DNA from: Anaerolineales bacterium
GTDB taxonomy: Bacteria > Chloroflexota > Anaerolineae > Anaerolineales > UBA11858
Assembly (NCBI GenBank): GCA_049644685.1
Contig: JBARSJ010000071.1
Location: 35,829-99,828, forward strand
Reading direction: 5' to 3'
DNA length: 64,000 bases
Part shown: positions 1-64,000 of the stretch, one piece after another
How positions within the stretch are numbered: the first letter of the stretch is position 1
Layout of the letters: the number at the start of each line of letters is the position of its first letter
Made by a program: the position numbers and the translations under genes
The notes under the pieces: model-generated
Seen by the model: only the letters and a program-made list of their open reading frames with translations
The model's database searches: none
Told to the model about the DNA's origin: nothing

Positions 1-9
1 AGCTTCCCA

Positions 10-1014
10 ATGATTGAGATTTTAAACGATCGGTATCAGTTAGATAAACAGCTTGGTGAAGGGGGAATGGCAATCGTCTACCAGGCGAGTGATCTCATGT
101 TGGAACGGACAATCGCCGTCAAAATACTCAGAAAAAATTTCTCTGAATCCAAAGCATTTCAAGAACGTTTTAAAGAAGAAGCCCGGGCAGCTGCTAATCT
201 CACCCATCCGAATATTGTCACTGTTCACGATTTTGGATTTGATAATGACCGTTTGTTCATTGTAATGGAGCACGTTCCTGGAACCGACTTAAAACAAATT
301 ATCAAAAAGTCCGGATCCCTGCCGGCTGATCATGCTTCCCGGTTATTTATTCAAGCCTGTGCGGGTATCGGATATGCTCATCGGGCCGGCCTGGTTCACT
401 GCGATATTAAGCCCCACAACATGCTGATAACTCCAGATCACCGGCTGAAAGTGACTGATTTTGGCATTGCCAGAGCACTGGCATCCGTAAAACATGACGA
501 ACAATCCCAAGCTATTTGGGGTTCCCCGGCTTATTTTTCACCTGAACAGGCTGCCGGGAGAGCACCATCCCCAGCCTCTGATGTTTACAGCCTTGGTATT
601 GTATTATTTGAAATGTTAACCGGCGAACTTCCGTTTACCAATCCTTCTCCCCAAGAACTGGCTCTGCTCCACAGATTTGAAACTCCCCCATCTGCCAGGG
701 AAATAAATCCCGAGATTTCTGCCGAATTGGAGGAAATCATTGTTAAGGTCCTTTCCAAAGAACCCAATTCGCGATACAGGACCGCGGACCAGTTGGGGAG
801 GATTGTTATCAGCTTTACCGAAATGCTTGATTCGCAACCGCCGGTGGAAATTCCAGCCCCCCTTCCAGAAGACAATGACCTGCAATCAATCCTAAACCTC
901 GAGAATAAGAAAACCAGTAAACAGTGGTTGACAATCTTGCTGGGTTTACTATCCTTGATAACCGTGGGCGGGTTAATCCCCTTTTGGATTTGGGTATACT
1001 TTCAGTTGAATTAA
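10..1014 (+). CDS. Hanks-type Ser/Thr protein kinase with C-terminal membrane anchor
   Basis: Motifs GEGGMAIVY (G-loop), AVKIL, HCDIKPHN (catalytic loop), TDFGIA (DFG), SPEQ; hydrophobic tail LTILLGLLSLITVGGLIPFWIWVYF. Confidence 0.9.
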   Translation: MIEILNDRYQLDKQLGEGGMAIVYQASDLMLERTIAVKILRKNFSESKAFQERFKEEARAAANLTHPNIVTVHDFGFDNDRLFIVMEHVPGTDLKQIIKKSGSLPADHASRLFIQACAGIGYAHRAGLVHCDIKPHNMLITPDHRLKVTDFGIARALASVKHDEQSQAIWGSPAYFSPEQAAGRAPSPASDVYSLGIVLFEMLTGELPFTNPSPQELALLHRFETPPSAREINPEISAELEEIIVKVLSKEPNSRYRTADQLGRIVISFTEMLDSQPPVEIPAPLPEDNDLQSILNLENKKTSKQWLTILLGLLSLITVGGLIPFWIWVYFQLN

Positions 1015-1096
1015 ACTGTTCCCCCCTAACCTGCCTTTGTTTGGTAAATAATGGGCAGGGATCTAAGACAATATTACAATTATTTTGTGGTTTCAA

Positions 1097-1762
1097 ATGA
1101 AAAAACCTTATTTAATTTCACCATCAATCTTCTCAGCAGACTTCACCCAACTGGGGGATCAAATCAAACAGGCTGAAGAAGCAGGGGCTGATTGGGTCCA
1201 TGTTGATATCATGGACGGACATTTTGTGCCCAACATTTCTATGGGACCAGTCATCGTAGAAGCCTGTAAGAGAGTGACTGATCTCCCCTTGGATGTCCAT
1301 TTAATGATTGAAAAACCTGAGGCATACCTGGAAGATTTCGTGAATGCCGGCGCTGGGGTTCTGACAGTTCATATTGAAACCTGCCCGGAGATGGAATTGA
1401 CTTTGCAAACCATCCACGACCTGGGCTGTAAAGCAGGGATTACATTAAAACCAGCAACGGAGGTAGATAAAATAATCCCTTATCTGAAAAATGTTGATCT
1501 GGTATTGGTGATGACTGTAAATCCGGGGTTTTCAGGACAATCATTTATGCCGGAAGTGGTCCCAAAGATCAGGCAGATCAGGAATATCCTGGATGAGATC
1601 AATCCTGATGCATTAATAGAAGTGGATGGAGGGATCAATTCTAAAACTATCCGGCAGGCTTTTGATCAGGGGGCCGAGGTTTTTGTGGCAGCCAGCGCGA
1701 TTTTTAAACACCCCCTCGGGATTCAAACAGGTATTCAATCACTTCGGGATATGCTTCCCTAA
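1097..1762 (+). CDS. rpe: ribulose-phosphate 3-epimerase
   Basis: HVDIMDGHFVPN, MTVNPGFSGQ, EVDGGI motifs. ATG at 1097 preferred over the in-frame TTG at 1085 used by the ORF track. Confidence 0.92.
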   Translation: MKKPYLISPSIFSADFTQLGDQIKQAEEAGADWVHVDIMDGHFVPNISMGPVIVEACKRVTDLPLDVHLMIEKPEAYLEDFVNAGAGVLTVHIETCPEMELTLQTIHDLGCKAGITLKPATEVDKIIPYLKNVDLVLVMTVNPGFSGQSFMPEVVPKIRQIRNILDEINPDALIEVDGGINSKTIRQAFDQGAEVFVAASAIFKHPLGIQTGIQSLRDMLP

Positions 1763-1788
1763 AGAAGGGACCGGGATTTAAAAAACCG

Positions 1789-1819
1789 GGGTCACGGAGC
1801 TTTTAAAGCTCCGTGACCC
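1789..1819. terminator. hairpin between convergent rpe and rpmB (likely rpmB terminator, possibly bidirectional)
   Basis: GGGTCACGGAGC-ttttaaa-GCTCCGTGACCC 12-bp perfect stem; on the minus strand it is followed by CCGGTTTTTT. Confidence 0.7.
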
Positions 1820-1902
1820 TCTTACAATGAATTGCGGGAGAAGGTAAAAAATCGACCTATCTCCCACAACGAAATCTATACTTAAGTGTTAATGGTATTG
1901 AT

Positions 1903-2082
1903 TCAGACTTTCGTTAGAGTACGGATGCAGCGGGTACACAAAGTTTTCCGGATTTTCTTTCCATCTTCATATACCGTAACTTGCTGTAAATTTGGTTTAA
2001 ACTTGCGTTTGGTTGTTTTTTTCGACCAGGGGCGGCTTCGCCCAAATTTTGTGGTTTTTCCACATTCCTCACATTTCGCCAT
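1903..2082 (-). CDS. rpmB: 50S ribosomal protein L28
   Basis: MAKCEECGKTTKFGRSRPWSKKTTKRKFKPNLQ... typical L28; internal ATG at 2082 preceded by GAGGG, preferred over ORF-track start 2097. Confidence 0.9.
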   Translation of the reverse strand: MAKCEECGKTTKFGRSRPWSKKTTKRKFKPNLQQVTVYEDGKKIRKTLCTRCIRTLTKV

Positions 2083-2310
2083 TGGTAATACCCTCATTCA
2101 TCAGTGATTATTTATGATTTCATTTATGCTTGTAAAATCCAGCTTAGTAACTGGAGCAAAATCCAGAATCGAAGCCAGGACAATTCATTCAGCCAAGCCC
2201 GCCAATCTTACCATACAAGAGGTCAATCAACAAGAGGAGGCCTGCTTTTCCGCTGTTTTTATGTTATCATTTGGCATCTATAAATTATCCTGACTCATAT
2301 TCCCAACAGA

Positions 2311-2685
2311 ATGGTGAATTTAATGAAAAAAGAAAAAGAACCTTTAGGCGACATTCAAATCTCCAAACAAGCAATCGCGACCATCGCATTCCAGGCTGCC
2401 CAGCGCTCTTATGGTGTTGTCGGTCTGGCATCAAAAAACATCGCAGATGAGGTGGCCCATGCAATTGTCAAAGATCCGACGCATGGAATTGATGTGGAAT
2501 ATAAAGATAAGGTAATTAATATCGATATCTACATCATCATCGAATATGGGACCCGAATCAAATCCGTTGCTGCAAGTGTCGCCAACACAGTACGCTACCA
2601 GGTTGAAAAATCCTTGGGAATTCCCGTGAACGAAATTAACGTTCATGTTCAAGGTCTCCGAATCAGCAATGAAGAGGAGCAGTAA
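2311..2685 (+). CDS. Asp23/Gls24-family alkaline-shock-like protein
   Basis: 124 aa, SYGVVGLASK...INIDIYIIIEYGTRI...VANTVRYQVEK pattern typical of Asp23 family; conserved position upstream of yloV. Confidence 0.85.
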   Translation: MVNLMKKEKEPLGDIQISKQAIATIAFQAAQRSYGVVGLASKNIADEVAHAIVKDPTHGIDVEYKDKVINIDIYIIIEYGTRIKSVAASVANTVRYQVEKSLGIPVNEINVHVQGLRISNEEEQ

Positions 2686-2738
2686 ACTCCCTGGCACTGG
2701 TAGTAATGGCAGCATCCTCTCTTTAGGAGTACTAAGGC

Positions 2739-4397
2739 ATGAATGACGAACACCCAGGAAACAAGACACCTACAATTGACGGGGATCAATATAAAAAACT
2801 GATGATGGCCGGCTTAACCTGGCTGCGGACAAATCAAGAATCAGTGAATGCTCTCAACGTTTTCCCTGTACCGGATGGAGATACGGGCACCAATATGGTT
2901 CTCACCCTCCAGGCGGCATATAATGAAATATCCAACTCCTCTGAAAAACATGTAGGTCCTTTAGCCGAAAAACTGGCCCATGGGGCACTGATGGGCGCCC
3001 GGGGAAATTCCGGCGTGATTCTGTCCCAGATCTGGCGGGGATTTTCCAAAGGAATCGGGGAATCCGAAATTCTGGATGGGAAAAGCCTGGTAGAAGGACT
3101 TCTGCAAGCCCGCGATACCGCTTATAAAGGAGTTGTCCGTCCTGTGGAAGGCACAATCCTGACTGTATGCAAAGATATGGCTCTAGCAGGTGAAAAAGCT
3201 ATCCAGGAATCAGAAGATCCCTATTTTCTCCTTAACAAAGTTACCGAAGCAGCCCAGGTTTCCGTTGATTACACACCAGAGCTGCTCGATGTACTTAAAG
3301 AAGCCGGGGTTGTTGATGCAGGAGGGAAAGGACTGCTGCATATCTTTGAAGGCATGCTTCGTTACATCAATGATGAACCTTTGGATATTGAACCGGTCCG
3401 TGTCCAGCCCTTGTCAGTGGTAGGAAAACAAGAAGCAGTCAGCAGCGCTGAACCCGGACAGGATTACGAGGTTATCGTTGATTTCCAACCTCACAAACCA
3501 TTGATACTGGAAGATTATTACCAGGATTTAGAAGAAATTGGCACTTCCATTCAAGTTGGTGAAGGTGACGGCATATATCGGATGCACATTCATGTGCCAA
3601 CTGAAAAGCGGTATGAGCCAATCGACTACACCATGACTATTGGAACGATTACCAAGGTTCATATTGAAAACCTGATGATTCAAATGGATTCCTCCACCGG
3701 GCAGGAAGAAGAACCCATTAAACTGACTAAAGTATCTCAGGGAGATGTCGCTTTGGTAACTATTTCTCCCGGGGTTGGTTTTTCGCGAATCTTCGCCAGT
3801 CTGGGAGCGGCAGCTATCGTAGAGGGCGGACAAACCATGAATCCCAGCACGCAGGAGATCCTGGCAGCCTTCGAGGATTTGCCAACGGACCAGGTAATCA
3901 TTCTGCCAAATAACAAAAATATCCTCATGGCAGCAAAATCTGCTGCTGATCTCTCAGTCAAGTCGGTAGAAGTTATTCCTACAGTCACCGTTCCCCAGGG
4001 ATTAGCCGCTATGCTGCGCCTCATTCCAGGTCAGGAACTGAGTCAGGTATCTGCTGAAATGCAATCCGCTGTGAGTGAAATTGAAAGTGGAGAGATTACC
4101 ACTGCAGTCCGGGAAGTGGAGATTGACGGTATTGATGTCAAAGAAGGAGAAATTATCTCCCTTCATAACGGGAAGCTGATAGGTTCAAACAAAACTCTCA
4201 AAGAGGGTTGTATCACCTTCCTGAAAACGGCAAAAGCAAACGATTTTGAGTTGATTACCATGTTCTATGGTCAGAATATCAATCAGGAAGACGCTGAATC
4301 TATGGCTGAATTCATCCAGGAAGAGTATCCTGACCAGATTATTGAACTCCAATACGGCGGTCAACCCCACTACCAGTTTATTTTATCTGTTGAGTAA
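2739..4397 (+). CDS. yloV: DAK2-domain fusion protein YloV
   Basis: N-terminal Dak2 motif VFPVPDGDTGTNM, GARGNSGVILSQ; ~550 aa; asp23-yloV-recG neighbourhood. Confidence 0.9.
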   Translation: MNDEHPGNKTPTIDGDQYKKLMMAGLTWLRTNQESVNALNVFPVPDGDTGTNMVLTLQAAYNEISNSSEKHVGPLAEKLAHGALMGARGNSGVILSQIWRGFSKGIGESEILDGKSLVEGLLQARDTAYKGVVRPVEGTILTVCKDMALAGEKAIQESEDPYFLLNKVTEAAQVSVDYTPELLDVLKEAGVVDAGGKGLLHIFEGMLRYINDEPLDIEPVRVQPLSVVGKQEAVSSAEPGQDYEVIVDFQPHKPLILEDYYQDLEEIGTSIQVGEGDGIYRMHIHVPTEKRYEPIDYTMTIGTITKVHIENLMIQMDSSTGQEEEPIKLTKVSQGDVALVTISPGVGFSRIFASLGAAAIVEGGQTMNPSTQEILAAFEDLPTDQVIILPNNKNILMAAKSAADLSVKSVEVIPTVTVPQGLAAMLRLIPGQELSQVSAEMQSAVSEIESGEITTAVREVEIDGIDVKEGEIISLHNGKLIGSNKTLKEGCITFLKTAKANDFELITMFYGQNINQEDAESMAEFIQEEYPDQIIELQYGGQPHYQFILSVE

Positions 4398-4456
4398 AAC
4401 TGCTTTGAAGTAATTAATAATCCGATTCAATCCGGGTTCTTCCCGGAAATATAATT

Positions 4457-4489
4457 ACGGCGGACTTATCAATAAGCTCCGCCGTTTTT
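4457..4489 (+). terminator. rho-independent terminator after yloV
   Basis: ACGGCGGACTTA-tcaa-TAAGCTCCGCCGT stem (one bulge) followed by TTTTT. Confidence 0.75.
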
Positions 4490-4508
4490 ACAGCCAGGGG
4501 AGGTTCTA

Positions 4509-5339
4509 TTGTCTACAGCCATCATAACCGACAGCACATCGGATATTCCGCTTGACGTACTGGAAAAATATAACATCTTTCAGATCCCAGTGGATTTGAT
4601 GATTGGCAATGAAATTTATCTGGATGGGTTTGATCTATCCAGGAACGACTTTTATATCCAGCTTCCCAGCCTGAAACAGCTTCCGACAACCGCAGCTCCC
4701 TCAGCTGGCAGATTCCTGGCTTTGTATGAGCAGATCTTTACTCAGGGATTTTCCGAGATTATATCCATCCACGCAGCGAGCGCATTAAGCGGCATCTATA
4801 ATGCTGCGAGATTGGCATCACTGGAATTCTCACAAAAAATCAAGGTAGTGGACAGCCAACAATTATCCCTGGGGTTGGGATTTCAGGTAATCGCGGCAGC
4901 AAAAGCAGCCCAGGAGAACCTCCCTTTCCAAACGATCCTGAAAAGTATTGAGTCGATCAAAAAAAGAGTTCATGTTTATGCCTTATTAGACACTTTTGAA
5001 TATATCCAGCGCAGTGGTCGAATATCTTGGGCGAGAGCCCAAATAGGTTCAATTCTGAATATAAAACCAATCATTGAGCTCAAGGAAGGGGAAGTTATTA
5101 ACCGGGGATTGTCCCGTGCCCGGGAGAAAGGCATTAAATTCCTTGGTGATGTTCTGCAGGGATTGGGTCCTCTAGAAAATCTCGCTGTGCTTCATACCAA
5201 CGCAGCCCGGGATGGAACAAATTTCATTCAGCAATTTGCACCTGACGGGATCCGAAATCCCCTCCTGATGAATGTAACTACAATAATTGGCACCCATGTC
5301 GGACCCAATGGGTTAGGTTTTGCAGCAGTGGTAAAATAA
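4509..5339 (+). CDS. degV: DegV-family fatty-acid-binding protein
   Basis: IITDSTSDIP N-terminus, PTTAAPS motif, ~276 aa; TTG start preceded by GGGGAGG. Confidence 0.9.
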   Translation: MSTAIITDSTSDIPLDVLEKYNIFQIPVDLMIGNEIYLDGFDLSRNDFYIQLPSLKQLPTTAAPSAGRFLALYEQIFTQGFSEIISIHAASALSGIYNAARLASLEFSQKIKVVDSQQLSLGLGFQVIAAAKAAQENLPFQTILKSIESIKKRVHVYALLDTFEYIQRSGRISWARAQIGSILNIKPIIELKEGEVINRGLSRAREKGIKFLGDVLQGLGPLENLAVLHTNAARDGTNFIQQFAPDGIRNPLLMNVTTIIGTHVGPNGLGFAAVVK

Positions 5340-5344
5340 TTCAA

Positions 5345-7831
5345 ATGAAAACATCAATTAAAAAGTTAAGAAAATTCTTCCGCTTGGAGGCTGAACGGGA
5401 GTATGACAATAAGGCGGTCATGGGGGGATTGGCTAATATCCTATCCTCCTGGGAACTCGAAGCCAGAGAAGATCAATTGCCTGAACAGATTATTCAGGCT
5501 GTTATCAGCCGCTTAAGGGATTACCATCGCTTAAGCGAGGAATCCCGAGAAGTCGCATTAAAGGGGATCTGGAAGCGGGTCAATAAGGAATCCTTGGGGA
5601 AGAAAGAACAGGATCAAGTGAATGAGGTAAATCAACCAGCTGATAAACCAACTCCCACACCCCAACAGGTTTCAGAACCTCCTGCTCAGGTTGATGAACC
5701 CAGTCAACCGGAACAGAAAAAACAGCAAACAGAAGAATCAACCCCCCCTCCAGCAGAAAAACTGGATTTTGATGCCCCGGTTAACAGCATAAAGGGTATC
5801 GGCGAAAAGAAAACATCAGCTCTGACCAGGATGGGTATTTCCTCCATCAGAGACTTGCTGTACACCTTCCCAAGGCGGCATGATGACTACTCAAAACTAA
5901 AACCTATCGGCAGTTTGTGGTTTGGTGAAGAAGTCACGGTAATTGGGACGATCGATAGTGTATCCACCCGCAGCGTTCGAAGCGGGAAAATGAAACTGGT
6001 TGAAGCCGTGATTTCTGACAAAAGCGGGGCCCTAAAGGTAACCTGGTTTAACCAGCCCTGGTTAGAGGGACAGCTTTCTCGCGCAAAACATGTTGTCTTA
6101 AGCGGAGAAATCGAACAGTATCTTGGCCGATTGACCATGAATAACCCTGAATGGGAGCCGCTGAGTAAAGAGCAGCTGCACACTAACCGGATCGTCCCGG
6201 TTTATCCTCTCACCAAAGATATCACCCAGAAATGGCTGCGCGGGGTCTTGCATGATACGGTCCAGAAATATGGACCCAGCATAGATGATCCCCTACCGGA
6301 TAAGATCCGTTCAAGCACCTCCCTTCCTGTATTATCTGACGCAATCCGGGAGATTCACTTCCCGGATTCGGATCAATCACTTCAAAAAGCAAAACAACGA
6401 CTGGCATTTGACGAAATATTCCTGCTTCAGATGGGTGTCCTGAAACAGAAAAAACAGTGGGAAAATCGTCCCGGTCAGGTTTTTGACAGCCCCGATGTGT
6501 GGATAAATTCCAGATTGGAACAGCTCCCTTTCCAGCTCACGAAAGCACAAATAAAAGCTCTGACCCAGGTTCGGGAAGATCTGTGCTCAGGTCATCCTAT
6601 GAACCGATTGCTCCAGGGAGATGTAGGTTCTGGCAAAACGGTCATCGCAGCGCTAGCGGCATTAATTATTATCCGCCAAGGAGCCCAGGCTGCATTTATG
6701 GCCCCCACCAGCATTCTGGCTGAACAGCATTTCCAGAGCCTGAAAAAACTATTGGGCAATAATCCAGATGAAGTAAAAGAAAATGAAATCAGTCTTCTGA
6801 TTGGTTCTACGCCGGAAGATCAAAAAGAACAAATTCGCAAAAAACTCTCCCAGGGTGAGATTAAATTGGTGATTGGCACCCATGCTCTGCTCCAAGAACC
6901 GGTTGAATTCCAGAACCTGCAGCTCGCAATCGTCGATGAACAGCACCGCTTTGGCGTTGAACAAAGAGGTACCTTGCGCCAAAAAGGAAACAATCCGCAC
7001 CTGTTGGTGATGACCGCTACCCCAATTCCCCGTTCACTAGCGCTGACAACATTTGGTGACCTGGAACTATCCGTGATCGATGAATTACCACCCGGAAGGT
7101 TGCCGGTTGAAACCCATGTGCTCTATCCCAGGGAAATTGAACGGGCATATAGTCTAGTCCGCCGGCAGGCCGATAACGGCAATCAGGCATTTATCATCTA
7201 TCCGTTAGTAGAAGAGAGTGATAAAAGTGATGAAAAAGCTGCTGTGGAAGAATTCGACCGGCTCCAGAAAGAAATCTTTCCCACTTATACGCTTGGGTTG
7301 CTGCATGGACAGATGCGTCCGGATGAAAAAGAGAGTGTTATGACTCTTTTCCGCGATCAGGAAATCCAGATCCTTGTTTCCACTTCAGTGGTGGAAGTGG
7401 GTGTGGATATCCCGGGAGCAACTGTGATGTTGGTCGAAGGCGCTCATCGTTTTGGGCTTGCTCAACTGCACCAGTTCCGGGGACGTGTGGGACGCAGCGA
7501 TCAAAAATCCTACTGCATCTTGATACCAGGAAGCGCTGAAGAAGTAGAAAATCAAAGACTGGAGGCAATGGTAGAAACTAATGACGGTTTTGTCTTAGCT
7601 GAAAAGGATCTGGAGATCCGCGGACCGGGACAATTCCTGGGAACCCGCCAATCAGGGTACACTGAATTGAAATTAGCCAGCATCACAGATCTGAAATTAG
7701 TCGAGCAGGCTCGCCAGCATGCATCAGATCTTTTCCGTCAGGATCCTGACTTAAGTCAGGAAAAACATCAGAAATTAGCTCTCGCAGTTAACCAATTCTG
7801 GACGCCGAAAAACTCAGGCGATATCAGCTGA
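5345..7831 (+). CDS. recG: ATP-dependent DNA helicase RecG (with long N-terminal extension)
   Basis: Walker A GDVGSGKT, DEQHRFG (DEAH-like), TATPIPR, QLHQFRGRVGR; wedge-domain region; aa ~85-145 are a P/Q/E-rich low-complexity insert. Confidence 0.93.
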   Translation: MKTSIKKLRKFFRLEAEREYDNKAVMGGLANILSSWELEAREDQLPEQIIQAVISRLRDYHRLSEESREVALKGIWKRVNKESLGKKEQDQVNEVNQPADKPTPTPQQVSEPPAQVDEPSQPEQKKQQTEESTPPPAEKLDFDAPVNSIKGIGEKKTSALTRMGISSIRDLLYTFPRRHDDYSKLKPIGSLWFGEEVTVIGTIDSVSTRSVRSGKMKLVEAVISDKSGALKVTWFNQPWLEGQLSRAKHVVLSGEIEQYLGRLTMNNPEWEPLSKEQLHTNRIVPVYPLTKDITQKWLRGVLHDTVQKYGPSIDDPLPDKIRSSTSLPVLSDAIREIHFPDSDQSLQKAKQRLAFDEIFLLQMGVLKQKKQWENRPGQVFDSPDVWINSRLEQLPFQLTKAQIKALTQVREDLCSGHPMNRLLQGDVGSGKTVIAALAALIIIRQGAQAAFMAPTSILAEQHFQSLKKLLGNNPDEVKENEISLLIGSTPEDQKEQIRKKLSQGEIKLVIGTHALLQEPVEFQNLQLAIVDEQHRFGVEQRGTLRQKGNNPHLLVMTATPIPRSLALTTFGDLELSVIDELPPGRLPVETHVLYPREIERAYSLVRRQADNGNQAFIIYPLVEESDKSDEKAAVEEFDRLQKEIFPTYTLGLLHGQMRPDEKESVMTLFRDQEIQILVSTSVVEVGVDIPGATVMLVEGAHRFGLAQLHQFRGRVGRSDQKSYCILIPGSAEEVENQRLEAMVETNDGFVLAEKDLEIRGPGQFLGTRQSGYTELKLASITDLKLVEQARQHASDLFRQDPDLSQEKHQKLALAVNQFWTPKNSGDIS

Positions 7832-7865
7832 TAAATCTGCTGCCAGAAATGTCGAGGAGAATTTT

Positions 7866-8390
7866 ATGATAAGAGCTGTCTTTCCTGGAACGTTTGATCC
7901 CATCCACCACGGGCATATCGATATCGCCCGGCGTGCATCCCGCTTATTTGATGAAGTGATCGTTGCCGTGTACGACCAGCCGATAAAGAAATTGCTTTTT
8001 TCTCCTGAGAAAAGGATAAAGCTGGCTGAGCTAACACTTCAGTCCATCCCTAATGTAAAAACCATGGGCTACAGCGGATTAACAGTTGATTTCTGTCATC
8101 AAATTGATGCCCAAGTCATTGTTCGCGGTCTGCGGGTGTTTTCCGATTTTGAATATGAATTCCGGATGGCTCTTGCCAATCATAGATTATCCCCGGATAT
8201 TGAAGTGGTGGCATTTATTACAGATAAAGACCACACCTTCTTAAGCGGATCAACTGTGCGGGAAATTGCTGCCCTGAACGGAGATGTTAGTTCAATGGTC
8301 CCGAAAGTGGTTGAGGAAGCCTTAATAGCCCGGTTTAAGGAACTCGGAAGCGATCAGAACATCGTCCCCTATACATCACTTAGAGATTGA
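7866..8390 (+). CDS. coaD: phosphopantetheine adenylyltransferase
   Basis: FPGTFDPIHHGHIDI (T/HxGH nucleotidyltransferase motif), ~170 aa, GSTVREI. Confidence 0.93.
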   Translation: MIRAVFPGTFDPIHHGHIDIARRASRLFDEVIVAVYDQPIKKLLFSPEKRIKLAELTLQSIPNVKTMGYSGLTVDFCHQIDAQVIVRGLRVFSDFEYEFRMALANHRLSPDIEVVAFITDKDHTFLSGSTVREIAALNGDVSSMVPKVVEEALIARFKELGSDQNIVPYTSLRD

Positions 8391-8443
8391 ACAAATCCTT
8401 TTCATGATATACTAAAAGGACACTTCTTTTGAAGGGGTAAATC

Positions 8444-8938
8444 ATGGATATCCTACATCTTGTGGATCGATTGGAAGAGTTGATAAATCACAGCCGTTCC
8501 GTTCCATTCACCCATAATGTGATACTTGATGAAGATCGAATGCTTGATATTATCGACCAGATGCGGGTAGCGATCCCGGAAGAAGTAAAGAAGTCCCAAC
8601 AGGTACTATCCCAGAAAGATCGGGTTATCGCCCAGGCAAAAGAAGAAGCAGACCGGACGGTCAACATTGCCAAGGATAAAAGCGACAAGTTGACTGACCG
8701 GGACAGTATTGTCCAGGATGCCAGGAAAAAAGCCTCCCAAATTGAAGCCGAAGCCGAGATGAGGGCCAAGACAGCCCAATCAGAAGCAGATGAGTATGTT
8801 ACGGAAACATTGACAAACCTGGAAATTGCTTTAGAAAGAGTTCTCAACCAGGTGCGCAACGGGATTTATATCTTGGAAGAGGAATCATTACAAAAAGAGA
8901 ATCCAACAGAAGAAAAACCAGAAGAGGAACAGAAATAG
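8444..8938 (+). CDS. coiled-coil protein of unknown function (E/K-rich)
   Basis: 164-aa ORF with good codon continuity, charged heptad-like sequence AQAKEEADRTV...EAEAEMRAKTAQSEADEY; no catalytic motif recognised. Confidence 0.6.
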   Translation: MDILHLVDRLEELINHSRSVPFTHNVILDEDRMLDIIDQMRVAIPEEVKKSQQVLSQKDRVIAQAKEEADRTVNIAKDKSDKLTDRDSIVQDARKKASQIEAEAEMRAKTAQSEADEYVTETLTNLEIALERVLNQVRNGIYILEEESLQKENPTEEKPEEEQK

Positions 8939-8965
8939 CAGGTTTTTCCTTTCCTTCAATAAAAA

Positions 8966-8994
8966 CAGCCCTTTTACAGGGGCTGTTTTTTTTT
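8966..8994. terminator. bidirectional terminator hairpin between convergent genes
   Basis: CAGCCC-ttttacag-GGGCTG followed by T9 on plus strand and by T5 on minus strand. Confidence 0.7.
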
Positions 8995-9811
8995 ATTCTT
9001 CGGCATCCCGCCAGGCAACCGTTTTTCCCTCTTTGCGGTAAAAGAATTTTGCCAACAGCCAGCTGACAGTCTCCGGGAAACTGGCATTTATCCAGACAGC
9101 CAACCGCATGATTCCCGGATTAATGGCGTTATTTTTCTTCTTTTTTATCACTTTTAGGATTTGGTGTGCTACATCGTCTGCGGTGAGTAACAGCCAATTT
9201 GGGGTGACTCTTGTGGTTTTCCAATGTACTCCCGCATGCTGATCAAATTCTGTGTCCACCGCTCCTGGGTATATTCCAGATACAGTTATCCCCGTTCCCC
9301 GCAGCTCCCGCCTTAAACTTTCTAAAAATCCTCTTAATCCGAATTTTGTCGCCGCGTATATGCTGTAGGTTGGCAAACCTACCCAGGAGGCGATTGAAGC
9401 GATGTGGATGATATGTCCTCCATCCTGGGCTATCATTAAAGGCAGGACTTCCCGGGTAATCTGGATTGCTCCCGTCAAGTTTACCTGAAGCTGGTCCTGA
9501 ATATCAGCCTGAGTCTGTTCATCCAGCCAGACCAGTTTACCGTATCCTGCACTGTTCACTAAAACGTCAATCCGGTTGTAGGCTTGCAGGGTGTCCTCTA
9601 CCAGATGTTGAATTTGATCTAATTGCCTTAGATCCGTTGGAATTGCCAGCGCTTCTCCTCCCCCTTCCCTGATTTTAGATGCCAGACTGTTCAAGCGTTC
9701 CTTCCGCCGGGCTGCCAAAACTACCCGGTATCCATTGCCGCTTAAGGCTCTGGCAGCAGCTTCTCCAATACCTGATGAAGCTCCAGTAATAATCGCAACA
9801 GGTTGAGACAT
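8993..9811 (-). CDS. short-chain dehydrogenase/reductase (SDR) family oxidoreductase
   Basis: TGASSGIG cofactor motif, NSAG, catalytic YAATKFGL (YxxxK). Confidence 0.9.
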   Translation of the reverse strand: MSQPVAIITGASSGIGEAAARALSGNGYRVVLAARRKERLNSLASKIREGGGEALAIPTDLRQLDQIQHLVEDTLQAYNRIDVLVNSAGYGKLVWLDEQTQADIQDQLQVNLTGAIQITREVLPLMIAQDGGHIIHIASIASWVGLPTYSIYAATKFGLRGFLESLRRELRGTGITVSGIYPGAVDTEFDQHAGVHWKTTRVTPNWLLLTADDVAHQILKVIKKKKNNAINPGIMRLAVWINASFPETVSWLLAKFFYRKEGKTVAWRDAEE

Positions 9812-10020
9812 ATCTGATCCTTATTGCCTGGTAACCATTTTAATAATACCTTCATTCTACCAGAGGTCTAAATTCGACATACTGAAAATCTGGTCCAAAA
9901 CTCATTATTTATTTGATTCTATAATCAGTTCCGTTTAGAATAAAGACAGAATGATCCCAGCTGATCAATTTGGCAAGGGGAGTCTTCAACCAATACCTCA
10001 TCAACAAAAAGGAGAACAAG

Positions 10021-11184
10021 ATGGATTTCCGTTTATCGGAGGAACAAAGATTGTGGCGAAAAGCTGTCCATGATTTTGTGTCTAAAGAGATCAAACCACT
10101 GGCCCAGGAAATCAATGAAAAGGAAGAGATTCCCCGGACTGTAATTCAAAAAATGGGTCCTATGGGTTTATTGGGGATGAGCGTGCCGGAAACATACGGA
10201 GGTTCTGAGCTGGATTCCATCAGTTCCGCTATCGCAATTGAAGAAATCGCCTGGGGAGATGGAGGCACTGCCCTAACAATTGAAGCTCATAATGAATTAG
10301 GATGCGCATCTGTAGCGCTATTTGGAACAGAGGATCAAAAACAAACCCTGCTTCCTCCAGTAACATCCGGAGAGGGGAAATTGACTTCTCTGGCTTTAAC
10401 CGAACCCCAGGCAGGTTCGGATCTAAGAAATATCCAGACCAAAGCGCATAAAGAGGGAAACCAATGGATTATTCAAGGATCCAAGTCCTGGATAACCAAT
10501 GCTGGTGAAGCAGATTTTATCGTCACTCTGGTAAAAACCAGCCCGGATGAAGGGTCCAGCGGAATGAGCATGATCATAGTTCCCACTGATGCGCCGGGAT
10601 TATCCGTCGCACCTCCTGAGAAAAAAATGGGGGCTGGAGGTACACACAGCCATGAAGTCAGGTATGATGCCGTAAAAGTTCCGGCTGAAAACCTGCTCGG
10701 TAAAAAGGGAGAGGGATTGCAGCAAACCCTGAAAATTCTCGATGGGGGACGGGTGAGTGTTGGCGCCTTGTCGGTAGGGATCGCTCAGGCAGCCCTGGAA
10801 GAGGGATTATCCTATGCTAAAGAAAGGGAAACCTTCGGAAAAACTCTCTCAGAACACCAGGCTATTCAGTGGCTGGTTGCCGATGCAGCAACAGACATTC
10901 ACGCTGCCCGGTTGATGGTATACTACGCGGCCTGGTTAAAAGATCAGGAGAAACCTTACACCAAGGCAGGAGCAGCGGCTAAATTGTTCGCCACAGAAAT
11001 GGCAGAACGAGTAACCTACAGTGCCATCCAGATTCATGGGGCCTATGGATACAGCAGGGAATATCCAGTGGAAGCGATGTATAAGGCGGCCAGACTAATG
11101 ACCATCGGAGAAGGAACCAGCGAAATCCAGCGCCTGGTAATCGCCAGGAAGCTCTTTAAAGAGGGTCCGTTGAGAATTGAGTAA
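10021..11184 (+). CDS. acyl-CoA dehydrogenase
   Basis: MDFRLSEEQ start preceded by AAAGGAG; LALTEPQAGSD, WITNAG, QIHGAYGY, GEGTSEIQR motifs of ACAD family. Confidence 0.9.
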   Translation: MDFRLSEEQRLWRKAVHDFVSKEIKPLAQEINEKEEIPRTVIQKMGPMGLLGMSVPETYGGSELDSISSAIAIEEIAWGDGGTALTIEAHNELGCASVALFGTEDQKQTLLPPVTSGEGKLTSLALTEPQAGSDLRNIQTKAHKEGNQWIIQGSKSWITNAGEADFIVTLVKTSPDEGSSGMSMIIVPTDAPGLSVAPPEKKMGAGGTHSHEVRYDAVKVPAENLLGKKGEGLQQTLKILDGGRVSVGALSVGIAQAALEEGLSYAKERETFGKTLSEHQAIQWLVADAATDIHAARLMVYYAAWLKDQEKPYTKAGAAAKLFATEMAERVTYSAIQIHGAYGYSREYPVEAMYKAARLMTIGEGTSEIQRLVIARKLFKEGPLRIE

Positions 11185-11408
11185 ATATTATTTGAACAAT
11201 TGAAGAATAACGATCAATTAAAAAAACCTGTCGGGCTGTGATGGTATTTCCCCCCCAGAGGTTAATCCAGGGACTTAATCCACCTGGTCTCTGTTACCTT
11301 GGATCTATCAATCACGGTGTCATCGAGATTGTAACCAAGCGATCCTCTACCAGGTTAGGATAAATTGAGTTCTCCTGCAGATTCTGCCTTGTTTCTCAAC
11401 CCGCTGCT

Positions 11409-11921
11409 TTATGCCGCCAGCGGACGCTGATGGCTTTCTTCCGCCCCGCTGTCATTTTCCAGCAATTGAACTGCATGGGGTAAAACCGGAGCGATAATCC
11501 GGAAATTCTCCAACGCTCCTTTGGGACTGCCTGGTAAATTAATGATCAGGGTCTTTTTCCTGATGCCAGCCACAGCGCGGGAAAGCATCGCATGGGGAGT
11601 AATTTTTAAACTCCCCGCCCGCATGGCTTCTGCCAGTCCTGGTGCGTTGCGGTCCAGAACCGCTTTGGTAGCTTCAGGGGTGACGTCCCGGGGGGTAAAT
11701 CCTGTGCCCCCTGTAGTCAGGATCACATTGATTTTTCCAGAATCGGACCACTGACACAATCTTTCTTCAATCGCAGAAATTTCATCAGGGACAATATCAG
11801 CCCGGGCAACTTCCCAGCCATAATCTCCTACTGCGCCCTGCAGCACAGGACCCGACAGGTCTTCTCTCAAGCCGCTGGATGACCTGTCAGATACTGTAAG
11901 GATGGCGAATTTTATCGACAT
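11409..11921 (-). CDS. mogA: molybdopterin adenylyltransferase MogA-like
   Basis: ILTVSDRSS, ILTTGGTGFTPRDVTPEAT, LSRAVAGIR, INLPGSPK match the MogA/MoaB fold. Confidence 0.85.
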   Translation of the reverse strand: MSIKFAILTVSDRSSSGLREDLSGPVLQGAVGDYGWEVARADIVPDEISAIEERLCQWSDSGKINVILTTGGTGFTPRDVTPEATKAVLDRNAPGLAEAMRAGSLKITPHAMLSRAVAGIRKKTLIINLPGSPKGALENFRIIAPVLPHAVQLLENDSGAEESHQRPLAA

Positions 11922-11933
11922 CTCATTTTCCCT

Positions 11934-13682
11934 TTAGATAAGTCCTTCCCAGCTGCCGTGAATGCCGTCATCAGTAACACCATAATAATAGCGGTAACCT
12001 TCCTGGGTCCGCTGGATCAAGTCATAGCTAGTATAATTCCCCCGCTTCTTCCGGGATATCAATCCCAGATCTCCCTGCCAGGTAATTTCCTTATTTTCCT
12101 TAACCTTGGGAAGTTTTGAATATTGGGAAATGGCATAATGCCACAGGCGGCGAGAGGATTGCAGGGTGACATTTTTTACCACACTGCCGTTCCGTAGATC
12201 CCTGACAGTGTAATACGTGTTACCTTCCCGCTTGGTTACGGAGACAATTTCCACACCGGTGCGGGGTGGATCATTAGGCTGTAGTTCGTTTTCAACAGAA
12301 TCCATCTTATCAACATCTTTTGATCCTGGAATTGGGAGCGGTTCAGCCTGCACCCGATCCGGTGGGGCAGCTTTTTTCTTCTCTCCCTGGAGAACCATTT
12401 CAACAATTTCATCCCGGACAGCCATGCCGGTTTCTGTTTCCGTGCGGAGATATATTTTATTGTCATCCACCGCATAAGGCGGGTCTTCTCCCCTGGGAAT
12501 CATAATCTGGATGACCTTCTTCCCTTCAGTTTCTTGGACTTCAAACTTACATTCCAGTTCCGGGCTGATGCGTTTACTGATCTCTGATTTTAACTTTTCT
12601 ACGCCCTGTTTCGGACGCGGCACTCCTTCAAAAGGCTTGCCCTTATCGGCTGATAAACCCAGGTACAAGATCCCTCCATTTGAATTCGCGAAAGCGCATA
12701 CATCGGCGATAATGGAATAGAGATAACCGCCTCGAACAGTGATTTTATCGTGAAAATCCTGAACAAAGGTTGCCCCTTCCTGCCTGGCATCCCGGATAAA
12801 GTCATAGGCTGGTTGAGAACTCAGCTGGTGGGGACGAGTCCGGGAGAAGTTGTTGCTATCAAAGAGCTCCCGCAATGCTTTAAAACTCCTCTCCTGTAAG
12901 CGGACATCAGTTGTTCGATCTCCTACTCCTAACTTGTTTTGAAAAGTGGATTTTTTGGTTATCAAATGAGCGTCAGAACCCTGGATGCAGTGCATTCGGC
13001 GGGGATATTCCGGTTTATTTCCACTGAAGAAAGACGCTGTAGAATGCCTGCCCTTCTTTGCCAAATCTGTCACCTCTATTGCAATCAAATGAGGATCCTG
13101 GGTATAAGCAATTTTGGTTTGCCCTCCGAAAGGAAAGCGGCGCATCGCAACCCCATTATTAGAGTTAGCATGGGCGGCGATTGCCATGCCGCCTGCATCA
13201 TGGATGCTTTTGTAGGCGGTTAACACATCTACACTTGCACCTACGGTAACTGAGCCTACATCCAATTTTTCGGAAGGGATGTTTAGCTCTAGCAGCAGGT
13301 GTTCAATATCCCTGACCGGTTTGCCTTCTGGAAAAATAGCCAGGATATGAAAACCAAACGTAGCGGTAAATTCAAATCCGGGCAGTACCAGTACCCTTTT
13401 TAATAAACGCTGGTATTCCGCCAGGCGGGTTTCTTCCTCCGGGAGCAAGCGATTTAGCTGTTGAAGCAATTTTAATTGCTCAATCTCTTCCTGCATCCGG
13501 CGGTACCCTGCCACAGTGTTATGGTCTGTAAATGCGATAATATCCAGACCTTTATTTGCGGCTTGTTTTAATATATCTAAATATCCAATTTCCGGCTGCA
13601 AATAATCTTCAGAAGCCGGTGTATGTAAATGTAAATCCATGGTGTACCAGGTCAATCCGGTACGGTTATTTTTTGCAGACAC
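11934..13682 (-). CDS. PHP-domain phosphoesterase fused to AlbA_2 (Schlafen-like) putative DNA-binding domain and an unassigned C-terminal domain
   Basis: [25 protein letters not shown] (PHP metal ligands); mid region [19 protein letters not shown]...[11 protein letters not shown] resembles AlbA_2. Confidence 0.75.
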
Positions 13683-14081
13683 AATATCCTCTCAATTTTA
13701 GAAACAAGGAGAACGTATCAGGAGAAAACAATCAAATCAATCGAATCCGTCTCTGGATTCAATTCAATTTTCTCGCTGAAATCCCTGCTATCTATTATCT
13801 AAATTGCATCACAATGGGAACAAAAGAAGGCGTTTGTAACCAGAATATTGTAATAACCACTCTAAAAAAACTACAAATGATTGGTATCGAAGTGGATTTT
13901 TAATATTTTTTTATTCTAGCTGTCTGGTTATCTACCTCAAACGTAATGTGTGTTCCTCATCGTAACATTAATAATAATCAAATTTCACCCGGCAAACAGG
14001 TTATCTTTCTTTACTGCCTAACGAGAACTTCAAATTAGGCCAGATATCACTTTCCGAAAGCCTTTCCACCCAAATTCTTGT

Positions 14082-16646
14082 TTATGCCTTAGGCTTCCTC
14101 TTTTTGGGTGCAGCCTTCTTTCTTGTTAATGCGGCATCCAGGACTTCTTCGATATTTTCAACAAAGATAAAGTTAATCTTCTCTAAAACTTCTGCCGGGA
14201 TATCTTCTTCAAGATCTGCCTGGTTCTTTTTAGGCAGAATCACTGTTGTCGATCCAGCCCGATAAGCCGCTAGAACCTTCTCTTTAATGCCTCCTACCGG
14301 CAGCACCTGCCCCCGTAAAGTGATCTCACCAGTCATACTGACATTGCCTTTTACCGGGCGTCTTGAAATCAAAGATACCAGAGCAGCTGCCATGGTTACA
14401 CCAGCAGATGGACCATCTTTTGGCTGAGCGCCAGCGGGTACATGCAAATGAATATCCTGATCCTGGAAAAAATCCATCTCAATACCCAATTTGTCAGCCT
14501 TGGATCGCACATAGGACAGCGCCGCCTGGGCGGATTCTTTCATCACTTCACCGAGAGATCCGGTGAGCTGGAAGTTGTTTTTACCAGGCATTGAGGTTGC
14601 TTCAACAAACAGCACCTCTCCTCCGGTGGAGGTCCAGGCCAGACCAGTAGCTACTCCAGGCACTGAAGTTCGATTGGCGATTTCTTCATCTCCATAATAT
14701 CTTGGCCGACCCAGGTATTCCGCGACTTCTCTGACCCCGATTTTGACCCTCTCAACTTTTCCTTCTGCGATCTGGGTAACTACTTTCCTGCATAAAGATC
14801 CGATTTCCCGTTCCAGATTCCGGACACCGGATTCCCGGGTATAAGATCGGATGATCTTCTGAAGTGCTGGATCGGTGAAAGTAATTTCCTCAGATCTTAG
14901 TCCATTCTCTTTAATCTGACGCGGTATCAGGTACCCTTTGGCAATCGATTTCTTTTCCCTGTCTGTGTAACCGGATAATTTAATAATTTCCATCCGGTCC
15001 CGCAGCGGGGAAGGGATTGGTTCTAATAAATTTGCCGTGGTAATGAACATCACCTTCGAAAGGTCATAGGCTACCTCCAGATAATGATCTCTAAACTCGC
15101 TGTTTTGTTCCGGATCCAGAACTTCCAGCAAAGCAGATGTTGGATCTCCGCGGTAATCCCGTCCTAATTTGTCAATTTCATCCATCATGAAAACAGGATT
15201 GTTTTTCCCTACCCGGCGGAGAGCCTGCAGAATCCGACCCGGCATGGCACCGATGTAAGTACGCCGGTGTCCGCGAATTTCCGCTTCATCCCGGACTCCG
15301 CCCAGGGAAATGCGGATGAATTTCCTATCCAATGAGCGGGCAATCGACCGTCCTAACGAGGTTTTCCCTACCCCGGGAGGGCCTACAAAACACAAAATTA
15401 CTCCTTCCCGGATTTTACGGATATCATCCTCATGGGTTTCTTCAATCTCGCCTTCCCGTTCCTTGCGGAGTTTTCTGACGGCGAGAAATTCCAGGATCCT
15501 TTCCTTTACATCCTCCAATCCGTAGTGGTCTTCATCCAAAACCGCCCTGGCACGGGAAATATCCAGGTTATCGTCCGTCATCTTCGACCAGGGTAAAGAG
15601 ACCATCCAATCCAAATAAGTCCGGATCACACCGTATTCCGCTGCTGCTGAAGGCAGATGGGATAAGCGGTCTAATTCCCTTTTAGCCTGTTTTTCGCTTT
15701 CCTCCGGCATGGCAGCTTCTTCAATCTGCTGCCGAAATTCTTCAACTTCTGCCGTTTGATCGTCCGCTTCCCCCAATTCAGTCCGGATGGCTTTTATCTG
15801 CTCCCGCAGGAAGTACTCCTTCTGGACTTTTTCAATTTCGGATCTGGCCTGGTTCTGAATGCGCTGTCCAATTTCAAGCATTTCCAATTCCCGGGTCAGA
15901 AAATTCACCAATTTTCGCAGTTTTTCCGAGACGGAGTTAAGTTCCAGCAGCTCCTGAGCTTCGGATAAGTCCAAGCGTTGAAAATTAGCTATTGTGTAAG
16001 CAACCTGCAGGGGGTCATCCAGGGATATTACCGCATCAACTAATTCCCGGGGCACTGAAGGCACCAAATTGGTGATCTCGGCAAATTGATCTCGAGCCTG
16101 GCGGGTAAGGGCATCTACTTCCAGATCATGCTCAACTTTCACCGGGGATAACTTGATTTTAGCTTTAAGATACGGTTCTTCTTCAACAAATTTCTTAATT
16201 TCAAATCGGGTGATACCCTGCACCAGCAAGCGGATGGTGCCGTCCGGTGCTCTGAATAAACGGTGGACTGAAGCAACCGTACCCACCCGGTAGAGGTCTT
16301 CCGGACCGGGATGTTCGTTTTGGGGGTCCTTGGAAGTAACCAAACCGATCAAACGGTCATCTGCAGAGAGCACATCATCAACTAAGCGGATGGATCGGGG
16401 TTGACCGATGGATAAAGGAACTGCTGTTTCCGGATAAACCACTAATCCCCGCAGAGGTAAAATGGGAAGCTGGGAAGGGATTCGCCCAATCAGATCTTCC
16501 TGTTTTAACTCATCACCCTCTTCATCGTCCACATCGGAGATATTAGAGACCACAGATCCCAGGAAAATATCCTCCAGGGAAAGATCCTCTCGATTCACCC
16601 ATTCCAATAATTCTAAAATATCCATACTCCAACGCGATAATGGCAT
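14082..16646 (-). CDS. lon: ATP-dependent Lon protease (LonA)
   Basis: N-terminal LON domain, Walker [18 protein letters not shown], catalytic [11 protein letters not shown] serine and downstream K; 854 aa. Confidence 0.95.
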
Positions 16647-16652
16647 AAACCC

Positions 16653-17069
16653 TTAATCCTTGATCTCTACCCGACGAGATTTTTGTTTTGGAAGGATCAA
16701 TTCCAGAAATCCATCCTTATAAACTGCAGTCACCTGTTCAGCGATCACCGGAGATGGCAATTCTACACCGTTGCGGAATTCCCCAAAACCAATTTCCATT
16801 TGGTGATAATAACAGGTTTCACTCAAGCTGGGACGCCTCCCTTCAATTAATAACAATTGTTTGTCCAGGGTGATAAAAAATTCACCCTTTTTCATTCCAG
16901 CAGCTTCTATCCGGACAGTAAATTGGTCATCAGTTTCATAAACATCAGTTGGAGGACACCAGCTGTGAGATCCCGCGACAACTTGCCACACGGACCTTCC
17001 CGCTCGCAGTTGATGAAATGTAAAGGAATCCGCTTTAAGCGGTTTAATCCTTATGATTACATCCGTCAT
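16653..17069 (-). CDS. Hsp20/alpha-crystallin small heat-shock protein
   Basis: PPTDVYETDDQFTVRIEAAGM...FGEFRNGVELP...YKDGFLELILPK alpha-crystallin domain; 6 nt upstream of lon, same strand. Confidence 0.85.
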   Translation of the reverse strand: MTDVIIRIKPLKADSFTFHQLRAGRSVWQVVAGSHSWCPPTDVYETDDQFTVRIEAAGMKKGEFFITLDKQLLLIEGRRPSLSETCYYHQMEIGFGEFRNGVELPSPVIAEQVTAVYKDGFLELILPKQKSRRVEIKD

Positions 17070-17289
17070 TAATTCCTTCCAAAAACCTGACCAGAGGAAG
17101 CACTCTAAAAGTTAATTTTAACACAGAGTAGGTTTTTCCCTGGGCAAGTGAAGCGATTATATACGAGATTAACACTTGAGAAGACTAAAATCTATTAGAA
17201 TATATATTAGTAAAAAAAAGCCAGGAAATATCCTTGGCAAACAGGATAAATAAAATAATTTATCGGTTGTTATAAATAAGGAGAAAAAC

Positions 17290-17808
17290 ATGTTTTCAAA
17301 AAAAGTGCACCAGGCAATGAATGACCAAATTCATCATGAGATTGAGTCTGCCTATATCTATCTTTCCATGGCTGCCTACTTAGAGGCAGAGACATATCCC
17401 GGATTTTCCCAATGGATGAAAATTCAATTTGAAGAGGAAATGGCTCACGCTTTTCGTTTTTACAACTTCATTCACAGCCGCGGTGAGCGGGTAACGCTGC
17501 AAACCATCGGAGAACCTCAAGCTGATTTTGAGTCAATCCTGGCTGTATTCGAAGGCGCTCTGGCGCATGAGCAGAAAATCACCGCCGATATTCACCGGTT
17601 GTATGGATTGGCAATGGAAGAAAAAGACTATCCCAGTCTGTCATTCTTACAGTGGTTTATCGACGAACAGGTAGAAGAGGAAGAACATGTCGGCGAAGTC
17701 GTGGAAAACATCAAAAGAGCAGGTGACAACAACCATGCTTTGTTGATGTTGGATCGTGAATTGGGCCAGCGCCAGCCTCCGGTAGAAGTCGAGGGGGAAC
17801 AGGCTTAA
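17290..17808 (+). CDS. ftn: non-haem ferritin
   Basis: EIESAYIYLSMAAY, EEEMAHAFRFYNF, ALAHEQKIT ferroxidase-centre pattern; RBS AAGGAG upstream. Confidence 0.9.
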   Translation: MFSKKVHQAMNDQIHHEIESAYIYLSMAAYLEAETYPGFSQWMKIQFEEEMAHAFRFYNFIHSRGERVTLQTIGEPQADFESILAVFEGALAHEQKITADIHRLYGLAMEEKDYPSLSFLQWFIDEQVEEEEHVGEVVENIKRAGDNNHALLMLDRELGQRQPPVEVEGEQA

Positions 17809-18016
17809 GATTGAACCAATTAGAGGAAAATACAGGAAGCGTGATCCTTCGGGAATTACGCTTCCTCCTTCAAATAATATTCCTCCTGAAAGGGGAAATA
17901 ATTTCACTAAAAACAGATGTAATTTGACATTTGTTTTTTTCTTTTCATGATGTGATACTTAACCCATAAGATTAGATTTAACCTTATTCAAGCTGCAACA
18001 AAGGTGGAAAAAATCT

Positions 18017-19303
18017 ATGGACGATAAGTCATACAACCCATTTAAAACAGCCCAGAAGCTATTTGACAATGCCGCAGAACTGCTTGAATTAGATCAGGCA
18101 GCCAGGGACTTTTTACGCTACCCAATGCGGGAATACCAATTCAATATTCCTGTACGGATGGATGACAGCAGCGTAAAGGTCTTTCGGGGATTCCGGATTC
18201 TGCACAATGATGCCCGCGGTCCTGGGAAAGGCGGCATTCGGTTCCATCCCCAGGAAACTGTCGATACAGTGCGGGCTTTATCGATGTGGATGACCTGGAA
18301 GTGCGCAGTCGTTGATATTCCTTTAGGGGGTTCCAAAGGGGGAATTATCTGTGATCCCCATGATTTAAGTCTGCTGGAACAGGAACGTCTCTGCCGGGGA
18401 TGGGTACGTCAAATCGCCAAGAATATTGGTCCTCTCTCTGATATTCCCGCTCCGGATGTAATGACAAACTCCCAGCATATGTTGTGGATGTTAGACGAAT
18501 ATGAAGCTATCCACGGAGCTAAATATCCGGGGTTCATTACCGGGAAACCAGTCGGTATGGGAGGTTCCCTCGGCAGAGTTGAAGCGACAGGATATGGTGT
18601 CATGATCACTGTTCGGGAAGCGATGAAAGAACTGGGGATCAACATCCAAAATACATCTGCCAGCTTCCAGGGGTTTGGCAATGTGTCCCAGTATGCCATT
18701 CAACTTTACCAACAAATGGGCGGAACACCAATCTGCGTTTCTTGCTGGAACCAGGAAGACCAGACAGCATATGCTTTCCAGAAAAAGGACGGTTTTGAAC
18801 TCAATGAATTAATGTCAGTCACAGATCATTTTGGAGAGATCGACAAAAGCAAAGCTCAAGACTTGGGCTTTGAAATGTTACCTGGTGATGCCTGGTTGGA
18901 GCAGGACGTGGATTTATTAGTCCCCTCAGCGTTGGAAAATCAAATCACAGGTGAAAATGCTGACAAAATATCGCAAAAAGTTAAACTCATTGCAGAAGGC
19001 GCGAATGGTCCTACAACTCCGGATGCAGATAATGTCCTCAAAGACCGGGGGATTCATGTAATTCCCGACTTTCTGGCCAACGCAGGAGGAGTGACTTGCA
19101 GTTATTTTGAACAAGTCCAGAGCAATGCCAATTATTATTGGGCAAAAGAAGAGACCCTTGGTAAACTTGACTTGAAGATGACCAATGCTTATGTTGACGT
19201 CAGCAAGTTCGCCAAAGCCAAGAAACTCTACATGCGTGATGCGGCATATATGATATCCGTGGATCGCGTAGCAAAAGCCTGCAGGGCCCGTGGATGGGTA
19301 TAA
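18017..19303 (+). CDS. gdhA: NAD(P)-dependent glutamate dehydrogenase
   Basis: GPGKGGIRFHP, PLGGSKGG, GFGNVS dinucleotide fold, EGANGPTT. Confidence 0.93.
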   Translation: MDDKSYNPFKTAQKLFDNAAELLELDQAARDFLRYPMREYQFNIPVRMDDSSVKVFRGFRILHNDARGPGKGGIRFHPQETVDTVRALSMWMTWKCAVVDIPLGGSKGGIICDPHDLSLLEQERLCRGWVRQIAKNIGPLSDIPAPDVMTNSQHMLWMLDEYEAIHGAKYPGFITGKPVGMGGSLGRVEATGYGVMITVREAMKELGINIQNTSASFQGFGNVSQYAIQLYQQMGGTPICVSCWNQEDQTAYAFQKKDGFELNELMSVTDHFGEIDKSKAQDLGFEMLPGDAWLEQDVDLLVPSALENQITGENADKISQKVKLIAEGANGPTTPDADNVLKDRGIHVIPDFLANAGGVTCSYFEQVQSNANYYWAKEETLGKLDLKMTNAYVDVSKFAKAKKLYMRDAAYMISVDRVAKACRARGWV

Positions 19304-19313
19304 TTCTGGTCTG

Positions 19314-21071
19314 ATGAATATTAAATCGGAGGACTCTTTACCCCAGAACCTGATTCCATTCGATCGCAACAATAAAGATCCGGAAATTTGTATCCGCGTC
19401 ATTGGAACTGGTTCAATTGGAGGCAAAGCACAAGGATTAGTCTTCCTCAACGACCTTCTTTTATCACGTTTTCAGACAACTGATTTTCAACAAATCACGG
19501 TCAGGATCCCAAACCTGACCGTGATTGCTACCGATGTCTTCGATGCTTTTATGGCAGAGAACGACCTCTATGGCATCGCCAATTCAGACATATCTGATGA
19601 CCGGATTGCTCATGCATTTCAAAATGCAGATCTGCCATTCAATATTCTGGGGGATTTAAAATCCCTCATAAACCAAATTTACACACCACTGGCTATCCGC
19701 TCTTCAAGTTTACTTGAAGACGCAACTTACGAGCCGTTCGCTGGTATTTATGCCACTAAAATGATTCCAAATCATCAGCATGATTCCGGTACCCGATTCC
19801 AAAAACTAACCGAAGCCATTAAATTCATTTACGCCTCAACCTTTTTTAATTGCGCAAAAAGCTTCCGGAAAGCGACCAATCACGATCATTCAGATGAAAA
19901 AATGGCGGTGATCATTCAGGACGTCGTTGGCTCACGGCATAGTCTTCGATTCTATCCTGAACTATCGGGAGTGACGCGATCCTACAATTTCTATCCGGTC
20001 GGTCGGGCAGAACAAGAAGATGGTGTAGTAAACCTTGCTTTGGGTTTAGGGAAAACCATAGTTGATGGCGGTGTCTCATGGACTTATTCACCGGCATATC
20101 CGAAAATTGGACCACCTTTCGGCTCAGTGGAAGAACTCCTGAAGGGCAGTCAAAAAGAGTATTGGGCAATTAACATGGGAACCCCTCTGGTCTATGATCC
20201 CATTCAAGAAACCGAGTACTTAATTCAGGAGAATTTAACTACAGCTGAAAAGGACGGCTCGCTGCGTTATTTGTGTTCGACCTACGATTTGCAATCGAAC
20301 CGGTTGACCATCGGGATGGGAAATCCAGGACCTAGAGTGTTAACCTTTGCCCCCCTGCTGGCATTGAAGGAAATCCCCCTGAATAATTTGATTAAATCAT
20401 TCCTGTCTGCCTGCGAGGAAGAATTAAAAAATCCCGTGGAAATTGAATTCGCGATGACATTCAATCCTCCCTATCTGGGATTACTCCAGGTTAGATCCAT
20501 GGTTGTCACTTCTGACATTGTGAAAGTCACTGATGAAGATTTAATTGACGCAAATGCCCTTGTAGCATCTGAGAATGTATTGGGAAACGGATTAATAGAT
20601 GATATCCAGGATATCATCTATGTCATCCCTGATAAATTTGAACTTGAAAACACCCGCCAGATTGCTGATGAACTTGAAGATATTAACGATTCTCTGCTCG
20701 CTAGTGGGAAATCATATTTATTAATCGTTTTTGGTCGGCTGGGAAGTTCCGATCCCTGGTTAGGCATCCCTGCCAACTGGGGGCAAATATCTGGAGCCAG
20801 GGTGATTGTTGAGACTTTTCAAGAAGGATTCAAGGTTGAAATGAGTCAGGGATCTCATTTCTTTCATAACATGACCAGCCTTGGTGTCAGCTATATCTCT
20901 GTCCCCGCATCTGGAAAACATCAGCTGGACTGGGATTGGCTGGCCCTTCAGGAAGAAATTCAAACCACTCAATTTGTACGTCATGTGCGGCTTTCTGCCC
21001 CTTTATACGTTAAAATTGATGGTAGAAGCGGACGTGGAATAATATTAAAATCGCGAGTAGAAAATGACTGA
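19314..21071 (+). CDS. PEP/pyruvate-binding (PPDK N-terminal ATP-grasp-like) domain protein, no phospho-His swivel or PEP-utilising domain recognised
   Basis: GGKAQGL, IRSSSLLEDATYEPFAGIY; C-terminal FGRLGSSDPWLGIP...SQGSHFFHN shared with next gene. ORF-track start 19290 overlaps gdhA; ATG 19314 also possible. Confidence 0.75.
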   Translation: MNIKSEDSLPQNLIPFDRNNKDPEICIRVIGTGSIGGKAQGLVFLNDLLLSRFQTTDFQQITVRIPNLTVIATDVFDAFMAENDLYGIANSDISDDRIAHAFQNADLPFNILGDLKSLINQIYTPLAIRSSSLLEDATYEPFAGIYATKMIPNHQHDSGTRFQKLTEAIKFIYASTFFNCAKSFRKATNHDHSDEKMAVIIQDVVGSRHSLRFYPELSGVTRSYNFYPVGRAEQEDGVVNLALGLGKTIVDGGVSWTYSPAYPKIGPPFGSVEELLKGSQKEYWAINMGTPLVYDPIQETEYLIQENLTTAEKDGSLRYLCSTYDLQSNRLTIGMGNPGPRVLTFAPLLALKEIPLNNLIKSFLSACEEELKNPVEIEFAMTFNPPYLGLLQVRSMVVTSDIVKVTDEDLIDANALVASENVLGNGLIDDIQDIIYVIPDKFELENTRQIADELEDINDSLLASGKSYLLIVFGRLGSSDPWLGIPANWGQISGARVIVETFQEGFKVEMSQGSHFFHNMTSLGVSYISVPASGKHQLDWDWLALQEEIQTTQFVRHVRLSAPLYVKIDGRSGRGIILKSRVEND

Positions 21072-24000
21072 AAACTTTGAAAAACCTGTTAACCGATTAG
21101 TTGAAGAACTCAGGGAAAGAGCAAAAGAGCTTAATTGCTTATATGAAGTTCAAGAAACCCTGGGCAAACCCGGCATCAAAACTGAGGATGCCCTCAATAG
21201 AATCATCACTGTGCTTCCTCCCGGTTGGCAGTATCCTGAAATCTGCCAATCAGAAATCACTTTTGGGGATATGGTTTTCCGGTCATCAGATTTTGTTAAA
21301 ACACCCTGGGGACAGCACTCGGACGTAATTGTCCAGGATCAAGTAGCTGGAACAATCAGTGTCTACTACACAGAAAAAAAACCAGAGTTGGATGAAGGAC
21401 CATTTCTCAGAGAAGAGCGCAGATTGATTAACACCATCGCTGATCAAGTGGGAAACTTTCTTTTAAACCAACGCCTGCAGGATGTGTTTGAAAGAAAAAG
21501 CAAACCCGACATTGAAACCAAAGCCGGTTGGAGGGTGATCCTCAGTCTTCTGGAAAAGACTGATCCTAATTTGCTTATAACCATAGCTAGAAAAATGGTC
21601 CACCATCTCTGCGGGAGCGGGATAAAAGAAGCCGCAGAACTGCTGGGATTATTCAGTTCTGCTTACCAGGAAGACAGAGAACTGCTCGAAGCGAATTTTC
21701 CCTATCAATTCAAATCAGATGAAGATGTCATTAGCGCTATCGATGAAGTATTTAAACTAGCCGGGAAGAACCTGGATGAAGACGTTATATTAACCAATAT
21801 CCAGCAGTGGATCAGGGAAGATCAATCCGGTTTCTTGATAAATACACTCGTCCAGCCGGGCTCTTCGATACCTGAAATTATTAACGCTCTTGACCGCTAC
21901 CAACATCTCTCCACCCAGGGTTTAGAGTTGTCTGCTGCCAGAGAGCGGAGCGTTCGAGTTTCTCTCATCCGCCGACTGCTTAGTGGGCAAAAAAATTTCA
22001 TTGATACCGCAAAACGCCATGTTAATATTGAGGATTTTATCAAGTTATCGTCACATATAATTTTCCAGCCTGGGAGCTACGGAAAATTAGGAGGGAAGAG
22101 CGCTGGAATCTTCCTGGCAATGGAGATAATCAAAAAGTCAGTTTTTGGCCAGGGTTTACTGCAGCAGGTAAAAATGCCCAAAACCTGGTACATCATATCT
22201 GACGCAATGTTTTCATATATCGAGCATAATAACCTTGAAGAGATCATCGAACATAAATACTTGAATATCGGGGAAATCCGCCAGGAATACCCTTATATAA
22301 TCCACGTCTTTAAAACATCACCTCTCCCACCTGAAATTGTCAAAGGTTTATCCATGGCTCTGGATGATTTCGGGGATGTCCCCCTCATTGTTCGCAGTTC
22401 GAGCTTATTAGAAGACCAGGTTGGGATGTCCTTTGCTGGCAAGTATAAAAGTCTGTTTGTTGCCAATCAGGGAACCAAAGAAGAGCGGTTAAAAAGCCTC
22501 ATGGACGCAATTGCTGAAGTTTATGCATCCATGTACGGCCCGGACCCTATAGAATACAGGCACGAACATAAATTAATCGACCATCACGAAGAAATGGGAA
22601 TCCTGATCCAGGAAGTAGTTGGGAGAAAAATCGGTCCCTATTATTTCCCTACCTTTGCCGGAGTCGCTTTCAGTCAAAATGAGTTCCGGTGGTCCAGCCG
22701 GATCAAGAAGGAGGATGGATTGGTCCGGATTGTCCCCGGATTAGGAACCCGCGCGGTGGATCGGCTGAGTGATGATTATCCAATCCTGGCTGCTCCTGGC
22801 CAACCCGGATTGCGTGTAAATACCTCATTGGATGAAATTGTCCGCTATTCTCCCAAGAAGATCGATGTAATCAATTTAGAAAAAAACATTTTTGAGACAG
22901 TAGAAATACAAAAATTACTTAAAGATTGTGGGGACGAGTACCCAAATATCAAGCAGCTGGTTTCCGTCATTACTCAAGACCAGGCCCAAATCCCCACCGG
23001 TCTGGGACCTGATTTTGAAAAAGATAAATTGACATTTACATTTGATGGCTTGTTTTCTAACTCTCCTTTTCTAAATTTATTACAGGGAGTGTTAAATGAA
23101 CTAGAGGATAAACTGAACCATCCCATAGATATTGAATTTGCCTGTGATGGGGACGATTTTTACCTGCTGCAATGCCGTTCCCAGAGTTACGGTGTAGAAA
23201 ATATTCCAGCTGATATCCCGACTGATATACCTGGAGAACGGGTAATATTCACTGCCGACCGCTATATATCCAATGGAATGATCCCCAATATTAACCATAT
23301 CGTCTATGTCGATCCGGAACAATACAGTCAACTTCCGACACGACAGGATATGTTAGATGTAGGCCGTGCGGTTAGCATGTTAAACAAAATCCTCTCAAAA
23401 AGGAAATTCATCTTGATGGGCCCTGGACGTTGGGGAAGCAGGGGTGATATCAAACTTGGCGTCAGTGTTACTTATTCCGATATCAATAATACAGCAGCGT
23501 TAATAGAAGTAGCCCAAAAACGGGGTGATTATACCCCTGATCTCTCATTCGGCACCCATTTTTTCCAGGACCTTGTCGAATCCTCGATTCGTTATATCCC
23601 CATCTATCCTGATGATTATGGCATCATCTTTAATTCTGAATACTTATTGGAATCAAAAAATACAATCAAGGATATATTGCCAGACTTTGCCCATCTGGAG
23701 AAAATTATCAAGGTGATTGATGTGAAAAATACTTCGAATGGGCAGGTACTGCAAGTTCTGATGAACGCTGAGAAAAACAAGGCAATCGCCATACTCACAG
23801 AGGAAGATGAATTAAGTGAAATCCAAAGCGGATTAAAATCCATCCCGCAAATGGATTCCCGGGAAGATCATTGGCGCTGGCGATTAAAAAGCGCAGAAAC
23901 AATTGCCTCGATGATCGATCCGGACAGATTTGGCGTTAAGGGTTTTTACGTATTCGGAAGTACAAAAAATGCCACCTCCGGTCCAAAAAGTGACATCGAT

Positions 24001-24243
24001 TTATTAATCCATTTTGACGGGAATGATACCCAAGAAAAAGAATTGCGAGTTTGGCTGGAAGGATGGAGCCTGAGTCTCAGCCATATTAACCAATTAAGAA
24101 CGGGTTATAAAACAAGCGGTTTGTTGGATATTGTTATCATCACAGATGAGGAAATTAAAAACCGCAGCAGTTATGCAGTGAAAATTGGAGCAATTTCAGA
24201 TCCTGCAATGCCTCTATCTGTTGGCACAGCTTTGAATAAATAA
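21064..24243 (+). CDS. large multidomain protein: unassigned N-terminal domain + PEP/pyruvate-binding domain + C-terminal Pol-beta-type nucleotidyltransferase domain
   Basis: GGKSAGIFL, VRSSSLLEDQVGMSFAGKY, GPGRWGSRGDIKLGV...SFGTHFFQD; C-terminus FGSTKNATSGPKSDIDLLIHF fits the G[GS]x9-13Dh[DE]h signature; ATGA-type overlap with upstream gene. Confidence 0.75.
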   Translation: MTENFEKPVNRLVEELRERAKELNCLYEVQETLGKPGIKTEDALNRIITVLPPGWQYPEICQSEITFGDMVFRSSDFVKTPWGQHSDVIVQDQVAGTISVYYTEKKPELDEGPFLREERRLINTIADQVGNFLLNQRLQDVFERKSKPDIETKAGWRVILSLLEKTDPNLLITIARKMVHHLCGSGIKEAAELLGLFSSAYQEDRELLEANFPYQFKSDEDVISAIDEVFKLAGKNLDEDVILTNIQQWIREDQSGFLINTLVQPGSSIPEIINALDRYQHLSTQGLELSAARERSVRVSLIRRLLSGQKNFIDTAKRHVNIEDFIKLSSHIIFQPGSYGKLGGKSAGIFLAMEIIKKSVFGQGLLQQVKMPKTWYIISDAMFSYIEHNNLEEIIEHKYLNIGEIRQEYPYIIHVFKTSPLPPEIVKGLSMALDDFGDVPLIVRSSSLLEDQVGMSFAGKYKSLFVANQGTKEERLKSLMDAIAEVYASMYGPDPIEYRHEHKLIDHHEEMGILIQEVVGRKIGPYYFPTFAGVAFSQNEFRWSSRIKKEDGLVRIVPGLGTRAVDRLSDDYPILAAPGQPGLRVNTSLDEIVRYSPKKIDVINLEKNIFETVEIQKLLKDCGDEYPNIKQLVSVITQDQAQIPTGLGPDFEKDKLTFTFDGLFSNSPFLNLLQGVLNELEDKLNHPIDIEFACDGDDFYLLQCRSQSYGVENIPADIPTDIPGERVIFTADRYISNGMIPNINHIVYVDPEQYSQLPTRQDMLDVGRAVSMLNKILSKRKFILMGPGRWGSRGDIKLGVSVTYSDINNTAALIEVAQKRGDYTPDLSFGTHFFQDLVESSIRYIPIYPDDYGIIFNSEYLLESKNTIKDILPDFAHLEKIIKVIDVKNTSNGQVLQVLMNAEKNKAIAILTEEDELSEIQSGLKSIPQMDSREDHWRWRLKSAETIASMIDPDRFGVKGFYVFGSTKNATSGPKSDIDLLIHFDGNDTQEKELRVWLEGWSLSLSHINQLRTGYKTSGLLDIVIITDEEIKNRSSYAVKIGAISDPAMPLSVGTALNK

Positions 24244-24284
24244 GGGCTTTTATTAGGGGAGAATTGGGGGAATAATATCAGGGT

Positions 24285-25139
24285 TCAGTATAATTCGCGC
24301 ACAGCATTCTGGGGTTTATCCGGATCAAACCGGACCAATGCCAACTCAGGTCCATCGTGAGCAGCTGAATAGATAAAAGTCTTTCCGATCTGCTCTTTCC
24401 AGGAGCCAGTTATCCTGGTTGACTCATGAACATGACCGTGCAGGGTAAGAAGAGGCTGGTGATCCATTATCAAGTCTTTGACAGCAATACTGCCCACATG
24501 CAGGTCAACGGGCACATGGTCAATCATTTTGCCATCCAATCCAGCTCGGTCCAATTTTGTTTGGTAAGGTGGAGTGTGGAAGAGAAATATCGAATTTGAT
24601 AAATTATTCTCCCTAATAATATCCTCCAGATCCTGTTTAATTGTCGCATACTGGATGATGTTTTCTGCTTGTTCAACTGAATGCCATCCTTCATCAGGGG
24701 GAATACAGCCTGGATCGACATATCTGGACACATCATACCGTTCCCAATCCTTATTCATGAAAGGTGTTGGGGGAACATATGCATAACCGAAAACAGTGTA
24801 GGAACCAAATTGAGCTGATTGATTATGGATGTATTCCCAAACACCCTCTTTCATCATGTAAGAAATTAAATCTTCTTCGCTGCTCCGGCTGTCGTCGTTG
24901 CCAAGAATCAGGAAAACACGGGGATAATCACCCCCCAGTCTGACTTTTAATTTCATAAACTCCGGGAATAAATAATCCTGGATGAAATTACCTTCCCTCA
25001 TATTTCCAAAAGACGGCAGCAGATCTCCTCCAAGAAAAACAGCTGCGGGTTTTTCTTCCAGGATCTTCGAAAAAAGGACTTGATAACGGTTCAGATGACC
25101 ATGCAGGTCTGACACAAAAAAACAAAGAGACATATTCAA
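24285..25139 (-). CDS. metallophosphoesterase
   Basis: FFVSDLHG, FLGGDLL, LGNDD, FHTPP, HGHVH calcineurin-like phosphoesterase motifs. Confidence 0.85.
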   Translation of the reverse strand: MNMSLCFFVSDLHGHLNRYQVLFSKILEEKPAAVFLGGDLLPSFGNMREGNFIQDYLFPEFMKLKVRLGGDYPRVFLILGNDDSRSSEEDLISYMMKEGVWEYIHNQSAQFGSYTVFGYAYVPPTPFMNKDWERYDVSRYVDPGCIPPDEGWHSVEQAENIIQYATIKQDLEDIIRENNLSNSIFLFHTPPYQTKLDRAGLDGKMIDHVPVDLHVGSIAVKDLIMDHQPLLTLHGHVHESTRITGSWKEQIGKTFIYSAAHDGPELALVRFDPDKPQNAVRELY

Positions 25140-25352
25140 TATCGCTTCAAGCTTATTTATCCCTCATGATTAATTAACTTTCGAGAAATAAGAACTTCGC
25201 TCCAAATTCCTCCCAGCGACTGAGAAAAAATGCTTTTTTGACAGATTGGGTGTTCCATCAGAGAAGATGGTGCTCAATCCAGACAAGGGGATGGTGCTCT
25301 CAATAAAAGCAGGTAGTTACAATATCCTTTTCAAATTCGGGGACATCTTTAA

Positions 25353-25508
25353 TTAATCCCCTTCTTCCCTTCCAATAAGTTCAGGGTGAGCTTTCTCCAT
25401 CTCTTCACGGCTGGTGTAACCAGAGTAATAATATTTTGTTCGACCAATATAATAGTAAACCTTGTAGACACCATTTTCGATTATATAACCTGCCATTTTT
25501 GTAGTCAT
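25353..25508 (-). CDS. possible small protein (51 aa), Tyr-rich, unknown function
   Basis: Not in ORF track (<60 aa). My translation: MTTKMAGYIIENGVYKVYYYIGRTKYYYSGYTSREEMEKAHPELIGREEGD; GAGG 6 nt upstream of ATG. Confidence 0.3.
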   Translation of the reverse strand: MTTKMAGYIIENGVYKVYYYIGRTKYYYSGYTSREEMEKAHPELIGREEGD

Positions 25509-25723
25509 AAAACCTCTGCTTGTGATTTGCGGTGGGATAAATTTTCTTGCACAAGAAAATTTAACTCATGCTCAACTATCTTATCTATCTCCTGTTTGGG
25601 GTCGGAGCAAACAGAGATAAAAGATCAACCATAAAAGTGGGATTTCCAACAATTCCGCAGATGATATAGACTAGCATACCATTCCTCCATCCGTTCATCA
25701 ACTATCTGGGTTTGTTTAGTTGG

Positions 25724-26059
25724 TCAGTGCAAAATACCACCTAACAAAAAGATAGCAATTATCCCCCCGAAAATTTGGATTACTAACCAAATTATTGTAG
25801 CCAGACCTAAGCTTTTAATAACTCTTCCCAGGAGCGCGCCGACAAGGAACCAGTATCCAAGATGAATAGCAATAAATAGAAAGATTGACTCTGGCAGGAC
25901 TGGTGATAGTGACATGCTAATAATGCTGGGAGCCACAATCCCAAAAGAGAGGATGGAGAGGGGTTTAATAAGAAATCCAACTAGATACAATATCCCCGCA
26001 GCAACTACAGAGAGAAACCCTAGCTGAAGCCATCGAGGCCAACTTCGAATTTTGTCCAT
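25724..26059 (-). CDS. small integral membrane protein (3-4 TM), unknown function
   Basis: 111 aa, almost entirely hydrophobic helices (LGFLSVVAAGILYLVGFLI..., ATIIWLVIQIFGGIIAIFLLGGIL). Confidence 0.6.
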   Translation of the reverse strand: MDKIRSWPRWLQLGFLSVVAAGILYLVGFLIKPLSILSFGIVAPSIISMSLSPVLPESIFLFIAIHLGYWFLVGALLGRVIKSLGLATIIWLVIQIFGGIIAIFLLGGILH

Positions 26060-26306
26060 CTTACACTCCTTTATTCTGTGAGGATTCTAACCTCATTTGA
26101 TAAGAAGAGGGTTCCCTGCTAATAAGGGGAATACCTTCAATATAGCAAATTAATTGACTTTATTCAATTCAGCAAACAAGATATGTTCCATCTATCAACA
26201 GGACTGACTTTATATTGGCTGATGTTTTGCTCAACCAAAATAAAAAGCCTCCTTTTCCCCACATTCAAGGCAAAGAAAGCTTTAGGACTAATCCTGGCGT
26301 TTCTAG

Positions 26307-26379
26307 CGCCCTCGGCAGGATTCGAACCTGCAGCCGTCGGATTAGAAGTCCGGTGCTCTATCCATTGAGCTACGAGGGC
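26307..26379 (-). tRNA. tRNA-Arg (anticodon TCT)
   Basis: Minus strand reads GCCCTCG-TA-GCTC-AATGGATA-GAGC-A-CCGGA-CTTCTAA-TCCGA-CGGCT-GCAGG-TTCGAAT-CCTGC-CGAGGGC-G; cloverleaf folds by hand; CCA not encoded. Confidence 0.9.
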
Positions 26380-26405
26380 ATTTTGTCCAGCTGTACAACC
26401 GGCCC

Positions 26406-26846
26406 TTAATTTCCAGGGGCGGGCCGGATCCCTTTATAAACCCGCGGACCGGAAATTGTCTGTAAAATTTTCTGAGGTTGACGATCAAGCACTTCTGCCA
26501 GCTCATTTGGAGATAAGGGCTGGTTGCCATTGGAGAGGAAAAGCCGGAATAAGGATTCGGTGAGTGTTGTGTGCTCAGTAATGAACTGATCTTCCCGCGC
26601 GCAATGGGAAATCAAGGTATGCTGCAATCCATCCACAGATTGTACTTCCGCAGTATCAGGATCTATCCAATCTACTTCCTCATCTCCGGAGAGGTCCGCG
26701 TACATCTTCTGGTGTTCTTCACAGAGGCAGCTCCGCAAATGAACCCGCCAGGAACGGTCAGTTTCTTTCCACCAATCGAAGTCTATTTGAAACGGTGTTT
26801 CAACCGTAGGTTTCAACATACTCGATAACTTAGGTTTTGACACCAC
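26406..26846 (-). CDS. hypothetical protein (146 aa)
   Basis: ORF directly downstream of 26876-28459 and upstream of tRNA-Arg on same strand; no motif recognised. Confidence 0.6.
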   Translation of the reverse strand: MVSKPKLSSMLKPTVETPFQIDFDWWKETDRSWRVHLRSCLCEEHQKMYADLSGDEEVDWIDPDTAEVQSVDGLQHTLISHCAREDQFITEHTTLTESLFRLFLSNGNQPLSPNELAEVLDRQPQKILQTISGPRVYKGIRPAPGN

Positions 26847-26875
26847 TTCTCTCCTTCCTCCAGATCTGGTTTAAA

Positions 26876-28459
26876 TTATTTCCTTTCAGAATCATCAAAC
26901 CTGAAATGCAAATCTCCCACATGGACAAACCAGGGTCGGCTTTCCAACAAGGACATCAACGGTCCCGGCGGGCAGCGGCGGACAGTATTGACAGCCGCGT
27001 ACAATTCGGTCACATGGACATGTCCCTGAGGGTTAAGTTTTGTCAATTCACGCACAGAATCCACTACTATTTGCTCAAATGGCGGCGGATCATTCTGGTT
27101 TTTTTCCCAGACCAGATCGACTGGGTCAATATCCGGGACGATTATCGCCATCCTTTCATTATAATCTGAGGAAACAATTTGCTTCAGGGTGGCAAAAACC
27201 AATTCCCCATCAGATCCAACCAGGATCGTCCGCATCCATTCCTTAGTTGACCGGGATCTTTTAGTTTCAACGATCACTTCCCCGGGTTCTTTTCCGGATT
27301 TGATATAGACGATACCTCCCGGAATCAACCCGTTCTTTTCGTACCATCCCTTTAATCCCGAAACATAACGCTCATTTCGAACTACCCAGCCAGGAAATCG
27401 TTCTCCGGTATTTCCATCAATCAGGGTAAAGCGGATCCGGGGAGCTTCATAGGCGGTTGGAAATAACGGCAGTACCCGCTCGGATAAAGGAAGCGTACCC
27501 GCCCGCCAATGGGGAAAAATTAATCGGACTTCAACATTCTTCTCCGCTTTCAAGCGGTGAGCTTTCCAGGGAGTTAACTCATCATCGAGAGATTTCTCCA
27601 AAGAGAGCATTTCCTCAGTTAACGAGTCAGGATCATACTCAATCGGCATATACCGCAGGAACACTGGTGTTTCCTGAACACTCTCTGGTTCCAGTGATTT
27701 CAAATACCAGGCAACAATTCCCGCTGGCCCCACTTCGTCAAACCGGGGGTCTTCCTGCAGTGCATGGTCGAGAGAAAAATCGATTAAATTTGAATTAACA
27801 TCTGCGGGCAAATCTATTTGTTTTACCAGATCAGCAGTAGAAAGAGGACCACCCCGGTTCATATCCAGGACAGCTTCTGCCAGATTCAAATGCCCTGCAT
27901 TCACATCGACCAGCAATGCCTGTAGGAACCAACGTCCCGCGATCTGAACAAAATCCTCAGAGTCTGATAGTCCCAGCTCAATTTGGTCCACAAGCAAGTC
28001 ACTGTATTCAGCAGCCACTGTTTCCGTATTTAACGAATCTGCCTCGGCAGCTTCCGGGGGAATATTCAGGAGATGATCATCAAGGCCCGAAGCGAATTCA
28101 TGCTGTTCTCCCCCATCAAATTCAACCTTAATAACGCTGAATTGACCAACAGCGGGATTTTCGCCGGACCGCAGACCAACTACTTCACCTTTTTGCCACT
28201 CAAATGCGGGGAAAACCAGCTTATTACCCACTTCATATTGATCTTTCGGATAAAAGATATCGTTCCCATCCAGACGTTTCTTTTCCAGGTGGATTTTCTC
28301 CCTGGATATCCTCTGGGCAATCAAAATAGGCATGAGCTGTTCTGAAGTCAATGGTGTTTCATTTTCCAGAAGATACTCATAGAGGTATGTAATATCTTCT
28401 TCTTCCAACTCATATTCCTCCCAGTAATTCTCTCGGAGGGATAATACTGCTGTAACCAT
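26876..28459 (-). CDS. hypothetical protein (527 aa), acidic, no recognised catalytic motif
   Basis: Long uninterrupted ORF; only short shadow ORFs on the opposite strand; N-terminal segment vaguely winged-helix-like (inference only). Confidence 0.7.
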   Translation of the reverse strand: MVTAVLSLRENYWEEYELEEEDITYLYEYLLENETPLTSEQLMPILIAQRISREKIHLEKKRLDGNDIFYPKDQYEVGNKLVFPAFEWQKGEVVGLRSGENPAVGQFSVIKVEFDGGEQHEFASGLDDHLLNIPPEAAEADSLNTETVAAEYSDLLVDQIELGLSDSEDFVQIAGRWFLQALLVDVNAGHLNLAEAVLDMNRGGPLSTADLVKQIDLPADVNSNLIDFSLDHALQEDPRFDEVGPAGIVAWYLKSLEPESVQETPVFLRYMPIEYDPDSLTEEMLSLEKSLDDELTPWKAHRLKAEKNVEVRLIFPHWRAGTLPLSERVLPLFPTAYEAPRIRFTLIDGNTGERFPGWVVRNERYVSGLKGWYEKNGLIPGGIVYIKSGKEPGEVIVETKRSRSTKEWMRTILVGSDGELVFATLKQIVSSDYNERMAIIVPDIDPVDLVWEKNQNDPPPFEQIVVDSVRELTKLNPQGHVHVTELYAAVNTVRRCPPGPLMSLLESRPWFVHVGDLHFRFDDSERK

Positions 28460-28596
28460 AAATCTGCCTCAAACAAATGGAAAAAATAATGACCTGAAAA
28501 CATTTAGATTTCAAGCCTGTATATTATACTCTACTCTCTCTGCCAGACAACCTTTGAAGAGAGCGAATCCCCCCAGAACCTGATGGCAGCCGTTTT

Positions 28597-29994
28597 TCAA
28601 GGATAACTATCAACCAGCCAATCCATCGGATCAACTTGAATACCGCCCACCCAAACTTCCCAATGCAGGTGCGGACCACTGGATCTGCCGGTTGATCCTA
28701 CTCTCCCTACCAGATCCCCGGTTTTCACACGATCCCCCTTCTGAACCAGGAATTCGGATTGATGAGCATAAAGAGTATATACCCCCCACCCATGGTTAAT
28801 CATAGTCGTATTGCCGTGGATCAGCAGGTTGCCAGTGTAGACAACCTTTCCAGGCGCAGGCGCCAGTATATTTCCTCCCATCGCCCCGCAAAAATCCAAC
28901 CCTGAATGGAAATAAAAGAAACCACTGCCGTTGTAGGAGCGGCGGTTGCCAAAAAAGGACACCCAGCATTTGCTCAGTTCCACCGGAACCGGACTCAGGA
29001 AATCTCCTTCCCAGAATTTATTACCAGTCGCCTGGTCGGCGAACTCCTCCAAAAACTCGGTTTCCTCATCGGTGAGATCCACACCAATAGTTTTCGAAGG
29101 CACATTTAAGATTTCCTCGTAGGGATATTCCCCGCTTCTAATCTGCACCATTTGAGTATGGGCAAATGGTGTACCATCCGGCAGTGTCCCAAAAACGGAG
29201 AGCGGTTTTAAACCCAGGTTTTCTTTGGCATGTAAACCCTGCAGTGCCAGGTAGTTCACCCCGGTTTCTGAGAAGAAAGAAAGCGGATATTCACCCAGGT
29301 ATCCCTGGATAATTGTGCCTTCGGGAGCCTTTACTTTAAATACAGAAGTATGCCCCTGAATAAAGCGATTGGGTGTGTAAGTTACACTCTGTATCTCTTC
29401 CGGAAATGCACCTGGTCCAGAGGAGTCTGTACCCTGAACGTAGAGCACCTCTCCGGGGATCAGGTCCCATTCTCCACCCTGATCATTGGTGATTATCAGG
29501 TCCCAGGGATTGAGGTTTTCAATCACAGCCAATTCAAGGGAAGATTGTTCAGGCGCGAGTGAGACCCGCTTTCCTGCCTGGTCAAGGGTTTCAGTTTCTG
29601 CCACCAGCACCGTGGATACTCCAACATAAAGTTCCATCGGGCTGGTTAACCGGTTCAATTTAACCAAAGCATCCAGCGGAACATCATAACGCCGGCTGAT
29701 GCTCTGTAAAGATTCCCCATACTCTACCTTAACTATTGAAAGCACACCAGAAACATCTTCCAGTCCGGGTATTTCCAACACTTTACCGGGGATAATGGAA
29801 CTCTCACCGGTTAACTGATTGGCAGCCAGGAGTTCGTCATAAGAGATATGAAGATTTCTGGCAATAGTCCACAGCGTATCTCCAGCCTGGACAATATAGG
29901 TTGGTCCTCCGGCCTGGTTTTCCCTGGCAAACACAGGATTAAACAGACTGAAGGTCAACACCAAAAGAACACTAATCTTGATAATTTTTTTCAA
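28597..29994 (-). CDS. secreted LysM-domain / M23-family metallopeptidase
   Basis: Signal peptide MKKIIKISVLLVLTFSLFNPVFA; two LysM repeats (YIVQAGDTLWTIA, VEYGESLQSIS); M23 motifs HSGLDF and GPHLHWEV. Confidence 0.9.
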   Translation of the reverse strand: MKKIIKISVLLVLTFSLFNPVFARENQAGGPTYIVQAGDTLWTIARNLHISYDELLAANQLTGESSIIPGKVLEIPGLEDVSGVLSIVKVEYGESLQSISRRYDVPLDALVKLNRLTSPMELYVGVSTVLVAETETLDQAGKRVSLAPEQSSLELAVIENLNPWDLIITNDQGGEWDLIPGEVLYVQGTDSSGPGAFPEEIQSVTYTPNRFIQGHTSVFKVKAPEGTIIQGYLGEYPLSFFSETGVNYLALQGLHAKENLGLKPLSVFGTLPDGTPFAHTQMVQIRSGEYPYEEILNVPSKTIGVDLTDEETEFLEEFADQATGNKFWEGDFLSPVPVELSKCWVSFFGNRRSYNGSGFFYFHSGLDFCGAMGGNILAPAPGKVVYTGNLLIHGNTTMINHGWGVYTLYAHQSEFLVQKGDRVKTGDLVGRVGSTGRSSGPHLHWEVWVGGIQVDPMDWLVDSYP

Positions 29995-30349
29995 AGTCCA
30001 GTTTATCTCCTAGATTAAAATCGGGGATCCTATCCGGGGTGATTTCCAGCACATATCGGGCAGGGTGCTTTGGGGTATACATTGGTTTCCAGCTTTCCGC
30101 CAGTTGAATATCGACAATCTCCCGGTTGTTGTTCAACCAGATAACACCCAGATCCATTCCCACAAAAAACATGTGAATGGCAGCATTGCCCCGGCTTTCA
30201 TTCTTTTGGACAAGCAGTAATCCATCAGCTGAATCCAATTCCTTCCGGAACATTAAACCCCGTAAGCGGCAGAAAAATGTGTCACAATTTTTTACTCGAA
30301 GCGGTTTCTCCAAACTTCGGGTTTTATTAATGACATTTACTTTCATCAT
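29972..30349 (-). CDS. DUF192-family protein
   Basis: ~125 aa, RLRGLMFR...IHMFFVGMDLGVIWL...YVLEI pattern I associate with DUF192 (COG1430). Confidence 0.75.
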   Translation of the reverse strand: MMKVNVINKTRSLEKPLRVKNCDTFFCRLRGLMFRKELDSADGLLLVQKNESRGNAAIHMFFVGMDLGVIWLNNNREIVDIQLAESWKPMYTPKHPARYVLEITPDRIPDFNLGDKLDFEKNYQD

Positions 30350-30377
30350 GATGAATAGTTGCTGGAACCAGGGAAGT

Positions 30378-30770
30378 TTATTCCCCTGTTTGAGAGAGCA
30401 CGTACTTCACTCGTTCAGCCAATTCTTCTGGGCGGAAAGGTTTTGTGATATAGTCATCCACTTTTGCTACCTGCCGCCATAATACAATATCAATGCTCTG
30501 GACTTTTGCCGTAACAACGATGACCGGGATATCCCGTGTTTTTTCGTTTTCTTTTAAGCGTTGAAACACCTGTGTTCCATCCATTTCCGGCATCATTAGA
30601 TCCAGCAGGATCAGATCAGGAGGTTCTTCATTAACCAAAGCCAGACCTTCTTCACCGCCATTTGCTCCCAGGACTTCATACCCCTCTCTGGCCAGAATCA
30701 ACTTCATCAGATTTGTGGTCTCTGGTTCATCCTCAATGCAAATGATCCGTTTTTTGTCCGCCATTGTCAA
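30378..30770 (-). CDS. single-domain response regulator (CheY-like receiver)
   Basis: IEDEP acidic pocket, DLILLDLMMPEMDG phospho-acceptor Asp, VVTAK conserved Lys. Confidence 0.9.
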   Translation of the reverse strand: MTMADKKRIICIEDEPETTNLMKLILAREGYEVLGANGGEEGLALVNEEPPDLILLDLMMPEMDGTQVFQRLKENEKTRDIPVIVVTAKVQSIDIVLWRQVAKVDDYITKPFRPEELAERVKYVLSQTGE

Positions 30771-30995
30771 ATCCCTTTCTAATCAACTGTAAGTTTACCA
30801 TAATTTGGGAGGGATTACACTTACTTACCAGGTTTGCCTCAGAGGGCAGATTCAGAATGATTTCCAGTCGAAATTAGCGAAATCTGAGCTTAATAAAGAA
30901 AAAAACGGGGCACCTTCTCTCCCTTGTCACCAGTTTGACTGTAGAATATAATCACGAGGCAGATTTATGGTCAACTTTGGACAATAAGGGTAATA

Positions 30996-31553
30996 ATGAT
31001 TGATGTTAACGAATTAAGAAAAGGCGTGACATTTGAATTAGATGGACATATTTATAAAGTACTTGAGTATGATCATCATAAACCCGGCCGGGGAAAAGCT
31101 ACTATCCGGGTAGATGTAAGAGATCTTCGTACAGGCACACGTCTGAAGAAAAAATTTAACTCCGGGGATTCAGTTCAGGATATACGTCTCACCTTCAGGA
31201 ATGCGAAGTACATGTACAACGATGGGGAAATGTACTTCTTCATGGATGTTGAAACTTATGAACAGCCAGCTCTCCGGGGTGATATTCTGGGAGACACGAC
31301 CAAATTCCTTACTGACGAAATGGAAGTGAAATTAACCTTTTTTGAGGGCGCCCCCCTGGATATTGATCTGCCAACTACAGTAGATCAGCAGGTTTTGCGG
31401 GCTGATCCCTCCATTCGGGGAAATACTGCCACCAGTGTTACCAAATCTGTGACAACCTCAACCGGTCTGGAAGTAGATGTGCCGAACTTCGTCGAAGAGG
31501 GAGATACCATCCGGATCGATACCAGGAGCGGAGAATACGTCACCCGGGTATGA
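30996..31553 (+). CDS. efp: translation elongation factor P
   Basis: 185 aa, LRKGVTFELDG...HHKPGRGKATIRV loop; note Arg at the loop-tip position 32. Confidence 0.95.
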   Translation: MIDVNELRKGVTFELDGHIYKVLEYDHHKPGRGKATIRVDVRDLRTGTRLKKKFNSGDSVQDIRLTFRNAKYMYNDGEMYFFMDVETYEQPALRGDILGDTTKFLTDEMEVKLTFFEGAPLDIDLPTTVDQQVLRADPSIRGNTATSVTKSVTTSTGLEVDVPNFVEEGDTIRIDTRSGEYVTRV

Positions 31554-31885
31554 AAACTCCTGCTGGAATTGAATGCGGCTATTTTTTTGGGGATTATCAC
31601 CGTGGAAAAAACCATGAAGAATGCCGGCTTCTTGGCTCATCAAATCCTCCCCTGACCTGGCAGGCAAAATTGTGTGTAAACTGTCCTATCCCGGAGATAT
31701 TACGGGCAAATTCCTGTGAACACATGGAGCTGAAACCTGAACTCAAACGGCCTTTACCCTTTCTTCCCCAACAGATTCAAGTTAAAGCCTACTGTACAAA
31801 AACACATCAGGACGTTCAGGAACCACAGCTGGGTTGCGGGGAATGCCACGACCTTCCAGAGATATTTGTCAATAAGTTATCGTAA
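31550..31885 (+). CDS. Cys-rich hypothetical protein translationally coupled to efp
   Basis: ATG overlaps efp TGA (ATGA); 111 aa with clusters CGYFF, CRLL, CVNCP, CEH, CTK, CGEC. Confidence 0.55.
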   Translation: MKTPAGIECGYFFGDYHRGKNHEECRLLGSSNPPLTWQAKLCVNCPIPEILRANSCEHMELKPELKRPLPFLPQQIQVKAYCTKTHQDVQEPQLGCGECHDLPEIFVNKLS

Positions 31886-31910
31886 GTAGAAAAATAATAA
31901 GGGACCTAGA

Positions 31911-31950
31911 GGATCCCGGAGTTTCTAAAACTCCGGGATCCTTTACTTTT
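31911..31950. terminator. strong hairpin terminator (ancestrally shared by convergent efp-operon and mutL)
   Basis: GGATCCCGGAGTT-tctaa-AACTCCGGGATCC 13-bp perfect stem followed by TTTACTTTT. Confidence 0.75.
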
Positions 31951-32231
31951 ATCTCGGACCTGTTCTGCTTTGCTATCATGAAGAAAGTTTCGACTAAAGT
32001 CGTAGAAAGCTTGCCCTGAATCCTGAAGTGTACCGGGTGATAAATCACCCGGCTAAAAGCAGCGCCCTGAAGGGCTTGGATGAGATACTGCAATATAAAA
32101 TAAGCCCCCGTTCGGGGGCGCAGTTCTTAGCCCGGACATGAATGTCCGGGTATTCTTAAAGGGTTTCTTGATTTGATAGGATTGGTTTTTTAACTGTCCC
32201 TTTTCCTTAAATTATCTCGGACCTGTTCTGC
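31949..32231. repeat. 263-bp period: 20-bp direct repeat TTATCTCGGACCTGTTCTGC (31949-31968 and 32212-32231) bracketing an insertion-like 243-bp segment
   Basis: Both copies identical; the right copy is the last 6 codons plus stop of mutL. Confidence 0.85.
32039..32152. repeat. structured ~113-nt repeat, copy A (second copy at 41336-41448)
   Basis: Shares GATAAATC-CCCGGCTAAAA-GCGCCC...GGGC...TTAGCCCGG-hairpin-CCGGGT blocks with copy B; three local hairpins. Confidence 0.75.
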
Positions 32232-33945
32232 CAAATTTCCTTTCCAGCAAATCAACCGACAAATGAATCATTGTTGGACGTCCATGGGGACATGTCCGCG
32301 GAGATATGCAGGCTTCTAAATCCAGCAGCAATTGTTTACTCTCCTCAGGAGATAAGATCTGCCCGGCTTTTACTGAAGCCCTTTTGCAGATCCTGGCAAT
32401 AATTTTCTGTTCGATATTTTTCTCAAGCGGGGTTTCATCTTCCTCAAGATCTTCAACTGCCGCTCTGAGGATTCCTTCAGGGGATGTGCCCTGCAGCAGC
32501 GCTGGTACAGCCCGGATAACAAAAGCGCCTGGTCCAAAGCCTTCCAGGTCAAATCCTAATTCCCCAAACAATTCAAGATGTTCATTCACCAGATCTGCGC
32601 TGCTGGGGGATAACTCAACCACCACAGAATCGAGCAAAATCTGAGAAGGCACGCTTTTATCTTTGATTGAGATAAATTTCTCGAATAAAATTCTTTCGTG
32701 AGCAGCGTGCTGGTCAATCAGGTACAATCCATCGGGACCTTCCGCTATCAGATAGGTTGCGGCTACTTGCCCGATCAGCCGTAGAATTGGTGTTCCCATT
32801 CCTGCGCTGATCTGCCCGGGTTCCACTAAAGCGCCAAAAGAACCATCATCTTTCGCCATCTCCCAGGCCGGGTCTATCTGCCGCTGAACATCCCGATGAT
32901 CCGGCGCTGGACCACTCCATAACCTGACTCCCCCCAGATTACCTGCCCCTGGAACAGGAGTGTTGGCCAACAAAGCCCGTCTGACCGCCCTCCCCACGCC
33001 GCGAAAGATTTCCCCCTTATCCTCAAATCTCACTTCTGCCTTGGTTGGGTGCACATTGACATCCACCTTGTCCGCTGGGAGTTCCAGAAAGAGAACCGAA
33101 ATGGGATATCTGCCCTTCATTAATAAGGTGTGGTAAGCCTGAGTCAGGGCTTTTGTCAGGGCAGGATCCTGGACCGGGCGCTGGTTGACAAAGAAGAGGA
33201 TTTCCCGCCGGTTAGATCGCGTTAATCCCGGAGGGCTGATAAATCCATTCACCGCCAGCAGATCATCCTCGGAAAGAACCTCTATCATCTGCCTGGCTGT
33301 TCCAACGCCGTATACCGCAGTGATCACTTCCCTGAGATCTCCACTGCCGCTGGTTTGAAATACCAGCTCATCATCCTGATAAAGTTTCAGACGGACCCCG
33401 GGGTTTGCAAGCCCATAGCGGCTGACAATATCATTGATATGCCTTTTCTCTGTCCGATCGGTCTTGAGGAATTTTAATCTCGCAGGTACATTGTATAACA
33501 GGTGCTCTACCCGAACGGTTGTCCCGGGCGGTATTCCCAGCTGAGTGGATGGTTTAATTTCTCCTCCCTCTACTTTTATACTGGCACCCAGGTCCTCACG
33601 CTGGACCCGGGATATCAGTGACAGCTGAGAGACAGATCCAATCGAGGCTAAAGCTTCACCGCGGAAACCCAATGTAGAGACCCGGAACAAATCCGCCGCA
33701 TCTCGCAATTTGCTAGTTGCGTGACGGTGCACAGCCAGTGTCAGTTCCTCAGCCGGGATTCCCGCCCCATTGTCCACTACTTCAATCAGGCGTTTTCCTG
33801 CCTCGCGGACCAGAATTGTGATCTGATCTGCCCCGGCATCAAGCGCATTCTCGATTAATTCCTTCACCACTGAGGAGGGACGTTCCACAACCTCTCCGGC
33901 AGCAATTTGTGAGGCAACTTCTTCTGACAATATTTGGATGGACAT
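32212..33945 (-). CDS. mutL: DNA mismatch repair protein MutL
   Basis: MSIQILSEEVASQIAAGEVVERPSSVVKELIENALDAG GHKL ATPase N-terminus, GFRGEAL; ATG at 33945 preferred over 33972. Confidence 0.93.
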   Translation of the reverse strand: MSIQILSEEVASQIAAGEVVERPSSVVKELIENALDAGADQITILVREAGKRLIEVVDNGAGIPAEELTLAVHRHATSKLRDAADLFRVSTLGFRGEALASIGSVSQLSLISRVQREDLGASIKVEGGEIKPSTQLGIPPGTTVRVEHLLYNVPARLKFLKTDRTEKRHINDIVSRYGLANPGVRLKLYQDDELVFQTSGSGDLREVITAVYGVGTARQMIEVLSEDDLLAVNGFISPPGLTRSNRREILFFVNQRPVQDPALTKALTQAYHTLLMKGRYPISVLFLELPADKVDVNVHPTKAEVRFEDKGEIFRGVGRAVRRALLANTPVPGAGNLGGVRLWSGPAPDHRDVQRQIDPAWEMAKDDGSFGALVEPGQISAGMGTPILRLIGQVAATYLIAEGPDGLYLIDQHAAHERILFEKFISIKDKSVPSQILLDSVVVELSPSSADLVNEHLELFGELGFDLEGFGPGAFVIRAVPALLQGTSPEGILRAAVEDLEEDETPLEKNIEQKIIARICKRASVKAGQILSPEESKQLLLDLEACISPRTCPHGRPTMIHLSVDLLERKFGRTGPR

Positions 33946-34068
33946 GAAGATATTATAACGGAGTGGGGACAATGAATGGGGAAAAATCTCCCCGATTTCT
34001 TAGTCAGTTTTGCTTGATATCATTCGCGCGGTTCATCCTGCAGGATCAGGATCAGGTATAATGCGGAT

Positions 34069-34716
34069 ATGCATTTTTCTACCCTTTTTTTTGATCTTGA
34101 CGCGACACTTTATCCTGCCTCGAACGGACTATGGGAACAAATCAGACTCCGGATCTACAAATTCATGCTGGAAAAAATTGGAATCCCTGAGGCTGAGATC
34201 CCTGCCACAAGAGACAAATATTGGACCACTTATGGAACTACACTGGAAGGCCTCCGAATTCACCATCAGGTAGAGCCAGATGACTATCTGAAATATGTTC
34301 ATGATCTCCCCTTGAAGGATTTCCTGGAACCGGACCCGATTCTGCGGGACTTACTGAAGACCCTTCCCCAGGATTTATGGGTCTTTACTAACGCGGATCG
34401 CCGCCATGCAGACAGAGTTCTGAATGAGCTGGGAATTAGCGATCTCTTTTCAGGGATTGTGGACCTTCTTGCGCTGAATTTTATAGTTAAACCTAACCGA
34501 AAAGCCTACCAGATTGCACTGAAGCTAGCAGGTGTGATTGATCCTGAAAGATGTGTGATGTTTGATGACCTGGTTCAAAACCTGATACCTGCCAAAGAAC
34601 TCGGGTTTTATACCTCGCTGGTTGGGGAAAACGGTTCTAACAACCAGGTTGATATTCAGTTACAGTCAATCCATGAGATGAAAGAAAAAATGCCCCAGCT
34701 ATGGTCCCGGGAATGA
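34069..34716 (+). CDS. HAD-superfamily hydrolase (pyrimidine 5'-nucleotidase-like)
   Basis: FFDLDATLY motif I, FTNA motif II, FDDLVQN motif IV-like. Confidence 0.8.
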   Translation: MHFSTLFFDLDATLYPASNGLWEQIRLRIYKFMLEKIGIPEAEIPATRDKYWTTYGTTLEGLRIHHQVEPDDYLKYVHDLPLKDFLEPDPILRDLLKTLPQDLWVFTNADRRHADRVLNELGISDLFSGIVDLLALNFIVKPNRKAYQIALKLAGVIDPERCVMFDDLVQNLIPAKELGFYTSLVGENGSNNQVDIQLQSIHEMKEKMPQLWSRE

Positions 34717-34752
34717 GCCAGGTCAATTCCTGCCAATGATGAGGAAAAACCA

Positions 34753-37700
34753 ATGAGCGAAAAAGAGTATCCTCAGCAAATCCGATACAGCTACAGCATC
34801 AGCCTCTTGCGCGCTATCTCAATGAGCCTGGGTGTGATGCTGGTAATCTCTGTCCTTGTCCTGCTGGGTGATTTAATAACCACAGACGGAGCTTCACTCC
34901 CCGTTATTATCCTGCTGTCCTCATTAGTCATAGTAGGAAATCTGCTCGGGTACGTTGAACTTTCTATGAGCGTTCCTCAACCCGGCGGAGCTTATCGGCT
35001 TATTCAAGACTGCGAGGAAGGAAACTGGCTGGCATTTTTAACCGGCTGGGCGCTGCTTCTGGCAGGAATTACCGCTGGCGGGATCCTTATCCAGGGTTTT
35101 GCCCGGCAAAGCACTGCCCTGGTTGAAACCCTGGCTGGTATCAGTCTACCGCAATTCCCCTTTGCAGTCGGAATTCTCCTGCTCACAGCCGGGATTAAAC
35201 TTCTACCCCTCAGGAAGAACAGGAATGGCTATCTGCTGCTGCTCCTCCTCGCTATAATCCTGGTTTTCTGCCTGGCTGCTTTACCAAAAATAAATTTAAA
35301 TAACCTGGAACCAACAAGTCCTGATTGGAGTGTTTCATTTAATCTGCTGCTGATTTCTTTTCTCGGCCTGGAAATCACGGCTGGTTTGCAAGGTGAAATT
35401 ACCAAACGCACTACGAATGCTCCCAGAGCTTTGTTTATTACCCCCATACTCGCCGGTATAGTCACTGCCTTGATTGCCGGTATTGTCAGTGGAGTATTCC
35501 CTCCCGGATCCACCGCTGCGCTGGGACAGCCGCTGGCTGCGTTGGCTGATCTGGTCGCTGGAAAATGGGCCGGGGTCGGAATATTATTCCTGAGCATTAC
35601 AGCTATCCCCCTGGCATTAAACAGAATCATAACTCTCCTGACCCGCCAGGGGTATGCTATGACAAGTGATGGATTTTGGCCTGAATCCCTTAAACGAACC
35701 AACCAACACTCAAACACACCGATACTCCTAATTGCCGTCTTCACAATTCTGATTGCCCTGACACTTTTTTTCCCCCTGGATTATTTAGCCCAGCTGGGCG
35801 GGCTGCTCTACCTGATCGTGCTAATGGCGGTTAACTTCACCCTCACCAGAAGGAAACAAATCACCGCAGCTCCCTTTCACCTTCCCCTTCACCCCTGGAT
35901 TCCAGCTCTGGTTTTGGTTTTTGATTTACTGCTCATTCTGACCTGGGCAGAATACCTTCCTGCTGCTGGATTGCTGCTTTTGATCGGGTTTGCCATTTTT
36001 ATTGGATACGGACGGCACCACAGCATCAAAGCCAAAGAAGGTGTCACAGTTTTTAAATCACCCTTGGAAGAAGTGAAAACCAAACAGAGCGTTCGTGTTC
36101 TAGTCCCAATCGCTAATCCGGATACCGCGGAAGCTTTACTTCGTTTAGCCGGCACACTTGTCCGCCAGCAAGGAGGAAAAGTCATCGCCCTGCGGGTGAT
36201 TACTGTGCCCGGCCAGGTTCCCCTTTCCGAGGGCAGTTCACAGGCAGAAACCGACTATGCTCTTTTGGACCGGGCGGTAGACCAGGCAACAAAAGAGGAG
36301 TTCCGGGTTCAAACCATGACCCGCGTATCGCGCAGTGTTTCGGAAGGTATCCTGGATACCGCAAGGGAGGAACAGGTCGACCAGATTTTGCTCGGATGGC
36401 TCGGTGACACCCGCTCTATCTCTAATTCGCTGGGACCGGTTATTGACCCGGTCATTAAAAATGCTCCCTGTGATGTTTTAATCGTGAGGGGAGACCATAC
36501 TCAGGAAATAAAGTCCATCCTGGTTCCTACTGCCGGAGGTCCCAACGCTCCAATTGGAGCCCGCTTGGCAGCTACACTTTCTCAGATTTATGGGGCTGCT
36601 GTAACCGGACTGTATGTCCAGGTTGGCCGGGCTACCCCCCGCCGGATGGACGAAAACCGGCAGACTATTGAAGATACCCTAGAGGGGCTGACCTTCAACC
36701 AACCGCCTGAAAAAAAGGTAGTAATGGCCAACAATGTCCTGGATGGCATCCTTAAGGAAGCCGAAGGCTACGACCTAGTCATTGTCGGCGCCACAGAGCA
36801 GGGATCCTTTGACCAATTTGCTTTTGGAAGCATCCCCCTCAGAATTGCTGCCCAGGCGCCGAACACATCCATTATGGTCAAAGGATACAGCGGCGCCCGG
36901 GAATTCCTTTTTCGCAGAACACTGACCGCGATCTTTAACCTCTTTCCTACCTTAACAACGGAAGAACAGCTTGGGGTCCGGGAGGAACTGATTGAAGATG
37001 CGCAGCCCGGCTCAGATTATTTCGTGCTGATTGTTTTATCTTCAATCATCGCTACCCTGGGACTGCTGCTTAATAGCCCTGCAGTTGTCATCGGGGCTAT
37101 GCTTGTAGCCCCGTTGATGTCACCCATACTTGGGTTTTCACTGGGAATAATCCTTGGCGAAGGACGGTTGGTCAGGGCCTCACTGGAATCCGTCTTCAAG
37201 GGCGTAATGGCATCAATAATTGTCGCGATCATAATCGGTTTACTTTCTCCCTTAAAGGAGATGACACCCGAAATCATCTCCCGAACTCAACCGACTCTCT
37301 TGGATTTATTAATCGCCCTGGCTTCCGGTATGGCCGGCGCTTATGCGGTGAGCAGAAAAGATGTCAGCGCAGCTTTACCTGGCGTAGCAATTGCCGCGGC
37401 CCTGGCGCCGCCTCTCGGTGTAGTTGGTTTGGGGTTCGCAAATGGGAACATGCCGGCAGCTGGCGGCGCTCTACTGCTGTTCACCACTAACCTGGTCACC
37501 ATCAGTCTTGGCGGTGTAATCATCTTCACCTTGCTGGGTATTCATCCCCTGAATCTGGAACCAGAGACCAAAAAACGAATCCAGAGAGGTGTGACAGGAA
37601 TTTTATTTCTGGTCTTTATGATCACCATTCCCCTGGCAATTATTATGAACGGGATCATCAAACAAACCCGGGAACAACAGACCATTGAGCGAGTCTTGCT

Positions 37701-37905
37701 GGAATCCCCTCTCACAGAAGATATGTCCATCATCAATATCGAAAGGGCCCAGTCCCGGGACAAACTGTTGATCAGTGCGACAGTTCGATCCACAGAACCG
37801 CTGGACCAGGAGACTGTTAATGACCTGGCTACAACTTTGGAAAATGAACTGAATCGCCCCCTGGATCTGGATATAATATTCCTCCCTATCATACGATCAG
37901 AATAG
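34753..37905 (+). CDS. 1050-aa membrane fusion: APC-type permease-like domain + tandem universal-stress-protein (Usp) domains + DUF389-like membrane domain
   Basis: ~12 N-terminal TM helices; VLVPIANPDTAEALLRLA and ILVPTAGGPNA Usp-like starts; C-terminal LNSPAVVIGAMLVAPLMSPILG typical of DUF389. Confidence 0.75.
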   Translation: MSEKEYPQQIRYSYSISLLRAISMSLGVMLVISVLVLLGDLITTDGASLPVIILLSSLVIVGNLLGYVELSMSVPQPGGAYRLIQDCEEGNWLAFLTGWALLLAGITAGGILIQGFARQSTALVETLAGISLPQFPFAVGILLLTAGIKLLPLRKNRNGYLLLLLLAIILVFCLAALPKINLNNLEPTSPDWSVSFNLLLISFLGLEITAGLQGEITKRTTNAPRALFITPILAGIVTALIAGIVSGVFPPGSTAALGQPLAALADLVAGKWAGVGILFLSITAIPLALNRIITLLTRQGYAMTSDGFWPESLKRTNQHSNTPILLIAVFTILIALTLFFPLDYLAQLGGLLYLIVLMAVNFTLTRRKQITAAPFHLPLHPWIPALVLVFDLLLILTWAEYLPAAGLLLLIGFAIFIGYGRHHSIKAKEGVTVFKSPLEEVKTKQSVRVLVPIANPDTAEALLRLAGTLVRQQGGKVIALRVITVPGQVPLSEGSSQAETDYALLDRAVDQATKEEFRVQTMTRVSRSVSEGILDTAREEQVDQILLGWLGDTRSISNSLGPVIDPVIKNAPCDVLIVRGDHTQEIKSILVPTAGGPNAPIGARLAATLSQIYGAAVTGLYVQVGRATPRRMDENRQTIEDTLEGLTFNQPPEKKVVMANNVLDGILKEAEGYDLVIVGATEQGSFDQFAFGSIPLRIAAQAPNTSIMVKGYSGAREFLFRRTLTAIFNLFPTLTTEEQLGVREELIEDAQPGSDYFVLIVLSSIIATLGLLLNSPAVVIGAMLVAPLMSPILGFSLGIILGEGRLVRASLESVFKGVMASIIVAIIIGLLSPLKEMTPEIISRTQPTLLDLLIALASGMAGAYAVSRKDVSAALPGVAIAAALAPPLGVVGLGFANGNMPAAGGALLLFTTNLVTISLGGVIIFTLLGIHPLNLEPETKKRIQRGVTGILFLVFMITIPLAIIMNGIIKQTREQQTIERVLLESPLTEDMSIINIERAQSRDKLLISATVRSTEPLDQETVNDLATTLENELNRPLDLDIIFLPIIRSE

Positions 37906-38074
37906 AAATAATTGGGGTAAGATCTTATCCTTAACTTGATTCAATAAGATTGGGGCATCTTAATAATTATTTGATATACTTTTGAGAGTGAATTAATCTC
38001 CCGGTGATAACCTTTTTGGTATGACAAAATAAGTTTAGGAGATCTCCCGGGGAACTTTATAGCGAGGAAATTGG

Positions 38075-39340
38075 ATGAAAAAGAGAACCTGGATCATTTT
38101 CGGAATAGTAGGCGGGTTGATCATCATTGCCAGCGCTTTCTCAGCTGGCGCGATTGTCGGCAATATTTTATTACCCAAACCAGACCTGTCCTGGTTTTCC
38201 AAATCAACCCAGATTGTGCCAACACAAGCTGTTGATAACGCCCCAACAGTTGATCCCTCCGTCATTATCTCGACTGAGGAATTGTTTATTCCTTTTTGGG
38301 AGACCTGGGAAATCATTCATGATCAATACGTTGACCAACCGGTTGACAATACAACCTTGATGAGAGGAGCAATTTCAGGCATGCTGGATTCATTGGGAGA
38401 TCAGCATACTTCCTATATGAATCCAGACCAATATATGCAGGCCAATATTCCAATGAATGGAGAATATGAAGGAATTGGTGCCTGGGTTGATACCACGAGC
38501 GAGTACCTCACCATCATCAGTCCGATGCCTAATTCTCCAGCAGAAGAAGCCGGGTTATTACCCGGAGACCAGGTGATTATGATTGACGGGGAAGATATGA
38601 CCGGTATTGATGGTTCTCTGGTGATCAGGAAAGTTCTTGGTCCTACCGGTTCCAAAGTTGTTTTAACCATCCGCCGCGAAGGAACTCCGGAACCTTTTGA
38701 TGTCCCCATTATCCGGGAAAAGATCATCCTCCCCAGCATTGAAAGTAAAATGCTGGAAGAGAATATTGGCTACGTTCAGATCATGACCTTCGGAGCTGAT
38801 ACCCGATCTGAACTCAGAGAAAACTTGGAAGGATTGCTGGAACAGAACCCGCTTGGATTAATTGTGGACTTGCGAAATAACGGGGGCGGATACCTTCAAA
38901 CAGCTGTAGAGGTGGGATCTGAATTCATTGCCGAAGGTGTAATTCTCTATGAAGATTATGGTACTGACGAGGAAATGGAAGAATTCCACGCTCATAAGAG
39001 AGGTCTTGCTACCGAAATTCCTCTTGTTTTACTGGTCAATGAAGGTTCAGCTTCCGCATCAGAGATAGTTGCCGGAGCAATCCAGGACCATCAGCGGGGG
39101 CCTCTAGTTGGCGCAATAACCTTTGGCAAAGGTTCGGTCCAGAATTGGGTTGAGCTGAGAAATAACCAGGGTGCGGTCCGGGTGACTATTGCCCGTTGGC
39201 TGACCCCGGACAAGAGACAGATCCATGAAACAGGTCTCACCCCAGGGTTCCTGGTAGAATTTACCGAGGAAGATTTCGAGGCCGATCTGGATCCCCAGCT
39301 GGATAAAGCAATTGAAGTAATGCTGGATATGATAGATTAA
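38075..39340 (+). CDS. S41-family carboxy-terminal processing peptidase
   Basis: N-terminal TM anchor, PDZ (SPAEEAGLLPGDQVIMIDG), catalytic region LVNEGSASASEIVAGAIQD and K in TFGKGSVQ. Confidence 0.9.
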   Translation: MKKRTWIIFGIVGGLIIIASAFSAGAIVGNILLPKPDLSWFSKSTQIVPTQAVDNAPTVDPSVIISTEELFIPFWETWEIIHDQYVDQPVDNTTLMRGAISGMLDSLGDQHTSYMNPDQYMQANIPMNGEYEGIGAWVDTTSEYLTIISPMPNSPAEEAGLLPGDQVIMIDGEDMTGIDGSLVIRKVLGPTGSKVVLTIRREGTPEPFDVPIIREKIILPSIESKMLEENIGYVQIMTFGADTRSELRENLEGLLEQNPLGLIVDLRNNGGGYLQTAVEVGSEFIAEGVILYEDYGTDEEMEEFHAHKRGLATEIPLVLLVNEGSASASEIVAGAIQDHQRGPLVGAITFGKGSVQNWVELRNNQGAVRVTIARWLTPDKRQIHETGLTPGFLVEFTEEDFEADLDPQLDKAIEVMLDMID

Positions 39341-39359
39341 TTAATCAGGAAACGAAACA

Positions 39360-40058
39360 ATGTTCTACTTTAATCCACAATACCTGTTGTTCATGGCGCC
39401 GGCGATTATCGCCATGCTGGCAGCGCAGTGGTATGTAAAATCCACCTACAATAAATGGGGCAAGATACCTACCAGCTCCCGTCTGACCGGCGAACAAGCG
39501 ACTCAAAGATTAATTTCAATCGGAGGGCTGCATGATGTTGAGATTCAGCAGATTCAGGGTCAGCTGACCGATCATTATGATCCCAGGAAAAAATTGCTCA
39601 GTTTATCCCCTGCTGTCTACCAGGGCAATTCAGTTGCTTCCCTCGCCATTGCTGCCCATGAACTGGGGCATGCTCTGCAGGACAAGGAAAATTATTTTCC
39701 ACTTCGTTTAAGATCAACCCTTGTGCCGGCTGTGAACATCGGTTCCACATTGGGATGGATCTTGATTGTGGTTGGTTTGTTAATTAACGCCATTGGCCTG
39801 GCCTGGCTGGGTGTTATTGCATTCTCTGGCGGCGCAATATTTGCCCTGGCAACCCTCCCGGTAGAATTAAATGCTTCCTCCCGGGCAAAACAATTGCTGA
39901 GAGACAGCGGGGTTATCTCCTCCTCGGAAGAAGAGCGGGGAGTTAATAATGTCCTGAATGCAGCGGCGTTAACCTACGTTGCTTCCCTGTTTACGGCAGT
40001 GATGCAGCTGCTCTACTGGATTTCCATCGTCTCCGGAGGACGGGGAAGACGGCGATAA
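39360..40058 (+). CDS. membrane zinc metallopeptidase (YugP-like, Zn_peptidase_2)
   Basis: AAHELGHALQ HExxH motif, flanking TM helices, ~230 aa. Confidence 0.8.
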   Translation: MFYFNPQYLLFMAPAIIAMLAAQWYVKSTYNKWGKIPTSSRLTGEQATQRLISIGGLHDVEIQQIQGQLTDHYDPRKKLLSLSPAVYQGNSVASLAIAAHELGHALQDKENYFPLRLRSTLVPAVNIGSTLGWILIVVGLLINAIGLAWLGVIAFSGGAIFALATLPVELNASSRAKQLLRDSGVISSSEEERGVNNVLNAAALTYVASLFTAVMQLLYWISIVSGGRGRRR

Positions 40059-40146
40059 TCCAAATAACAAAAATCTCCCCCATCGACTCATCAATAAATA
40101 ATACCAGGCATAATTACCCCCAAATGATTTCTGCTATAATCATCCC

Positions 40147-41178
40147 ATGCGAAATTTCATCATCGCCGTAGGCTTGCTGCTGGGAGTGATCTTCTTAGCA
40201 AGCAATTTTACCGAAATCGAACAGATCACAGCCACCCTCCAGCGGGGAGATTGGCATTTTATTCTGCTATCTGTCTTATTGGTATTGCTCTGGCTTGTCA
40301 ATATGGCAGCATCCTATAAAACAATTTTTCATGTAATCGGAATCGAGGAAACTTTAGGTCAGCTGCTGATTCTGACTGCCGCCGCCACGTTTATCAATGT
40401 GGTTGCACCTTCCGGAGGGGTTGGCGGGGTGTCTGTTTTCATCGCTGATGCCAGGCAAAAGGGAAAAACCGGCGCCAGGGCATTGGTCGCAGGAGCTTTG
40501 TTTGTAATTTTTGATTATCTGGGATTTTTTCTGCTATTAAGTCTGGGTTTAATTGTCCTCTTCCGCAGGAATATCCTTGGCGGAACAGAGATTGCCGCTT
40601 CGGTGATCTTACTTCTTATGTTCACAGGCATGAGCTTGCTGCTCTATCTGGGGTTTAAATCCGAACAAGCGCTCGCTGATGCGCTGGCCTGGTTAGCCAG
40701 AGCTGGAAACCGCCTCTTGAAACCATTACGACGCCGCAAAGAATTCAGCGAAGAAGGAGCAAGGTCCATTGCCCATGACGCGGTAGGTGGACTTAATGAA
40801 CTGCGCAATCGCCCCCTGGAATTAATTTATCCCTTCCTTCTGGCAATCTCCAATAAATTACTCCTGCTGTTAATCTTTTTCCTGATCTTTAAAGCATTTC
40901 AAGTGCCGGCATCCATAGGCACCCTTATCGCGGGCACGAGTCTGTCTTATTTATTCCTGATTGTCTCCCCTACCCCTTATGGTTTGGGTGTCGTGGAGGG
41001 CGTCTTAACCCTTGCCCTTCGTTCAATGTATATTCCGGTCAGCGATGCGCTGGTGATTACCATAGCATACCGGGGAGTGATCTTCTGGATCCCCTTCCTC
41101 CTGGGCGCAGTGTCTGTCCGCTGGGTAGGAAGGCCGACAGAGGAGAAACTCGACAGATCACCAGAAGCAAGCGATTAG
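40147..41178 (+). CDS. flippase-like / LPG-synthase-TM (UPF0104) family membrane protein
   Basis: 343 aa polytopic membrane protein; family call from overall pattern only. Confidence 0.65.
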   Translation: MRNFIIAVGLLLGVIFLASNFTEIEQITATLQRGDWHFILLSVLLVLLWLVNMAASYKTIFHVIGIEETLGQLLILTAAATFINVVAPSGGVGGVSVFIADARQKGKTGARALVAGALFVIFDYLGFFLLLSLGLIVLFRRNILGGTEIAASVILLLMFTGMSLLLYLGFKSEQALADALAWLARAGNRLLKPLRRRKEFSEEGARSIAHDAVGGLNELRNRPLELIYPFLLAISNKLLLLLIFFLIFKAFQVPASIGTLIAGTSLSYLFLIVSPTPYGLGVVEGVLTLALRSMYIPVSDALVITIAYRGVIFWIPFLLGAVSVRWVGRPTEEKLDRSPEASD

Positions 41179-41255
41179 AATCGCAGCTAGCTGTAGAACC
41201 CATCTTCGGGGGAGAACAGCCTTTATCTTCTCAACTGCCCTGATATTCCAAGATT

Positions 41256-41310
41256 AAAGGAAGCGGTATCCTTCTGAGGATACCGTTTCCAGGGTTGTGG
41301 GGCTCCTGCT
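41256..41310. repeat. 55-bp direct repeat, copy 1 (contains 13-bp-stem hairpin)
   Basis: AAAGGAAGCGGTATCCTTCTGAGGATACCGTTTCCAGGGTTGTGGGGCTCCTGCT; 52/55 identical to 41501-41555. Confidence 0.9.
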
Positions 41311-41335
41311 CTAGCGTTGTAAACAAACTCCGTGG

Positions 41336-41448
41336 GATAAATCCCCCGGCTAAAAACTGCGCCCGTTGGGCTTACAATCATAGACTGAGTATTAGTTTAG
41401 CCCAATTTATTGGGCGTTGTTTTTAGCCCGGTCATTCATGACCGGGTG
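41336..41448. repeat. structured ~113-nt repeat, copy B
   Basis: Collinear with 32039-32152; hairpin stems differ by paired substitutions (CCCGGTCAT..ATGACCGGG vs CCCGGACAT..ATGTCCGGG). Confidence 0.75.
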
Positions 41449-41500
41449 AGAGAGGGAATGGTTTCCTTTCTCTACCGATCAAGGGAGGGATCTCAATATC

Positions 41501-41555
41501 AAAGGAAGCGGTATCCTTCTGAGGATACCGCTTCCGGGGTTGTGGGGCTCCCGCT
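41501..41555. repeat. 55-bp direct repeat, copy 2 (perfect hairpin GGAAGCGGTATCC-ttctga-GGATACCGCTTCC)
   Basis: Lies just downstream of the minus-strand gene 41589-42104; on the minus strand the hairpin is followed by TTTGATATT. Confidence 0.9.
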
Positions 41556-41588
41556 TCCAAGTTTGTTCCCAGATCAATCCTGGGTTAG

Positions 41589-42104
41589 CTAAACAAATCT
41601 ATCATCTGATAATTTTCCCCCAACTCTTCTTTTGTTTTTTTCCAACCACCCCACTCTATCTGCTTCCGGCTGATCAAAGTAGGGAATATAAGGTTTGATA
41701 TCCAACAGCGGGGTCCCATCCAGGATATCCACATTGGCAATGGTGAGAATGTTCTGCTTGATTTCCAGCAATTTTACAATTGATAATCCAATGCCATTCG
41801 GCCGCCTGGGTGCCCGCGTCGCAAATACACCATGTTCTATATCTTCCAGAAATGGCTTCAGGAGCAATTCGGGATCACCTGCCTGATGAAAATAATAGAG
41901 CAAAATCAGATGTGAGAATCCTTCCAGATCCTGTAAACCTTCCTGAAGTGCTGGATCAAGAATCACCTTGCCTTCTACGCCTTCAGCCGCGCTGGGCTGA
42001 ATGGGCATGCCGGATAAATCCTGAAACGGAGTGTGGATAATTCCAATTGAACTAAAGGTAATCCTCTTCTCTTCCATTAGATTTCTCTTATATATCCTAG
42101 CCAC
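41589..42104 (-). CDS. trmO: TsaA/TrmO-family tRNA methyltransferase-like protein
   Basis: IGIIHTPF, GFSHLILLYYFH, RAPRRPNGIG, GTPLLDIKPY motifs of the UPF0066/TsaA family. Confidence 0.8.
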   Translation of the reverse strand: MARIYKRNLMEEKRITFSSIGIIHTPFQDLSGMPIQPSAAEGVEGKVILDPALQEGLQDLEGFSHLILLYYFHQAGDPELLLKPFLEDIEHGVFATRAPRRPNGIGLSIVKLLEIKQNILTIANVDILDGTPLLDIKPYIPYFDQPEADRVGWLEKNKRRVGGKLSDDRFV

Positions 42105-42930
42105 TAGATGGGATTTGAGTAATTAAACGAACTCCTGCCTGATGAATCTGCCGGAAGTTACCTCCCTGCCCCAGGGCAGCTAACACTGCAGGAATATTTT
42201 CCACCGTAGAACCTGCCAGCAGGTTTGCTCCGAATTCATAAAGGACAGGGGATAACGGTGTTGAAGGACCGAGAACGATTACATACGCTTCAGGTTTACA
42301 TAGAGATAATAACTCGGGGAGGGTATGGTTGATAAAAGTCATCCCGGTGATGGCAACCAGGTCAGCCCTGGGAAGTATTTCCGGGGCAGCGCTGGCAGGC
42401 AAATCATCTCCAGAAGGACTCTGATCCAGCACGGTAAACTCCCCCAAATCCTCTTTTAATTGATCCACAAAAGGAAAATGCCCGATAAGAACAGCATTCT
42501 TTCCCCTGCCGTGCTCCAAAATTACGCTTTCGGCATTCAGATCCACCCATGATGATGGATCCCGGGGCAGCAAGGCATTAATAGCGGCGCATCCTATGCT
42601 TCGCCGCAAGGGGATTTCCGACTCAATCCATCCTGCCAGTGTTAAAGCTGAGTTAGTTTCCAGATTTCCCGGATCGGGAATTGTCGGCTCCCCGGTATGA
42701 CCGTGATCACCGGAAAGTGTAGAAGCTAACCCGCACTGTTGGTGGTCCCCTTTATCCACCACAACAGATGTCCATTTTAATCCAATCCGAACTTCAACGA
42801 GCTGATGATTCGACAGGGTATTTAGTATTTTGTTATACATAGTCTCTCTGGGATCGATTTTAATCAAGGGTGAAGTAATAAAATTATTATACTTTATGAC
42901 CACCCTTGAGGTCAGTTCCCAGTACTCCAA
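42097..42930 (-). CDS. DUF364/DUF4213-like Rossmann-fold protein (putative metal-chelation domain)
   Basis: LIGHFPFV...ADLVAITGMTFINHTLPELL pattern; family call from memory. Confidence 0.6.
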   Translation of the reverse strand: MEYWELTSRVVIKYNNFITSPLIKIDPRETMYNKILNTLSNHQLVEVRIGLKWTSVVVDKGDHQQCGLASTLSGDHGHTGEPTIPDPGNLETNSALTLAGWIESEIPLRRSIGCAAINALLPRDPSSWVDLNAESVILEHGRGKNAVLIGHFPFVDQLKEDLGEFTVLDQSPSGDDLPASAAPEILPRADLVAITGMTFINHTLPELLSLCKPEAYVIVLGPSTPLSPVLYEFGANLLAGSTVENIPAVLAALGQGGNFRQIHQAGVRLITQIPSSG

Positions 42931-43001
42931 TTGATCCTGGATATACCTCTCAAGGGGTTCAGATTGGGGATTAATATCCCTTAATCATTTCCCAAAGGAG
43001 T

Positions 43002-43030
43002 TTGACCAAACTCTACCCACACGGTATAAT
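43002..43030 (+). promoter_or_regulatory. sigma70-type promoter for rpmH operon
   Basis: TTGACC (43002-43007) - 17 nt - TATAAT (43025-43030), 45 nt upstream of rpmH ATG. Confidence 0.7.
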
Positions 43031-43075
43031 GTTTCGTCGGTAGTTGAGTTTGAACTTTGAAGGAGTTACAAGAAG

Positions 43076-43252
43076 ATGCCAAAACGGACATATCAACCGA
43101 AAATAAGACGTCGGGCCCGGGTCCATGGATTCCGGTCTCGCATGAGCAGCAAAGGCGGACAAAATGTGCTAAAGCGGCGCCGATTAAAGGGCCGTTATGT
43201 ACTTGCGCATACAAAAAACAATCACGTTAAGAAAACAAACTGGAATAGTTAA
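43076..43252 (+). CDS. rpmH: 50S ribosomal protein L34 (with ~12-aa C-terminal extension)
   Basis: Not in ORF track (58 aa). My translation: [58 protein letters not shown]; AGGAG RBS at 43061. Confidence 0.9.
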
Positions 43253-43273
43253 CTCTGATTAAATAAGATTCTT

Positions 43274-43624
43274 GTGGAACGGAGATTTCGCCTAACAAGT
43301 TCAATTGAGATCATGCGGGTGCGGCGATCTGGAAAATCATATCCCCACCCGCTTCTTATTTTGATAATTCAGAAAGTGAACCACCCGCTCTCCCGATTTG
43401 CGGTCACAGCAGGGATTTCAGTAGGAAACGCAGTCAAGCGAAACAGAGCGAAACGGATTATCCGGGCAGCTTTGAGAGAGTTAATCCAGGATATTGAACC
43501 CGGATATAACGTAGTCTTAATTGCCAGGAAACCGCTAACGGAATCCAATTGCAGAGAAACGAAAGAATCGTTAGAATCTCTTTTCAGGAAAGCTGAAATA
43601 TTTCTAACTCAAACCAATGAATAA
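43274..43624 (+). CDS. rnpA: ribonuclease P protein component
   Basis: Follows rpmH; [17 protein letters not shown]...[15 protein letters not shown] (RNR motif region); GTG start. Confidence 0.85.
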
Positions 43625-43922
43625 TGAGATCAGCATAAAACAAGCCGAACAGCACCATTCACCCCAGGATCCTCTCCTAAAAGATCTTGAGCTGACAATC
43701 TGGACGGTATTTAGATTCCCAGTTCTGGCTTTAATTCTTCTCTATCAGAAGACCTTATCCAGAGCTTTGCCCGGTAATACCTGCAAGTATTACCCCAGCT
43801 GCTCACATTATTCATACCAGGCAATCTACAAATACGGAGTACTCCGGGGCGCGCTGATGGGGAGCTGGCGAATTCTTCGCTGCAATCCTTTTTCCCAAGG
43901 AGGAATTGACCCTGTTCCGTAA
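43617..43922 (+). CDS. yidD: membrane protein insertion efficiency factor YidD
   Basis: YQKTLS...[19 protein letters not shown]...RILRCNPF...GGIDPVP. Confidence 0.85.
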
Positions 43923-43937
43923 ATTAACCAGCAGAAA

Positions 43938-45029
43938 GTGAATATGAAAACAATGAAAAAATATTTCCTAATCCTACTCTTAGCCCTGATTGTCATCTCG
44001 TTGAGCGCCTGCACAGGCCGGCGCGTCGCAGCAACTGGATGGTCCGAGATCACCCTCAAAGAGGATATCGTTTATTTCTCTTATGGTCCCCAGGTTTATG
44101 CGCTCAATGTGAAAACCGGGGCACAACAATGGGTATACCCTGTAGAAACGGAAACCGGCGTAGATTTTTATGCGGCGCCTGTGTTTGCTGATAATGAGAC
44201 CCAGTTGATTGTTGCCAGTTATGACAGCAATCTTTACAGTATTGATCCAGCTACAGGCAGAGAAAATTGGTCGTTTACCAATGCTGAAAACCGCTACGTC
44301 GCGGCTCCCCTGGTCACTGAGAGGGGAATATTCGCCCCATCATCTGACAGCAAACTCTACGGTGTAGATTTAAACGGAATCCCGCTCTGGGAGCCATTCG
44401 AAACCGGAGAACCAATTTGGGCTTCTCCTGCCTGGTCTGAAAGCTGTGGATGCATTTATCTGGCATCAATGGATCACATCCTTTATGCCATCAGCCCAGA
44501 AACAGGTTCTCTTCTGTGGAAAACTGAGGATCTAGGCGGACCCATAGTCAGCCAACCTGCAGTATCGGAGGAAAGCGGACTGGTTATCGTCAGCACGTTT
44601 AACAATGAGATCGTTGCCCTGGATGAGAAAAGCCACAGGGTTGTATGGCGATATAATACTTCAGATTGGGCCTGGGCAAGCCCGATGATTGACGGGGAAC
44701 AGGTTTATATCAGTGACCTTTCCGGCACTTTTTACGCCCTGGAATTGGAAACAGGAAATCTGCTCTGGCAGCTGCAGCCCGGCGGAAGTATAGTTTCAGC
44801 TCCGCTGGTACAGGATGGACAAATCTATTTTTCCACCGATGCCAGCAGCCTGGTGGTTGTCAGTACGGATGGTGTTGTGCAGCGCAATCTGCCCATCGAA
44901 GGCAAACTGTACTCCAGCCCTGCATCGAACGGAGATATCATCCTGCTTGCTCCCTCAGAAGCGGAATTCTTCCTGATCGCGCTCAATCAGAATGGAACCC
45001 AAATCTGGGAATATCCCCAGGCTGAATAA
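43938..45029 (+). CDS. PQQ-like beta-propeller repeat lipoprotein
   Basis: Lipobox LSAC; repeated ...LYA(L/I)...TG...LW... blades (8 or so). Confidence 0.8.
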   Translation: MNMKTMKKYFLILLLALIVISLSACTGRRVAATGWSEITLKEDIVYFSYGPQVYALNVKTGAQQWVYPVETETGVDFYAAPVFADNETQLIVASYDSNLYSIDPATGRENWSFTNAENRYVAAPLVTERGIFAPSSDSKLYGVDLNGIPLWEPFETGEPIWASPAWSESCGCIYLASMDHILYAISPETGSLLWKTEDLGGPIVSQPAVSEESGLVIVSTFNNEIVALDEKSHRVVWRYNTSDWAWASPMIDGEQVYISDLSGTFYALELETGNLLWQLQPGGSIVSAPLVQDGQIYFSTDASSLVVVSTDGVVQRNLPIEGKLYSSPASNGDIILLAPSEAEFFLIALNQNGTQIWEYPQAE

Positions 45030-45085
45030 GAAGAGGACCTAAAACAGATCCTGGATTCTTACAACTAACAAACAGGAAAAAATAT

Positions 45086-45847
45086 ATGTGGGATACCTTT
45101 ATTACCTTAATGATTACCGTATTGCTTTTCATCTATGATTTTGTCGGTCAGAATTTCGGCTGGGCAATCATTATTTTCACCGTTTTGGTCCGGGTTGTGA
45201 CCTATCCCCTAACCGCCAAGCAGATGAAAAGCAGCAAAGCCATGCAGGAATTGCAAGGTTCAAAAAAATGGAATGATATCCAGAAGAAATACAAGGGTGA
45301 CAAGGAAGCACTGGCTCAAAAACAAATGGAAATCTACAAGGAGATGGGAATCAGCCCCTTTGGTTCCTGTCTGCCGTTATTGGTCCAATTTCCAGTTATC
45401 ATCGGACTCTACCAGGCAATCATCCGCGCCCTGGCAGTGACGCCAATCCAGCTGGTTAATCTTTCCAAGCATATCAGCAATGGCGCTGACTTGATTCCGA
45501 TCCACAGTCAATTCTGGTGGATGGACCTCAGCGAACCAGAACGGCTGACCATGTTCGGAGTTGCTGTTCCGATACTTGCAATCCTGGTCGTTATCACATC
45601 ATATATTCAGACCAAGATGGTCACTCCGCCCACACAGGGAACCGCTGACGCTGGCGGTCAGGGCGCCCAGATGACCAAGGCAATGAGCCTTTATATGCCC
45701 TTCTTTATGGGATACTTGGCGCTGACTTTTGCCTCCGGGCTGGCTTTATATTTCATCGCAACCAATCTCGCCACCATCGCTCAATACGTTCTGACTGGTC
45801 AGGCGGATTTTAAGAACATTCTGCCAAAACTTCCAGCAAGGTCATAA
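45086..45847 (+). CDS. yidC: YidC/Oxa1-family membrane protein insertase (short form)
   Basis: GWAIIIFTVLVRVVTYPLTAKQMKS, GCLPLLVQFPVIIGLY motifs; rnpA-yidD-yidC context. Confidence 0.9.
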   Translation: MWDTFITLMITVLLFIYDFVGQNFGWAIIIFTVLVRVVTYPLTAKQMKSSKAMQELQGSKKWNDIQKKYKGDKEALAQKQMEIYKEMGISPFGSCLPLLVQFPVIIGLYQAIIRALAVTPIQLVNLSKHISNGADLIPIHSQFWWMDLSEPERLTMFGVAVPILAILVVITSYIQTKMVTPPTQGTADAGGQGAQMTKAMSLYMPFFMGYLALTFASGLALYFIATNLATIAQYVLTGQADFKNILPKLPARS

Positions 45848-45896
45848 CAGTTAAGCCGTTATACCTAAAATGGAATGATGGCACCTATGAGGTATT

Positions 45897-46607
45897 ATGA
45901 AAAACAATCGCGCAACCCTCGAAGTTATTGCTCAGACTGTAGAAGAAGCAATCGAAAAGGGAATAAAAGATTTAGGATTACCACGCGAAGCGGTAGAGAT
46001 AACCGTACTGGACGAAGGCGGACAGGGGATCCTGGGGATAGGGGCCAGGCAGGCCCGGGTCCGGATCTCCATTCTCAACGATGTTGAGGAAGTGCAGGCA
46101 GAAGAAAGCCCTTCCCAGACTCCAGCATCCGAGGAAGATTCAACCTTAAGACTTACAGAAGAAATTGTTTCAGAATTACTTGAGAAAATGAATTTAACGG
46201 CGAAGGTTGTCGCAAAGTATGGTGAAGAAAGCGAAAAATTGCCGTTCCGACCTATCCTGGTTGATGTCTCAGGAAATGATTTGAGCATTCTAATTGGTCA
46301 TCGGGCGAAAACATTAAATGCCTTGCAGTACATCACCCGATTAATCCTGGGTAAGGAACTTGAACATGGAATCCCGCTCAGCATTGACGTGGAAGGATAC
46401 CGGGAAAGGCGAGAGATGCAGGTCCGGCAGTTAGCCAGCCGGGTTGCCGAACAGGTAATGGACACAAACCGTGAACAGGCGCTTGAACCCATGCCGCCCA
46501 ATGAACGCCGATTTGCTCACATAGAACTTCAGGACAATTCCTCAGTTTACACAGAAAGTGTCGGCAAGGAACCTTACCGGAAAGTCGTCATTCATCCCGC
46601 TGAATAA
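45897..46607 (+). CDS. jag: Jag-family RNA-binding protein (KH + R3H domains)
   Basis: N-terminal Jag_N, GHRAKTLNALQY (KH GxxG-like), C-terminal R3H region ERRFAHIEL. Confidence 0.85.
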   Translation: MKNNRATLEVIAQTVEEAIEKGIKDLGLPREAVEITVLDEGGQGILGIGARQARVRISILNDVEEVQAEESPSQTPASEEDSTLRLTEEIVSELLEKMNLTAKVVAKYGEESEKLPFRPILVDVSGNDLSILIGHRAKTLNALQYITRLILGKELEHGIPLSIDVEGYRERREMQVRQLASRVAEQVMDTNREQALEPMPPNERRFAHIELQDNSSVYTESVGKEPYRKVVIHPAE

Positions 46608-46630
46608 ACTTGGCAGGACAATAAAACCAA

Positions 46631-46667
46631 CTGGCAGGGAATAAGTCCCCGTGCCAGTTTTTTTTTC
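46631..46667 (+). terminator. terminator after jag
   Basis: CTGGCAGGG-aataagt-CCCCGTGCCAG (one bulge) followed by T9. Confidence 0.6.
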
Positions 46668-46697
46668 TGAATTTTCGCTTTCAGGTATAATTCCACC

Positions 46698-47546
46698 ATG
46701 AACCTCCAACCGGGGAAGACAGCCGTTGATTATCTAATAGTCGGTCATATTACCCGGGATATCATAGAAAAAGGGTTCAGACTGGGAGGCACAGCCGTAT
46801 ACAGCGGGATACTCGCAAAAAGAATGGGCTTGAATGTGGGGCTGGTCACCTCTTATAATGAGGAAACCCCGGTTGAACCGCTGAACGGGATTCAGATTAT
46901 CAACCAGCGGGCGAAGAGGACAACAACCTTCAAAAACAACTATACTCCCTCCGGCAGGGAGCAATTCATTCTTGAGAGAGCCAAACCTTTAGGTTTGAAC
47001 CAAATCCCGGCAGAATGGCGGGTAGCTAAAATTGTTCACCTGGGCCCGGTTGCCCGCGAAATCAGCCTGGAAATCGGGTTTAATTTTCCAGGTGCAGCCC
47101 TGTGCTTTTCTCTCCAGGGCTGGCTGAGAGAATGGGATCGGAAAGGATTAATTCAACCTTCACCTTTCCCCAAGATGAATAATTCCTTTGCAGAGAACAC
47201 GGCCGCATTTCTGAGCATTGAGGATCTGGGATTCAACCGGTCATTAATCGATCCGCTTCGCTCTCTTTTTCCCCTGCTGGTCCTCACCAAGGGGAATACC
47301 GGGGCAGAGATTTTTTGGCAGGAAAAGACCATTTCCATCCCTGTTAAGCCGAAGGATGAGGTGGATCCAACCGGAGCTGGTGATATATTTGCGGCAGCAT
47401 TTATGATAAATTATGTGCTTAAGGGAAAAAAACTGCTTGAATCTGCGCAAACCGCTTCAGCGCTGGCAGCGATCTCTGTCACCCGACCGGGGATCGAGGG
47501 AATTCCCACAGCGGCAGAGATACAATCCATTCAAGAGGTTCACTGA
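46698..47546 (+). CDS. PfkB-family carbohydrate/nucleoside kinase
   Basis: GGTAVYSG N-terminal motif and DPTGAGDIFAAAF PfkB signature 2. Confidence 0.8.
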   Translation: MNLQPGKTAVDYLIVGHITRDIIEKGFRLGGTAVYSGILAKRMGLNVGLVTSYNEETPVEPLNGIQIINQRAKRTTTFKNNYTPSGREQFILERAKPLGLNQIPAEWRVAKIVHLGPVAREISLEIGFNFPGAALCFSLQGWLREWDRKGLIQPSPFPKMNNSFAENTAAFLSIEDLGFNRSLIDPLRSLFPLLVLTKGNTGAEIFWQEKTISIPVKPKDEVDPTGAGDIFAAAFMINYVLKGKKLLESAQTASALAAISVTRPGIEGIPTAAEIQSIQEVH

Positions 47547-47549
47547 GAT

Positions 47550-48335
47550 ATGGGATTAATTTATACAATTGCCAATCAAAAAGGCGGTGTCGGTAAAACG
47601 ACATCAACGATCAACCTGGGCGCTTTTTTAGCCTATTATGGTAAAAAAGTCCTGCTGGTAGACATTGACCCGCAGGCTAACGCCACCTCCTCGCTGGGAA
47701 TTGACAAGAAAAATACCGCGGGAGGAACCTATGAAGCAATACTGGAAGAAAAAAATATCCGGGATTATATCCTGCACAATCCAAAACTAAGGCTTTCTAT
47801 CCTGCCGGCTTCCCCGGATCTGGCCGGAGCAGAAATTGAGCTGGTGAATGAGGTCGGCCGGGAAACTTTATTAAAGAGAAAACTACTTCCCCTGGCAGAA
47901 GAATACGATTATATCCTGGTGGACTGCCCTCCTTCACTGGGACTGCTCACCCTGAATGGAATAGTAGCCGCTGTGAATGGTATCCTGATTCCTGTGCAGT
48001 GTGAATACCTGGCAATGGAGGGTTTGGGAGACCTGGTCACGACCATCGAGAGGGTTCGCCGGGTGATCTCTCCCGACTTGATTATCCGCGGGGTAATCCT
48101 GACCATGTTTGATGCCCGAACCAACCTGGCCAATGATGTGGTATTGGAAGTGAAAAAACATTTCGAGGAGCAAGTCTTTAACACCATCGTTCCCCGCAGC
48201 ATCCGTCTGGCTGAGGCGCCATCTTATGGCGTCCCGATTTCTCTCTATTCTCCAGGTTCAATCGGGGCCAATGCTTATCAAGAATTGGCAAAGGAAATTC
48301 TGCTGGGAGATGGTCACCAGCTTCCTGAGGTATAA
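47550..48335 (+). CDS. parA: chromosome partitioning ATPase ParA/Soj
   Basis: Deviant Walker A NQKGGVGKTT, DIDPQANAT, VDCPPSLG. Confidence 0.93.
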   Translation: MGLIYTIANQKGGVGKTTSTINLGAFLAYYGKKVLLVDIDPQANATSSLGIDKKNTAGGTYEAILEEKNIRDYILHNPKLRLSILPASPDLAGAEIELVNEVGRETLLKRKLLPLAEEYDYILVDCPPSLGLLTLNGIVAAVNGILIPVQCEYLAMEGLGDLVTTIERVRRVISPDLIIRGVILTMFDARTNLANDVVLEVKKHFEEQVFNTIVPRSIRLAEAPSYGVPISLYSPGSIGANAYQELAKEILLGDGHQLPEV

Positions 48336-48399
48336 TAAGTTCAGATAAAAATAAAGTTCAGATAAATCAATGTAACCAGGGAAAAACCTTCAAAAACAT

Positions 48400-49281
48400 A
48401 TGGCAGCCAAACGACCCGGCCTGGGAAAAGGCCTTGATGCACTCATTCCTATCCATCCTGATGGGGAAATCTTATCCGAATTTGGCGGAGTTCTGGAAGT
48501 TCCGCTGGAGTTGATCGCAGCCAATCCTCATCAACCCCGGAGAGGTTTTGACGAAGACAAATTAAAGGAACTGGCCGCATCCATCAAGGAGCACGGCATC
48601 ATTCAGCCGTTGGTTTTATCAGCCCAAGACCCAGCTGTGAAATCAGATCAAAAATATGCCGTGATTGCCGGTGAACGGCGTTTAAGGGCAGCAAAACTAG
48701 CTGGATTATCGACCGTGCCGGCCATCCTGCGGGAAGCGGACAGCCAGGATCATCTAGTGGTGGCATTAATTGAAAATGTCCAACGAGCAGATCTCAACCC
48801 TCTGGAAGCCGCATCCGCCTACCAAAGCCTCTCGGTTGAGTTTGGCCTCTCCCATGAAGAAATTTCGAAACGGGTGGGCAAAAGCAGAACTGCCGTCACC
48901 AACACTATACGTCTGTTAGATCTGCCCGATGTAGTCCAGCAGGCAGTGCGGAAAAACCAGGTCAGCATGGGTCATGCCCGGGCGCTGCTGGCGCTGCCAA
49001 ATATCAAAGCTCAGAGTTCCGCCCTGCAGACCATCCTGACCCAAGAACTAAATGTGCGGCAGACGGAAGCGCTGGTTAATAAATTCAAGGGTAAAAAGCA
49101 GCCCAAACCTCCCAAAAAGGACACCAAGTCACCTGAGCTTAAATCTCTTGAAGAGGAATTGCAGTCCTCGCTGGGAACAAAAGTCCGCCTGACGCGGAGT
49201 AAAAGCGGCAAGGGAACCATTACCATTCATTATTATTCGGATGAAGAATTCAATACCTTGATCGACCGCTTCCGGAAATAA
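48400..49281 (+). CDS. parB: chromosome partitioning protein ParB/Spo0J
   Basis: NPHQPRR, GIIQPLV, IAGERRLRAAKLAG (ParB box), HTH region, follows parA. Confidence 0.93.
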   Translation: MAAKRPGLGKGLDALIPIHPDGEILSEFGGVLEVPLELIAANPHQPRRGFDEDKLKELAASIKEHGIIQPLVLSAQDPAVKSDQKYAVIAGERRLRAAKLAGLSTVPAILREADSQDHLVVALIENVQRADLNPLEAASAYQSLSVEFGLSHEEISKRVGKSRTAVTNTIRLLDLPDVVQQAVRKNQVSMGHARALLALPNIKAQSSALQTILTQELNVRQTEALVNKFKGKKQPKPPKKDTKSPELKSLEEELQSSLGTKVRLTRSKSGKGTITIHYYSDEEFNTLIDRFRK

Positions 49282-49318
49282 TTAACACCCTGGCTATTCC
49301 CCTCAATTATTAAAACTG

Positions 49319-50896
49319 ATGGAATCTTTCCAGCTGACCAATGCCTGCATCTATACCATGGATCCCCGGCAGCCGCTGGTTTCTTCCCTGGTCTGCCGCA
49401 GCGGAAAGGTGGAACGGGTTCTCGCTGAAGACCCTCTGGATTCCGAAAATTCCCTTGATCTTGGAGGACGGATCGTTCTGCCCGGATTGATCGATGCCCA
49501 TCTGCATCTGAGGCAGTATGCAGAGAGCCTTCAATATATTGATTGTGAGACCAGGACCAAAGAGGAGTGCCTGGAGAAAGTCGCGGAACGGGCTGCCCTT
49601 ACTCAGCCCGGCGAATGGATTCGAGGACACGGCTGGAATCACAATTATTGGTCCGATGGCTATGGCACAGCAGCAGAACTGGATCAAATTTCCCCTCACA
49701 ACCCAGTCTACCTGACCGGTAAATCCCTTCATGTATCCTGGGCTAATTCCGCAGCGCTTAAAATCGCCGGAATCGGGGCCCAGACACTTGATCCGCCTCG
49801 GGGAACCCTGCTAAGGAATGAAAATGGAAGCCCTACAGGAATTCTGTTTGAAGAAGCAGTTAAACTGATTGAAAAAGTCATCCCATCCCCGAGCGTCGAA
49901 GCTGCCGCGGAAGGCATCCGGAAAGCCCAGGAAGAATTATGGAAAATGGGGATCAGTGGAGTTCACGATTTTGACCGCGAGCTTTGTTATCATGCCCTGC
50001 AGTACCTGGCAGACAGAGAGCAGCTTAAACTCAGGGTACAAAAAAGCATCCCCGCAAAATATTTACCAACAGCTATTGAGCTGGGATTAAGAACTGGATT
50101 CGGAACCGATTGGTTGTGGATTGGGGGAGTGAAGGATTTCGCGGATGGCGCTCTGGGTCCGCAAACAGCTGCCATGCTGGAACCTTATCAAGGATCAAGC
50201 ACTAACAGGGGCATGCCGCTGTTAACAGAAGATAAACTGCTTGAATTGGGCATCAGGGCAGCGCTGGGCGGATTTTCCCTGGCAATCCATGCCATCGGTG
50301 ACCAGGCAAACCGGACTGTGCTGAATGCCCTGGAAAAAATTCGGGATTATGAACGGGAACAGGGTATCAATCCCCTACCGCACCGGATTGAACACCTCCA
50401 GCTTCTTGATCCAGAAGATGTTCCCCGCCTGGCTGGACTAAACATCACTGCCTCCATGCAGCCGATCCATGCCACTTCGGATATGGAGATGGCGGATAAA
50501 TACTGGGGGAAAAGGACCTCTTATTCTTATGCTTCCCAGCTGCAGTTTCAGCAGGGCGCACGGGTAGTGTTTGGATCGGATGCCCCGGTAGACAGCCCCA
50601 ATCCATTCTGGAGCATTCACGCCGCAGTGACCCGCCGGAAAGCCGACGGATTCCCGGGTCCGAACGGCTGGCATCCGGAGCTGCGTGTTCCGCTTGGCAA
50701 AGCCCTGGAAGCTTACACAATTGGACCGGCTGCCGCAGGGGGAAAATCCGGTCAACAAGGCAGCCTTGCACCAGGATACTGGGCTGACTTGATTGTGCTG
50801 GAAAAAGACCCCTTCAGCTGTTCTGAGGATGAATTGAGGGAGTTAAGACCCTCGGCGACGATGATCGGCGGCGAGTGGGTCTGGCGGGAATTCTGA
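49319..50896 (+). CDS. amidohydrolase-family (Amidohydro_3 / YtcJ-like) metal-dependent hydrolase
   Basis: PGLIDAHLHL metal-binding HxH, AIHAIGD, IEHLQL, FGSDAPV. Confidence 0.85.
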   Translation: MESFQLTNACIYTMDPRQPLVSSLVCRSGKVERVLAEDPLDSENSLDLGGRIVLPGLIDAHLHLRQYAESLQYIDCETRTKEECLEKVAERAALTQPGEWIRGHGWNHNYWSDGYGTAAELDQISPHNPVYLTGKSLHVSWANSAALKIAGIGAQTLDPPRGTLLRNENGSPTGILFEEAVKLIEKVIPSPSVEAAAEGIRKAQEELWKMGISGVHDFDRELCYHALQYLADREQLKLRVQKSIPAKYLPTAIELGLRTGFGTDWLWIGGVKDFADGALGPQTAAMLEPYQGSSTNRGMPLLTEDKLLELGIRAALGGFSLAIHAIGDQANRTVLNALEKIRDYEREQGINPLPHRIEHLQLLDPEDVPRLAGLNITASMQPIHATSDMEMADKYWGKRTSYSYASQLQFQQGARVVFGSDAPVDSPNPFWSIHAAVTRRKADGFPGPNGWHPELRVPLGKALEAYTIGPAAAGGKSGQQGSLAPGYWADLIVLEKDPFSCSEDELRELRPSATMIGGEWVWREF

Positions 50897-51050
50897 AAAT
50901 CCAACAATCCTCACTATTTATTAATTACTGTCCTTCATCTCCCAGTCCCCCAGTCACCTGTCCTGAGTAGCGCGACAGAGGAGCGCGTATCGAAGGGCTC
51001 AGTCCCAATTTCACACCCTTTCTCCCTCCGGCGTATCCAGCCGGTCCTCA

Positions 51051-51209
51051 CTATTTACTACTTACTGAATACTGATTACGGGGATGGCATTTTTCATGGA
51101 AGAGAATGAATCGTCTGATCCAGCTGGAATAAGCCTGTTCGGTACGGTAGGCGTAATTTTTTCGGCGGATGGTATCCCGTACCTGGTCAAGCAGTTTCTT
51201 TTTGGTCAT
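51051..51209 (-). pseudogene. intI: integron integrase (IntI) remnant: N-terminal ~43 codons only
   Basis: Not in ORF track. My translation: MTKKKLLDQVRDTIRRKNYAYRTEQAYSSWIRRFILFHEKCHP|RNQYSVSSK*. The part before | matches the IntI N-terminal SAM-like domain (IntI1 [38 protein letters not shown]); RBS AAGGGGG. Confidence 0.8.
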
Positions 51210-51223
51210 CAAACCCCCTTAGA

Positions 51224-51251
51224 TTGTGAAAAGTTGCTGTTATGCTATACT
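51224..51251 (+). promoter_or_regulatory. candidate cassette promoter (Pc-like)
   Basis: TTGTGA (51224-51229) - 16 nt - TATACT (51246-51251), pointing into the cassette array just outside the intI start. Confidence 0.35.
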
Positions 51252-51293
51252 TTGATTATATACTACTCAACAAGGAGAAAACACTGTACTGCG

Positions 51294-51379
51294 CGATAAC
51301 ACAATAATATATTACATACCAATAGTAGGATAACAACCTAATGTGTTATCCCGCAGGTGAAACATAATTAACGTTAGGC
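51294..51379 (+). other. candidate attI region ending in core site GTTAGGC
   Basis: GTTAGGC at 51373-51379; core-like GTTATC boxes at 51294-51300 (inverted), 51328-51334 (inverted), 51345-51351 (direct); GGATAACA-n8-TGTTATCC inverted repeat 51328-51351. Confidence 0.55.
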
Positions 51380-51401
51380 AGCCATTCGATCGGGGATAAG
51401 T

Positions 51402-52064
51402 ATGTCACAGATACTACGAATTCTAATCTACGTCATATTTGGGATCCCACTCATCTTAATCGTGCTGCATACGATAGTGCGAATCATCAGGCACTTTTAT
51501 AAGTTTCCAATGCCCGAATTCTTTGCCAATATCATCGACAATCCACTTCGCCGGCGAATCCAGCCCCCAAATAACACCCCTACCAGGCATAAGATTGAAC
51601 CAGGAATGAAAGTTTTGGAAGTAGGTCCAGGAAATGGAAGCTATACAATGGCAACTGCCCGTAGAGTTGGGGAGAATGGAAAAGTCATAACAATAGATAT
51701 CGAACCGAAGATGATTGATCGAGTTATGAAGAGAGCCCAAATTGAGGGTATTAAGAATATAGAGGCTCGCGTTGCGAATGTATTTGACCTTCCTTTCGAA
51801 GATGGTTATTTCGATGCAGTTTATATGATTACTGTGATTGGTGAGATCCCCACTCCAGAGAGAGCGATGAGAGAGTTCTATCGGGTTTTATCGCCGCAAG
51901 GCACATTGTCATTCAGTGAACTATTAATGGATCCTGATTATCCGCTCGCAGGTTCGATCGAAAAAAATGCACATTCGGTCGGCTTCCGACTACAGGAAAA
52001 GGTCGGGAACTTCTTCCATTACACATTAATTTTCGAGAAGGATAATTTATTGAAAGCTGCCTAA
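51402..52064 (+). CDS. cassette 1: class I SAM-dependent methyltransferase with N-terminal TM helix
   Basis: VLEVGPGNGSYT (motif I), ITIDIEP, FDAVYM; stop TAA lies inside the attC R'' box GCCTAAC. Confidence 0.85.
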   Translation: MSQILRILIYVIFGIPLILIVLHTIVRIIRHFYKFPMPEFFANIIDNPLRRRIQPPNNTPTRHKIEPGMKVLEVGPGNGSYTMATARRVGENGKVITIDIEPKMIDRVMKRAQIEGIKNIEARVANVFDLPFEDGYFDAVYMITVIGEIPTPERAMREFYRVLSPQGTLSFSELLMDPDYPLAGSIEKNAHSVGFRLQEKVGNFFHYTLIFEKDNLLKAA

Positions 52065-52153
52065 CCCCCGCTTCACCCGACAGCCGGTTAGGGCGCCCAG
52101 AGTTAGAGAACTGGAAAGGAAGACCCGGCTGCGGGTGAGCTCATCCGTTATGC
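52059..52153 (+). other. attC site 1 (95 bp)
   Basis: R'' GCCTAAC ... R' GTTATGC; arms CACCCGACAGCCGG / CCGGCTGCGGGTG pair leaving an unpaired A. Confidence 0.85.
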
Positions 52154-52162
52154 TAAATCCGA

Positions 52163-52570
52163 GTGCTTGGAATGCAAATCTTTACAATGACTGATATTAC
52201 GATGAAGAAAGAGAAAAAATATTCACCGAGTGGCATTATTACTATTACATTACTGCTTTCTCTCGCAGTGGTCAATGCTTTTTGGTTAATCGCAAGTTGG
52301 CATGGTGGTGCTTTGATAGCCCTGGCATTCTATTTAGTAATATCTTATCTTTGCCTCAGAAGGCAACATTTCCAAGCAGGTGTAATCGCGGGTATCCTCG
52401 GATTTGGAATTCATATATATGAGTTATTTGTACTGGGGACGAGTGAATTGATAGGAATTGATCAAGTTTACTTCTACGTGAATCTGATTCTTCCTATTCC
52501 TCTCACTATCACAAGTTATTTGGCATCTCACAAGGAATCTGCTGGACATGAAGAGAAAACAAATTCTTAA
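52163..52570 (+). CDS. cassette 2: small 4-TM membrane protein, unknown function
   Basis: Hydrophobic helices; start uncertain (GTG 52163, ATG 52172/52187/52202). Confidence 0.6.
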   Translation: MLGMQIFTMTDITMKKEKKYSPSGIITITLLLSLAVVNAFWLIASWHGGALIALAFYLVISYLCLRRQHFQAGVIAGILGFGIHIYELFVLGTSELIGIDQVYFYVNLILPIPLTITSYLASHKESAGHEEKTNS

Positions 52571-52583
52571 ACTGAGAGATTAC

Positions 52584-52669
52584 GCATAACCCACGCTCCA
52601 CCCGAACCTTCGATACGCCCATTCGCTACTCTCAGGGCTTCTCAGGACGGGTGAGCTTTTCCGTTAGCC
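52584..52669 (+). other. attC site 2 (86 bp)
   Basis: R'' GCATAAC (reverse complement of cassette-2 start GTTATGC) ... R' GTTAGCC; loop consists of a CCTTCG...CTCAGGAC element. Confidence 0.8.
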
Positions 52670-52713
52670 AGCATAATAGCTCATATATCTGACCAATATA
52701 GGAGGAGGAATTC

Positions 52714-53394
52714 ATGCTTACAAACAGTCAGCTGATCAGAATAATTTCCCTCTTTTCCTTGCTTGTGTGTTTGCCCTTCATCACCGCTTGTTCAAACGCT
52801 GAGCAGGATCTCCCCCTGGAGCGGGTATCCCTGTCGAAACACGCTTGCATAAGTGGTAGCAGCTTTACCCCACACCTGCCATTAGGCGTCAATGATCAAA
52901 TCAAGGCACCGGCTCTCGCCGGAGGTACTGTCAGGTCCGGTGATTTCCTGATTTCACTCTGGTTAATTTGCGATCCATCCCTTGCCTCAGATGACCCGGA
53001 TTTCCCAGAATACTCATGGCAAGAGTTCAGCGAAGTGCGGTATCTGGGCTTCCTTTCTGGTTGGGAGTATTTAGGGGACCCCCCGGACCAGGAGATCAAG
53101 GAATCTTTGACAATCAATGGGGAGGTCATAAGTGGGCACATAATCGCATCTCACACCGACCCTGAAAGAAGCTTGTCTAGAGGCGAGGGGCATGCAAGTT
53201 ATGGTCCGATCAACACCGAAAACCAAATCGTTGCCCAGGCCCTTGCCGCTGGAGAACCCGTTGATATCGTACTTACTATCTTTGGTTCTAAAACCCTTGC
53301 CGAAGTGCACCTGCGCGCATCGTTTGAGGAAACGCCGGATGGCTACCGCCTTCTCAGTGCCGAGATCCTGACGAACACTGGAAAACTACCATAA
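52714..53394 (+). CDS. cassette 3: lipoprotein of unknown function
   Basis: Signal peptide plus lipobox LPFITAC; RBS GGAGGAGG. Confidence 0.7.
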   Translation: MLTNSQLIRIISLFSLLVCLPFITACSNAEQDLPLERVSLSKHACISGSSFTPHLPLGVNDQIKAPALAGGTVRSGDFLISLWLICDPSLASDDPDFPEYSWQEFSEVRYLGFLSGWEYLGDPPDQEIKESLTINGEVISGHIIASHTDPERSLSRGEGHASYGPINTENQIVAQALAAGEPVDIVLTIFGSKTLAEVHLRASFEETPDGYRLLSAEILTNTGKLP

Positions 53395-53552
53395 TTGATA
53401 ACAGGAGGGCTTTACCGCCATGTTGATTGGGTATACCTACCATCACTTGATCGGGTATCATTCCCCATAATTATTGGTGCCCCGGTGTTTTACAATCTTC
53501 TCTTACCGCTGTTTTCTTTTTCCTTAATGGTCTCCCGTTTTATCTGAATGCG

Positions 53553-53652
53553 GGCTAACCCCCGCTCCACCCGACAGCCAGGGGCGGACCGGGGACCGAA
53601 AACGGAAGACCGGGAAAAACAATCTGGCTGCGGGTGAGCTATTCCGTTGGGC
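53553..53652 (+). other. attC site 3 (100 bp)
   Basis: R'' GGCTAAC (reverse complement of cassette-3 start GTTAGCC) ... R' GTTGGGC; arms CACCCGACAGCCAG / CTGGCTGCGGGTG. Confidence 0.85.
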
Positions 53653-53737
53653 GGCTGCGTTGCATGGTCAAGCTTCGAGAGAGCCAAAATAGTTGAGCAA
53701 TATACAGATGGCAGTCACAGCAGGAGGTCATGATCTG

Positions 53738-54397
53738 ATGAAATCAAATGTTGAGATAATCCAAGATATCGTTGAGCAGGTCGTTAATCAAAAGAAAATC
53801 GATATATATGACCAGTACATCAGCGAGGATTACATCTCGCGAGGATCTCCATATGTCGGTATGGGTTTTTCTGTAGACAGCTCAGGGAATAAGCACATCA
53901 TTGAAATCATTGTCCCTGGCAGCCCTGCCGAGGGGAAGCTCCAGGTGGGAGACGAGCTGCTCTGGGCAGAGGATGAACACCAGCGTTGGGTCACTTATGA
54001 GGATATAAAGCAGCGTATTTTGCAGAGTTATCGGGGCAACAAATACAAGGTGGGAGTACGTCGGGGTAATCAGACTCTCGAGGGTGAATTGACCAAAGAT
54101 TTATTCAAGGGCTTCGATACCCCCAAGGATCAGGCAAAGTCGGATCTGCGGGAGTTTATGACGAAAGAATTTCCAGATTTAAAAGCCACCATAAAGCAAA
54201 TTCTCGCAGATGGGGATATGGTTGTTTGTTTGCTGGAGTATCGCGGTAACCACGCTAACTTCGAGCGAGAGGCAGTTTGGCGAGAGGCCTGGTTTGTACG
54301 CCTGTCTGAAGGGAAAATCGTCGAGGACTGGACTGTTTTTGATGGAACTTCCTACTTTAATCAGCTTGGCTTCCAGATCATTCCGCCTAGCACCTGA
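53738..54397 (+). CDS. cassette 4: SnoaL/ester-cyclase-like protein with PDZ-like insertion
   Basis: ATG 53738 sits 10 nt after AGGAGG (ORF track starts at TTG 53693); NVEIIQDIVEQV... and DMVVCLLEYRGNH...GKIVEDWTVFD flank VPGSPAEGKLQVGDELL. Confidence 0.65.
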   Translation: MKSNVEIIQDIVEQVVNQKKIDIYDQYISEDYISRGSPYVGMGFSVDSSGNKHIIEIIVPGSPAEGKLQVGDELLWAEDEHQRWVTYEDIKQRILQSYRGNKYKVGVRRGNQTLEGELTKDLFKGFDTPKDQAKSDLREFMTKEFPDLKATIKQILADGDMVVCLLEYRGNHANFEREAVWREAWFVRLSEGKIVEDWTVFDGTSYFNQLGFQIIPPST

Positions 54398-54489
54398 TAC
54401 ATCTCGAATTTAAGATCTTTTCCTGCGATCGATTTTGGTATGTTGCAGGAAGAATGGGAAAATAGGATTTGAAAATAGTACTAAACGCC

Positions 54490-54615
54490 GCCCAACCACG
54501 CGTTAACGCTGACCCGGTTGTCGCCACGCTCCAGCCTGCTAGGTCTCGCGTAAAATCTTTTCGTCGTGCGGGGTTTAGAAGTCAAACCGCTGGGTAGGTT
54601 ACGCAAATGTTGGGT
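54490..54615 (+). other. attC site 4 (126 bp), divergent sequence class
   Basis: GCCGCCCAAC is the exact reverse complement of cassette-4 start GTTGGGCGGC; R' GTTGGGT; arms GCGTTAACGCTGACCC / GGGTAGGTTACGC with unpaired T and G. Confidence 0.75.
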
Positions 54616-54666
54616 TGCAGAAAATCAAAGATCACATTTAGAACATCAAAGTCATAAGGAGCATCA

Positions 54667-55578
54667 ATGTGCACATGTGAGAAATCGAAGATTGTATTTG
54701 ATACGACCACGTTAGAGAAGATAGTCAATGATCCCCAATGGGTTCTTGAAAATGAAGAGAAATTTTGGGCTGAGTACCGAGCTCAGATATTGACACGTAA
54801 ATGGGCAGAACATGTCAAATATGAAATTCCATACGAAGAATGGAGAGAGAAGATTGAAGGGTGGAAAAACTTATCGCTAGATGAACGAGAAAACCATGAA
54901 TTAATGAAGGTCGCCCAGCGGATACTATCAGCAAAAGATGAGTTTCTAGAGAAAGCATTGCCGCATGATTGTTCATTTTTGCCGGATGGCGTTGATTTGA
55001 GCGTAACAGTGCAGTTCACAGCATTTGTTCCACCATTTGCGTTTGCGATGGAAGACCTTGTAATCGATGTGGCCTCGAAGTATTGGAAAGGTAATCCAGA
55101 ACATGTATTGAATTTGCTTGTTCATGAAATATTTCATGTGGGTTACAGTTATTATCTAACAATACAAAATGAAAAGGAATTAGTTGAAGAAAGTTTATAT
55201 AAAATTCTGGACAATATTGTGAATGAAGGAATATGCACATATGTAGGGTATTGTGCTTTGCCAATCTTTCCAGTAGAAGATGAGCGGGATTATCGAATGC
55301 TGGAATATAATGATGAAGTTCACAGGTTGTTTGCGGATACGAATACTGTACTTTCGCAATATGGCATATTATCTGATGAAGAATTACAAAAACTATCTTG
55401 GGATAAGGGTGTCATTGGACGGGCATATTACGTAACAGGTGCCCATATGTGCAAAACAATTGATGAGACTAAGGGCAGAGATGCATTGATTGAAGTTTAC
55501 TCAAAAGGACCAATCTCAATTATTGAATATTACAACACAGTTGCAAATGATGATCTGAAAATATTACTTCCTGAATGA
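54667..55578 (+). CDS. cassette 5: putative HExxH zinc-peptidase-like protein (DUF2268-like)
   Basis: LLVHEIFHVGY motif; RBS AAGGAG; family assignment tentative. Confidence 0.6.
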   Translation: MCTCEKSKIVFDTTTLEKIVNDPQWVLENEEKFWAEYRAQILTRKWAEHVKYEIPYEEWREKIEGWKNLSLDERENHELMKVAQRILSAKDEFLEKALPHDCSFLPDGVDLSVTVQFTAFVPPFAFAMEDLVIDVASKYWKGNPEHVLNLLVHEIFHVGYSYYLTIQNEKELVEESLYKILDNIVNEGICTYVGYCALPIFPVEDERDYRMLEYNDEVHRLFADTNTVLSQYGILSDEELQKLSWDKGVIGRAYYVTGAHMCKTIDETKGRDALIEVYSKGPISIIEYYNTVANDDLKILLPE

Positions 55579-55591
55579 TAAGACAAGTGCA

Positions 55592-55722
55592 ACCCAACCC
55601 TCCATGTAGCCGACCCAGCGGGGCTGGGATGGTGAGCGTGGCGAAAATTGCACTCGAAGGTTCTAGATTACAATATTCGGGATTGAAAATCCCCGCTGGA
55701 TCGGCTAATGAAATCGTTATGC
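55592..55722 (+). other. attC site 5 (131 bp), divergent sequence class
   Basis: GCAACCCAAC is the exact reverse complement of cassette-5 start GTTGGGTTGC; R' GTTATGC; arms CATGTAGCCGACCCAGCGGGG / CCCCGCTGGATCGGCTAATG with unpaired G. Confidence 0.75.
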
Positions 55723-55748
55723 GGTAAAAAGTTTTATCTAGGTAAAAA

Positions 55749-57053
55749 ATGGTTAAGAAAAATGTAATTAATATCTTTTGCTTGGTCCTTGTTCTTTCAA
55801 GCTGCTCACCAGTCGACAAACATAACCCCGATCAGCCAAGCACAGAAGAACGTATCGATGATCTTTTCACTCGCTATACCAATGCAGGTGAGTTTTCTGG
55901 CTCCATCCTAGTCGCTAAAGGAGATCAAGTTCTCTTTAGGAATGGCTATGGTTTTACGGATCGGGAAGAACAAATTCCCAATACCCCAGATACACAGTTT
56001 AGTATCCAATCAATTACTAAACTTTTCACCTATGCCTCTGTAATGATGGAAGTTAAAGCAGACCATATTTCACTAAATGACCCAGTTGAGCAATATTTCC
56101 CCGGTTTTCCCAATGGTGACAAGATCACGATTGACCACCTCCTCCACCATCGGTCGGGACTCTTCCATTACCCTCATGAAGTACCCGATCATGAATACGG
56201 ATCACTCTCGACCCCCATCACAATCAATGCTCTGATCAAAGAATTCGAAGGCTATCCGTTGAAGTTTGAGCCTGGAGAACAATACGGATACAGCAACGCA
56301 GGCTACTCTATACTGGCGAGAGTAGTTGAGAATCTGAACGATACACCTTTTGACGAGTACCTTGAGGCAAAACTCTTCGCTCCCACGGGAATGCACCAGA
56401 CTACAGCTGATTGGGAAACAGCCTCTCAGGATATTGCAATAGGGTACGAGAAAGTGGATGGTGAGTTCATTCGCAGCTCAGCCGATCACCCATCCCACTT
56501 CATTGGGTCCGGAACAACCTACACCACGATTGACGATATGTATAGCTGGTACAAAGCCGTTTATATCAACGGCTCGATGTCTGAATTCTCATCTGGGGGA
56601 GGAGATGGTGGCGGGATGGGATACCGAGCTATATTCTGGCCTATACCCTCCTTCGATCTGGTAATCATTATCCTGAGTAACTATCGGGATGCACCTGTTT
56701 ATGAGCTTGTAACTGAGGTGGTTGATATTCTGTTAGAAGAGACCACATTCATTGATCATGATCCAAAAACCTTGGAAGCTTTAATTGGTCACTACATGGC
56801 TGATTCGGGTTATGGAGTATTCAACTACCGGATTTATGGATCAAATGAAAAATTATTTGTGTCAGTCACCGATTTCCTTGGTGTATCACGCGTCTATGAA
56901 CTCCGCCCCATCTCACCAAATCAACTCGCATTCTTGACGGATGGACGGCTCACGGGCCAAACGCTCACATTCAAATGGGGGGAAGATGCCAATTCTCACG
57001 AGTTTCTGTTCGACATGAACTTATTGCAGTTGAAGGCCATACGCGATGATTAA
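55749..57053 (+). CDS. cassette 6: beta-lactamase-fold serine hydrolase (class C/PBP-like) lipoprotein
   Basis: Lipobox VLSSC; SxxK (SITK), YxN (YSN); 434 aa. Confidence 0.8.
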   Translation: MVKKNVINIFCLVLVLSSCSPVDKHNPDQPSTEERIDDLFTRYTNAGEFSGSILVAKGDQVLFRNGYGFTDREEQIPNTPDTQFSIQSITKLFTYASVMMEVKADHISLNDPVEQYFPGFPNGDKITIDHLLHHRSGLFHYPHEVPDHEYGSLSTPITINALIKEFEGYPLKFEPGEQYGYSNAGYSILARVVENLNDTPFDEYLEAKLFAPTGMHQTTADWETASQDIAIGYEKVDGEFIRSSADHPSHFIGSGTTYTTIDDMYSWYKAVYINGSMSEFSSGGGDGGGMGYRAIFWPIPSFDLVIIILSNYRDAPVYELVTEVVDILLEETTFIDHDPKTLEALIGHYMADSGYGVFNYRIYGSNEKLFVSVTDFLGVSRVYELRPISPNQLAFLTDGRLTGQTLTFKWGEDANSHEFLFDMNLLQLKAIRDD

Positions 57054-57118
57054 TATTGGGATAGATTGGTTGCGATTGATCAAGTTTTGATACTGTTATT
57101 AATTGTAAGAATTCGACC

Positions 57119-57244
57119 GCTTAACCCCCGCTCCACCTGACTGCCGGTTTTTTACTGTTATCCCGCTTTTATTCCCCCTTATCGGTTTCAGTTCTATAAT
57201 CAATACCAGAAACACCTGGCAGCAGGTGAGCTCATCCGTTATAA
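57119..57244 (+). other. attC site 6 (126 bp)
   Basis: ACCGCTTAAC vs expected ACCGCATAAC (9/10 to cassette-6 start); R' GTTATAA; arms CACCTGACTGCCGG / CCTGGCAGCAGGTG. Confidence 0.8.
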
Positions 57245-57283
57245 AGCAATTAGGAATACGGCTAACTCCATGGAGGTAAATTC

Positions 57284-58108
57284 GTGGATACAAAGAACGT
57301 TACCCTTCTACTATTCTCCCTCTTCTTCCTTTGCAGTGCCTGTCAAAACACTTTACCTGAACCCAATCCAACCCAAACCATTTCTTTGACACCTATCGAT
57401 TCTCCCATCCCAACACAGGTGAAACCAACAGCTGTCCCGGAATCAGAAGTAATCCCAATCAATGAAGACTGGAATGTATATAAAAATCACCGTTTGGGAT
57501 TTTCAATCAAGATCCCAGCCAACCCGATCTGGAGCAGTGGTGCTCAATGTTCAGAGTTAAATTTACCAGAAGAAGGCTTTTTACCAGTTGCCGTCATTGA
57601 AAGAGAAGATCGGATTTACATCACCACAGAAACAGCTCTTCAGTTCCCATATTCAGAACGGGAGGAGTCCCTCGAGGTTAAGCCCGCCAGGGGAGAGAAT
57701 TGTGAGATTGTTAAAGTTACCCTGGAACTCCTCGAAAACGAAGATTATTTTCCTTTGGATCTCTGGGAAATTGCTATCAAACCAATAATGTCAGAAAATG
57801 ATCTCGAGTTTTTCGTAGACGAATATTACGGTGATTGCTATTATGTAACAGAAAAAACTCCCCTGAGCGACAGGGGATTAATAAAAGTAAAAATCAGTGG
57901 TAATGAAGATCCTAATGTAGATCCTGACGCTACCTGCGTGGTGCGCTGGGGTTATCTCTATTATTATTCAGTGGAGTTCTCAAGAGCTGCCACATGGATG
58001 TTCGGCCAGAGCTTGCATTTTTGCGCCAGCGGAGCCAACCAGGATTGTTATGATAACGATATGCTGCGCAGCTTTGAGTTCATTCCTGTCATATATCCAC
58101 CGGAATAA
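57284..58108 (+). CDS. cassette 7: Cys-containing lipoprotein of unknown function
   Basis: GTG start 7 nt after GGAGGT; lipobox FLCSAC. Confidence 0.7.
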   Translation: MDTKNVTLLLFSLFFLCSACQNTLPEPNPTQTISLTPIDSPIPTQVKPTAVPESEVIPINEDWNVYKNHRLGFSIKIPANPIWSSGAQCSELNLPEEGFLPVAVIEREDRIYITTETALQFPYSEREESLEVKPARGENCEIVKVTLELLENEDYFPLDLWEIAIKPIMSENDLEFFVDEYYGDCYYVTEKTPLSDRGLIKVKISGNEDPNVDPDATCVVRWGYLYYYSVEFSRAATWMFGQSLHFCASGANQDCYDNDMLRSFEFIPVIYPPE

Positions 58109-58112
58109 TGTT

Positions 58113-58277
58113 TTATAACCCCCGCTCCACCCGACAGCCAGGTTGGATGGCAATTATAATGGGATGGGCATTAAATCTTTAATAACAAGACCAGCAGACT
58201 TTTTGTTTTATACTGATTAAGGGCTGCGGGTGCCCTTCGCTGTACTCAGGATGCTTCGCGAAGCTCATCCGTTAGGC
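58113..58277 (+). other. attC site 7 (165 bp) with nested 29-nt insert
   Basis: R'' TTATAAC ... R' GTTAGGC; GGGTG[CCCTTCGCTGTACTCAGGATGCTTCGCGA]AGCTCATCC. Confidence 0.8.
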
Positions 58278-58440
58278 TTTTTTTTTAATAATCATTGTTT
58301 GGCCTTTGGATCATGTGGGTTATGCAGAAACTATAAACGATGTGATTGTCAGTCACAATAAGACAAGTTGAAACAATAAAAGTATAATGCCATCACCATT
58401 CACAAGTTCGATATGAAAAATCTATTTAGGAGAATAATCA

Positions 58441-58779
58441 ATGGAAAGTTCTAATAAAACAAACCATCTGGCAATTGTTAGTTTTGTTAGTGGGATGATA
58501 GCCCTCATATGTATTGTGTTAATATTTGTATTTTACAACTCGGCAGAAACCGCAGAGGGCATCATCAACATCACAGATGGAATAATAATGCCTGTGCGAA
58601 ATCTCTGTGTGATAGTGACGCTATTAACGGGTATTCTTGCGGTTAAAGATATAAAGAAAACGGGCGGAACTAAAAAAGGAAAAATATTTTCCTGGTTCGG
58701 CATAGTTGTTGGAGCTGGCTGGATCCTCTTTGGATTGCTTGTTGGCATAACATTTCTCATAGCTGAAATTCTTCACTGA
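58441..58779 (+). CDS. cassette 8: small 3-TM membrane protein (DUF4190-like)
   Basis: RBS AGGAG; HLAIVSFVSGMIALICIVLIF-type helices. Confidence 0.6.
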   Translation: MESSNKTNHLAIVSFVSGMIALICIVLIFVFYNSAETAEGIINITDGIIMPVRNLCVIVTLLTGILAVKDIKKTGGTKKGKIFSWFGIVVGAGWILFGLLVGITFLIAEILH

Positions 58780-58812
58780 ATCCTTAAGCTGAGAATAGAA
58801 TCGCCAAGAGCC

Positions 58813-58967
58813 ACCTTACTCCCGCTCCACTAGACAGCAAGATGGACGCTGCGCTCACGACAGGGGTAAAGAGACGGAAGACGGGAGACCGGAGGTCGCT
58901 TCGCTTCCGACCGGGTAGACTGATACTGATACTTAGATCCTTCTGCGAGTGAGTTCATCCGGTAGGC
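58813..58967 (+). other. attC site 8 (155 bp), both core boxes mutated
   Basis: ACCTTAC in place of RYYYAAC and GGTAGGC in place of GTTRRRY; internal blocks CCCGCTCCAC...GAGTTCATCC conserved. Confidence 0.65.
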
Positions 58968-58970
58968 ACT

Positions 58971-59567
58971 TTGAAACAAGATATTTTGGTCGAGATAATC
59001 GATATGGGAAAACAAAGCCTTAGCCTCCTTGAACGCTTTTCTTTGAGGGCAGAAGAATTGATAATGACACGATTGGTGCCAAAGGACAATCCAGGCCCCA
59101 TATTCAAGAGACTGTTCAAAACACCGATATTCTTTTACCGTATTGGCCTTCCTCTGTTTAGCAGCTTCGTCCTGTTATTGACTACAACCGGGCGAAAGAG
59201 TGGGAAACAGCGATACACGCCGCTTGAATATCAACGCGAGCAAGGAACGGGTAATCCAATCATCATGGCAGGTTGGGGGGGAAAAACGGATTGGAGGCTC
59301 AATATTAAGGCAAATCCGCATGTTCATGTTCAGATCGGACAAGAATGCTTTGACGCCATCGCTGAACCTCTTAGCGACGAAGAAATCGCAGCAAGGTTGA
59401 CAGAGGCCATGAAGATAAATCCAAGGAGTGCGAAGATATAGTCACGGTGGGTGGGAGAAAGTGTGAGTCTAGCGGATCCTGGCAGTGTAGCCAGAGCTGT
59501 GAAGTATTTTCCATGCTTTCGCTTGAAACCGATCAATGAATATGTTGGAAGTGATCAAAGCACCTAA
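58971..59567 (+). pseudogene. cassette 9: deazaflavin(F420)-dependent nitroreductase-family (DUF385) gene interrupted by in-frame TAG at 59439-59441
   Basis: LLLTTTGRKSGKQRYTPL, WRLNIKANPHVHVQ; the frame continues after TAG to TAA (59565-59567, inside R'') and encodes ...VKYFPCFRLKPI, resembling the family C-terminus. Confidence 0.65.
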
Positions 59568-59802
59568 CCTCCGCTCCACCTGACTGCCGGGATGGTTCGC
59601 TGCGCGAACGACCGGGAGAAAGAGACCGATGACCGGGGGAGGTTTCACCTCCGACCGGTTTTACTGGGAAAGAAATACTGATTACTGACTTTTGTCCCGG
59701 ATGCGGGTGCCCTTCGCTGTACTCAGGATGCTTCGCGACCCTTCGTCTCCCCCTTGGCTACGCTCGGGGCTCGCTCAGGACAAATGAGCTCATCCGTTAG
59801 GA
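59562..59802 (+). other. attC site 9 (241 bp) with two tandem nested inserts
   Basis: R'' ACCTAAC ... R' GTTAGGA; arms CACCTGACTGCCGGG / CCCGGATGCGGGTG; inserts at 59710-59738 and 59739-59781. Confidence 0.8.
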
Positions 59803-59846
59803 TGCAGCTTTGATTAGATCAACCAATAAAAAGGAAGGTCGGAAAG

Positions 59847-60758
59847 ATGACAAATAAAGATGGAGAACCAAAACCTTCAGAAACCGCCTTATTTGCTGCC
59901 TTGCGTAGAACCATTGCAAATATAGACTTCAATAATGAGAATTTTGGACCAGACAATATGGCCGAATATTTTTTACCCCCTCACTTTAGATTTTTTCTAA
60001 AATTCAAAAAAATACGAGCAAATACCAAAGCAAAATTAAATGACTTTTTGCCTGGGTTGAATGAATACATGATTGCTAGAACAGCCTATTTTGATCGGCT
60101 ATTCAATGATGCTTTACACAACGAAACACCTCAAATTGTACTGCTTGGCGCAGGATACGATACACGAGCGTATCGTTTTGCAGAGTTAAATCAAGGGACA
60201 GAAATATTTGAATTGGATATTGGTCCAACCCAAGAGAGAAAAAAGAAATGTTTAAAAAAGGCAAAGATAGCCATCCCCCAACAAGTCACTCTCGTTCCAA
60301 TAAATTTCAATAAAGACTCATTGAAAGATGTTCTAGAAAAAGCGGGATTTCAAGACCATAAAAAAACTCTCTTTGTATGGGAAGGGGTGAGCTATTACCT
60401 CGATGCGGAATCAGTCAATTCAACCTTGGATTTCGTCAGCCATCTTCCAAATCATGAAAGTTCTATAGCATTTGATTACACTATTTCAATTTCAGAAGAA
60501 AAAATAAATGATTATTATGGCGTAAAAGAATTTTCTCAAACGATGAAGGAGCAACATGCAGATGAGAAACTCATGTTTTCCATTGATGAAGATGAAACAG
60601 AATCATTTTTAGAGCTGAGAGGGTTGAATATAGTTGAACATTTGGATAGTGAAGAGATCGAGAGAACATTTTTAATAGAAGAAAATGGATCACTAATAGG
60701 TCAAATTACCGGGCATTTTCGTTTTGTATTGGCTACACAAAAAAAGCTTCAAGAGTAA
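59847..60758 (+). CDS. cassette 10: SAM-dependent O-methyltransferase of the LCMT / TIGR00027-like family
   Basis: QIVLLGAGYDTRAYRF, WEGVSYYL motifs; RBS AGGAAGG. Confidence 0.8.
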   Translation: MTNKDGEPKPSETALFAALRRTIANIDFNNENFGPDNMAEYFLPPHFRFFLKFKKIRANTKAKLNDFLPGLNEYMIARTAYFDRLFNDALHNETPQIVLLGAGYDTRAYRFAELNQGTEIFELDIGPTQERKKKCLKKAKIAIPQQVTLVPINFNKDSLKDVLEKAGFQDHKKTLFVWEGVSYYLDAESVNSTLDFVSHLPNHESSIAFDYTISISEEKINDYYGVKEFSQTMKEQHADEKLMFSIDEDETESFLELRGLNIVEHLDSEEIERTFLIEENGSLIGQITGHFRFVLATQKKLQE

Positions 60759-60764
60759 TGAGAA

Positions 60765-60924
60765 ACCTAACCCCCGCTGCACTTGTCAGCCAGGGGCAGA
60801 CCGAGGACGGATGACGGAAGACCGAAGCCTGGAAACTTACGCCAGGCAGCAGGCGGTCTTCGCAAACCTGTCCTGAGTGAAACGAAGAGTAATCAAAGGG
60901 CATCGCTAAGCTCATCTGTTAGGC
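60765..60924 (+). other. attC site 10 (160 bp) with inverted nested insert
   Basis: R'' ACCTAAC ... R' GTTAGGC; arms CACTTGTCAGCCAGG / CCAGGCAGCAGGCG; insert between GGCG and AGCTCATCT. Confidence 0.8.
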
Positions 60925-60930
60925 ACTAAA

Positions 60931-61383
60931 ATGGCAAAAACTAATCCAATATCAAAAGAATTGATCGCACCGTGCGGAATGAATTGTGCCATCTGCAGCC
61001 GGTATCTTTCCTACCTCAATAATTTGAATCGCAGCCAGTGTATTGGTTGTCGTCCGCGGAATGAGGTTTGTAAATACCTATTTCAAAAATGTACTGGCAT
61101 AAATCATTCTTCAAAAGGAGATGCTGCCTTTTGCTATGATTGCGATCAGTTTCCTTGTAAGCAAATAAATCGGATGGATGACCGCTATAGAAAAAATTAT
61201 GCGATGAGCGTGAAGGATAATTTGATATTTATAGACCAGATGGGAATCAAGAAATTTATTAAAGAACAACAGCAGAAATATCAATGTTCTAAATGTGGTA
61301 ATCAAATATCAATACATAATAGAAAATGTTTCAATTGCGATGAGGTAACACGCTTGGTTGAAAAAAGTAGTAAGAATTATTAA
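60931..61383 (+). CDS. cassette 11: Cys-rich protein (DUF3795-like)
   Basis: CGMNCAICSRY, CIGCRPRNEVC, CYDCDQFPC, CSKCGN, CFNC clusters; ATG only 6 nt after the R' box. Confidence 0.65.
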   Translation: MAKTNPISKELIAPCGMNCAICSRYLSYLNNLNRSQCIGCRPRNEVCKYLFQKCTGINHSSKGDAAFCYDCDQFPCKQINRMDDRYRKNYAMSVKDNLIFIDQMGIKKFIKEQQQKYQCSKCGNQISIHNRKCFNCDEVTRLVEKSSKNY

Positions 61384-61397
61384 TGATTTATCCTAGT

Positions 61398-61600
61398 ACC
61401 TAACCCCCGCTTCACCTGACCCGGCACCTTCGGTGCGGTAAGCAGTAGTTTTGTAAGTAATAAGCAGTTTAAAAATTCAGATTAATGACAGCGTTAGTGC
61501 TGAGATTGGTTCTATTTACTATTTACTACTTACTAATTACTAAGCCGAGCGGGTGCCCTTCGCTGTACTCAGGATGCTTCGAGAAGATCATCCGTTAGGT
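61398..61600 (+). other. attC site 11 (203 bp) with heptamer tract and nested 29-nt insert
   Basis: AGTACCTAAC vs expected AGTGCCTAAC (9/10); R' GTTAGGT; GGGTG[CCCTTCGCTGTACTCAGGATGCTTCGAGA]AGATCATCC. Confidence 0.8.
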
Positions 61601-61613
61601 CGCACAGAATTCT

Positions 61614-62195
61614 ATGATGATTGATGTAATACAAATTCTGTTTCTGTTTTCTGTCATACTTGAAATGATATATTTAGTTTTATTTATTCTGACGAAAAAG
61701 TTACCAGGCTTTCGCTTCTGGCCTCCCCCAAAGCCTCAATCTTGGCAATTCTTTGTGTCTTGGTTAATTGCGGGTTTGGTGGCTGTAAACTTTCTTGTCT
61801 TGGGACTGTTAGATTTCGACAGTTTCATACTCCCCAACTTAAAACAAAGGCTTCCATTTGCCATCAGTCTCTTTTTGATAGGTTCATTGTTAGGTTCTTG
61901 GGCATTCGGGACATTTGGGCTGAAGAATACAATTGGTGTTGATAATAAGCTAATCACAGGTGGTCCATATAAATATTCTCGGAACCCACAATACATTGGG
62001 GACAGTTTGAACATTGTTGGATATATGGTATTAACGAATTCATGGATGATCTGGATTATCGGTTTGTTAGGTGTATTATTGAATCTTCTTGCACCGTCTA
62101 TTGAAGAACCCTGGCTAGAGGAACGGTATGGAGAAAGATACCTTGAATACAAACGCAGGGTTCCGAGGTTCTTTGGTAAAGTTGGGACGGGATAA
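61614..62195 (+). CDS. cassette 12: ICMT/PEMT-family membrane methyltransferase
   Basis: GGPYKYSRNPQYIGD, multiple TM helices, C-terminal EEPWLEERYGERYLEYKRRVPRF. Confidence 0.8.
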   Translation: MMIDVIQILFLFSVILEMIYLVLFILTKKLPGFRFWPPPKPQSWQFFVSWLIAGLVAVNFLVLGLLDFDSFILPNLKQRLPFAISLFLIGSLLGSWAFGTFGLKNTIGVDNKLITGGPYKYSRNPQYIGDSLNIVGYMVLTNSWMIWIIGLLGVLLNLLAPSIEEPWLEERYGERYLEYKRRVPRFFGKVGTG

Positions 62196-62200
62196 GCGCG

Positions 62201-62370
62201 TCCTAACCCCCGCTCCCCTTCGACTGTGCTCAGGATCTGCGACACCTGACCGCCTATAAACTGCCTGAGTGACTTGGAGATTATATGATGGAGTGAAGCG
62301 AGATTCGCCAAATTGGAATATACTGAATACCGATTACTGATTACTGAAAACTAGTGTCAGGGGGCAGGTG
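62201..62370 (+). other. attC site 12, 5' half plus L' arm only; R' box not found
   Basis: GCGTCCTAAC vs expected GCGACCTAAC (9/10); 27-nt insert 62216-62242 in the left arm; GGCAGGTG at 62363-62370 is followed by another element instead of AGCTCATCCGTTAGG. Confidence 0.55.
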
Positions 62371-62453
62371 CCCTTCGATTCTGCTACGCTCCACTCAGGA
62401 CAGGCTTGTCGAGGGGCTTTGCGAATCAGGGGAACAAATTATCACCTGATTGT

Positions 62454-62483
62454 TTACCACTAACCACAATAGCAGTATATAAT
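62454..62483 (+). promoter_or_regulatory. candidate internal promoter upstream of MFS gene
   Basis: TTACCA - 18 nt - TATAAT (62478-62483), 38 nt upstream of ATG 62521. Confidence 0.35.
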
Positions 62484-62520
62484 CAGACAATATTCACGAA
62501 GCCTCGTTGGAGCAAACACA

Positions 62521-63762
62521 ATGGAAACAACTGAAAAACAACCTTTGCTGACACCCCTGATGAGATGGTTCATGTTCGCCATGGTGCTGGCTAATGTAGC
62601 CAGCGCCATGTATCCGATGCTCATGCCCATCTACCTGACGGAGCTGGGCGCCAGCATCACTCAGGTTGGGTTAATATTCACACTCACATCAGTCGTGGTT
62701 TTGATCTTACAGATTTTCGGCGGCTGGGTTTCCGACTCAATTGGACGCCTGCGTTCGATTGCTATCGGCAGTGTGGGCGGGATATTTGGTTTTGTGGCGG
62801 TGCTGCTAGCCCCAACCTGGCAGTGGATGTTAGCCGCCTTATGTGTGCTTCAGTTCCCCTATGCTCTTGTCGGACCAAGTTTTGGGGCTTTTATCGCGGA
62901 GAATTCCACCACAGAGAACCGCGGTAAAGTGTATGGGATCACCGACACAATCTTCCAGATCACCGGCGTAATCGGCCCACCCGTAGGCGGGTTACTGGTC
63001 GGTCGATATGGGTTCAAAATGATGTTCCTGGTTTCTGGGAGTCTTTATGCTTTAGCGGCTATTTTACGGATCTGGATGGCTTCCACAGTCCGCACCACCA
63101 CAGAAGCCAACCCCCGAAAACTCTCGACATCTTCCTTGAAAACCAGCGTAAAAACCATGTTCGGCATGATCCTGGGCGGCGGGGTGCTGACCTGGATTTT
63201 CGTCACCGATGGGGTGCGTGATACCGCTTTCCGGCTCTCGGGCGAGCTACAGCCTCTTTACCTGGAACAGGTCGCTGGGATCTCCGTGGAGCAGATCGGC
63301 ATTTTGGGGTCAATCTTCTCCATCGCGATGATGTTTACCCCCATCCTTTCGGGAAAAATGGTCGATAAATATGGGGAACGCGTTCCGATCTCTTTGGGGT
63401 TCCTGCTGGTGTTCTTCGCTTTCATGATCTTCTTGCAGGTCGGTAACTTCGTTGGATTTGCGATAACCTGGATCGTTTTTGGGATCGGAGTGGGGCTGCT
63501 CAGCCCGGCGTATCAATCCCTGATTTCAAAGGTGGTACCCCAAAAGATGTTAGGTACCTTCAGCGGATTATTCCGCAGCAGCCTGGGATTGATCTCTCTC
63601 CCAGCCCCCTACATCGGCGCCCGGCTGTGGGAAACTTTCTCTCCCAAAGTTCCCTTCGTCATCACTTCGATCGCGGCCCTGATTACCATCATCCCGACCT
63701 GGTTGTTCTTCAAAGTACCGGATGAGCCGCCAGATCTCGATCCTGCACCCGAAACGAACTGA
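62521..63762 (+). CDS. cassette 13 (or fused 12/13): MFS transporter
   Basis: 12 predicted TM helices; motif-A-like GWVSDSIGRLRS; RBS GGAG. Confidence 0.85.
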   Translation: METTEKQPLLTPLMRWFMFAMVLANVASAMYPMLMPIYLTELGASITQVGLIFTLTSVVVLILQIFGGWVSDSIGRLRSIAIGSVGGIFGFVAVLLAPTWQWMLAALCVLQFPYALVGPSFGAFIAENSTTENRGKVYGITDTIFQITGVIGPPVGGLLVGRYGFKMMFLVSGSLYALAAILRIWMASTVRTTTEANPRKLSTSSLKTSVKTMFGMILGGGVLTWIFVTDGVRDTAFRLSGELQPLYLEQVAGISVEQIGILGSIFSIAMMFTPILSGKMVDKYGERVPISLGFLLVFFAFMIFLQVGNFVGFAITWIVFGIGVGLLSPAYQSLISKVVPQKMLGTFSGLFRSSLGLISLPAPYIGARLWETFSPKVPFVITSIAALITIIPTWLFFKVPDEPPDLDPAPETN

Positions 63763-63926
63763 AATAGCCGGGGGTTACAAAAAATGGCAATTTGCCTTCT
63801 TTGCCAAAAAGAAAAGGATGTCTGGTTTTTGGATAGCAAAACGAGAACTAAGCAATGTTTTTGAAAATCTTTATTGGTGGAATTGAACTTAAGTTACTTA
63901 TGCCATTATCATTACCTATAGTTACA

Positions 63927-64000
63927 GGCTAACCCCCGCTGCCCTTTACCCGAAGGGCAGACTTGTCCGCGACCGAAGTTCGTGCCGAAGGGCCTGTCCT
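63927..64000 (+). other. attC site 13 (truncated by window end)
   Basis: GGCTAACCCCCGCTGCC start matches the family; ends with CGAAGGGCCTGTCCT, an inverted CCCTTCG...CAGGACAGG-type element. Confidence 0.65.

What the first reader, a model, noticed from the sequence alone, without database searches (positions are those of the whole stretch)
51051..64000. Chromosomal integron with at least 13 cassettes immediately after the parAB-amidohydrolase core block
From 52.06 kb onward every plus-strand ORF is followed by an imperfect palindrome. Each starts with an inverse-core-like box (GCCTAAC, GGCTAAC, ACCTAAC...) and ends with a core-like box (GTTAGGC, GTTGGGC, GTTATGC...), and unpaired bases interrupt the stems. 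This is the textbook attC architecture. The decisive point is that the first ~10 nt of each cassette (G|TTxxxxxxx) are the reverse complement of the R'' end of that cassette's own attC: cassette 1 GTTAGGCAGC/GCTGCCTAAC 10/10, cassette 4 GTTGGGCGGC/GCCGCCCAAC 10/10, cassette 5 GTTGGGTTGC/GCAACCCAAC 10/10, cassettes 3, 6, 7, 11 and 12 9/10. That pattern is expected only if each unit once existed as a circle closed at G|TT. Most attCs belong to one homogeneous family (TAACCCCCGCTCCACC[CT]GAC...GGGTGAGCTCATCCGTTAGG), as in sedentary chromosomal integrons. The array is divergent from an intI stub and begins at a GTTAGGC attI-like site. Cassette ORFs look visibly AT-richer than the core genes (estimated by eye, not computed).
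Basis: partly seen in the sequence, partly recalled or inferred. Interest (0 to 1): 0.85.

Follow-up and report, generated by a model that had tools for sequence, protein, structure and literature searches.

The report
Chromosomal integron array, integrase gene truncated
This is a genuine gene-cassette array (a chromosomal integron) in an uncultured Anaerolineales bacterium whose own integrase gene has been cut down to a 43-codon remnant; it is a well-documented example of a known kind of element, not a new system.

Summary
From 51.37 kb to the end of the window, 13 same-strand units each end in an attC-type imperfect palindrome. Eleven belong to one family (TAACCCCCGCTCCACC...GAGCTCATCCGTTAGG). 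The first 10 nt of each cassette match the reverse complement of the R'' end of its own attC (mean 8.6/10, against 6.2 for other attCs; 0 of 200,000 permutations reach this). That is the footprint of circles closed at G|TT. The hairpin covaries across 102 family members from related genomes and has conserved bulged T and G on the bottom strand.

The array starts at a conserved attI (TAATTAACG|TTA) next to a divergent intI remnant. Only 43 of about 320 codons remain. A relative carries a full-length intI pseudogene at the same chromosomal site (TIGR02249, 456 bits) and a different first cassette. Two cassettes recur in other genomes with different neighbours.

By IntegronFinder's classes this is not a "complete integron". 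It is a cassette array lacking an integrase (a CALIN), derived from a sedentary chromosomal integron.

Caveats:
- Only 4 sites are clean canonical attCs.
- One site has mutated AAC/GTT triplets and one lacks R'.
- Several sites carry 22-50-nt accessory hairpin modules.
- The AT-richness claim is weak.
- The end of the array is unknown.

Integrons are already known in Chloroflexota, so interest is moderate.

The parts
51051..51212 (-). intI remnant. It is a 52/53-codon ORF of which only the first ~43 codons (51209..51081) are integrase-derived. The last ~9 codons are read from filler sequence.
   Evidence: The translation is MTKKKLLDQVRDTIRRKNYAYRTEQAYSSWIRRFILFHEKCHP|RNQYSVSSK*. It matches Pfam PF13495 positions 1-39 of 85 (E = 1.2e-12) and the NCBIfam integron-integrase models at positions 1-40. 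tblastn with a relative's IntI finds only aa 1-50 and no other intI in the window. The same junction is present in independent assemblies L003 and L004.
50897..51080 (.). Repeat-rich filler. It occupies the place where a relative carries the rest of intI plus a PhdYeFM/PIN toxin-antitoxin pair. It contains direct repeats TCCTCACTATTTAYTAMTTACTG (50908 and 51045), TACTGAT-type heptamers and one CCTTCG..TCAGGA element on the - strand.
   Evidence: Homology to L005 is interrupted between window 50892 and 51080, where L005 has 1,766 bp. The repeats are shown. The filler has no significant homologue among the fetched loci.
51224..51251 (+). Candidate cassette promoter (Pc-like), TTGTGA-16 nt-TATACT with an extended -10 TG, pointing into the array.
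   Evidence: This is a consensus scan, and one hit equals the number expected by chance. The TATGCTATACT -10 segment is conserved in the intI-attI spacers of L005, L028, L029, L048, L054 and L090. Function is inferred, not shown.
51355..51379 (+). attI region, with the crossover point between G51373 and T51374 (..ACATAATTAACG|TTAGGC).
   Evidence: TAATTAACGTTA is invariant in the window and in L005, L028, L029, L048, L054 and L090. The sequences diverge a few bases after it. Homology between the window and L005 ends at 51385.
51374..52147 (+). Cassette 1: class I SAM-dependent methyltransferase (ORF 51402-52064), with attC1 at 52059-52153 (canonical).
   Evidence: Pfam. CM R1 scores 91.2 bits, E = 7e-26. 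The bottom-strand fold shows R box, spacer and an L box with two bulges. Own-R'' match is 10/10.
52148..52663 (+). Cassette 2: small membrane protein (ORF 52163-52570), with attC2 at 52584-52669 (canonical).
   Evidence: CM scores 48.6 bits, E = 1.5e-12. An 85% identical copy of this cassette lies in another MAG (L034) with different neighbours, and the homology is bounded by R' and the cassette's own attC.
52664..53646 (+). Cassette 3: putative lipoprotein (ORF 52714-53394), with attC3 at 53553-53652 (canonical).
   Evidence: CM scores 77.4 bits, E = 1.4e-21. Fold z = -3.3. Own-R'' match is 9/10.
53647..54609 (+). Cassette 4: PDZ/SnoaL-like protein (ORF 53693-54397), with attC4 at 54490-54615, of a different attC type (GCCCAAC...GTTGGGT).
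   Evidence: Pfam. Own-R'' match is 10/10. The fold is not better than shuffles (z = +0.8), although the centroid structure shows R and L boxes.
54610..55716 (+). Cassette 5: DUF5700 putative Zn peptidase (ORF 54667-55578), with attC5 at 55592-55722, of a different attC type.
   Evidence: Pfam. Own-R'' match is 10/10. The stem is ~20 bp with one bulge, z = -2.4.
55717..57238 (+). Cassette 6: beta-lactamase-fold/serine hydrolase protein (ORF 55749-57053), with attC6 at 57119-57244 (canonical, long loop).
   Evidence: Pfam PF00144. CM scores 51.6 bits, E = 1.7e-13. Relative to attC1 it carries compensatory changes CACCTG/CAGGTG and ACTGCC/GGCAG.
57239..58271 (+). Cassette 7: unknown secreted protein (ORF 57284-58108), with attC7 at 58113-58277. 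A 29-nt accessory module (58233-58261) lies between L' and the 3' spacer.
   Evidence: Own-R'' match is 9/10. The MFE fold does not give the attC structure.
58272..58961 (+). Cassette 8: DUF4190-like membrane protein (ORF 58441-58779), with attC8 at 58813-58967 and mutated R boxes (ACCTTAC / GGTAGGC).
   Evidence: own-R'' match only 5/10. A 78% identical cassette lies in L042.
58962..59796 (+). Cassette 9: F420H2-dependent quinone reductase family (ORF 58971-59441, possibly truncated), with attC9 at 59562-59802 (241 nt) carrying two tandem modules.
   Evidence: Pfam PF04075, profile positions 18-105 of 130. Own-R'' match is 7/10.
59797..60918 (+). Cassette 10: leucine carboxyl methyltransferase family (ORF 59847-60758), with attC10 at 60765-60924. 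Its L box is degenerate and it holds an inverted CCTTCG..TCAGGA-type element.
   Evidence: Pfam PF04072. Own-R'' match is 8/10.
60919..61594 (+). Cassette 11: DUF3795/zinc-ribbon protein (ORF 60931-61383), with attC11 at 61398-61600 (203 nt) carrying a heptamer-repeat loop and a 3'-arm module.
   Evidence: Pfam. The whole attC is ~77% identical to an attC in another genome (L010:7266-7469), with no detectable similarity in the adjoining cassette DNA. Own-R'' match is 9/10.
61595..62425 (+). Cassette 12: PEMT/ICMT-family methyltransferase (ORF 61614-62195), with attC12 starting at 62201. It has modules in both arms, and the 3' spacer and R' are missing.
   Evidence: Pfam. Own-R'' match is 9/10. 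After the module end (..GCTTTGCGAA) the expected AGCTCATCCGTTAGG is absent.
62426..64000 (+). Unit 13: MFS transporter (ORF 62521-63762, GC 53%), with the start of attC13 at 63927 cut by the window end. Its 5' boundary is undefined because attC12 lacks R'.
   Evidence: Pfam PF07690. The attC 5' arm is GGCTAACCCCCGCTG followed by a module.

Best explanation
The region is a sedentary chromosomal integron of an uncultured Anaerolineales bacterium that has lost its integrase.

How the array was built: an integron integrase inserted circular promoterless cassettes one at a time. Each insertion recombined the folded bottom strand of a cassette's attC with the double-stranded attI site at G|TT. Excision works the same way, through attC x attC recombination. 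This process left 13 same-orientation cassettes downstream of a Pc-like promoter.

What happened afterwards: intI was truncated to its first ~43 codons. The array can no longer be rearranged by a cis-encoded enzyme and is decaying at its distal sites.

Shown here:
- the attC architecture and its covariation;
- the circle-junction signature of the cassettes;
- the attI junction;
- the integrase remnant and its full-length homologue at the same locus in a relative;
- the occurrence of individual cassettes in other genomes.

Inferred from established integron biology:
- the recombination chemistry;
- use of the bottom strand;
- promoter function;
- present-day inactivity.
For: 1. Integrase.
- The stub matches integron-integrase models at positions 1-40.
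- At the same locus (rpmH-yidC-jag-parA-parB-amidohydrolase) in a relative with ~89% nucleotide identity, a full-length intI with two in-frame stops scores 456 bits on TIGR02249 (cut-off 265).
- Intact homologues sit next to arrays of the same attC family in L028, L048 and L054.

2. attI.
- TAATTAACG|TTA is invariant in seven loci, and similarity is lost just after it.

3. Circle signature.
- Own-cassette R'/R'' complementarity averages 8.58/10 against 6.24 for non-own; 0 of 200,000 permutations reach this.

4. Structure, tested on 102 distinct family sites.
- 84.7% of cells are paired, against 29-41% when partners are slid.
- There are 233 double-sided changes, against 107 +/- 12 in shuffles (0/500).
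- The bulged T and G are conserved and lie 7 nt apart on the '' arm of the bottom strand. This is the same spacing as the aadA7 extrahelical bases G16 and T23 (PMC5027507).

5. Covariance model.
- Model R1, trained on relatives only, finds four window sites at E = 7e-26 to 1.5e-12, all on the + strand.

6. Modularity.
- Cassettes 2 and 8 recur at 85% and 78% identity in other MAGs, bounded by attCs and with different neighbours.
- The first cassette differs between the window and L005.

7. Chromosomal context.
- The neighbours are rpmH, yidC, jag and parAB, on a 102.8-kb contig.
Against: - IntegronFinder's generic attC model could not be run, and Rfam has no hit here.
- Only 4 of 13 sites score with the family model.
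- The long sites 7 and 9 that were folded do not adopt the attC structure as their MFE, and site 4 folds no better than shuffles.
- No experiment shows recombination.
- The integrase is absent, so the 'integron' is defined historically rather than functionally.
- Unit 13 has no defined 5' junction.
Confidence: 0.93

Rival explanations
1. The array is still an active integron. The truncated intI is irrelevant because a second, intact integron integrase encoded elsewhere in the same genome recombines these attC sites in trans.
For: Integron integrases accept divergent attC sites, and CALINs often co-occur with intI elsewhere in the genome (PMC4889954). One related MAG (JBARSF01) carries the family attC on many contigs. 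The proximal attCs 1-3 and 6 are structurally pristine. The first cassette differs from that of L005 although both intI copies are dead.
Against: No other intI lies in the 64-kb window. The rest of the genome could not be retrieved. Distal sites show decay: mutated triplets in attC8 and a missing R' in attC12. Insertion at attI normally needs the cognate integrase.
Confidence: 0.2
2. The integrase truncation is an assembly or binning artefact, and the real genome has an intact intI.
For: The sequence is a metagenome-assembled genome, and repeats such as the heptamers at 51045-51082 can cause mis-joins.
Against: The same amidohydrolase-filler-stub-attI-cassette 1 junction is present without gaps at 99.0-99.6% identity in two independent ENA assemblies (L003, L004). 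It is also present in Logan contigs from two runs, L107 and L108, which overlap the filler-stub join at 100%.
Confidence: 0.03
3. The palindromes are ordinary intergenic repeats (REP/BIME-like elements or intrinsic terminators), unrelated to site-specific recombination.
For: They are G+C-rich imperfect palindromes lying just downstream of ORFs. Some carry additional small repeats and heptamer tracts, as dispersed repeats do.
Against: - They occur only next to an intI remnant and only on one strand.
- They start with RYYYAAC and end with GTTRRRY.
- The own-cassette complementarity has no explanation under a REP or terminator model.
- Homology between genomes breaks exactly at these sites.
- The same family flanks intact integron integrases elsewhere.
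- No T-tract follows the stems.
Confidence: 0.01

Closest known systems
Sedentary chromosomal integrons such as the Vibrio cholerae superintegron (VCR repeats)
   Same: - It has a chromosomal location.
- It is a long same-orientation array of mostly small cassettes with unknown or accessory functions.
- It has one homogeneous, lineage-specific attC family.
- The array is divergent from intI, with an attI junction.
- The attC has a bottom-strand hairpin with extrahelical bases (architecture as described in PMC5027507 and PMC8618304).
   Different: - The integrase is truncated.
- Only 13 cassettes are visible.
- No toxin-antitoxin cassettes were seen in the array.
- The attC consensus differs.
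- Many sites carry accessory hairpin modules, and site lengths reach 241 nt.
- The host is Chloroflexota (Anaerolineales).
CALIN elements (clusters of attC sites lacking an integron integrase; Cury et al. 2016, PMC4889954)
   Same: There are at least 2 attC sites spaced less than 4 kb apart with no functional intI nearby. Origin by loss of intI is one of the routes proposed in that paper.
   Different: Here the origin can be read directly. An N-terminal intI remnant and the attI are still in place. The remnant would escape the published pseudogene screen, which requires more than 50% coverage of the C-terminal IntI or PF00589 profiles.
Xanthomonas chromosomal integrons with frequently inactivated intI at a fixed chromosomal site (own knowledge: Gillings et al. 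2005; see also Nemergut et al. 2008, PMC2426708)
   Same: The integron sits at a conserved chromosomal position. intI is independently inactivated in different lineages, while cassette content differs between relatives (6 of 9 family loci have a damaged intI).
   Different: The phylum, the flanking gene (amidohydrolase/parAB rather than ilvD) and the attC family all differ. This comparison rests partly on recalled literature, not on a test made here.

Membership tests
Complete integron (IntegronFinder definition: intI plus at least one attC) | A gene for an integron integrase (a tyrosine recombinase with the IntI-specific additional domain) adjacent to the array | tested here: not met
   Only codons 1-43 remain, and they match model positions 1-40. 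tblastn finds no other intI in the window. The relative L005 has the full-length pseudogene (TIGR02249, 456 bits).
CALIN / integron cassette array | Two or more attC sites on one strand, spaced by cassette-sized intervals (<4 kb) | tested here: met
   There are 13 sites on the + strand, spaced 525-1,726 bp apart. Four have a family-CM E-value of 1.5e-12 or better.
attC recombination site | R'' RYYYAAC at the 5' end and R' GTTRRRY at the 3' end, with invariant AAC/GTT | tested here: met
   The AAC/GTT triplets are intact in 11 of the 12 sites whose both ends lie in the window or are testable. Several R boxes depart from the strict RYYY/RRRY consensus (e.g. GTTATGC, GTTATAA, TTATAAC). attC8 has TAC/GGT, attC12 lacks R', and attC13 is cut off.
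attC recombination site | An imperfect hairpin (R box, unpaired spacer, L box, variable loop) with extrahelical bases on the '' arm of the bottom strand | tested here: met
   The folds of sites 1, 2, 3 and 6 show this structure. Covariation holds over 102 family sites, with conserved bulged T and G. The result is inconclusive for the long or module-bearing sites and for site 4.
attC recombination site | Crossover at G|TT, so that a cassette's 5' end derives from its own attC | tested here: met
   Own-cassette complementarity is 8.58/10 against 6.24 for non-own, and 0 of 200,000 permutations reach this.
attC recombination site | Detection by the generic attC covariance model of IntegronFinder, or by HattCI | not testable with these tools
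   The model is not available here, and Rfam has no attC hit. A family-specific surrogate model was used instead.
Integron platform | An attI site between intI and the first cassette, with a Pc promoter directed into the array | tested here: inconclusive
   The TAATTAACG|TTA junction is conserved in seven loci, and the sequence diverges after it. A promoter-like site lies at 51224-51251, but one such hit is expected by chance. No functional test was made.
Sedentary chromosomal integron | Chromosomal, at a conserved position in related genomes, with homogeneous attC sites (formal criteria: present in 100% of the pan-genome, or more than 19 attC sites) | tested here: inconclusive
   The neighbours are chromosomal genes, and the locus is the same in L005 at ~89% identity. 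Eleven of 13 attCs belong to one family. The array runs off the window at 13 sites and the contig could not be extended.
REP elements / intrinsic terminators | Dispersed on both strands genome-wide, or a stem followed by a T-tract; no recombination junction signature | tested here: not met
   The family is restricted to one strand of one locus. The sites show the junction signature, and homology between genomes breaks at them.

The most novel reading that the evidence does not exclude
The Anaerolineales attC family may include a structural variant that I did not find described. In it, a conserved 22-50-nt accessory module is inserted exactly opposite the extrahelical G, between the spacer and the L box.

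The module has the form [C/T]CCT-loop-AGG[G/A]T GCTTCGC[A/G]A, and sometimes two occur in tandem. On the bottom strand it is predicted to form one or two mini-hairpins, which turns the simple attC hairpin into a multi-branched junction.

The module is found almost only inside attCs. It dominates an array next to an intact intI (L085, L086, L048). Its stem-closing pair shows C-A combinations, which are wobble pairs only on the bottom strand. These points suggest it could be a tolerated or functional part of the recombination site, for example a modulator of folding or integrase binding, rather than junk.
Probability: 0.3. Interest if true: 0.55.

Novelty: new member of a known kind. Interest (0 to 1): 0.35.

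Why it matters
The locus is a clean, internally verifiable chromosomal integron in a poorly studied phylum. NCBI's annotation shows only a 'phage integrase N-terminal SAM-like domain' protein there.

It documents how a CALIN arises. The intI is truncated in place with attI still present. intI has decayed independently and repeatedly across related genomes: 6 of the 9 loci examined are damaged.

The N-terminal stub would escape C-terminal-profile pseudogene screens. Some CALINs described as 'without recognisable pseudogene' may therefore have the same origin.

The work also yields a lineage-specific attC family, with 229 sites collected and a covariance model built. This could be used to assign environmental cassettes to Anaerolineales.

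The accessory-module attCs are a testable lead on how much structural elaboration integron integrases tolerate.

None of this changes the general picture of integrons.

Tried and rejected
- Extending the array beyond 64 kb: exact-protein look-ups for the MFS, PEMT, DUF3795 and methyltransferase cassettes returned only contigs of 1-3 kb or nothing. The 102.8-kb NCBI contig is not retrievable, so the array end is unknown.
- Rfam at gathering threshold: only a tRNA was found, and there was no attC family hit.
- Plain MFE folding of the long sites 58110-58280 and 59559-59806: neither gives the attC structure, and the z-scores are about -0.4, because insertions interrupt the arms.
- Family covariance model on the long, mutated and other-type sites: none is significant. 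The model therefore supports only 4 of 13 sites.
- Looking for a replication origin next to the array, to test the leading-strand-template orientation rule: DnaA boxes are not enriched (18 found, 16.6 expected) and gene strands are mixed. The cumulative GC-skew minimum near 46 kb is not enough, so no claim is made.
- Homology search for the 187-bp filler that replaces intI: nothing was found beyond the same population's own contigs. The deletion mechanism remains open.
- Reading the small CCCT..AGGGTGCTTCGCAA module as an independent mobile mini-element: rejected, because 21 of 29 copies sit in the identical attC position and most of the others are followed by a second module or a divergent attC spacer.
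- The first protein search with the 46-aa stub returned only short proteins (43-80 aa). It identified the source, but not intact integrases. Those came from the DNA pattern scan instead.

Full report
**What is in the sequence**

The interval from 45.9 to 50.9 kb encodes, all on the + strand:
- Jag/KhpB;
- a PfkB-like protein;
- ParA;
- ParB;
- a 525-aa amidohydrolase.

The next features, in order, are:
- a 184-bp repeat-rich spacer;
- a short ORF on the minus strand (51212..51051);
- a 160-bp spacer;
- thirteen + strand ORFs (51.4-63.8 kb), each followed by an imperfect palindrome.

The repeat finder groups eleven of these palindromes into one family:
- The 5' arm is [RYY]TAACCCCCGCTCCACC[C/T]GAC.
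- The 3' arm is GC[G/A]GGTGAGCTCATCCGTTAGG.
- The 16-mer core, with up to 3 mismatches, occurs 11 times, all on the + strand between 52,062 and 63,930.
- Only 0.27 matches are expected by chance, and there are 2 marginal hits in the other 51 kb.
- Two sites, 54490-54615 and 55592-55722, have the same RYYYAAC...GTTRRRY ends but unrelated interiors.

**The decisive observation holds**

For each cassette I compared two sequences: the first 10 nt, counted from the G of the preceding GTT, and the reverse complement of the 10 nt ending at the AAC of that cassette's own attC.
- The matches are 10, 8, 9, 10, 10, 9, 9, 5, 7, 8, 9, 9, mean 8.58.
- Non-own combinations average 6.24.
- The attC that physically donates the R' averages only 5.73.
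- None of 200,000 permutations reaches the observed sum.
- The result also holds when only positions 8-12, outside the conserved core, are scored.

This is what is expected if each unit was once a circle closed at G|TT and was then opened at the same point on insertion. I could think of no repeat-element or terminator model that predicts it.

**The integrase remnant**
- The minus-strand ORF translates to MTKKKLLDQVRDTIRRKNYAYRTEQAYSSWIRRFILFHEKCHP followed by nine unrelated residues.
- It matches Pfam Phage_int_SAM_4 positions 1-39 of 85 (E = 1.2e-12).
- Its best NCBIfam hits are the two integron-integrase models, at positions 1-40.
- The identical 52-aa protein is deposited at NCBI as MGB2954977.1. 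Its annotation is 'phage integrase N-terminal SAM-like domain-containing protein' from an Anaerolineales MAG, on a 102.8-kb contig.

**The same locus in a relative**

The relative is GCA_004196255.1, locus L005, at about 89% nucleotide identity in the core genes.
- It shows the same rpmH-yidC-jag-parA-parB-amidohydrolase synteny.
- This is followed by a PhdYeFM/PIN toxin-antitoxin pair and a full-length intI reading frame interrupted by two in-frame stops.
- With the stops masked, that protein scores 456 bits on TIGR02249 'integron integrase' (cut-off 265) over the whole model.
- In the window, the 1,766 bp holding the rest of intI and the toxin-antitoxin pair are replaced by about 187 bp of repeats.
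- The truncation is not an assembly artefact. Two independent ENA assemblies and Logan contigs carry the same junction at 99-100% identity.
- No other intI is present in the window.

**attI and promoter**
- Homology between the window and L005 on the array side ends at 51385, twelve bases after the G of GTTAGGC at 51373. The two first cassettes are unrelated.
- The junction TAATTAACGTTA is invariant in the intI-proximal spacers of the window and of L005, L028, L029, L048, L054 and L090. The sequences diverge a few bases later.
- This is the expected picture for an attI crossover at G|TT.
- A sigma-70-like site, TTGTGA-16-TATACT with an extended -10, faces the array at 51224-51251. One such hit is expected by chance.
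- Its -10 region is conserved in the relatives. I treat it as a candidate Pc only.

**Structure of the sites**

Bottom-strand DNA folds of sites 1, 2, 3 and 6 give:
- a short R-box helix;
- an unpaired spacer;
- an L-box helix of 13-17 bp with two single-base bulges on the 3' ('') arm.

To test this with independent sequences I scanned one genome per species for the 5'-arm 20-mer.
- The scan found 98 stretches, mostly in Anaerolineales/Chloroflexota MAGs.
- I extracted 229 complete sites from these.

On 102 distinct arm pairs:
- the proposed pairing is kept in 84.7% of cells, against 29-41% when partners are slid by 1-3 columns;
- there are 233 double-sided (compensatory) changes, against 107 +/- 12 in shuffles (0/500);
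- L-box positions switch between C-G, U-A and G-C;
- the bulged T and the bulged G are conserved and lie seven positions apart.

That spacing is the same as for the G16 and T23 extrahelical bases of attC-aadA7 (PMC5027507).

A covariance model built only from 60 relatives' ~100-nt sites finds four window sites, all on the + strand:
- 52059-52153 (91 bits, E = 7e-26);
- 53553-53652 (77 bits);
- 57123-57240 (52 bits);
- 52584-52669 (49 bits).

**Limits of the structural evidence**

The other nine sites do not score with that model.
- Site 4 folds no better than shuffled sequence.
- MFE folding of the long sites 7 and 9 does not give the attC structure.
- For these nine sites the evidence is the conserved arm motifs plus the own-cassette junction signature.
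- Site 8 has both conserved triplets mutated (ACCTTAC and GGTAGGC) and the weakest junction match, 5/10.
- Site 12 loses the expected AGCTCATCCGTTAGG directly after an inserted module, so the 5' boundary of the MFS unit is undefined.
- Site 13 is cut by the window end.
- 'At least 13 cassettes' is therefore fair, but the distal part of the array looks degraded.

**Cassettes behave as modules**
- Cassette 2 (52138-52605) is 85% identical to a segment of another MAG, L034. That homology starts at the spacer/R' of the upstream attC and stops inside the cassette's own attC. The neighbours on both sides are different.
- Cassette 8 is 78% identical to a cassette in L042.
- Whole long attCs such as 61397-61600 recur at ~77% identity in other genomes, with no detectable similarity in the adjoining cassette DNA.
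- Cassette products are the usual mixed bag:
  - three methyltransferases;
  - a beta-lactamase-fold hydrolase;
  - DUF5700 and DUF3795 proteins;
  - an F420H2-quinone-reductase-family protein;
  - an MFS transporter;
  - small membrane or secreted proteins.
- They are compositionally heterogeneous, at 35-53% GC. They are only modestly AT-richer than the window as a whole, 44.3% against 46.4% in 1-kb blocks (p = 0.09).

**How it most likely works**

By analogy with characterised integrons (PMC5027507, PMC5371416, PMC8618304), the array was assembled by IntI-catalysed recombination between folded bottom-strand attC sites and attI. Expression would come from a promoter in the intI-attI spacer. 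These steps are inferred, not shown here.

With intI reduced to 43 codons, the platform cannot act in cis. Whether an integrase elsewhere in the genome still moves these cassettes could not be tested, and I give that reading a probability of 0.2.

Among nine loci of this family where the intI region could be read:
- three have an intact gene (L028, L048, L054);
- six are damaged in different ways: stops in L005 and L020, frameshifts in L090, and truncations in L029, L069 and the window.

Loss therefore looks recurrent and independent.

**Comparison with what is known**

Integrons have been reported in Chloroflexi/Chloroflexota (PMC4889954, PMC8618304, PMC9668308). Arrays without an integrase (CALIN) and intI pseudogenes are well described.

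This locus fails the 'complete integron' definition, having no functional intI. It meets the CALIN definition, and it has the hallmarks of a sedentary chromosomal integron:
- a fixed chromosomal site shared with a relative;
- a homogeneous attC family.

The published pseudogene screen needs more than 50% coverage of C-terminal profiles, so it would miss this N-terminal stub.

Verdict: a new member of a known kind.

**The most unusual feature**

About 29 of the 229 family sites carry a conserved module between L' and the 3' spacer. These include window sites 7, 9 and 11. Variants of the module occur in the 5' arm of sites 12 and 13.
- The module has the form [C/T]CCT-loop-AGG[G/A]T GCTTCGC[A/G]A.
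- It lies exactly opposite the extrahelical G.
- It is found almost only in this attC context.
- It dominates the array adjacent to an intact intI (L085, L086).
- In DNA-parameter folds of several bottom strands it forms two mini-hairpins between the R and L boxes.
- Its closing pair is C-G 15 times, C-A 10 times and never T-G. The C-A combinations can pair, as G-T wobbles, only on the bottom strand.

I did not find such a variant described in the papers I read. I also did not search exhaustively, and there is no functional evidence. It is a lead, not a finding.

Noticed in passing
window 58233-58261, 59710-59785, 61556-61584, 62216-62242, 62371-62425, 63941-64000; also L085, L086 and others: Conserved 22-50-nt accessory modules lie inside attC sites. 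They have the form [C/T]CCT-loop-AGG[G/A]T GCTTCGC[A/G]A and are sometimes tandem. They are inserted between the L box and the spacer, opposite the extrahelical G. On the bottom strand they are predicted to form mini-hairpins, and they are almost never found outside attCs.
   Followed up: partly
window 50919-50930, 51045-51082, 58211-58222, 59674-59688, 61512-61545, 62309-62351: Tandem heptamer tracts of the TACTGAT/TTACTAC type occur in the variable loops of the long attCs and directly at the intI truncation point. The pattern gives 17 matches against 3.3 expected. They resemble cyanobacterial short tandem heptamer repeats (a recollection, not tested here). Their role in the deletion is unknown.
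   Followed up: partly
loci L005, L020, L029, L069, L090 versus L028, L048, L054: Six of nine integron-integrase genes next to this attC family are damaged, each differently (stops, frameshifts, truncations). Decay of intI therefore looks recurrent and independent in these Anaerolineales lineages.
   Followed up: partly
L019, L059, L064, L089, L103 (Cloacimonadota MAGs and a single-cell genome); L043, L057, L071, L080, L084 and others: The same attC family, identical over a 20-mer and with complete sites, is found on contigs assigned to other phyla. The clearest case is several independent Cloacimonadota MAGs and one SAG, with 135-136 and 204-nt subtypes. This reflects either mis-binning of short contigs or real cross-phylum sharing of an attC type.
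   Followed up: no
L005:1959-2626 (absent from the window): A PhdYeFM/PIN toxin-antitoxin pair lies between intI and the amidohydrolase gene in the relative, outside the cassette array. It is missing from the window, together with most of intI.
   Followed up: partly
window 58971-59561: The cassette 9 ORF (F420H2-dependent quinone reductase family) covers only profile positions 18-105 of 130. It stops 120 nt before its attC. It may be a frameshifted or truncated gene.
   Followed up: no
window 46902-47036 versus L005:6535-6537: The PfkB-like gene (46698-47546) is intact in the window. The relative L005 lacks about 134 bp of it, and no gene is called there.
   Followed up: no
window 62426-63900: The MFS transporter unit has the highest GC of the array (53%, GC3 65%). 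Its upstream leader is about 100 nt long, and it has no intact upstream R'. It may have been acquired or fixed differently from the other cassettes.
   Followed up: no
window 40-50 kb: Cumulative GC skew reaches its minimum near 45-46 kb, next to the rpmH-yidC-jag-parAB cluster, a gene set that often lies close to oriC. DnaA boxes are not enriched and gene strands are mixed, so no origin could be called. If an origin is there, the attC bottom strands would lie on the leading-strand template, as in most sedentary integrons.
   Followed up: partly
window 26307-26379 (-): This is a tRNA gene and the only Rfam gathering-threshold hit in the window.
   Followed up: no

Follow-up and report, generated by a model that had tools for sequence, protein, structure and literature searches.

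Does the gene cassette array at this locus still possess an integrase and, if not, what was lost, how and when? In the 64,000-nucleotide stretch of DNA analysed here (hereafter the window), the array lies next to a short open reading frame (ORF) that begins as an integron integrase gene (intI) and ends soon after its 43rd recognisable codon. From the evidence presented below we propose, with a probability of about 0.85, that this stub is a non-functional relic of the intI gene of a sedentary chromosomal integron of an uncultured Anaerolineales. The coordinates of the features are collected in Table 1, and the loci and proteins used for comparison are designated by L and P numbers, respectively.

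Table 1. Features of the integron locus, with positions counted along the window.
Feature	Position	Strand	Basis or remark
parA	47550-48335		upstream of the amidohydrolase gene, with pfkB, jag and yidC
parB	48400-49281		upstream of the amidohydrolase gene, with pfkB, jag and yidC
Amidohydrolase gene, convergent with intI	49319-50896	+	named from the Pfam labels of its near-identical or syntenic counterparts in L001, L003 and L092
GACTGGG-type heptamers GGAGATGAAGGACA, then tail GTAATTAATAAATAGTGAGGA	50908-50956	minus	original intI 3' flank
Small repeat element GAGCCCTTCGATACGCGCTCCTCTGTCGCGCTACTCAGGACAGG	50957-51003	minus	in L096 and L097, follows the intI stop immediately
Probable degenerate last ~8 codons and stop region of intI, GTGAGGACCGGCTGGATACGCCGGAGGGAGA	51018-51052	minus	L094 alignment
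28-nt heptamer filler GTAATCAGTATTCAGTAAGTAGTAAATA	51053-51080	minus	direct repeats D9 and D12; supplies nine unrelated codons
intI stub ORF, MTKKKLLDQVRDTIRRKNYAYRTEQAYSSWIRRFILFHEKCHP then RNQYSVSSK and stop	51051-51212 (TTG) or 51051-51209 (ATG)	minus	52/53 aa
intI codons 1-43, N-terminal half of the SAM-like domain	51081-51209	minus	PF13495, TIGR02249, alignments
intI-attI intergenic region	51213-51372		Pc-like site, minus-strand TATAAT, inverted repeat I12
Pc-like site TTGTGA-16-TGcTATACT	51224-51251	+	promoter scan; extended -10, sigma-70-like
TATAAT	51256-51261	minus	intergenic region
attI core ATAATTAACGTTAGGC (also ATAATTAACGTTAGG)	51366-51379	+	crossover GTTAGGC 51373-51379; start of cassette 1
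Cassette array, 13 same-strand ORFs	51373-64000	+	repeat families D1-D8, motif positions, folding, Pfam
attC sites (approximate)	52059-52153, 52584-52669, 53553-53652, 57119-57244, 58113-58277, 58813-58967, 59562-59802, 60765-60924, 61398-61600	+	
attC site	R'' at 62202	+	R' not placed
attC site	63928	+	runs off the window
Divergent attC candidates	54489-54616, ~55600-55710		
Small element copies	50962-50996, 52607-52646, 58233-58261, 59710-59780, 60860-60905 (inverted), 61556-61584, 62217-62234, 62372-62399		
Heptamer tracts	50908-51080, 58871-58894, 58919-58933, 60798-60827, 61512-61542, 62321-62347		

Identity of the stub

The stub was assigned to IntI from the following lines of evidence. 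First, it matches the Pfam profile PF13495 (Phage_int_SAM_4) with E=1.2e-12, above the Pfam cut-off, over profile positions 1-39 out of 85, i.e. over less than half of the domain, as well as the NCBIfam integron integrase models TIGR02249 (E=6.6e-10; 38.8 bits for a cut-off of 265; model positions 1-40 out of 315) and NF011946 (E=3.3e-10). Second, it aligns with the IntI sequences of L003 (74% amino-acid identity), L007, L087, L088 and L089. Third, it stands in the canonical divergent orientation beside an attI core and an attC/cassette array. An identical 52-aa protein is recorded in the database as 'MAG: phage integrase N-terminal SAM-like domain-containing protein [Anaerolineales bacterium]'. 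The preliminary description of this DNA, made from the letters alone, had assigned the ORF to the N-terminal SAM-like domain of IntI and proposed profile searches of the region; both the ORF and the assignment held up, and the 71-aa antisense ORF that it had reported at 51084-51299 was found as well.

The nucleotide homology with orthologous intI genes ends at 51080-51082, and a TAG stop codon (51053-51051) follows nine unrelated codons further on, in agreement with the earlier placement of the break at about 51081, ahead of a TACTGAT-type tract with a stop nine codons on. A tblastn search of the 64-kb window with a full-length orthologue retrieved the stub (E=2e-21) and no other IntI-like segment (next best E=0.43). 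IntI residues 51-320 had no match anywhere in the window, which means that the catalytic R...HxxR...Y motifs are missing; the HxLRHSFATH, LLGH and Y motifs are present in the intI genes of L003, L094, L096 and L097. The stub is the only IntI-homologous coding sequence left in the window, and no second intI occurs there (the search covered 64 kb of a 102.8-kb contig). It gives no full-length TIGR02249 match above the curated cut-off and it has no IntI-specific additional domain. In short, the stub derives from IntI but is no longer an IntI, and no functional integrase is encoded in cis.

The platform and its cassette array

Between the stub and the array, a promoter scan predicted a Pc-like site. 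By number it does not exceed chance (one found as compared to 1.6 expected in the region), but its -10 box falls within a motif that is conserved in all alleles of the locus. This motif, TATAAT-N4-AGTATAGCATA on the intI strand, occurs in L003, L007, L008, L087, L088, L089, L099 and L100. Within it, the extended -10 box (TGcTATACT, plus strand) and the minus-strand TATAAT lie 4 nt apart, an arrangement that suggests that the Pc and intI promoters are placed face to face (51224-51261). An 18-nt inverted repeat (CTGCGCGATAACACAATA at 51289-51306 and TAATGTGTTATCCCGCAG at 51339-51356) lies between the promoter motif and attI, and GATAAC/GTTATC-type repeats lie at the same place in L087, L089, L092 and L003; such repeats near attI could be binding sites for the integrase or for a regulator. 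In class 1 integrons Pc lies inside intI. A Pc within the stub, considered as a reason for its persistence, was rejected because the promoter-like site is intergenic, at least 12 nt upstream of the start codon, and because L099 has the motif without any intI codon.

Next to intI, on its upstream side, a site whose crossover lies at a GTT was identified by sequence as the attI of this integron. Its core is common to eight loci (including L003, L007, L008, L087, L089, L092 and L099). In five of the six aligned relatives the homology with the window ends at 51375-51378 (at 51385 in L003), and beyond this point the first cassettes differ. On the other side of intI, the amidohydrolase gene shares 85-91% nucleotide identity across clade A and provides a core-genome anchor of conserved position. 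The integron adjoins origin-proximal genes (rpmH in L003, then yidC, jag, parA and parB; window 42000-51400), and the cumulative GC skew has its minimum at ~42-46 kb of the window. If the replication origin lies there, the cassettes would be co-oriented with replication and the attC bottom strands would be on the leading-strand template.

The array spans at least 12 kb and continues past the window end, so that the number of attC sites, at least 11, is a lower bound. These sites belong to a family of the form GCCTAAC-CCCCGCT-...-GAGCTCATCC-GTTAGGC, with RYYYAAC...GTTRRRY ends and co-oriented ORFs, which is 74-80% identical to that of L094, L096 and L097. In four of the five sites tested, the bottom strand takes up the structure expected of attC, in which the R boxes pair, the L stem has a bulge and the loop is variable (z between -1.6 and -3.2). 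Both sequence and folding thus indicate cassettes that each end in an attC site. The fifth site tested, a divergent candidate (54487-54618, GCCCAAC...GTTGGGT), is doubtful, as it folds no better than shuffled sequences (z=+0.8). The 3.5-kb interval 53653-57119 comprises three ORFs and no attC of the main family, with a 17-nt inverted repeat at ~55600-55710. The cassette products include methyltransferases, SnoaL-like, DUF5700 and beta-lactamase-family proteins, and a member of the F420H2-dependent quinone-reductase family (PF04075); several others matched nothing in Pfam.

Two kinds of repeats are shared by the array and the 3' flank of intI. A small element of ~30-45 nt, CCCTTCG-N-CTCAGGA, sometimes nested, occurs eight times in the window (0.24 expected), and in the integron only. 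In three attC sites it precisely separates the L' box (GCGGGTG) from the spacer AGCTCATCC-GTTAGGC; the attC sites with an insertion are 58113-58277, 59562-59802, 61398-61600 and 60765-60924. Judging from its position, the element should disturb the R-L geometry of attC, and sites with such L'-R' insertions may be inactive; the insertions may reflect either a relaxed constraint on the array or the architecture of a subfamily. Tandem heptamers (GAGACGG, ACTGAT(A), CTATTTA, TACTGAT) occur within the window only in the attC variable loops, where they bring the sites to 160-240 nt, and in the 3' flank of intI. In another locus, L019, a heptamer tract of ~200 nt lies directly 3' of intI.

Anatomy of the junction

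The alignment with the relatives that retain a full intI (L003, L094, L096 and L097), which the preliminary description had proposed, defines the part that was lost. In the intact alleles, read on the intI strand, the stop codon is followed by the small element (GAGCCCTTCG...CTCAGGACAGG; L096 and L097), G-rich heptamers, the tail (GTAATCAGTAAGTAGTAAATAGT...) and a Phd-PIN toxin-antitoxin pair, beyond which come more repeats, among them the small element twice again, and then the amidohydrolase gene. In the window, codon 43 (to 51081) is followed by the filler, by GTGAGGACCGGCTGGATACGCCGGAGGGAGA (from 51052 to ~51018), and then by the small element, the heptamers (50956-50931), the tail (50930-50908) and the amidohydrolase gene. 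As compared to the intact alleles, the window therefore lacks codons 44 to ~312 and the Phd/PIN pair and has gained the 28-nt filler; as compared to L003, 187 bp of the window (50893-51079) stand for 1766 bp that comprise intI codons 44-321 and the Phd/PIN pair.

The pieces of the junction can be traced to the original 3' flank. The filler repeats, at greater length, the tail at 50908-50930, and in the intact alleles the same tract (CTATTTACTACTTACTGATTAC, plus strand) lies 3' of intI, with G-rich heptamers between it and the stop codon. The small element is 92-95% identical to L096 5429-5500, 4360-4424 and 4416-4478 and to L097 6412-6467. The heptamers and tail, which now abut the amidohydrolase gene (its stop codon ends at 50896), are orthologous to L092 from 5175 on (91%), L003 1801-1871 and L087 352-427. 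A reading of the junction tract as a mobile element or MITE ending in AATAGTGAGGA found no support: the exact copies in the window are the two local ones only, a third match has one mismatch, the total of three is no more than chance (1.15 expected), and GTGAGGA is likewise present at the 3' end of intI.

The segment between the filler and the small element bears on the description of the deletion. From 51052 to ~51018, it aligns with the last eight codons and stop of the L094 intI (AGTGAGGAGCCCGCTGGATGAAGACTGAGGGGGAGA) with a score of 34, which none of 2000 shuffles reached, and this match at the 3' end is the best in the entire L094 intI gene. We lean towards the view that the event was an internal deletion of codons 44 to ~312, the last ~8 codons of intI having probably survived in degenerate form. 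The downstream tail probably served as template for the filler, and GTGAGGA, the 7 nt common to the end of the tail and to the 3' end of intI, may have been the right-hand microhomology. The loss of the Phd/PIN pair by recombination between small elements is plausible, since the pair is flanked in L096 by direct copies (92-95% identical).

A possible, though less probable, alternative is a plain 3' truncation, in which a single deletion ran past codon 43 into the downstream heptamers and the resemblance at 51018-51052 is due to chance. The match indeed fails to reach significance against L003 and is borderline for L096 and L097 (reached by 42 and 153 of 2000 shuffles, respectively), but against L094 it beats all 2000 shuffles and, being the best of the gene, falls exactly at its 3' end. 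Similarly, GTGAGGA also ends the tail at 50908-50914, and it occurs in L087 and L092 with no intI sequence, and the breaks of L087 and L092 do end within the downstream tract; in the window, however, the segment 51018-51052 is followed by the same small element that comes after the intI stop of L096 and L097. An internal deletion thus appears as the better description, and the earlier view of an integrase gene reduced to an N-terminal stub keeps its orthology and layout but probably not its plain 3' truncation, which gives way to an internal deletion with filler and loss of Phd/PIN. Likewise, the statement that no catalytic remnant exists between 50897 and 51080 is borne out by tblastn, with the amendment that 51018-51052 probably represents the degenerate last ~8 codons of the gene.

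The mechanism that we propose can be outlined as follows. At a fixed chromosomal site, convergent with the amidohydrolase gene and next to parB-parA-jag-yidC, a deletion would have removed intI codons 44 to ~312, and hence all catalytic motifs and the IntI-specific domain. The junction would have been filled by 28 nt copied from the heptamer tract 3' of intI, through template switching or microhomology at GTGAGGA, and the Phd/PIN pair would have been lost as well, in a repeat-mediated manner. The promoter region, attI and the cassette array would have been spared. As these are untouched, the proximal cassettes could still be transcribed.

Alleles of the locus

The closest relative of the stub among the returned proteins of 91 aa or fewer, P0002, led to L003, where the amidohydrolase-parB-parA-jag-yidC-rpmH flank is 88-90% identical in nucleotides. 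Its intI (785-1747) has 321 codons, every catalytic motif and two in-frame TGA codons, at codon 62 (R in the family) and codon 160 (the G of GKGxKDR). The L003 ORF pieces recur in four independent contigs (L003-L006), and this intI is either a very recent pseudogene or a gene expressed by read-through.

Further alleles were obtained by scanning metagenomes with the amidohydrolase gene as an anchor. L094, L096 and L097 harbour an intact intI of 320 aa, and the L094 and L096 proteins are bona fide integron integrases since they score 449 bits across the entire TIGR02249 model (positions 1-313 out of 315; cut-off 265). Other alleles are broken at various points. L100 keeps ~92 intI codons, then 44 nt, then the amidohydrolase gene; L092, L093 and L095 have 25-30 intI codons fused to GGGAGAC-type heptamers; and L099 has zero intI codons, with the promoter motif, attI core and attC sites kept. 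No integron was found at the locus in L098 and L102 by the same scan. Of the other relatives aligned, L087, from a sister strain, is 95% identical to the window over attI and the stub; its first cassette is different and its intI breaks ~8 nt earlier. The intI of L088 is truncated at about codon 48, and that of L089 has a TAG at codon 44.

The Phd/PIN pair lies between intI and the amidohydrolase gene, co-oriented with intI and outside the array, in L096 (4658-5325), L097 (5625-6292) and L003 (1959-2626), and in L094 (3131-3550) the PIN ORF alone was confirmed. None of the truncated alleles checked (window, L092, L095 and L100) has the pair. Just past attI, L094, an allele with an intact intI, also carries a 290-aa XerA/XerD-like tyrosine recombinase (5217-6089), which is ~30% identical to IntI and scores below every curated cut-off. 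In another lineage, P0028 (89 aa, from a 13.3-kb JGI contig) is an IntI with an in-frame internal deletion, in which the last 18 residues (IYTHVLNRGGRGVRSSLDR) follow straight after about residue 70 (HLAVDEQVAAA), the same architecture, N-terminus plus extreme C-terminus, as proposed for the window.

The same amidohydrolase/parB flank was found in 10 loci, which form two clades ~72% identical in the flank gene. The occurrence of the integron at the same position in related genomes and its homogeneous attC sites characterise it as a sedentary chromosomal integron; the literature threshold for this class is more than 19 attC sites, and the array of the window, with at least 11, runs off its end. 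In the GTDB species-representative genomes, none of 572 IntI relatives had the amidohydrolase/parB flank, and ~72 of the best 80 were intact.

These alleles also bear on the improbable proposal that the stub is kept by selection, either because longer deletions would harm the promoter or attI, or because the 52-aa peptide is active (DNA binding or integrase interference). The Pc-like -35 box is only ~12 nt from the start codon and the promoter motif is conserved in all alleles, but these include L099, which keeps the motif, attI and the array with zero intI codons, so that the stub is dispensable, and the predicted Pc lies outside the stub. The stub has retained its start codon, a Shine-Dalgarno-like AAGGGGG and the promoter motif, and the peptide may still be made; no function is suggested for it, however, as it spans less than half of a domain, its length varies between alleles (0, 25-30, ~41, 43 or ~92 codons) with unrelated C-terminal tails, and L099 does without it. 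We infer that the 52-aa product has no function. In addition, several unrelated genomes have stubs that break just after a conserved RHP, but this clustering is confounded by the 52-aa query, which returned only proteins of 91 aa or fewer and so biased the sample, and P0016 is a point-mutated gene next to which the rest of the sequence still lies. A deletion hot spot behind RHP likewise found no support, the break points at the locus ranging from 0 to 92 codons. A terminator-like hairpin on the plus strand of the stub (51133-51152) is no more than expected by chance (one found, 0.7 expected).

A rearrangement, in which a mobile element or an inversion split intI and left the catalytic half elsewhere in the genome, is very improbable. 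IS elements are known to fragment integrons (PMC4889954), and in L087 an IS-like transposase ORF, read from the sequence (465-944; 159 aa, cut by the contig end), lies directly past the heptamer tail. At the junction of the window, by contrast, there is no IS or transposase, no C-terminal fragment occurs in the 64 kb, the sequence on either side runs colinear with that of the intact alleles, and what is probably the 3' end of intI has stayed in place.

An assembly or binning artefact hiding an intact intI behind a chimeric or collapsed join at repeats, which the preliminary description had named as what would overturn it, has a negligible probability and is largely refuted: repeat-rich integron regions frequently suffer breaks and mis-joins in short-read metagenome assemblies, and L003, L094, L096 and L097 all end in or near arrays, but both flanks are colinear with the relatives, and the independent assemblies L001 (3407 bp, 99.6% identity) and L002 (2360 bp, 99.0%), from other samples and covering cassette 1, the stub, the filler and the amidohydrolase gene, span the junction without gaps, so that the break is real.

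Timing and independence of the losses

A neighbour-joining tree built on the amidohydrolase gene places L094, L096 and L097, all with intact intI, as sister to the window; L092/L095 and L003 stand on separate branches with lesions of their own, and L100 and L099 fall in the second clade. From this tree and the distinct lesions, at least three independent inactivations must have occurred in the clade of the window, and at least two in the other. The window and its sister strain L087 differ in their first cassette, for which a trans-acting integrase would have been needed if the truncation pre-dated their split, but their different break points argue for separate events.

Over the 43 codons, dN/dS is 0.14 between the window and L003, 0.09 with L088 and 0.06 with L089, within an overall range of 0.06-0.26 that includes pairs of dead genes; dS over these codons is 0.66-1.45, and that of the flank genes is 0.33-0.37. 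Such low dN/dS values (about 0.1) indicate that intI was constrained during most of the divergence time and that the losses are recent. Selection on the stub after the truncation was looked for in the sole close pair, window and L087, where two synonymous and two non-synonymous differences give no power. Together, these data look like ordinary integrase decay caught at several stages.

A broader proposal, which we regard as doubtful, is that integrase loss in this Anaerolineales lineage is repeat-driven and recurrent rather than haphazard. The heptamers and the CCCTTCG...CTCAGGA element would seed deletions from the 3' side of intI, thereby removing Phd/PIN, and the sparing of Pc, attI and the array would make this an in situ pathway from a complete integron to a CALIN, i.e. 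a cluster of attC sites without integron integrase.

Comparison with known systems

As it has no catalytic domain, the locus cannot by itself excise or capture cassettes; the excision, capture and shuffling of cassettes by an integrase encoded in cis would thus be lost, and the array should be immobile unless an integrase acts in trans. It is now, in operational terms, a CALIN with a cryptic N-terminal intI scar.

Chloroflexi are known to have integrons, and pseudogenes of intI have likewise been described (PMC4889954, PMC2426708). Among intI genes, about one in three is a pseudogene, and inactivation has often taken place separately in closely related lineages (PMC2426708). Like such pseudogenes (e.g. 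in Xanthomonas; Nemergut et al. 2008, PMC2426708), the locus studied here is fixed, bears independent and differing lesions, and retains its array. Unlike most of them, in which the gene with its stop codons or frameshifts is still recognisable, the window has lost ~84% of the gene, and its host is an uncultured Anaerolineales (Chloroflexota) instead of a proteobacterium. The persistence of the integron with an inactive integrase also recalls the class 2 integrons, the intI2 of which has an internal stop, so that recombination needs suppression or a trans-acting integrase (PMC2426708). L003, with its two in-frame TGA codons, is closer to intI2 than is the window allele. intI2 still has its whole length, and suppression of a single stop codon can restore its activity, whereas the window allele is beyond reactivation.

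CALINs may arise through integrase loss (PMC4889954), and the window resembles them as an attC array with no functional integrase nearby, a CALIN by the IntegronFinder categories. It differs from typical ones in having attI, the promoter region and an N-terminal scar, and in that intact orthologous alleles document its origin. The survey of Cury et al. 2016 screened for intI pseudogenes with intI_Cterm and PF00589, profiles of the C-terminal part, required more than 50% coverage, and found such genes near only 15 of 279 CALINs (PMC4889954); a scar that is N-terminal only would escape this screen. With an N-terminal profile added, the number of CALINs that arose in place could be re-estimated at little cost, and the repeat-driven loss considered above, if true, could explain part of the 95% of CALINs without a recognisable intI pseudogene.

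Decayed intI genes and integrase-less arrays are therefore known in kind, and what is added here is a series of alleles at a single locus. In this one Anaerolineales locus, intact, stop-mutated, 92-, 43-, ~30- and 0-codon intI alleles stand side by side with attI and the array retained, and they directly document the passage from a complete integron to an integrase-less cassette cluster.

Follow-up and report, generated by a model that had tools for sequence, protein, structure and literature searches.

The closest described class to the repeats analysed here is the CGTC/TGTC-tagged REP superfamily (PMC3733652). In its members one end carries an unpaired tag, CGTC (or TGTC/CCTC), a stem of 8-9 bp beginning with A-T pairs encloses a loop of 4-5 nt, and there is a short tail; they are found across phyla without a dedicated transposase, and some lie inside palindromic targets (Di Nocera, De Gregorio & Rocco 2013; PMC3733652). 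How these transposase-less repeats spread is stated to be an open question (PMC3733652). The repeats found in the window (the whole 64,000-nucleotide stretch of DNA that was analysed) share several properties with this class. Both are short (20-40 nt), non-coding, cross-phylum units. REPs often form head-to-head dimers, as were seen for our core in other phyla, and they lack a transposase of their own, as the window repeats may too. The cross-phylum units that host the core of our repeat have the form (C/T)GTC-AT-stem...stem-AT-CTC with covarying stems, and the reverse strand of several window members gives TGTC-CTGAG...CGAAGGG. Unlike the described REPs, the 29-mer of the window has CATC in place of the tag, has no perfect 8-9-bp stem that begins with AT and is not predicted to self-fold. 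REPs occur as many dispersed extragenic copies per genome; within the window, the family is confined to the integron, with about 11 members in 13 kb and none in the other 51 kb. An exact one-nucleotide insertion point in the stem of a larger hairpin also is absent from the published description.

A second comparison is with SDR1-8, which reportedly are 21-27-nt repeats of Nostocaceae, said to have been judged mobile by Elhai et al. in 2008 (Genome Res 18:1484) from comparisons of filled and empty sites. They reportedly insert into other repeats or palindromes (SDR5 into HIP1) and co-occur with tandem heptamers. SDRs are reported in Nostocaceae only (PMC5861425). The inserts described here resemble SDRs in being below 30 nt and too small to encode anything, in being judged mobile by comparison of filled with empty sites, in lying within palindromic sequences and in having tandem heptamers alongside; however, the sequences are probably unrelated, and the present core occurs in at least eight phyla rather than in Nostocaceae only. 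We know of no SDR in an attC site.

Two larger element types are known to occupy attC sites. IS1111-attC insertion sequences are kilobase-scale. ISPst6, ISKpn4 and ISPa25 resemble the present inserts in using one fixed attC position and orientation without a long target duplication, but the DEDD transposase and the target-reading seekRNA between subterminal inverted repeats that define them have no counterpart in inserts of 27-54 nt, which contain no ORF and could neither encode a protein nor serve as a guide. The group IIC-attC introns are ribozymes that commonly carry an ORF for a reverse transcriptase. It is the structure of the attC hairpin that they recognise, and they enter it in a single orientation (PMC3001079), as seems to apply here, but their insertion point lies elsewhere, and no Rfam intron or group II ribozyme domains are present in our inserts. 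As an analogy, the REP/REPIN-RAYT and IS200/IS605 systems use hairpin-recognising HUH enzymes on single-stranded DNA, with no target duplication and with a strand bias. They have a Y1 HUH transposase gene that is flanked by, or matches, the repeats; at this locus no RAYT or TnpA was found among the window ORFs scanned. A GTAG tag is absent too, no target word of 4-5 nt is shared by all sites, and a hairpin at each end would not fit into so short a unit.

The host integron and its attC sites

An attC site folds into an imperfect hairpin in which the central spacer is unpaired, an L box is present and the bottom strand has extrahelical bases (PMC5371416). In the window, a cassette array on the forward strand runs from the attI-side GTTAGGC to the window end (51373-64000) and contains at least 13 attC sites. 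Inverted R''/R' boxes (RYYYAAC ... GTTRRRY) were present as xTAAC...GTTAGGC pairs at 13 positions, between unrelated ORFs and in one orientation, and the array consists mostly of single-ORF cassettes. For two cassette ORFs, exact-protein look-ups returned no record. Upstream, a 52-codon ORF on the reverse strand (51051-51209) is a remnant of intI: its codons 1-43 correspond to an integron-integrase N-terminus (PF13495), and a protein from an Anaerolineales MAG (P0001) is 100% identical. The same locus of a relative encodes a full-length intI with in-frame stops, a pseudogene. The integron thus is a fossil, sedentary chromosomal integron of an Anaerolineales host, and intI is dead in both species.

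Three sites, attC1 (52060-52153), attC3 (53554-53653) and attC6 (57120-57245), are empty at GCGGGTG^AGCTCATCC, where the caret marks the junction; attC2 (52585-52670) is a minimal site. The bottom strands of these four empty sites, which keep both arms, were predicted by folding to form a single long stem, interrupted in the 3' half of the strand by two bulges of one base each. The junctions of attC8 (58814-58968) and attC10 (60766-60925) also contain no insert, and their bottom strands did not give this long-stem, two-bulge fold. The array further contains attC4 (approximately 54493-54616) and attC5 (approximately 55592-55722). Tandem heptamer repeats are present in the array, and the variable regions of the attC sites turn over fast via heptamers and other members of the repeat family.

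Inserts at the L-box junction

The first-pass annotation had reported four related strings at one position of the attC stem, and all four were recovered exact to the base. Three of them are 29-nt inserts on the forward strand in attC7 (58114-58278; insert 58233-58261), attC9 (59563-59803; insert 59710-59738) and attC11 (61399-61601; insert 61556-61584). In each, CCCTTCGCTGTACTCAGGATGCTTCG(C/A)GA separates GGGTG from AGCTC halfway through the L box of the 3' arm, with GCGGGTG as the left flank and AG(C/A)TCATCCGTTAGG as the right flank; the attC11 copy has A for C at position 27 and a CGAGA tail. The fourth, also on the forward strand, is a 27-nt insert (62216-62242) in the 5' arm of attC12 (62202 to approximately 62460). 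It occupies the mirror position, CGCTC^CACCTG, at an extrahelical base, with flanks CCCCGCTC and CACCTGAC. On either arm the insertion point is the middle of the L box, which in the folded site coincides with the extrahelical base or faces it, this base being the bulge nearest the R box. Every junction is unambiguous, with no base shared on either side and without a target duplication, and every copy at the L-box junction has the same strand orientation. The inserts had also been expected to disturb the stem; folding agrees with this, and removal of the insert from attC7 is predicted to restore the canonical hairpin fold.

A pattern search of the window with CCCTTCGNNGTRCTCAGGAT returned 3 matches, compared with 0.06 expected. 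A complete scan of the metagenome collection for a 26-nt pattern yielded only two extra copies, both at GGTG^AGCTC of attC-like sites, so that in the window and the metagenome collection together the full 29-mer sits at an attC junction in 5/5 copies and nowhere else. Independent assemblies (L121-L124) of the same or a 98.8%-identical strain carry identical inserts, indicating that these are not an assembly artefact. The window 29-mers read GTA where loci L118 and L119 read GTG. The core of the 5'-arm copy is the cross-phylum variant ACTGTG, compared with CTGTA in the 3'-arm copies, which argues for a separate acquisition at the mirror site; 5'-arm occupancy was observed in one case only (attC12).

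Filled and empty sites were then compared by the sequence of their arms. For three of the four filled attC sites, only empty sites were nearest neighbours, and attC9 lay at the same distance from two empty sites, attC1 and attC6, and one filled site, attC7. The related locus L119 contains a filled and an empty site with a near-identical variable region, and the arms of this pair differ far more than the variable region of about 100 nt. The same variable region recurs in attC12 of the window with another occupancy pattern, both L119 sites being empty at the position of the 27-mer. Similarity between attC11 and an empty L119 attC stops exactly at 61555, the base before the insert. These comparisons bear on the proposal, which we consider quite improbable, that the filled sites are an old attC subtype related by descent, whose cassettes were built on a filled template and later had their variable regions turned over. 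In its favour, the attC sites of chromosomal integrons are homologous to one another and their variable regions change fast, but the family consensus and most members are empty, and the insert can be present or absent next to variable regions that are nearly identical. Since the filled sites do not form a clade and are not mutual nearest relatives in their arms, repeated gain at a hotspot is favoured over an ancestral subtype. The earlier claim of insertions gained more than once at one nucleotide-exact position is corroborated by the proximity of filled to empty sites and by the different variant at the mirror position. Neither of the outcomes named beforehand as fatal to it, scattered genomic copies of the 29-mer or uniformly filled arrays in relatives, was seen: all five copies in the window and the metagenome collection sit at this junction, and related arrays hold empty sites.

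The wider repeat family and its core

The inserts belong to a modular family whose ends are constant (CCCTTCG...CTCAGGAY) while the middle varies. The array holds about 11 members, including copies in loops and in reverse orientation. A looser pattern, CCCTTCG-N3-33-CTCAGGA, gave 7 window matches against 0.01 expected. In the 13.1 kb of the integron CCCTTCG occurs 7 times and CTCAGGA[CT] 8 times, compared with once and not at all in the remaining 50.9 kb of the window, and 10 kb of syntenic chromosome from the relative contained no family member. A 48-nt member designated b (59739-59786, forward strand), composed of CCCTTCG, a GC hairpin and CTCAGGACAAATG, follows the 29-mer of attC9 in tandem and precedes AGCTC; this type occurs twice more, in reverse orientation, in attC13 (63927 onwards), which runs off the window end. 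A longer member, d, lies on the forward strand at the GGTG^ junction of attC12 (62371 to approximately 62424, the 3' end being approximate) and is followed by no recognisable AGCTCATCC-GTTAGG. The entire apical loop of attC2 is a family member (52607-52648, forward strand) with a counterpart in L119. On the reverse strand, a member inside attC10 (60870-60889; inverted repeat I1) reads CTCTTCGTTTCACTCAGGAC as its reverse complement, and the members in attC13, of which the window holds the start (63940-64000), are complete in L121, where two tandem 48-mers abut CTCATCCGTTAGA. One further reverse-strand member (50960-50997) lies outside any attC and adjoins the truncated intI.

Read on the other strand, the family has the form (T)GTC/ATC-CTGAG-loop-CGAAGGG: members b, d, e and g read TGTC-CTGAG..., the 29-mer CATC-CTGAG and the 27-mer GATC-CTGAG. 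Left flanks differ between contexts (GGTG^, GCTC^, TGAG^ and CTGA^), and hence no single target word serves all sites. The unit alone gave no significant predicted structure on either strand with DNA or RNA parameters (z of about 0 against shuffles). In its best self-pairing, CCT/AGG and a G.A/A.G mismatch pair enclose a loop of 5-6 nt; a CTGAG/CGAAG stem with tandem G.A pairs was considered and dropped, as energy models give it no support. Rfam returned no match in 50.8-64 kb at E<=1, and none in 18 related loci, including L119, at the gathering threshold.

The 20-nt core of the unit was found in at least eight phyla, inside (C/T)GTCAT...-tagged REP-like hairpins or terminator-like loops. Among the matches listed, the scan of the genome collection returned mostly chance coding matches together with this cross-phylum class, and none from the source genome itself. 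AAAC directly followed the core in 23 of 120 listed matches, against about 0.5 expected by chance; these cores usually lie within (C/T)GTCAT-stem...stem-ATCTC units with covarying stems. Perfect closing stems of at least 7 bp were present in 10% of the core matches listed and in 2.6% of controls, and 13 of 26 cross-phylum host units carry the (C/T)GTCAT tag. Head-to-head dimers were seen in other phyla, as tandem copies were in attC13. Scans of viral contigs gave no matches, the 6-N spacer of the first scan having fitted the 27-mer type and not the 29-mer, and literature searches by sequence words returned primer matches only. The first-pass annotation had not recognised the insert as a described element class. 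A separate class dedicated to attC is not supported, given a modular family whose members also fill loops of attC sites and adjoin the intI remnant, and whose core occurs in many phyla.

Origin of the inserts

The units were gained several times at one exact point of the hairpin, on either arm, where the L-box helix is interrupted at an extrahelical base. The explanation that we put forward, and to which we give an even chance, is that the 27-29-mers are non-coding units of a modular REP-like family that were inserted into the fold-prone attC hairpins of a fossil integron. Such a family would have colonised the hairpin DNA of the array, its units entering folded single-stranded DNA at unpaired or kinked positions such as loops and bulges. 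That members b and d share the GGTG^ junction with the 29-mers counts in its favour. Counting against it are the missing predicted structure of the unit, the missing clean CGTC/TGTC tag of the 29-mer, the variety of left flanks and the single case on the 5' arm. The agent may have been a structure-recognising activity acting in trans, by analogy with a REP-associated HUH/Y1 enzyme or an enzyme of the IS200/IS605 type; no transposase was detected among the 30 window ORFs scanned. Judging from folding and the known requirements of attC sites, the insert would split the second integrase-binding box, and the affected cassettes therefore would be immobile. Here this would cost nothing, because intI is already dead.

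A single founding insertion, possibly a microhomology-mediated copy of a composite REP fragment, could instead have spread by short-homology template switching or gene conversion, with its position simply inherited; we regard this as possible but on balance doubtful. The conserved 3' arms offer homology on both sides, (G)CGGGTG to the left and AGCTCATCCGTTAGG to the right. Between such arms the three window 29-mers are near-identical, and the full 29-mer is known neither from other attC families nor from other junctions. The GTA of the window copies against GTG in L118 and L119 suggests homogenisation within the genome, as the stronger divergence of the arms in the L119 pair also would under this model. 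Moreover, the tail ...CGCGA together with the AG of attC resembles the outer-REP ...CGCGAAG of a cross-phylum composite, hinting at an AG-microhomology junction. However, homology on the left extends over about 7 nt only, in attC11 the right flank is mismatched at 3 nt from the junction (AGATC), the right flanks of L118 have diverged, and the model accounts neither for the 27-mer at the mirror site, with its other flanks and other core, nor for b and d. Of the targeted insertion originally proposed, the insertions and their exact, recurrent position stand; the targeting is what we infer, since short-homology copying between arms may have produced the three 29-mers. A very improbable reading treats the insert as a selected functional module, for example a small hairpin (folding, freezing of useful cassettes or an effect on the cassette transcript), that is tolerated or useful at this position only. 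Local pairing is possible in context (CTTCGC/GCGAAG and GGGTG/CATCC), the attC7 junction forms a 12-bp palindrome, GCTTCGCGAAGC, and the insert sequence is conserved between two species. Against this, the local folds were no better than shuffles (z -1.4 to +0.1), the palindrome is missing in attC11 and L119, other members at the junction have unrelated interiors, and because the integrase is dead in both species no recombination is left to modulate. We give hardly any credence to the strings being remnants of a larger attC-targeting element, an IS1111-attC type or a group IIC-attC intron, that was later excised or deleted. Such elements do use one fixed attC position and orientation (PMC11187229, PMC3001079), but neither a complete element nor a transposase or reverse transcriptase turned up among the window ORFs scanned or the L118 and L119 ORFs checked, there is no Rfam intron, and in many phyla the core sits within 25-50-nt hairpin repeats and not at the ends of larger elements. 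To our knowledge, footprints of this kind have not been reported for either element type.

Several other origins were considered and set aside. A target duplication as the source of the tail GCTTCGCGA is not matched by covariation with the differing left flanks. Quasi-palindrome correction would give the reverse complement in the 5' arm, where the copy is direct and has a different core. The 29-mer junction lies 2 nt to the left of the centre of the TGAG^CTCA palindrome, and only the reverse units of attC13 are at the centre. A constant target word of the IS200/IS605 kind does not fit left flanks that vary by context. A MITE would have terminal inverted repeats, a target duplication and, typically, a length of 70-300 bp; here CCCTTCG and ...CGCGA/CTCAGGAY do not form inverted repeats, the target is not duplicated, and the inserts measure 27-54 nt.

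We also advance, as a tentative and rather unlikely extension of insertion into folded hairpins, that an undescribed structure-guided "paste" activity reads helix discontinuities (bulged bases and loops) in folded single-stranded DNA hairpins and adds units of up to 30 nt without target duplication. Such an activity could explain how the CGTC-type REP superfamily moves without a transposase of its own, with attC sites as natural traps that record its events. The locus provides a natural filled/empty series for studying how tiny repeats move, in a target hairpin whose structure is well understood. The evidence is clean: junctions are nucleotide-exact, several filled and empty sites are independent, both arms are hit at one helical position, and no selection by a working integrase blurs the pattern. 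Known occupants of attC sites are IS1111-attC elements and group IIC-attC introns; the inserts would add a third and far smaller type. Splitting of the L box would freeze cassettes and may contribute to the fossilisation of chromosomal arrays, and models for attC detection may miss filled sites.

Inserts in the attC sites of a fossil integron

A chromosomal integron, reading on the + strand, makes up the right-hand 13 kb of the window. Its array starts at the attI-side GTTAGGC (51373-51379) and runs to the window end, with at least 13 cassettes, mostly of a single ORF, whose products include a methyltransferase, a SnoaL-like protein, a DUF5700 protein, a beta-lactamase fold, an F420H2 quinone reductase, LCM, and MFS. 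The arms xTAAC-CCCC-GCTCCACCYGAC ... GCGGGTG-AGCTCATCC-GTTAGGC are common to 10 of the 13 attC sites between cassettes. The intI remnant (51051-51209, minus strand) is a 52-codon ORF that is IntI-like in its first 43 codons only, and an identical 52-aa product is recorded from an Anaerolineales MAG (P0001). Database homologues of this N terminus are in many cases also short fragments (43 to 76 aa), some of them cyanobacterial. The locus adjoins amidohydrolase-parB-parA-pfkB-jag-yidC. The same synteny was found in the relative GCA_004196255.1, where intI is full length with in-frame stops (locus L125, 785-1750). Because intI is truncated in the window and stop bearing in the relative, and synteny is kept, the integron is a vertically inherited, inactivated ("fossil") sedentary chromosomal integron.

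Cumulative GC skew reaches its minimum at ~42-46 kb of the window; this, with the origin-proximal genes, suggests that the attC bottom strands are on the leading-strand template, as in most chromosomal integrons (PMC5371416). Near this minimum and the rpmH/yidC/jag/parAB cluster, we also noted a 62-nt direct repeat pair (41249-41555; 92% identical, with internal inverted repeats) that could be an origin-related or regulatory element. An ORF at 11934-13682 (minus strand) matches, well below family cutoffs, the N-terminal region of TrlF/Ppl-type anti-phage AAA-like ATPases.

Four attC inserts reported by the first-pass annotation were all confirmed, base for base, in the window sequence. The 29-mer CCCTTCGCTGTACTCAGGATGCTTCG(C/A)GA stands between GGGTG and AG(C/A)TC in attC7 (58233-58261), attC9 (59710-59738), and attC11 (61556-61584), and the 27-mer CCCTTCGACTGTGCTCAGGATCTGCGA stands between CGCTC and CACCTG in attC12 (62216-62242). 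The 29-mer pattern has three matches in the window, against 0.06 expected by chance. The boundaries are unambiguous, as the inserts have no base in common with the flank at either junction, and nothing is duplicated or deleted. The inserts also occur in independent assemblies, including that of a strain 98.8% identical over 4.4 kb (L121). The MFS transporter cassette, a single 413-aa ORF in the window (62521-63762), is two called genes of 126 and 277 aa in that strain (2944-4185), and substitutions between the two are concentrated in noncoding stretches around attC13.

For the empty sites with both arms retained (attC1, -2, -3, and -6), the bottom strand was predicted to form a single long stem, with two bulges of one base each in the 3' half, in agreement with canonical attC anatomy (PMC5371416). 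From the R box, the predicted helix runs GCT/AGC, a bulged G (top-strand C), and CACCC/GGGTG. The 29-mer separates GCT from CACCC directly across from the bulge, on the side that has none, and the 27-mer lies on the other arm, at the bulge itself. Each insert thus breaks up the L box at the only discontinuity in that helix. The inserts had been expected to disturb the stem, and at the level of prediction they do: the canonical stem is lost from the minimum-energy fold of filled attC7, and in filled attC11 the spacer GGATG pairs into the insert. When the insert was removed in silico from attC7, attC9, and attC11, the canonical fold was predicted. It was not predicted for attC8 and attC10, which have no insert at the junction. 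At 58250-58266 in attC7, and also in the metagenome locus L118, the junction of 29-mer and attC forms a perfect 12-bp palindrome (GCTTCGCGAAGC) with the motif GCGAAGC, which forms a very stable mini-hairpin in DNA; attC11 and a second metagenome locus, L119, lack the palindrome.

Filled and empty sites and the repeat family

Scanned to completion with 26 nt of the 29-mer, the metagenome collection gave only two further copies (L118 and L119), both at GGTG^AGCTC of attC-like sites (^ marks the junction); copies outside attC sites, a check that the first-pass annotation had proposed, were not among the matches. L119 is a related array that holds both filled and empty states. Two of its attCs have an almost identical 100-nt variable region, one being filled (...CCAGGTG[29-mer]AGCTCATCCGTTAGA) and the other empty (...GCAGGTG^AGCTCACCCGTTAGC). 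The attC12 variable region is the same as that of this pair and differs in occupancy, with the 27-mer in its 5' arm and a longer repeat at GGTG^; the 5'-arm position is empty in both L119 sites. In addition, attC11 is similar to another empty L119 attC, up to one base before the insert. When the arms only were compared, none of the four filled sites had a filled site as its sole nearest neighbor, and three were nearest to empty sites only; for attC9, the empty attC1 and attC6 and the filled attC7 were equally close. Since the filled sites are not each other's nearest relatives in arm sequence, they form no clade, which argues for several gains, in line with the earlier reading of the inserts as insertions. 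The variable region common to the L119 pair may be mobile in its own right, and the pair would then be weaker evidence of paralogy; the arm-based result holds either way.

Units with different interiors share the 5' end CCCTTCG, which abuts the junction, and a 3' CTCAGGAC/T box, and the inserts therefore belong to a family rather than to a single element. In attC9, a 48-mer with a GC hairpin comes immediately after the 29-mer; in attC12, a ~54-mer lies at GGTG^; and in the minimal attC2, a member makes up the whole loop (the counterpart loop in L119 is alike). A reverse-orientation copy is in attC10, and two such copies, in tandem, abut CTCATCC in attC13. One copy lies outside attC, beside the intI remnant, where the 43-codon N terminus is followed by heptamer repeats and this unit. 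The L box is the position of 9 to 10 of ~15 members in the window, L118, L119, and L121. CCCTTCG occurs 7 times in the integron versus once in the rest of the window, and CTCAGGA[CT] 8 times versus 0; 10 kb of the relative's syntenic chromosome contained no family words. On the reverse strand, several window members read TGTC-CTGAG-N-CGAAGGG, the 29-mer having CATC in place of TGTC. Rfam gave no match for the family in the integron region or the related loci.

Several other features of the array were noted. attC4 (~54493-54616) and attC5 (~55592-55722) belong to other attC families, without the CCCCGCTCCACC arm and without family units. attC10 (60890-60925) has lost the GGGTG arm and reads CATCGCTA^AGCTC. 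In attC12 (62371-62520), the unit at 62371 is followed by no recognizable AGCTCATCC-GTTAGG, and cassettes 12 and 13 have therefore probably fused. Tandem heptamers (GAGACGG, AGACGGA, CTATTTA, and TACTGAT), recalling cyanobacterial STRR repeats, lie in the variable regions of attC8 (58871-58894), attC10 (60798-60827), attC11 (61512-61542), and attC12 (62321-62347).

How the units may have been placed

The helix discontinuity is occupied repeatedly, to the exact nucleotide and on either arm, by units with a sharply defined 5' end; all six units at the L-box point have the same strand orientation and no target duplication, and the family is broadly associated with hairpin loops. We infer that a trans-acting activity, which would be analogous to the HUH/Y1 enzymes acting on REPs and IS200/IS605, inserted the units at unpaired positions of folded single-stranded DNA. 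Three points count against this model: a scan of 30 window ORFs gave no enzyme for such insertion, structure predicted for the unit was not significant, and no target word is common to all insertion sites. The first-pass annotation had proposed targeting of folded or duplex attC. The exact, recurrent point stands, and orientation points to the folded strand: in the one 5'-arm case, the 27-mer is direct, not inverted, as insertion into one folded strand predicts. A sequence-oriented duplex target would give the opposite orientation, because GGTG^AGC is the reverse complement of GCT(C)^CACC.

For the three 29-mers, the main competing explanation is that one insertion was spread between conserved arms by short-homology copying. 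This would fit the restriction of the 29-mer to one attC junction and its identity within the genome (GTA in all window copies versus GTG in L118 and L119), but it leaves unexplained both the 27-mer at the mirror point and the other family members at the same point. Given that the integrase is dead in both species, the precision is unlikely to stem from selection for tolerated positions if the insertions postdate intI decay.

IS1111-attC sequences and group IIC-attC introns are autonomous elements orders of magnitude larger than the window inserts, and very small mobile repeats are known in Nostocaceae (SDRs). The former two are the known occupants of attC sites (PMC11187229; PMC3001079). We rate the inserts as REP-like miniature repeats that settle in hairpins. 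REPs inside palindromes have been described (PMC3733652); a limited literature search gave no description of REP-like units at one fixed position in the attC L box. Their main interest is that attC inserts make the mobility of REP-like repeats testable.

Core matches in other phyla

A 20- to 21-nt core was scanned against one genome per species and matched at least 117 loci, many of them chance matches in coding DNA. Among the 120 matches listed, the core is followed by AAAC in 23 (typically AAACTCCG), where chance would give ~0.5. The hosts of these 23 belong to Desulfobacterota, Bacteroidota, Patescibacteria, Chloroflexota, Armatimonadota, Spirochaetota, Pseudomonadota, Binatota, and others; isolates of Hymenobacter and Flavobacterium are among the carriers of the cross-phylum units. 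No description of the cross-phylum CCCTTCG-N-CTCAGGAT unit was found in a literature search limited enough that a published account is possible. The AAAC-type unit is usually placed just 3' of CTGAG in a hairpin (C/T)GTC-AT-NNN...NNN-AT-CTC, whose stems covary (ATTCT/AGAAT, ATTGC/GCAAT, and ATTCCCG/CGGGAAT). These host hairpins often stand head to head with a second unit that has a different insert at the mirror position. In their tag, AT-starting stems, and head-to-head dimers they match the CGTC/TGTC-tagged REPs, which occur in several phyla, have no dedicated transposase, and in some families are regularly inserted inside palindromes (PMC3733652). Other core matches form the loop of terminator-like hairpins, e.g., AAAAAACGTGTCGA[core]GACACGTTTTTT; perfect closing stems of at least 7 bp flank 10% of the core matches listed versus 2.6% in shuffled pairings. 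Three loci from Syntrophobacteria (L025, L056, and L082) carry composite palindromic elements of ~150 nt, in which outer arms CCATCCGGAAAC/GTTTCCGGATGG surround two GTCATTCTGAG...CGAAGAATCTC units set head to head, whose loops hold different inserts.
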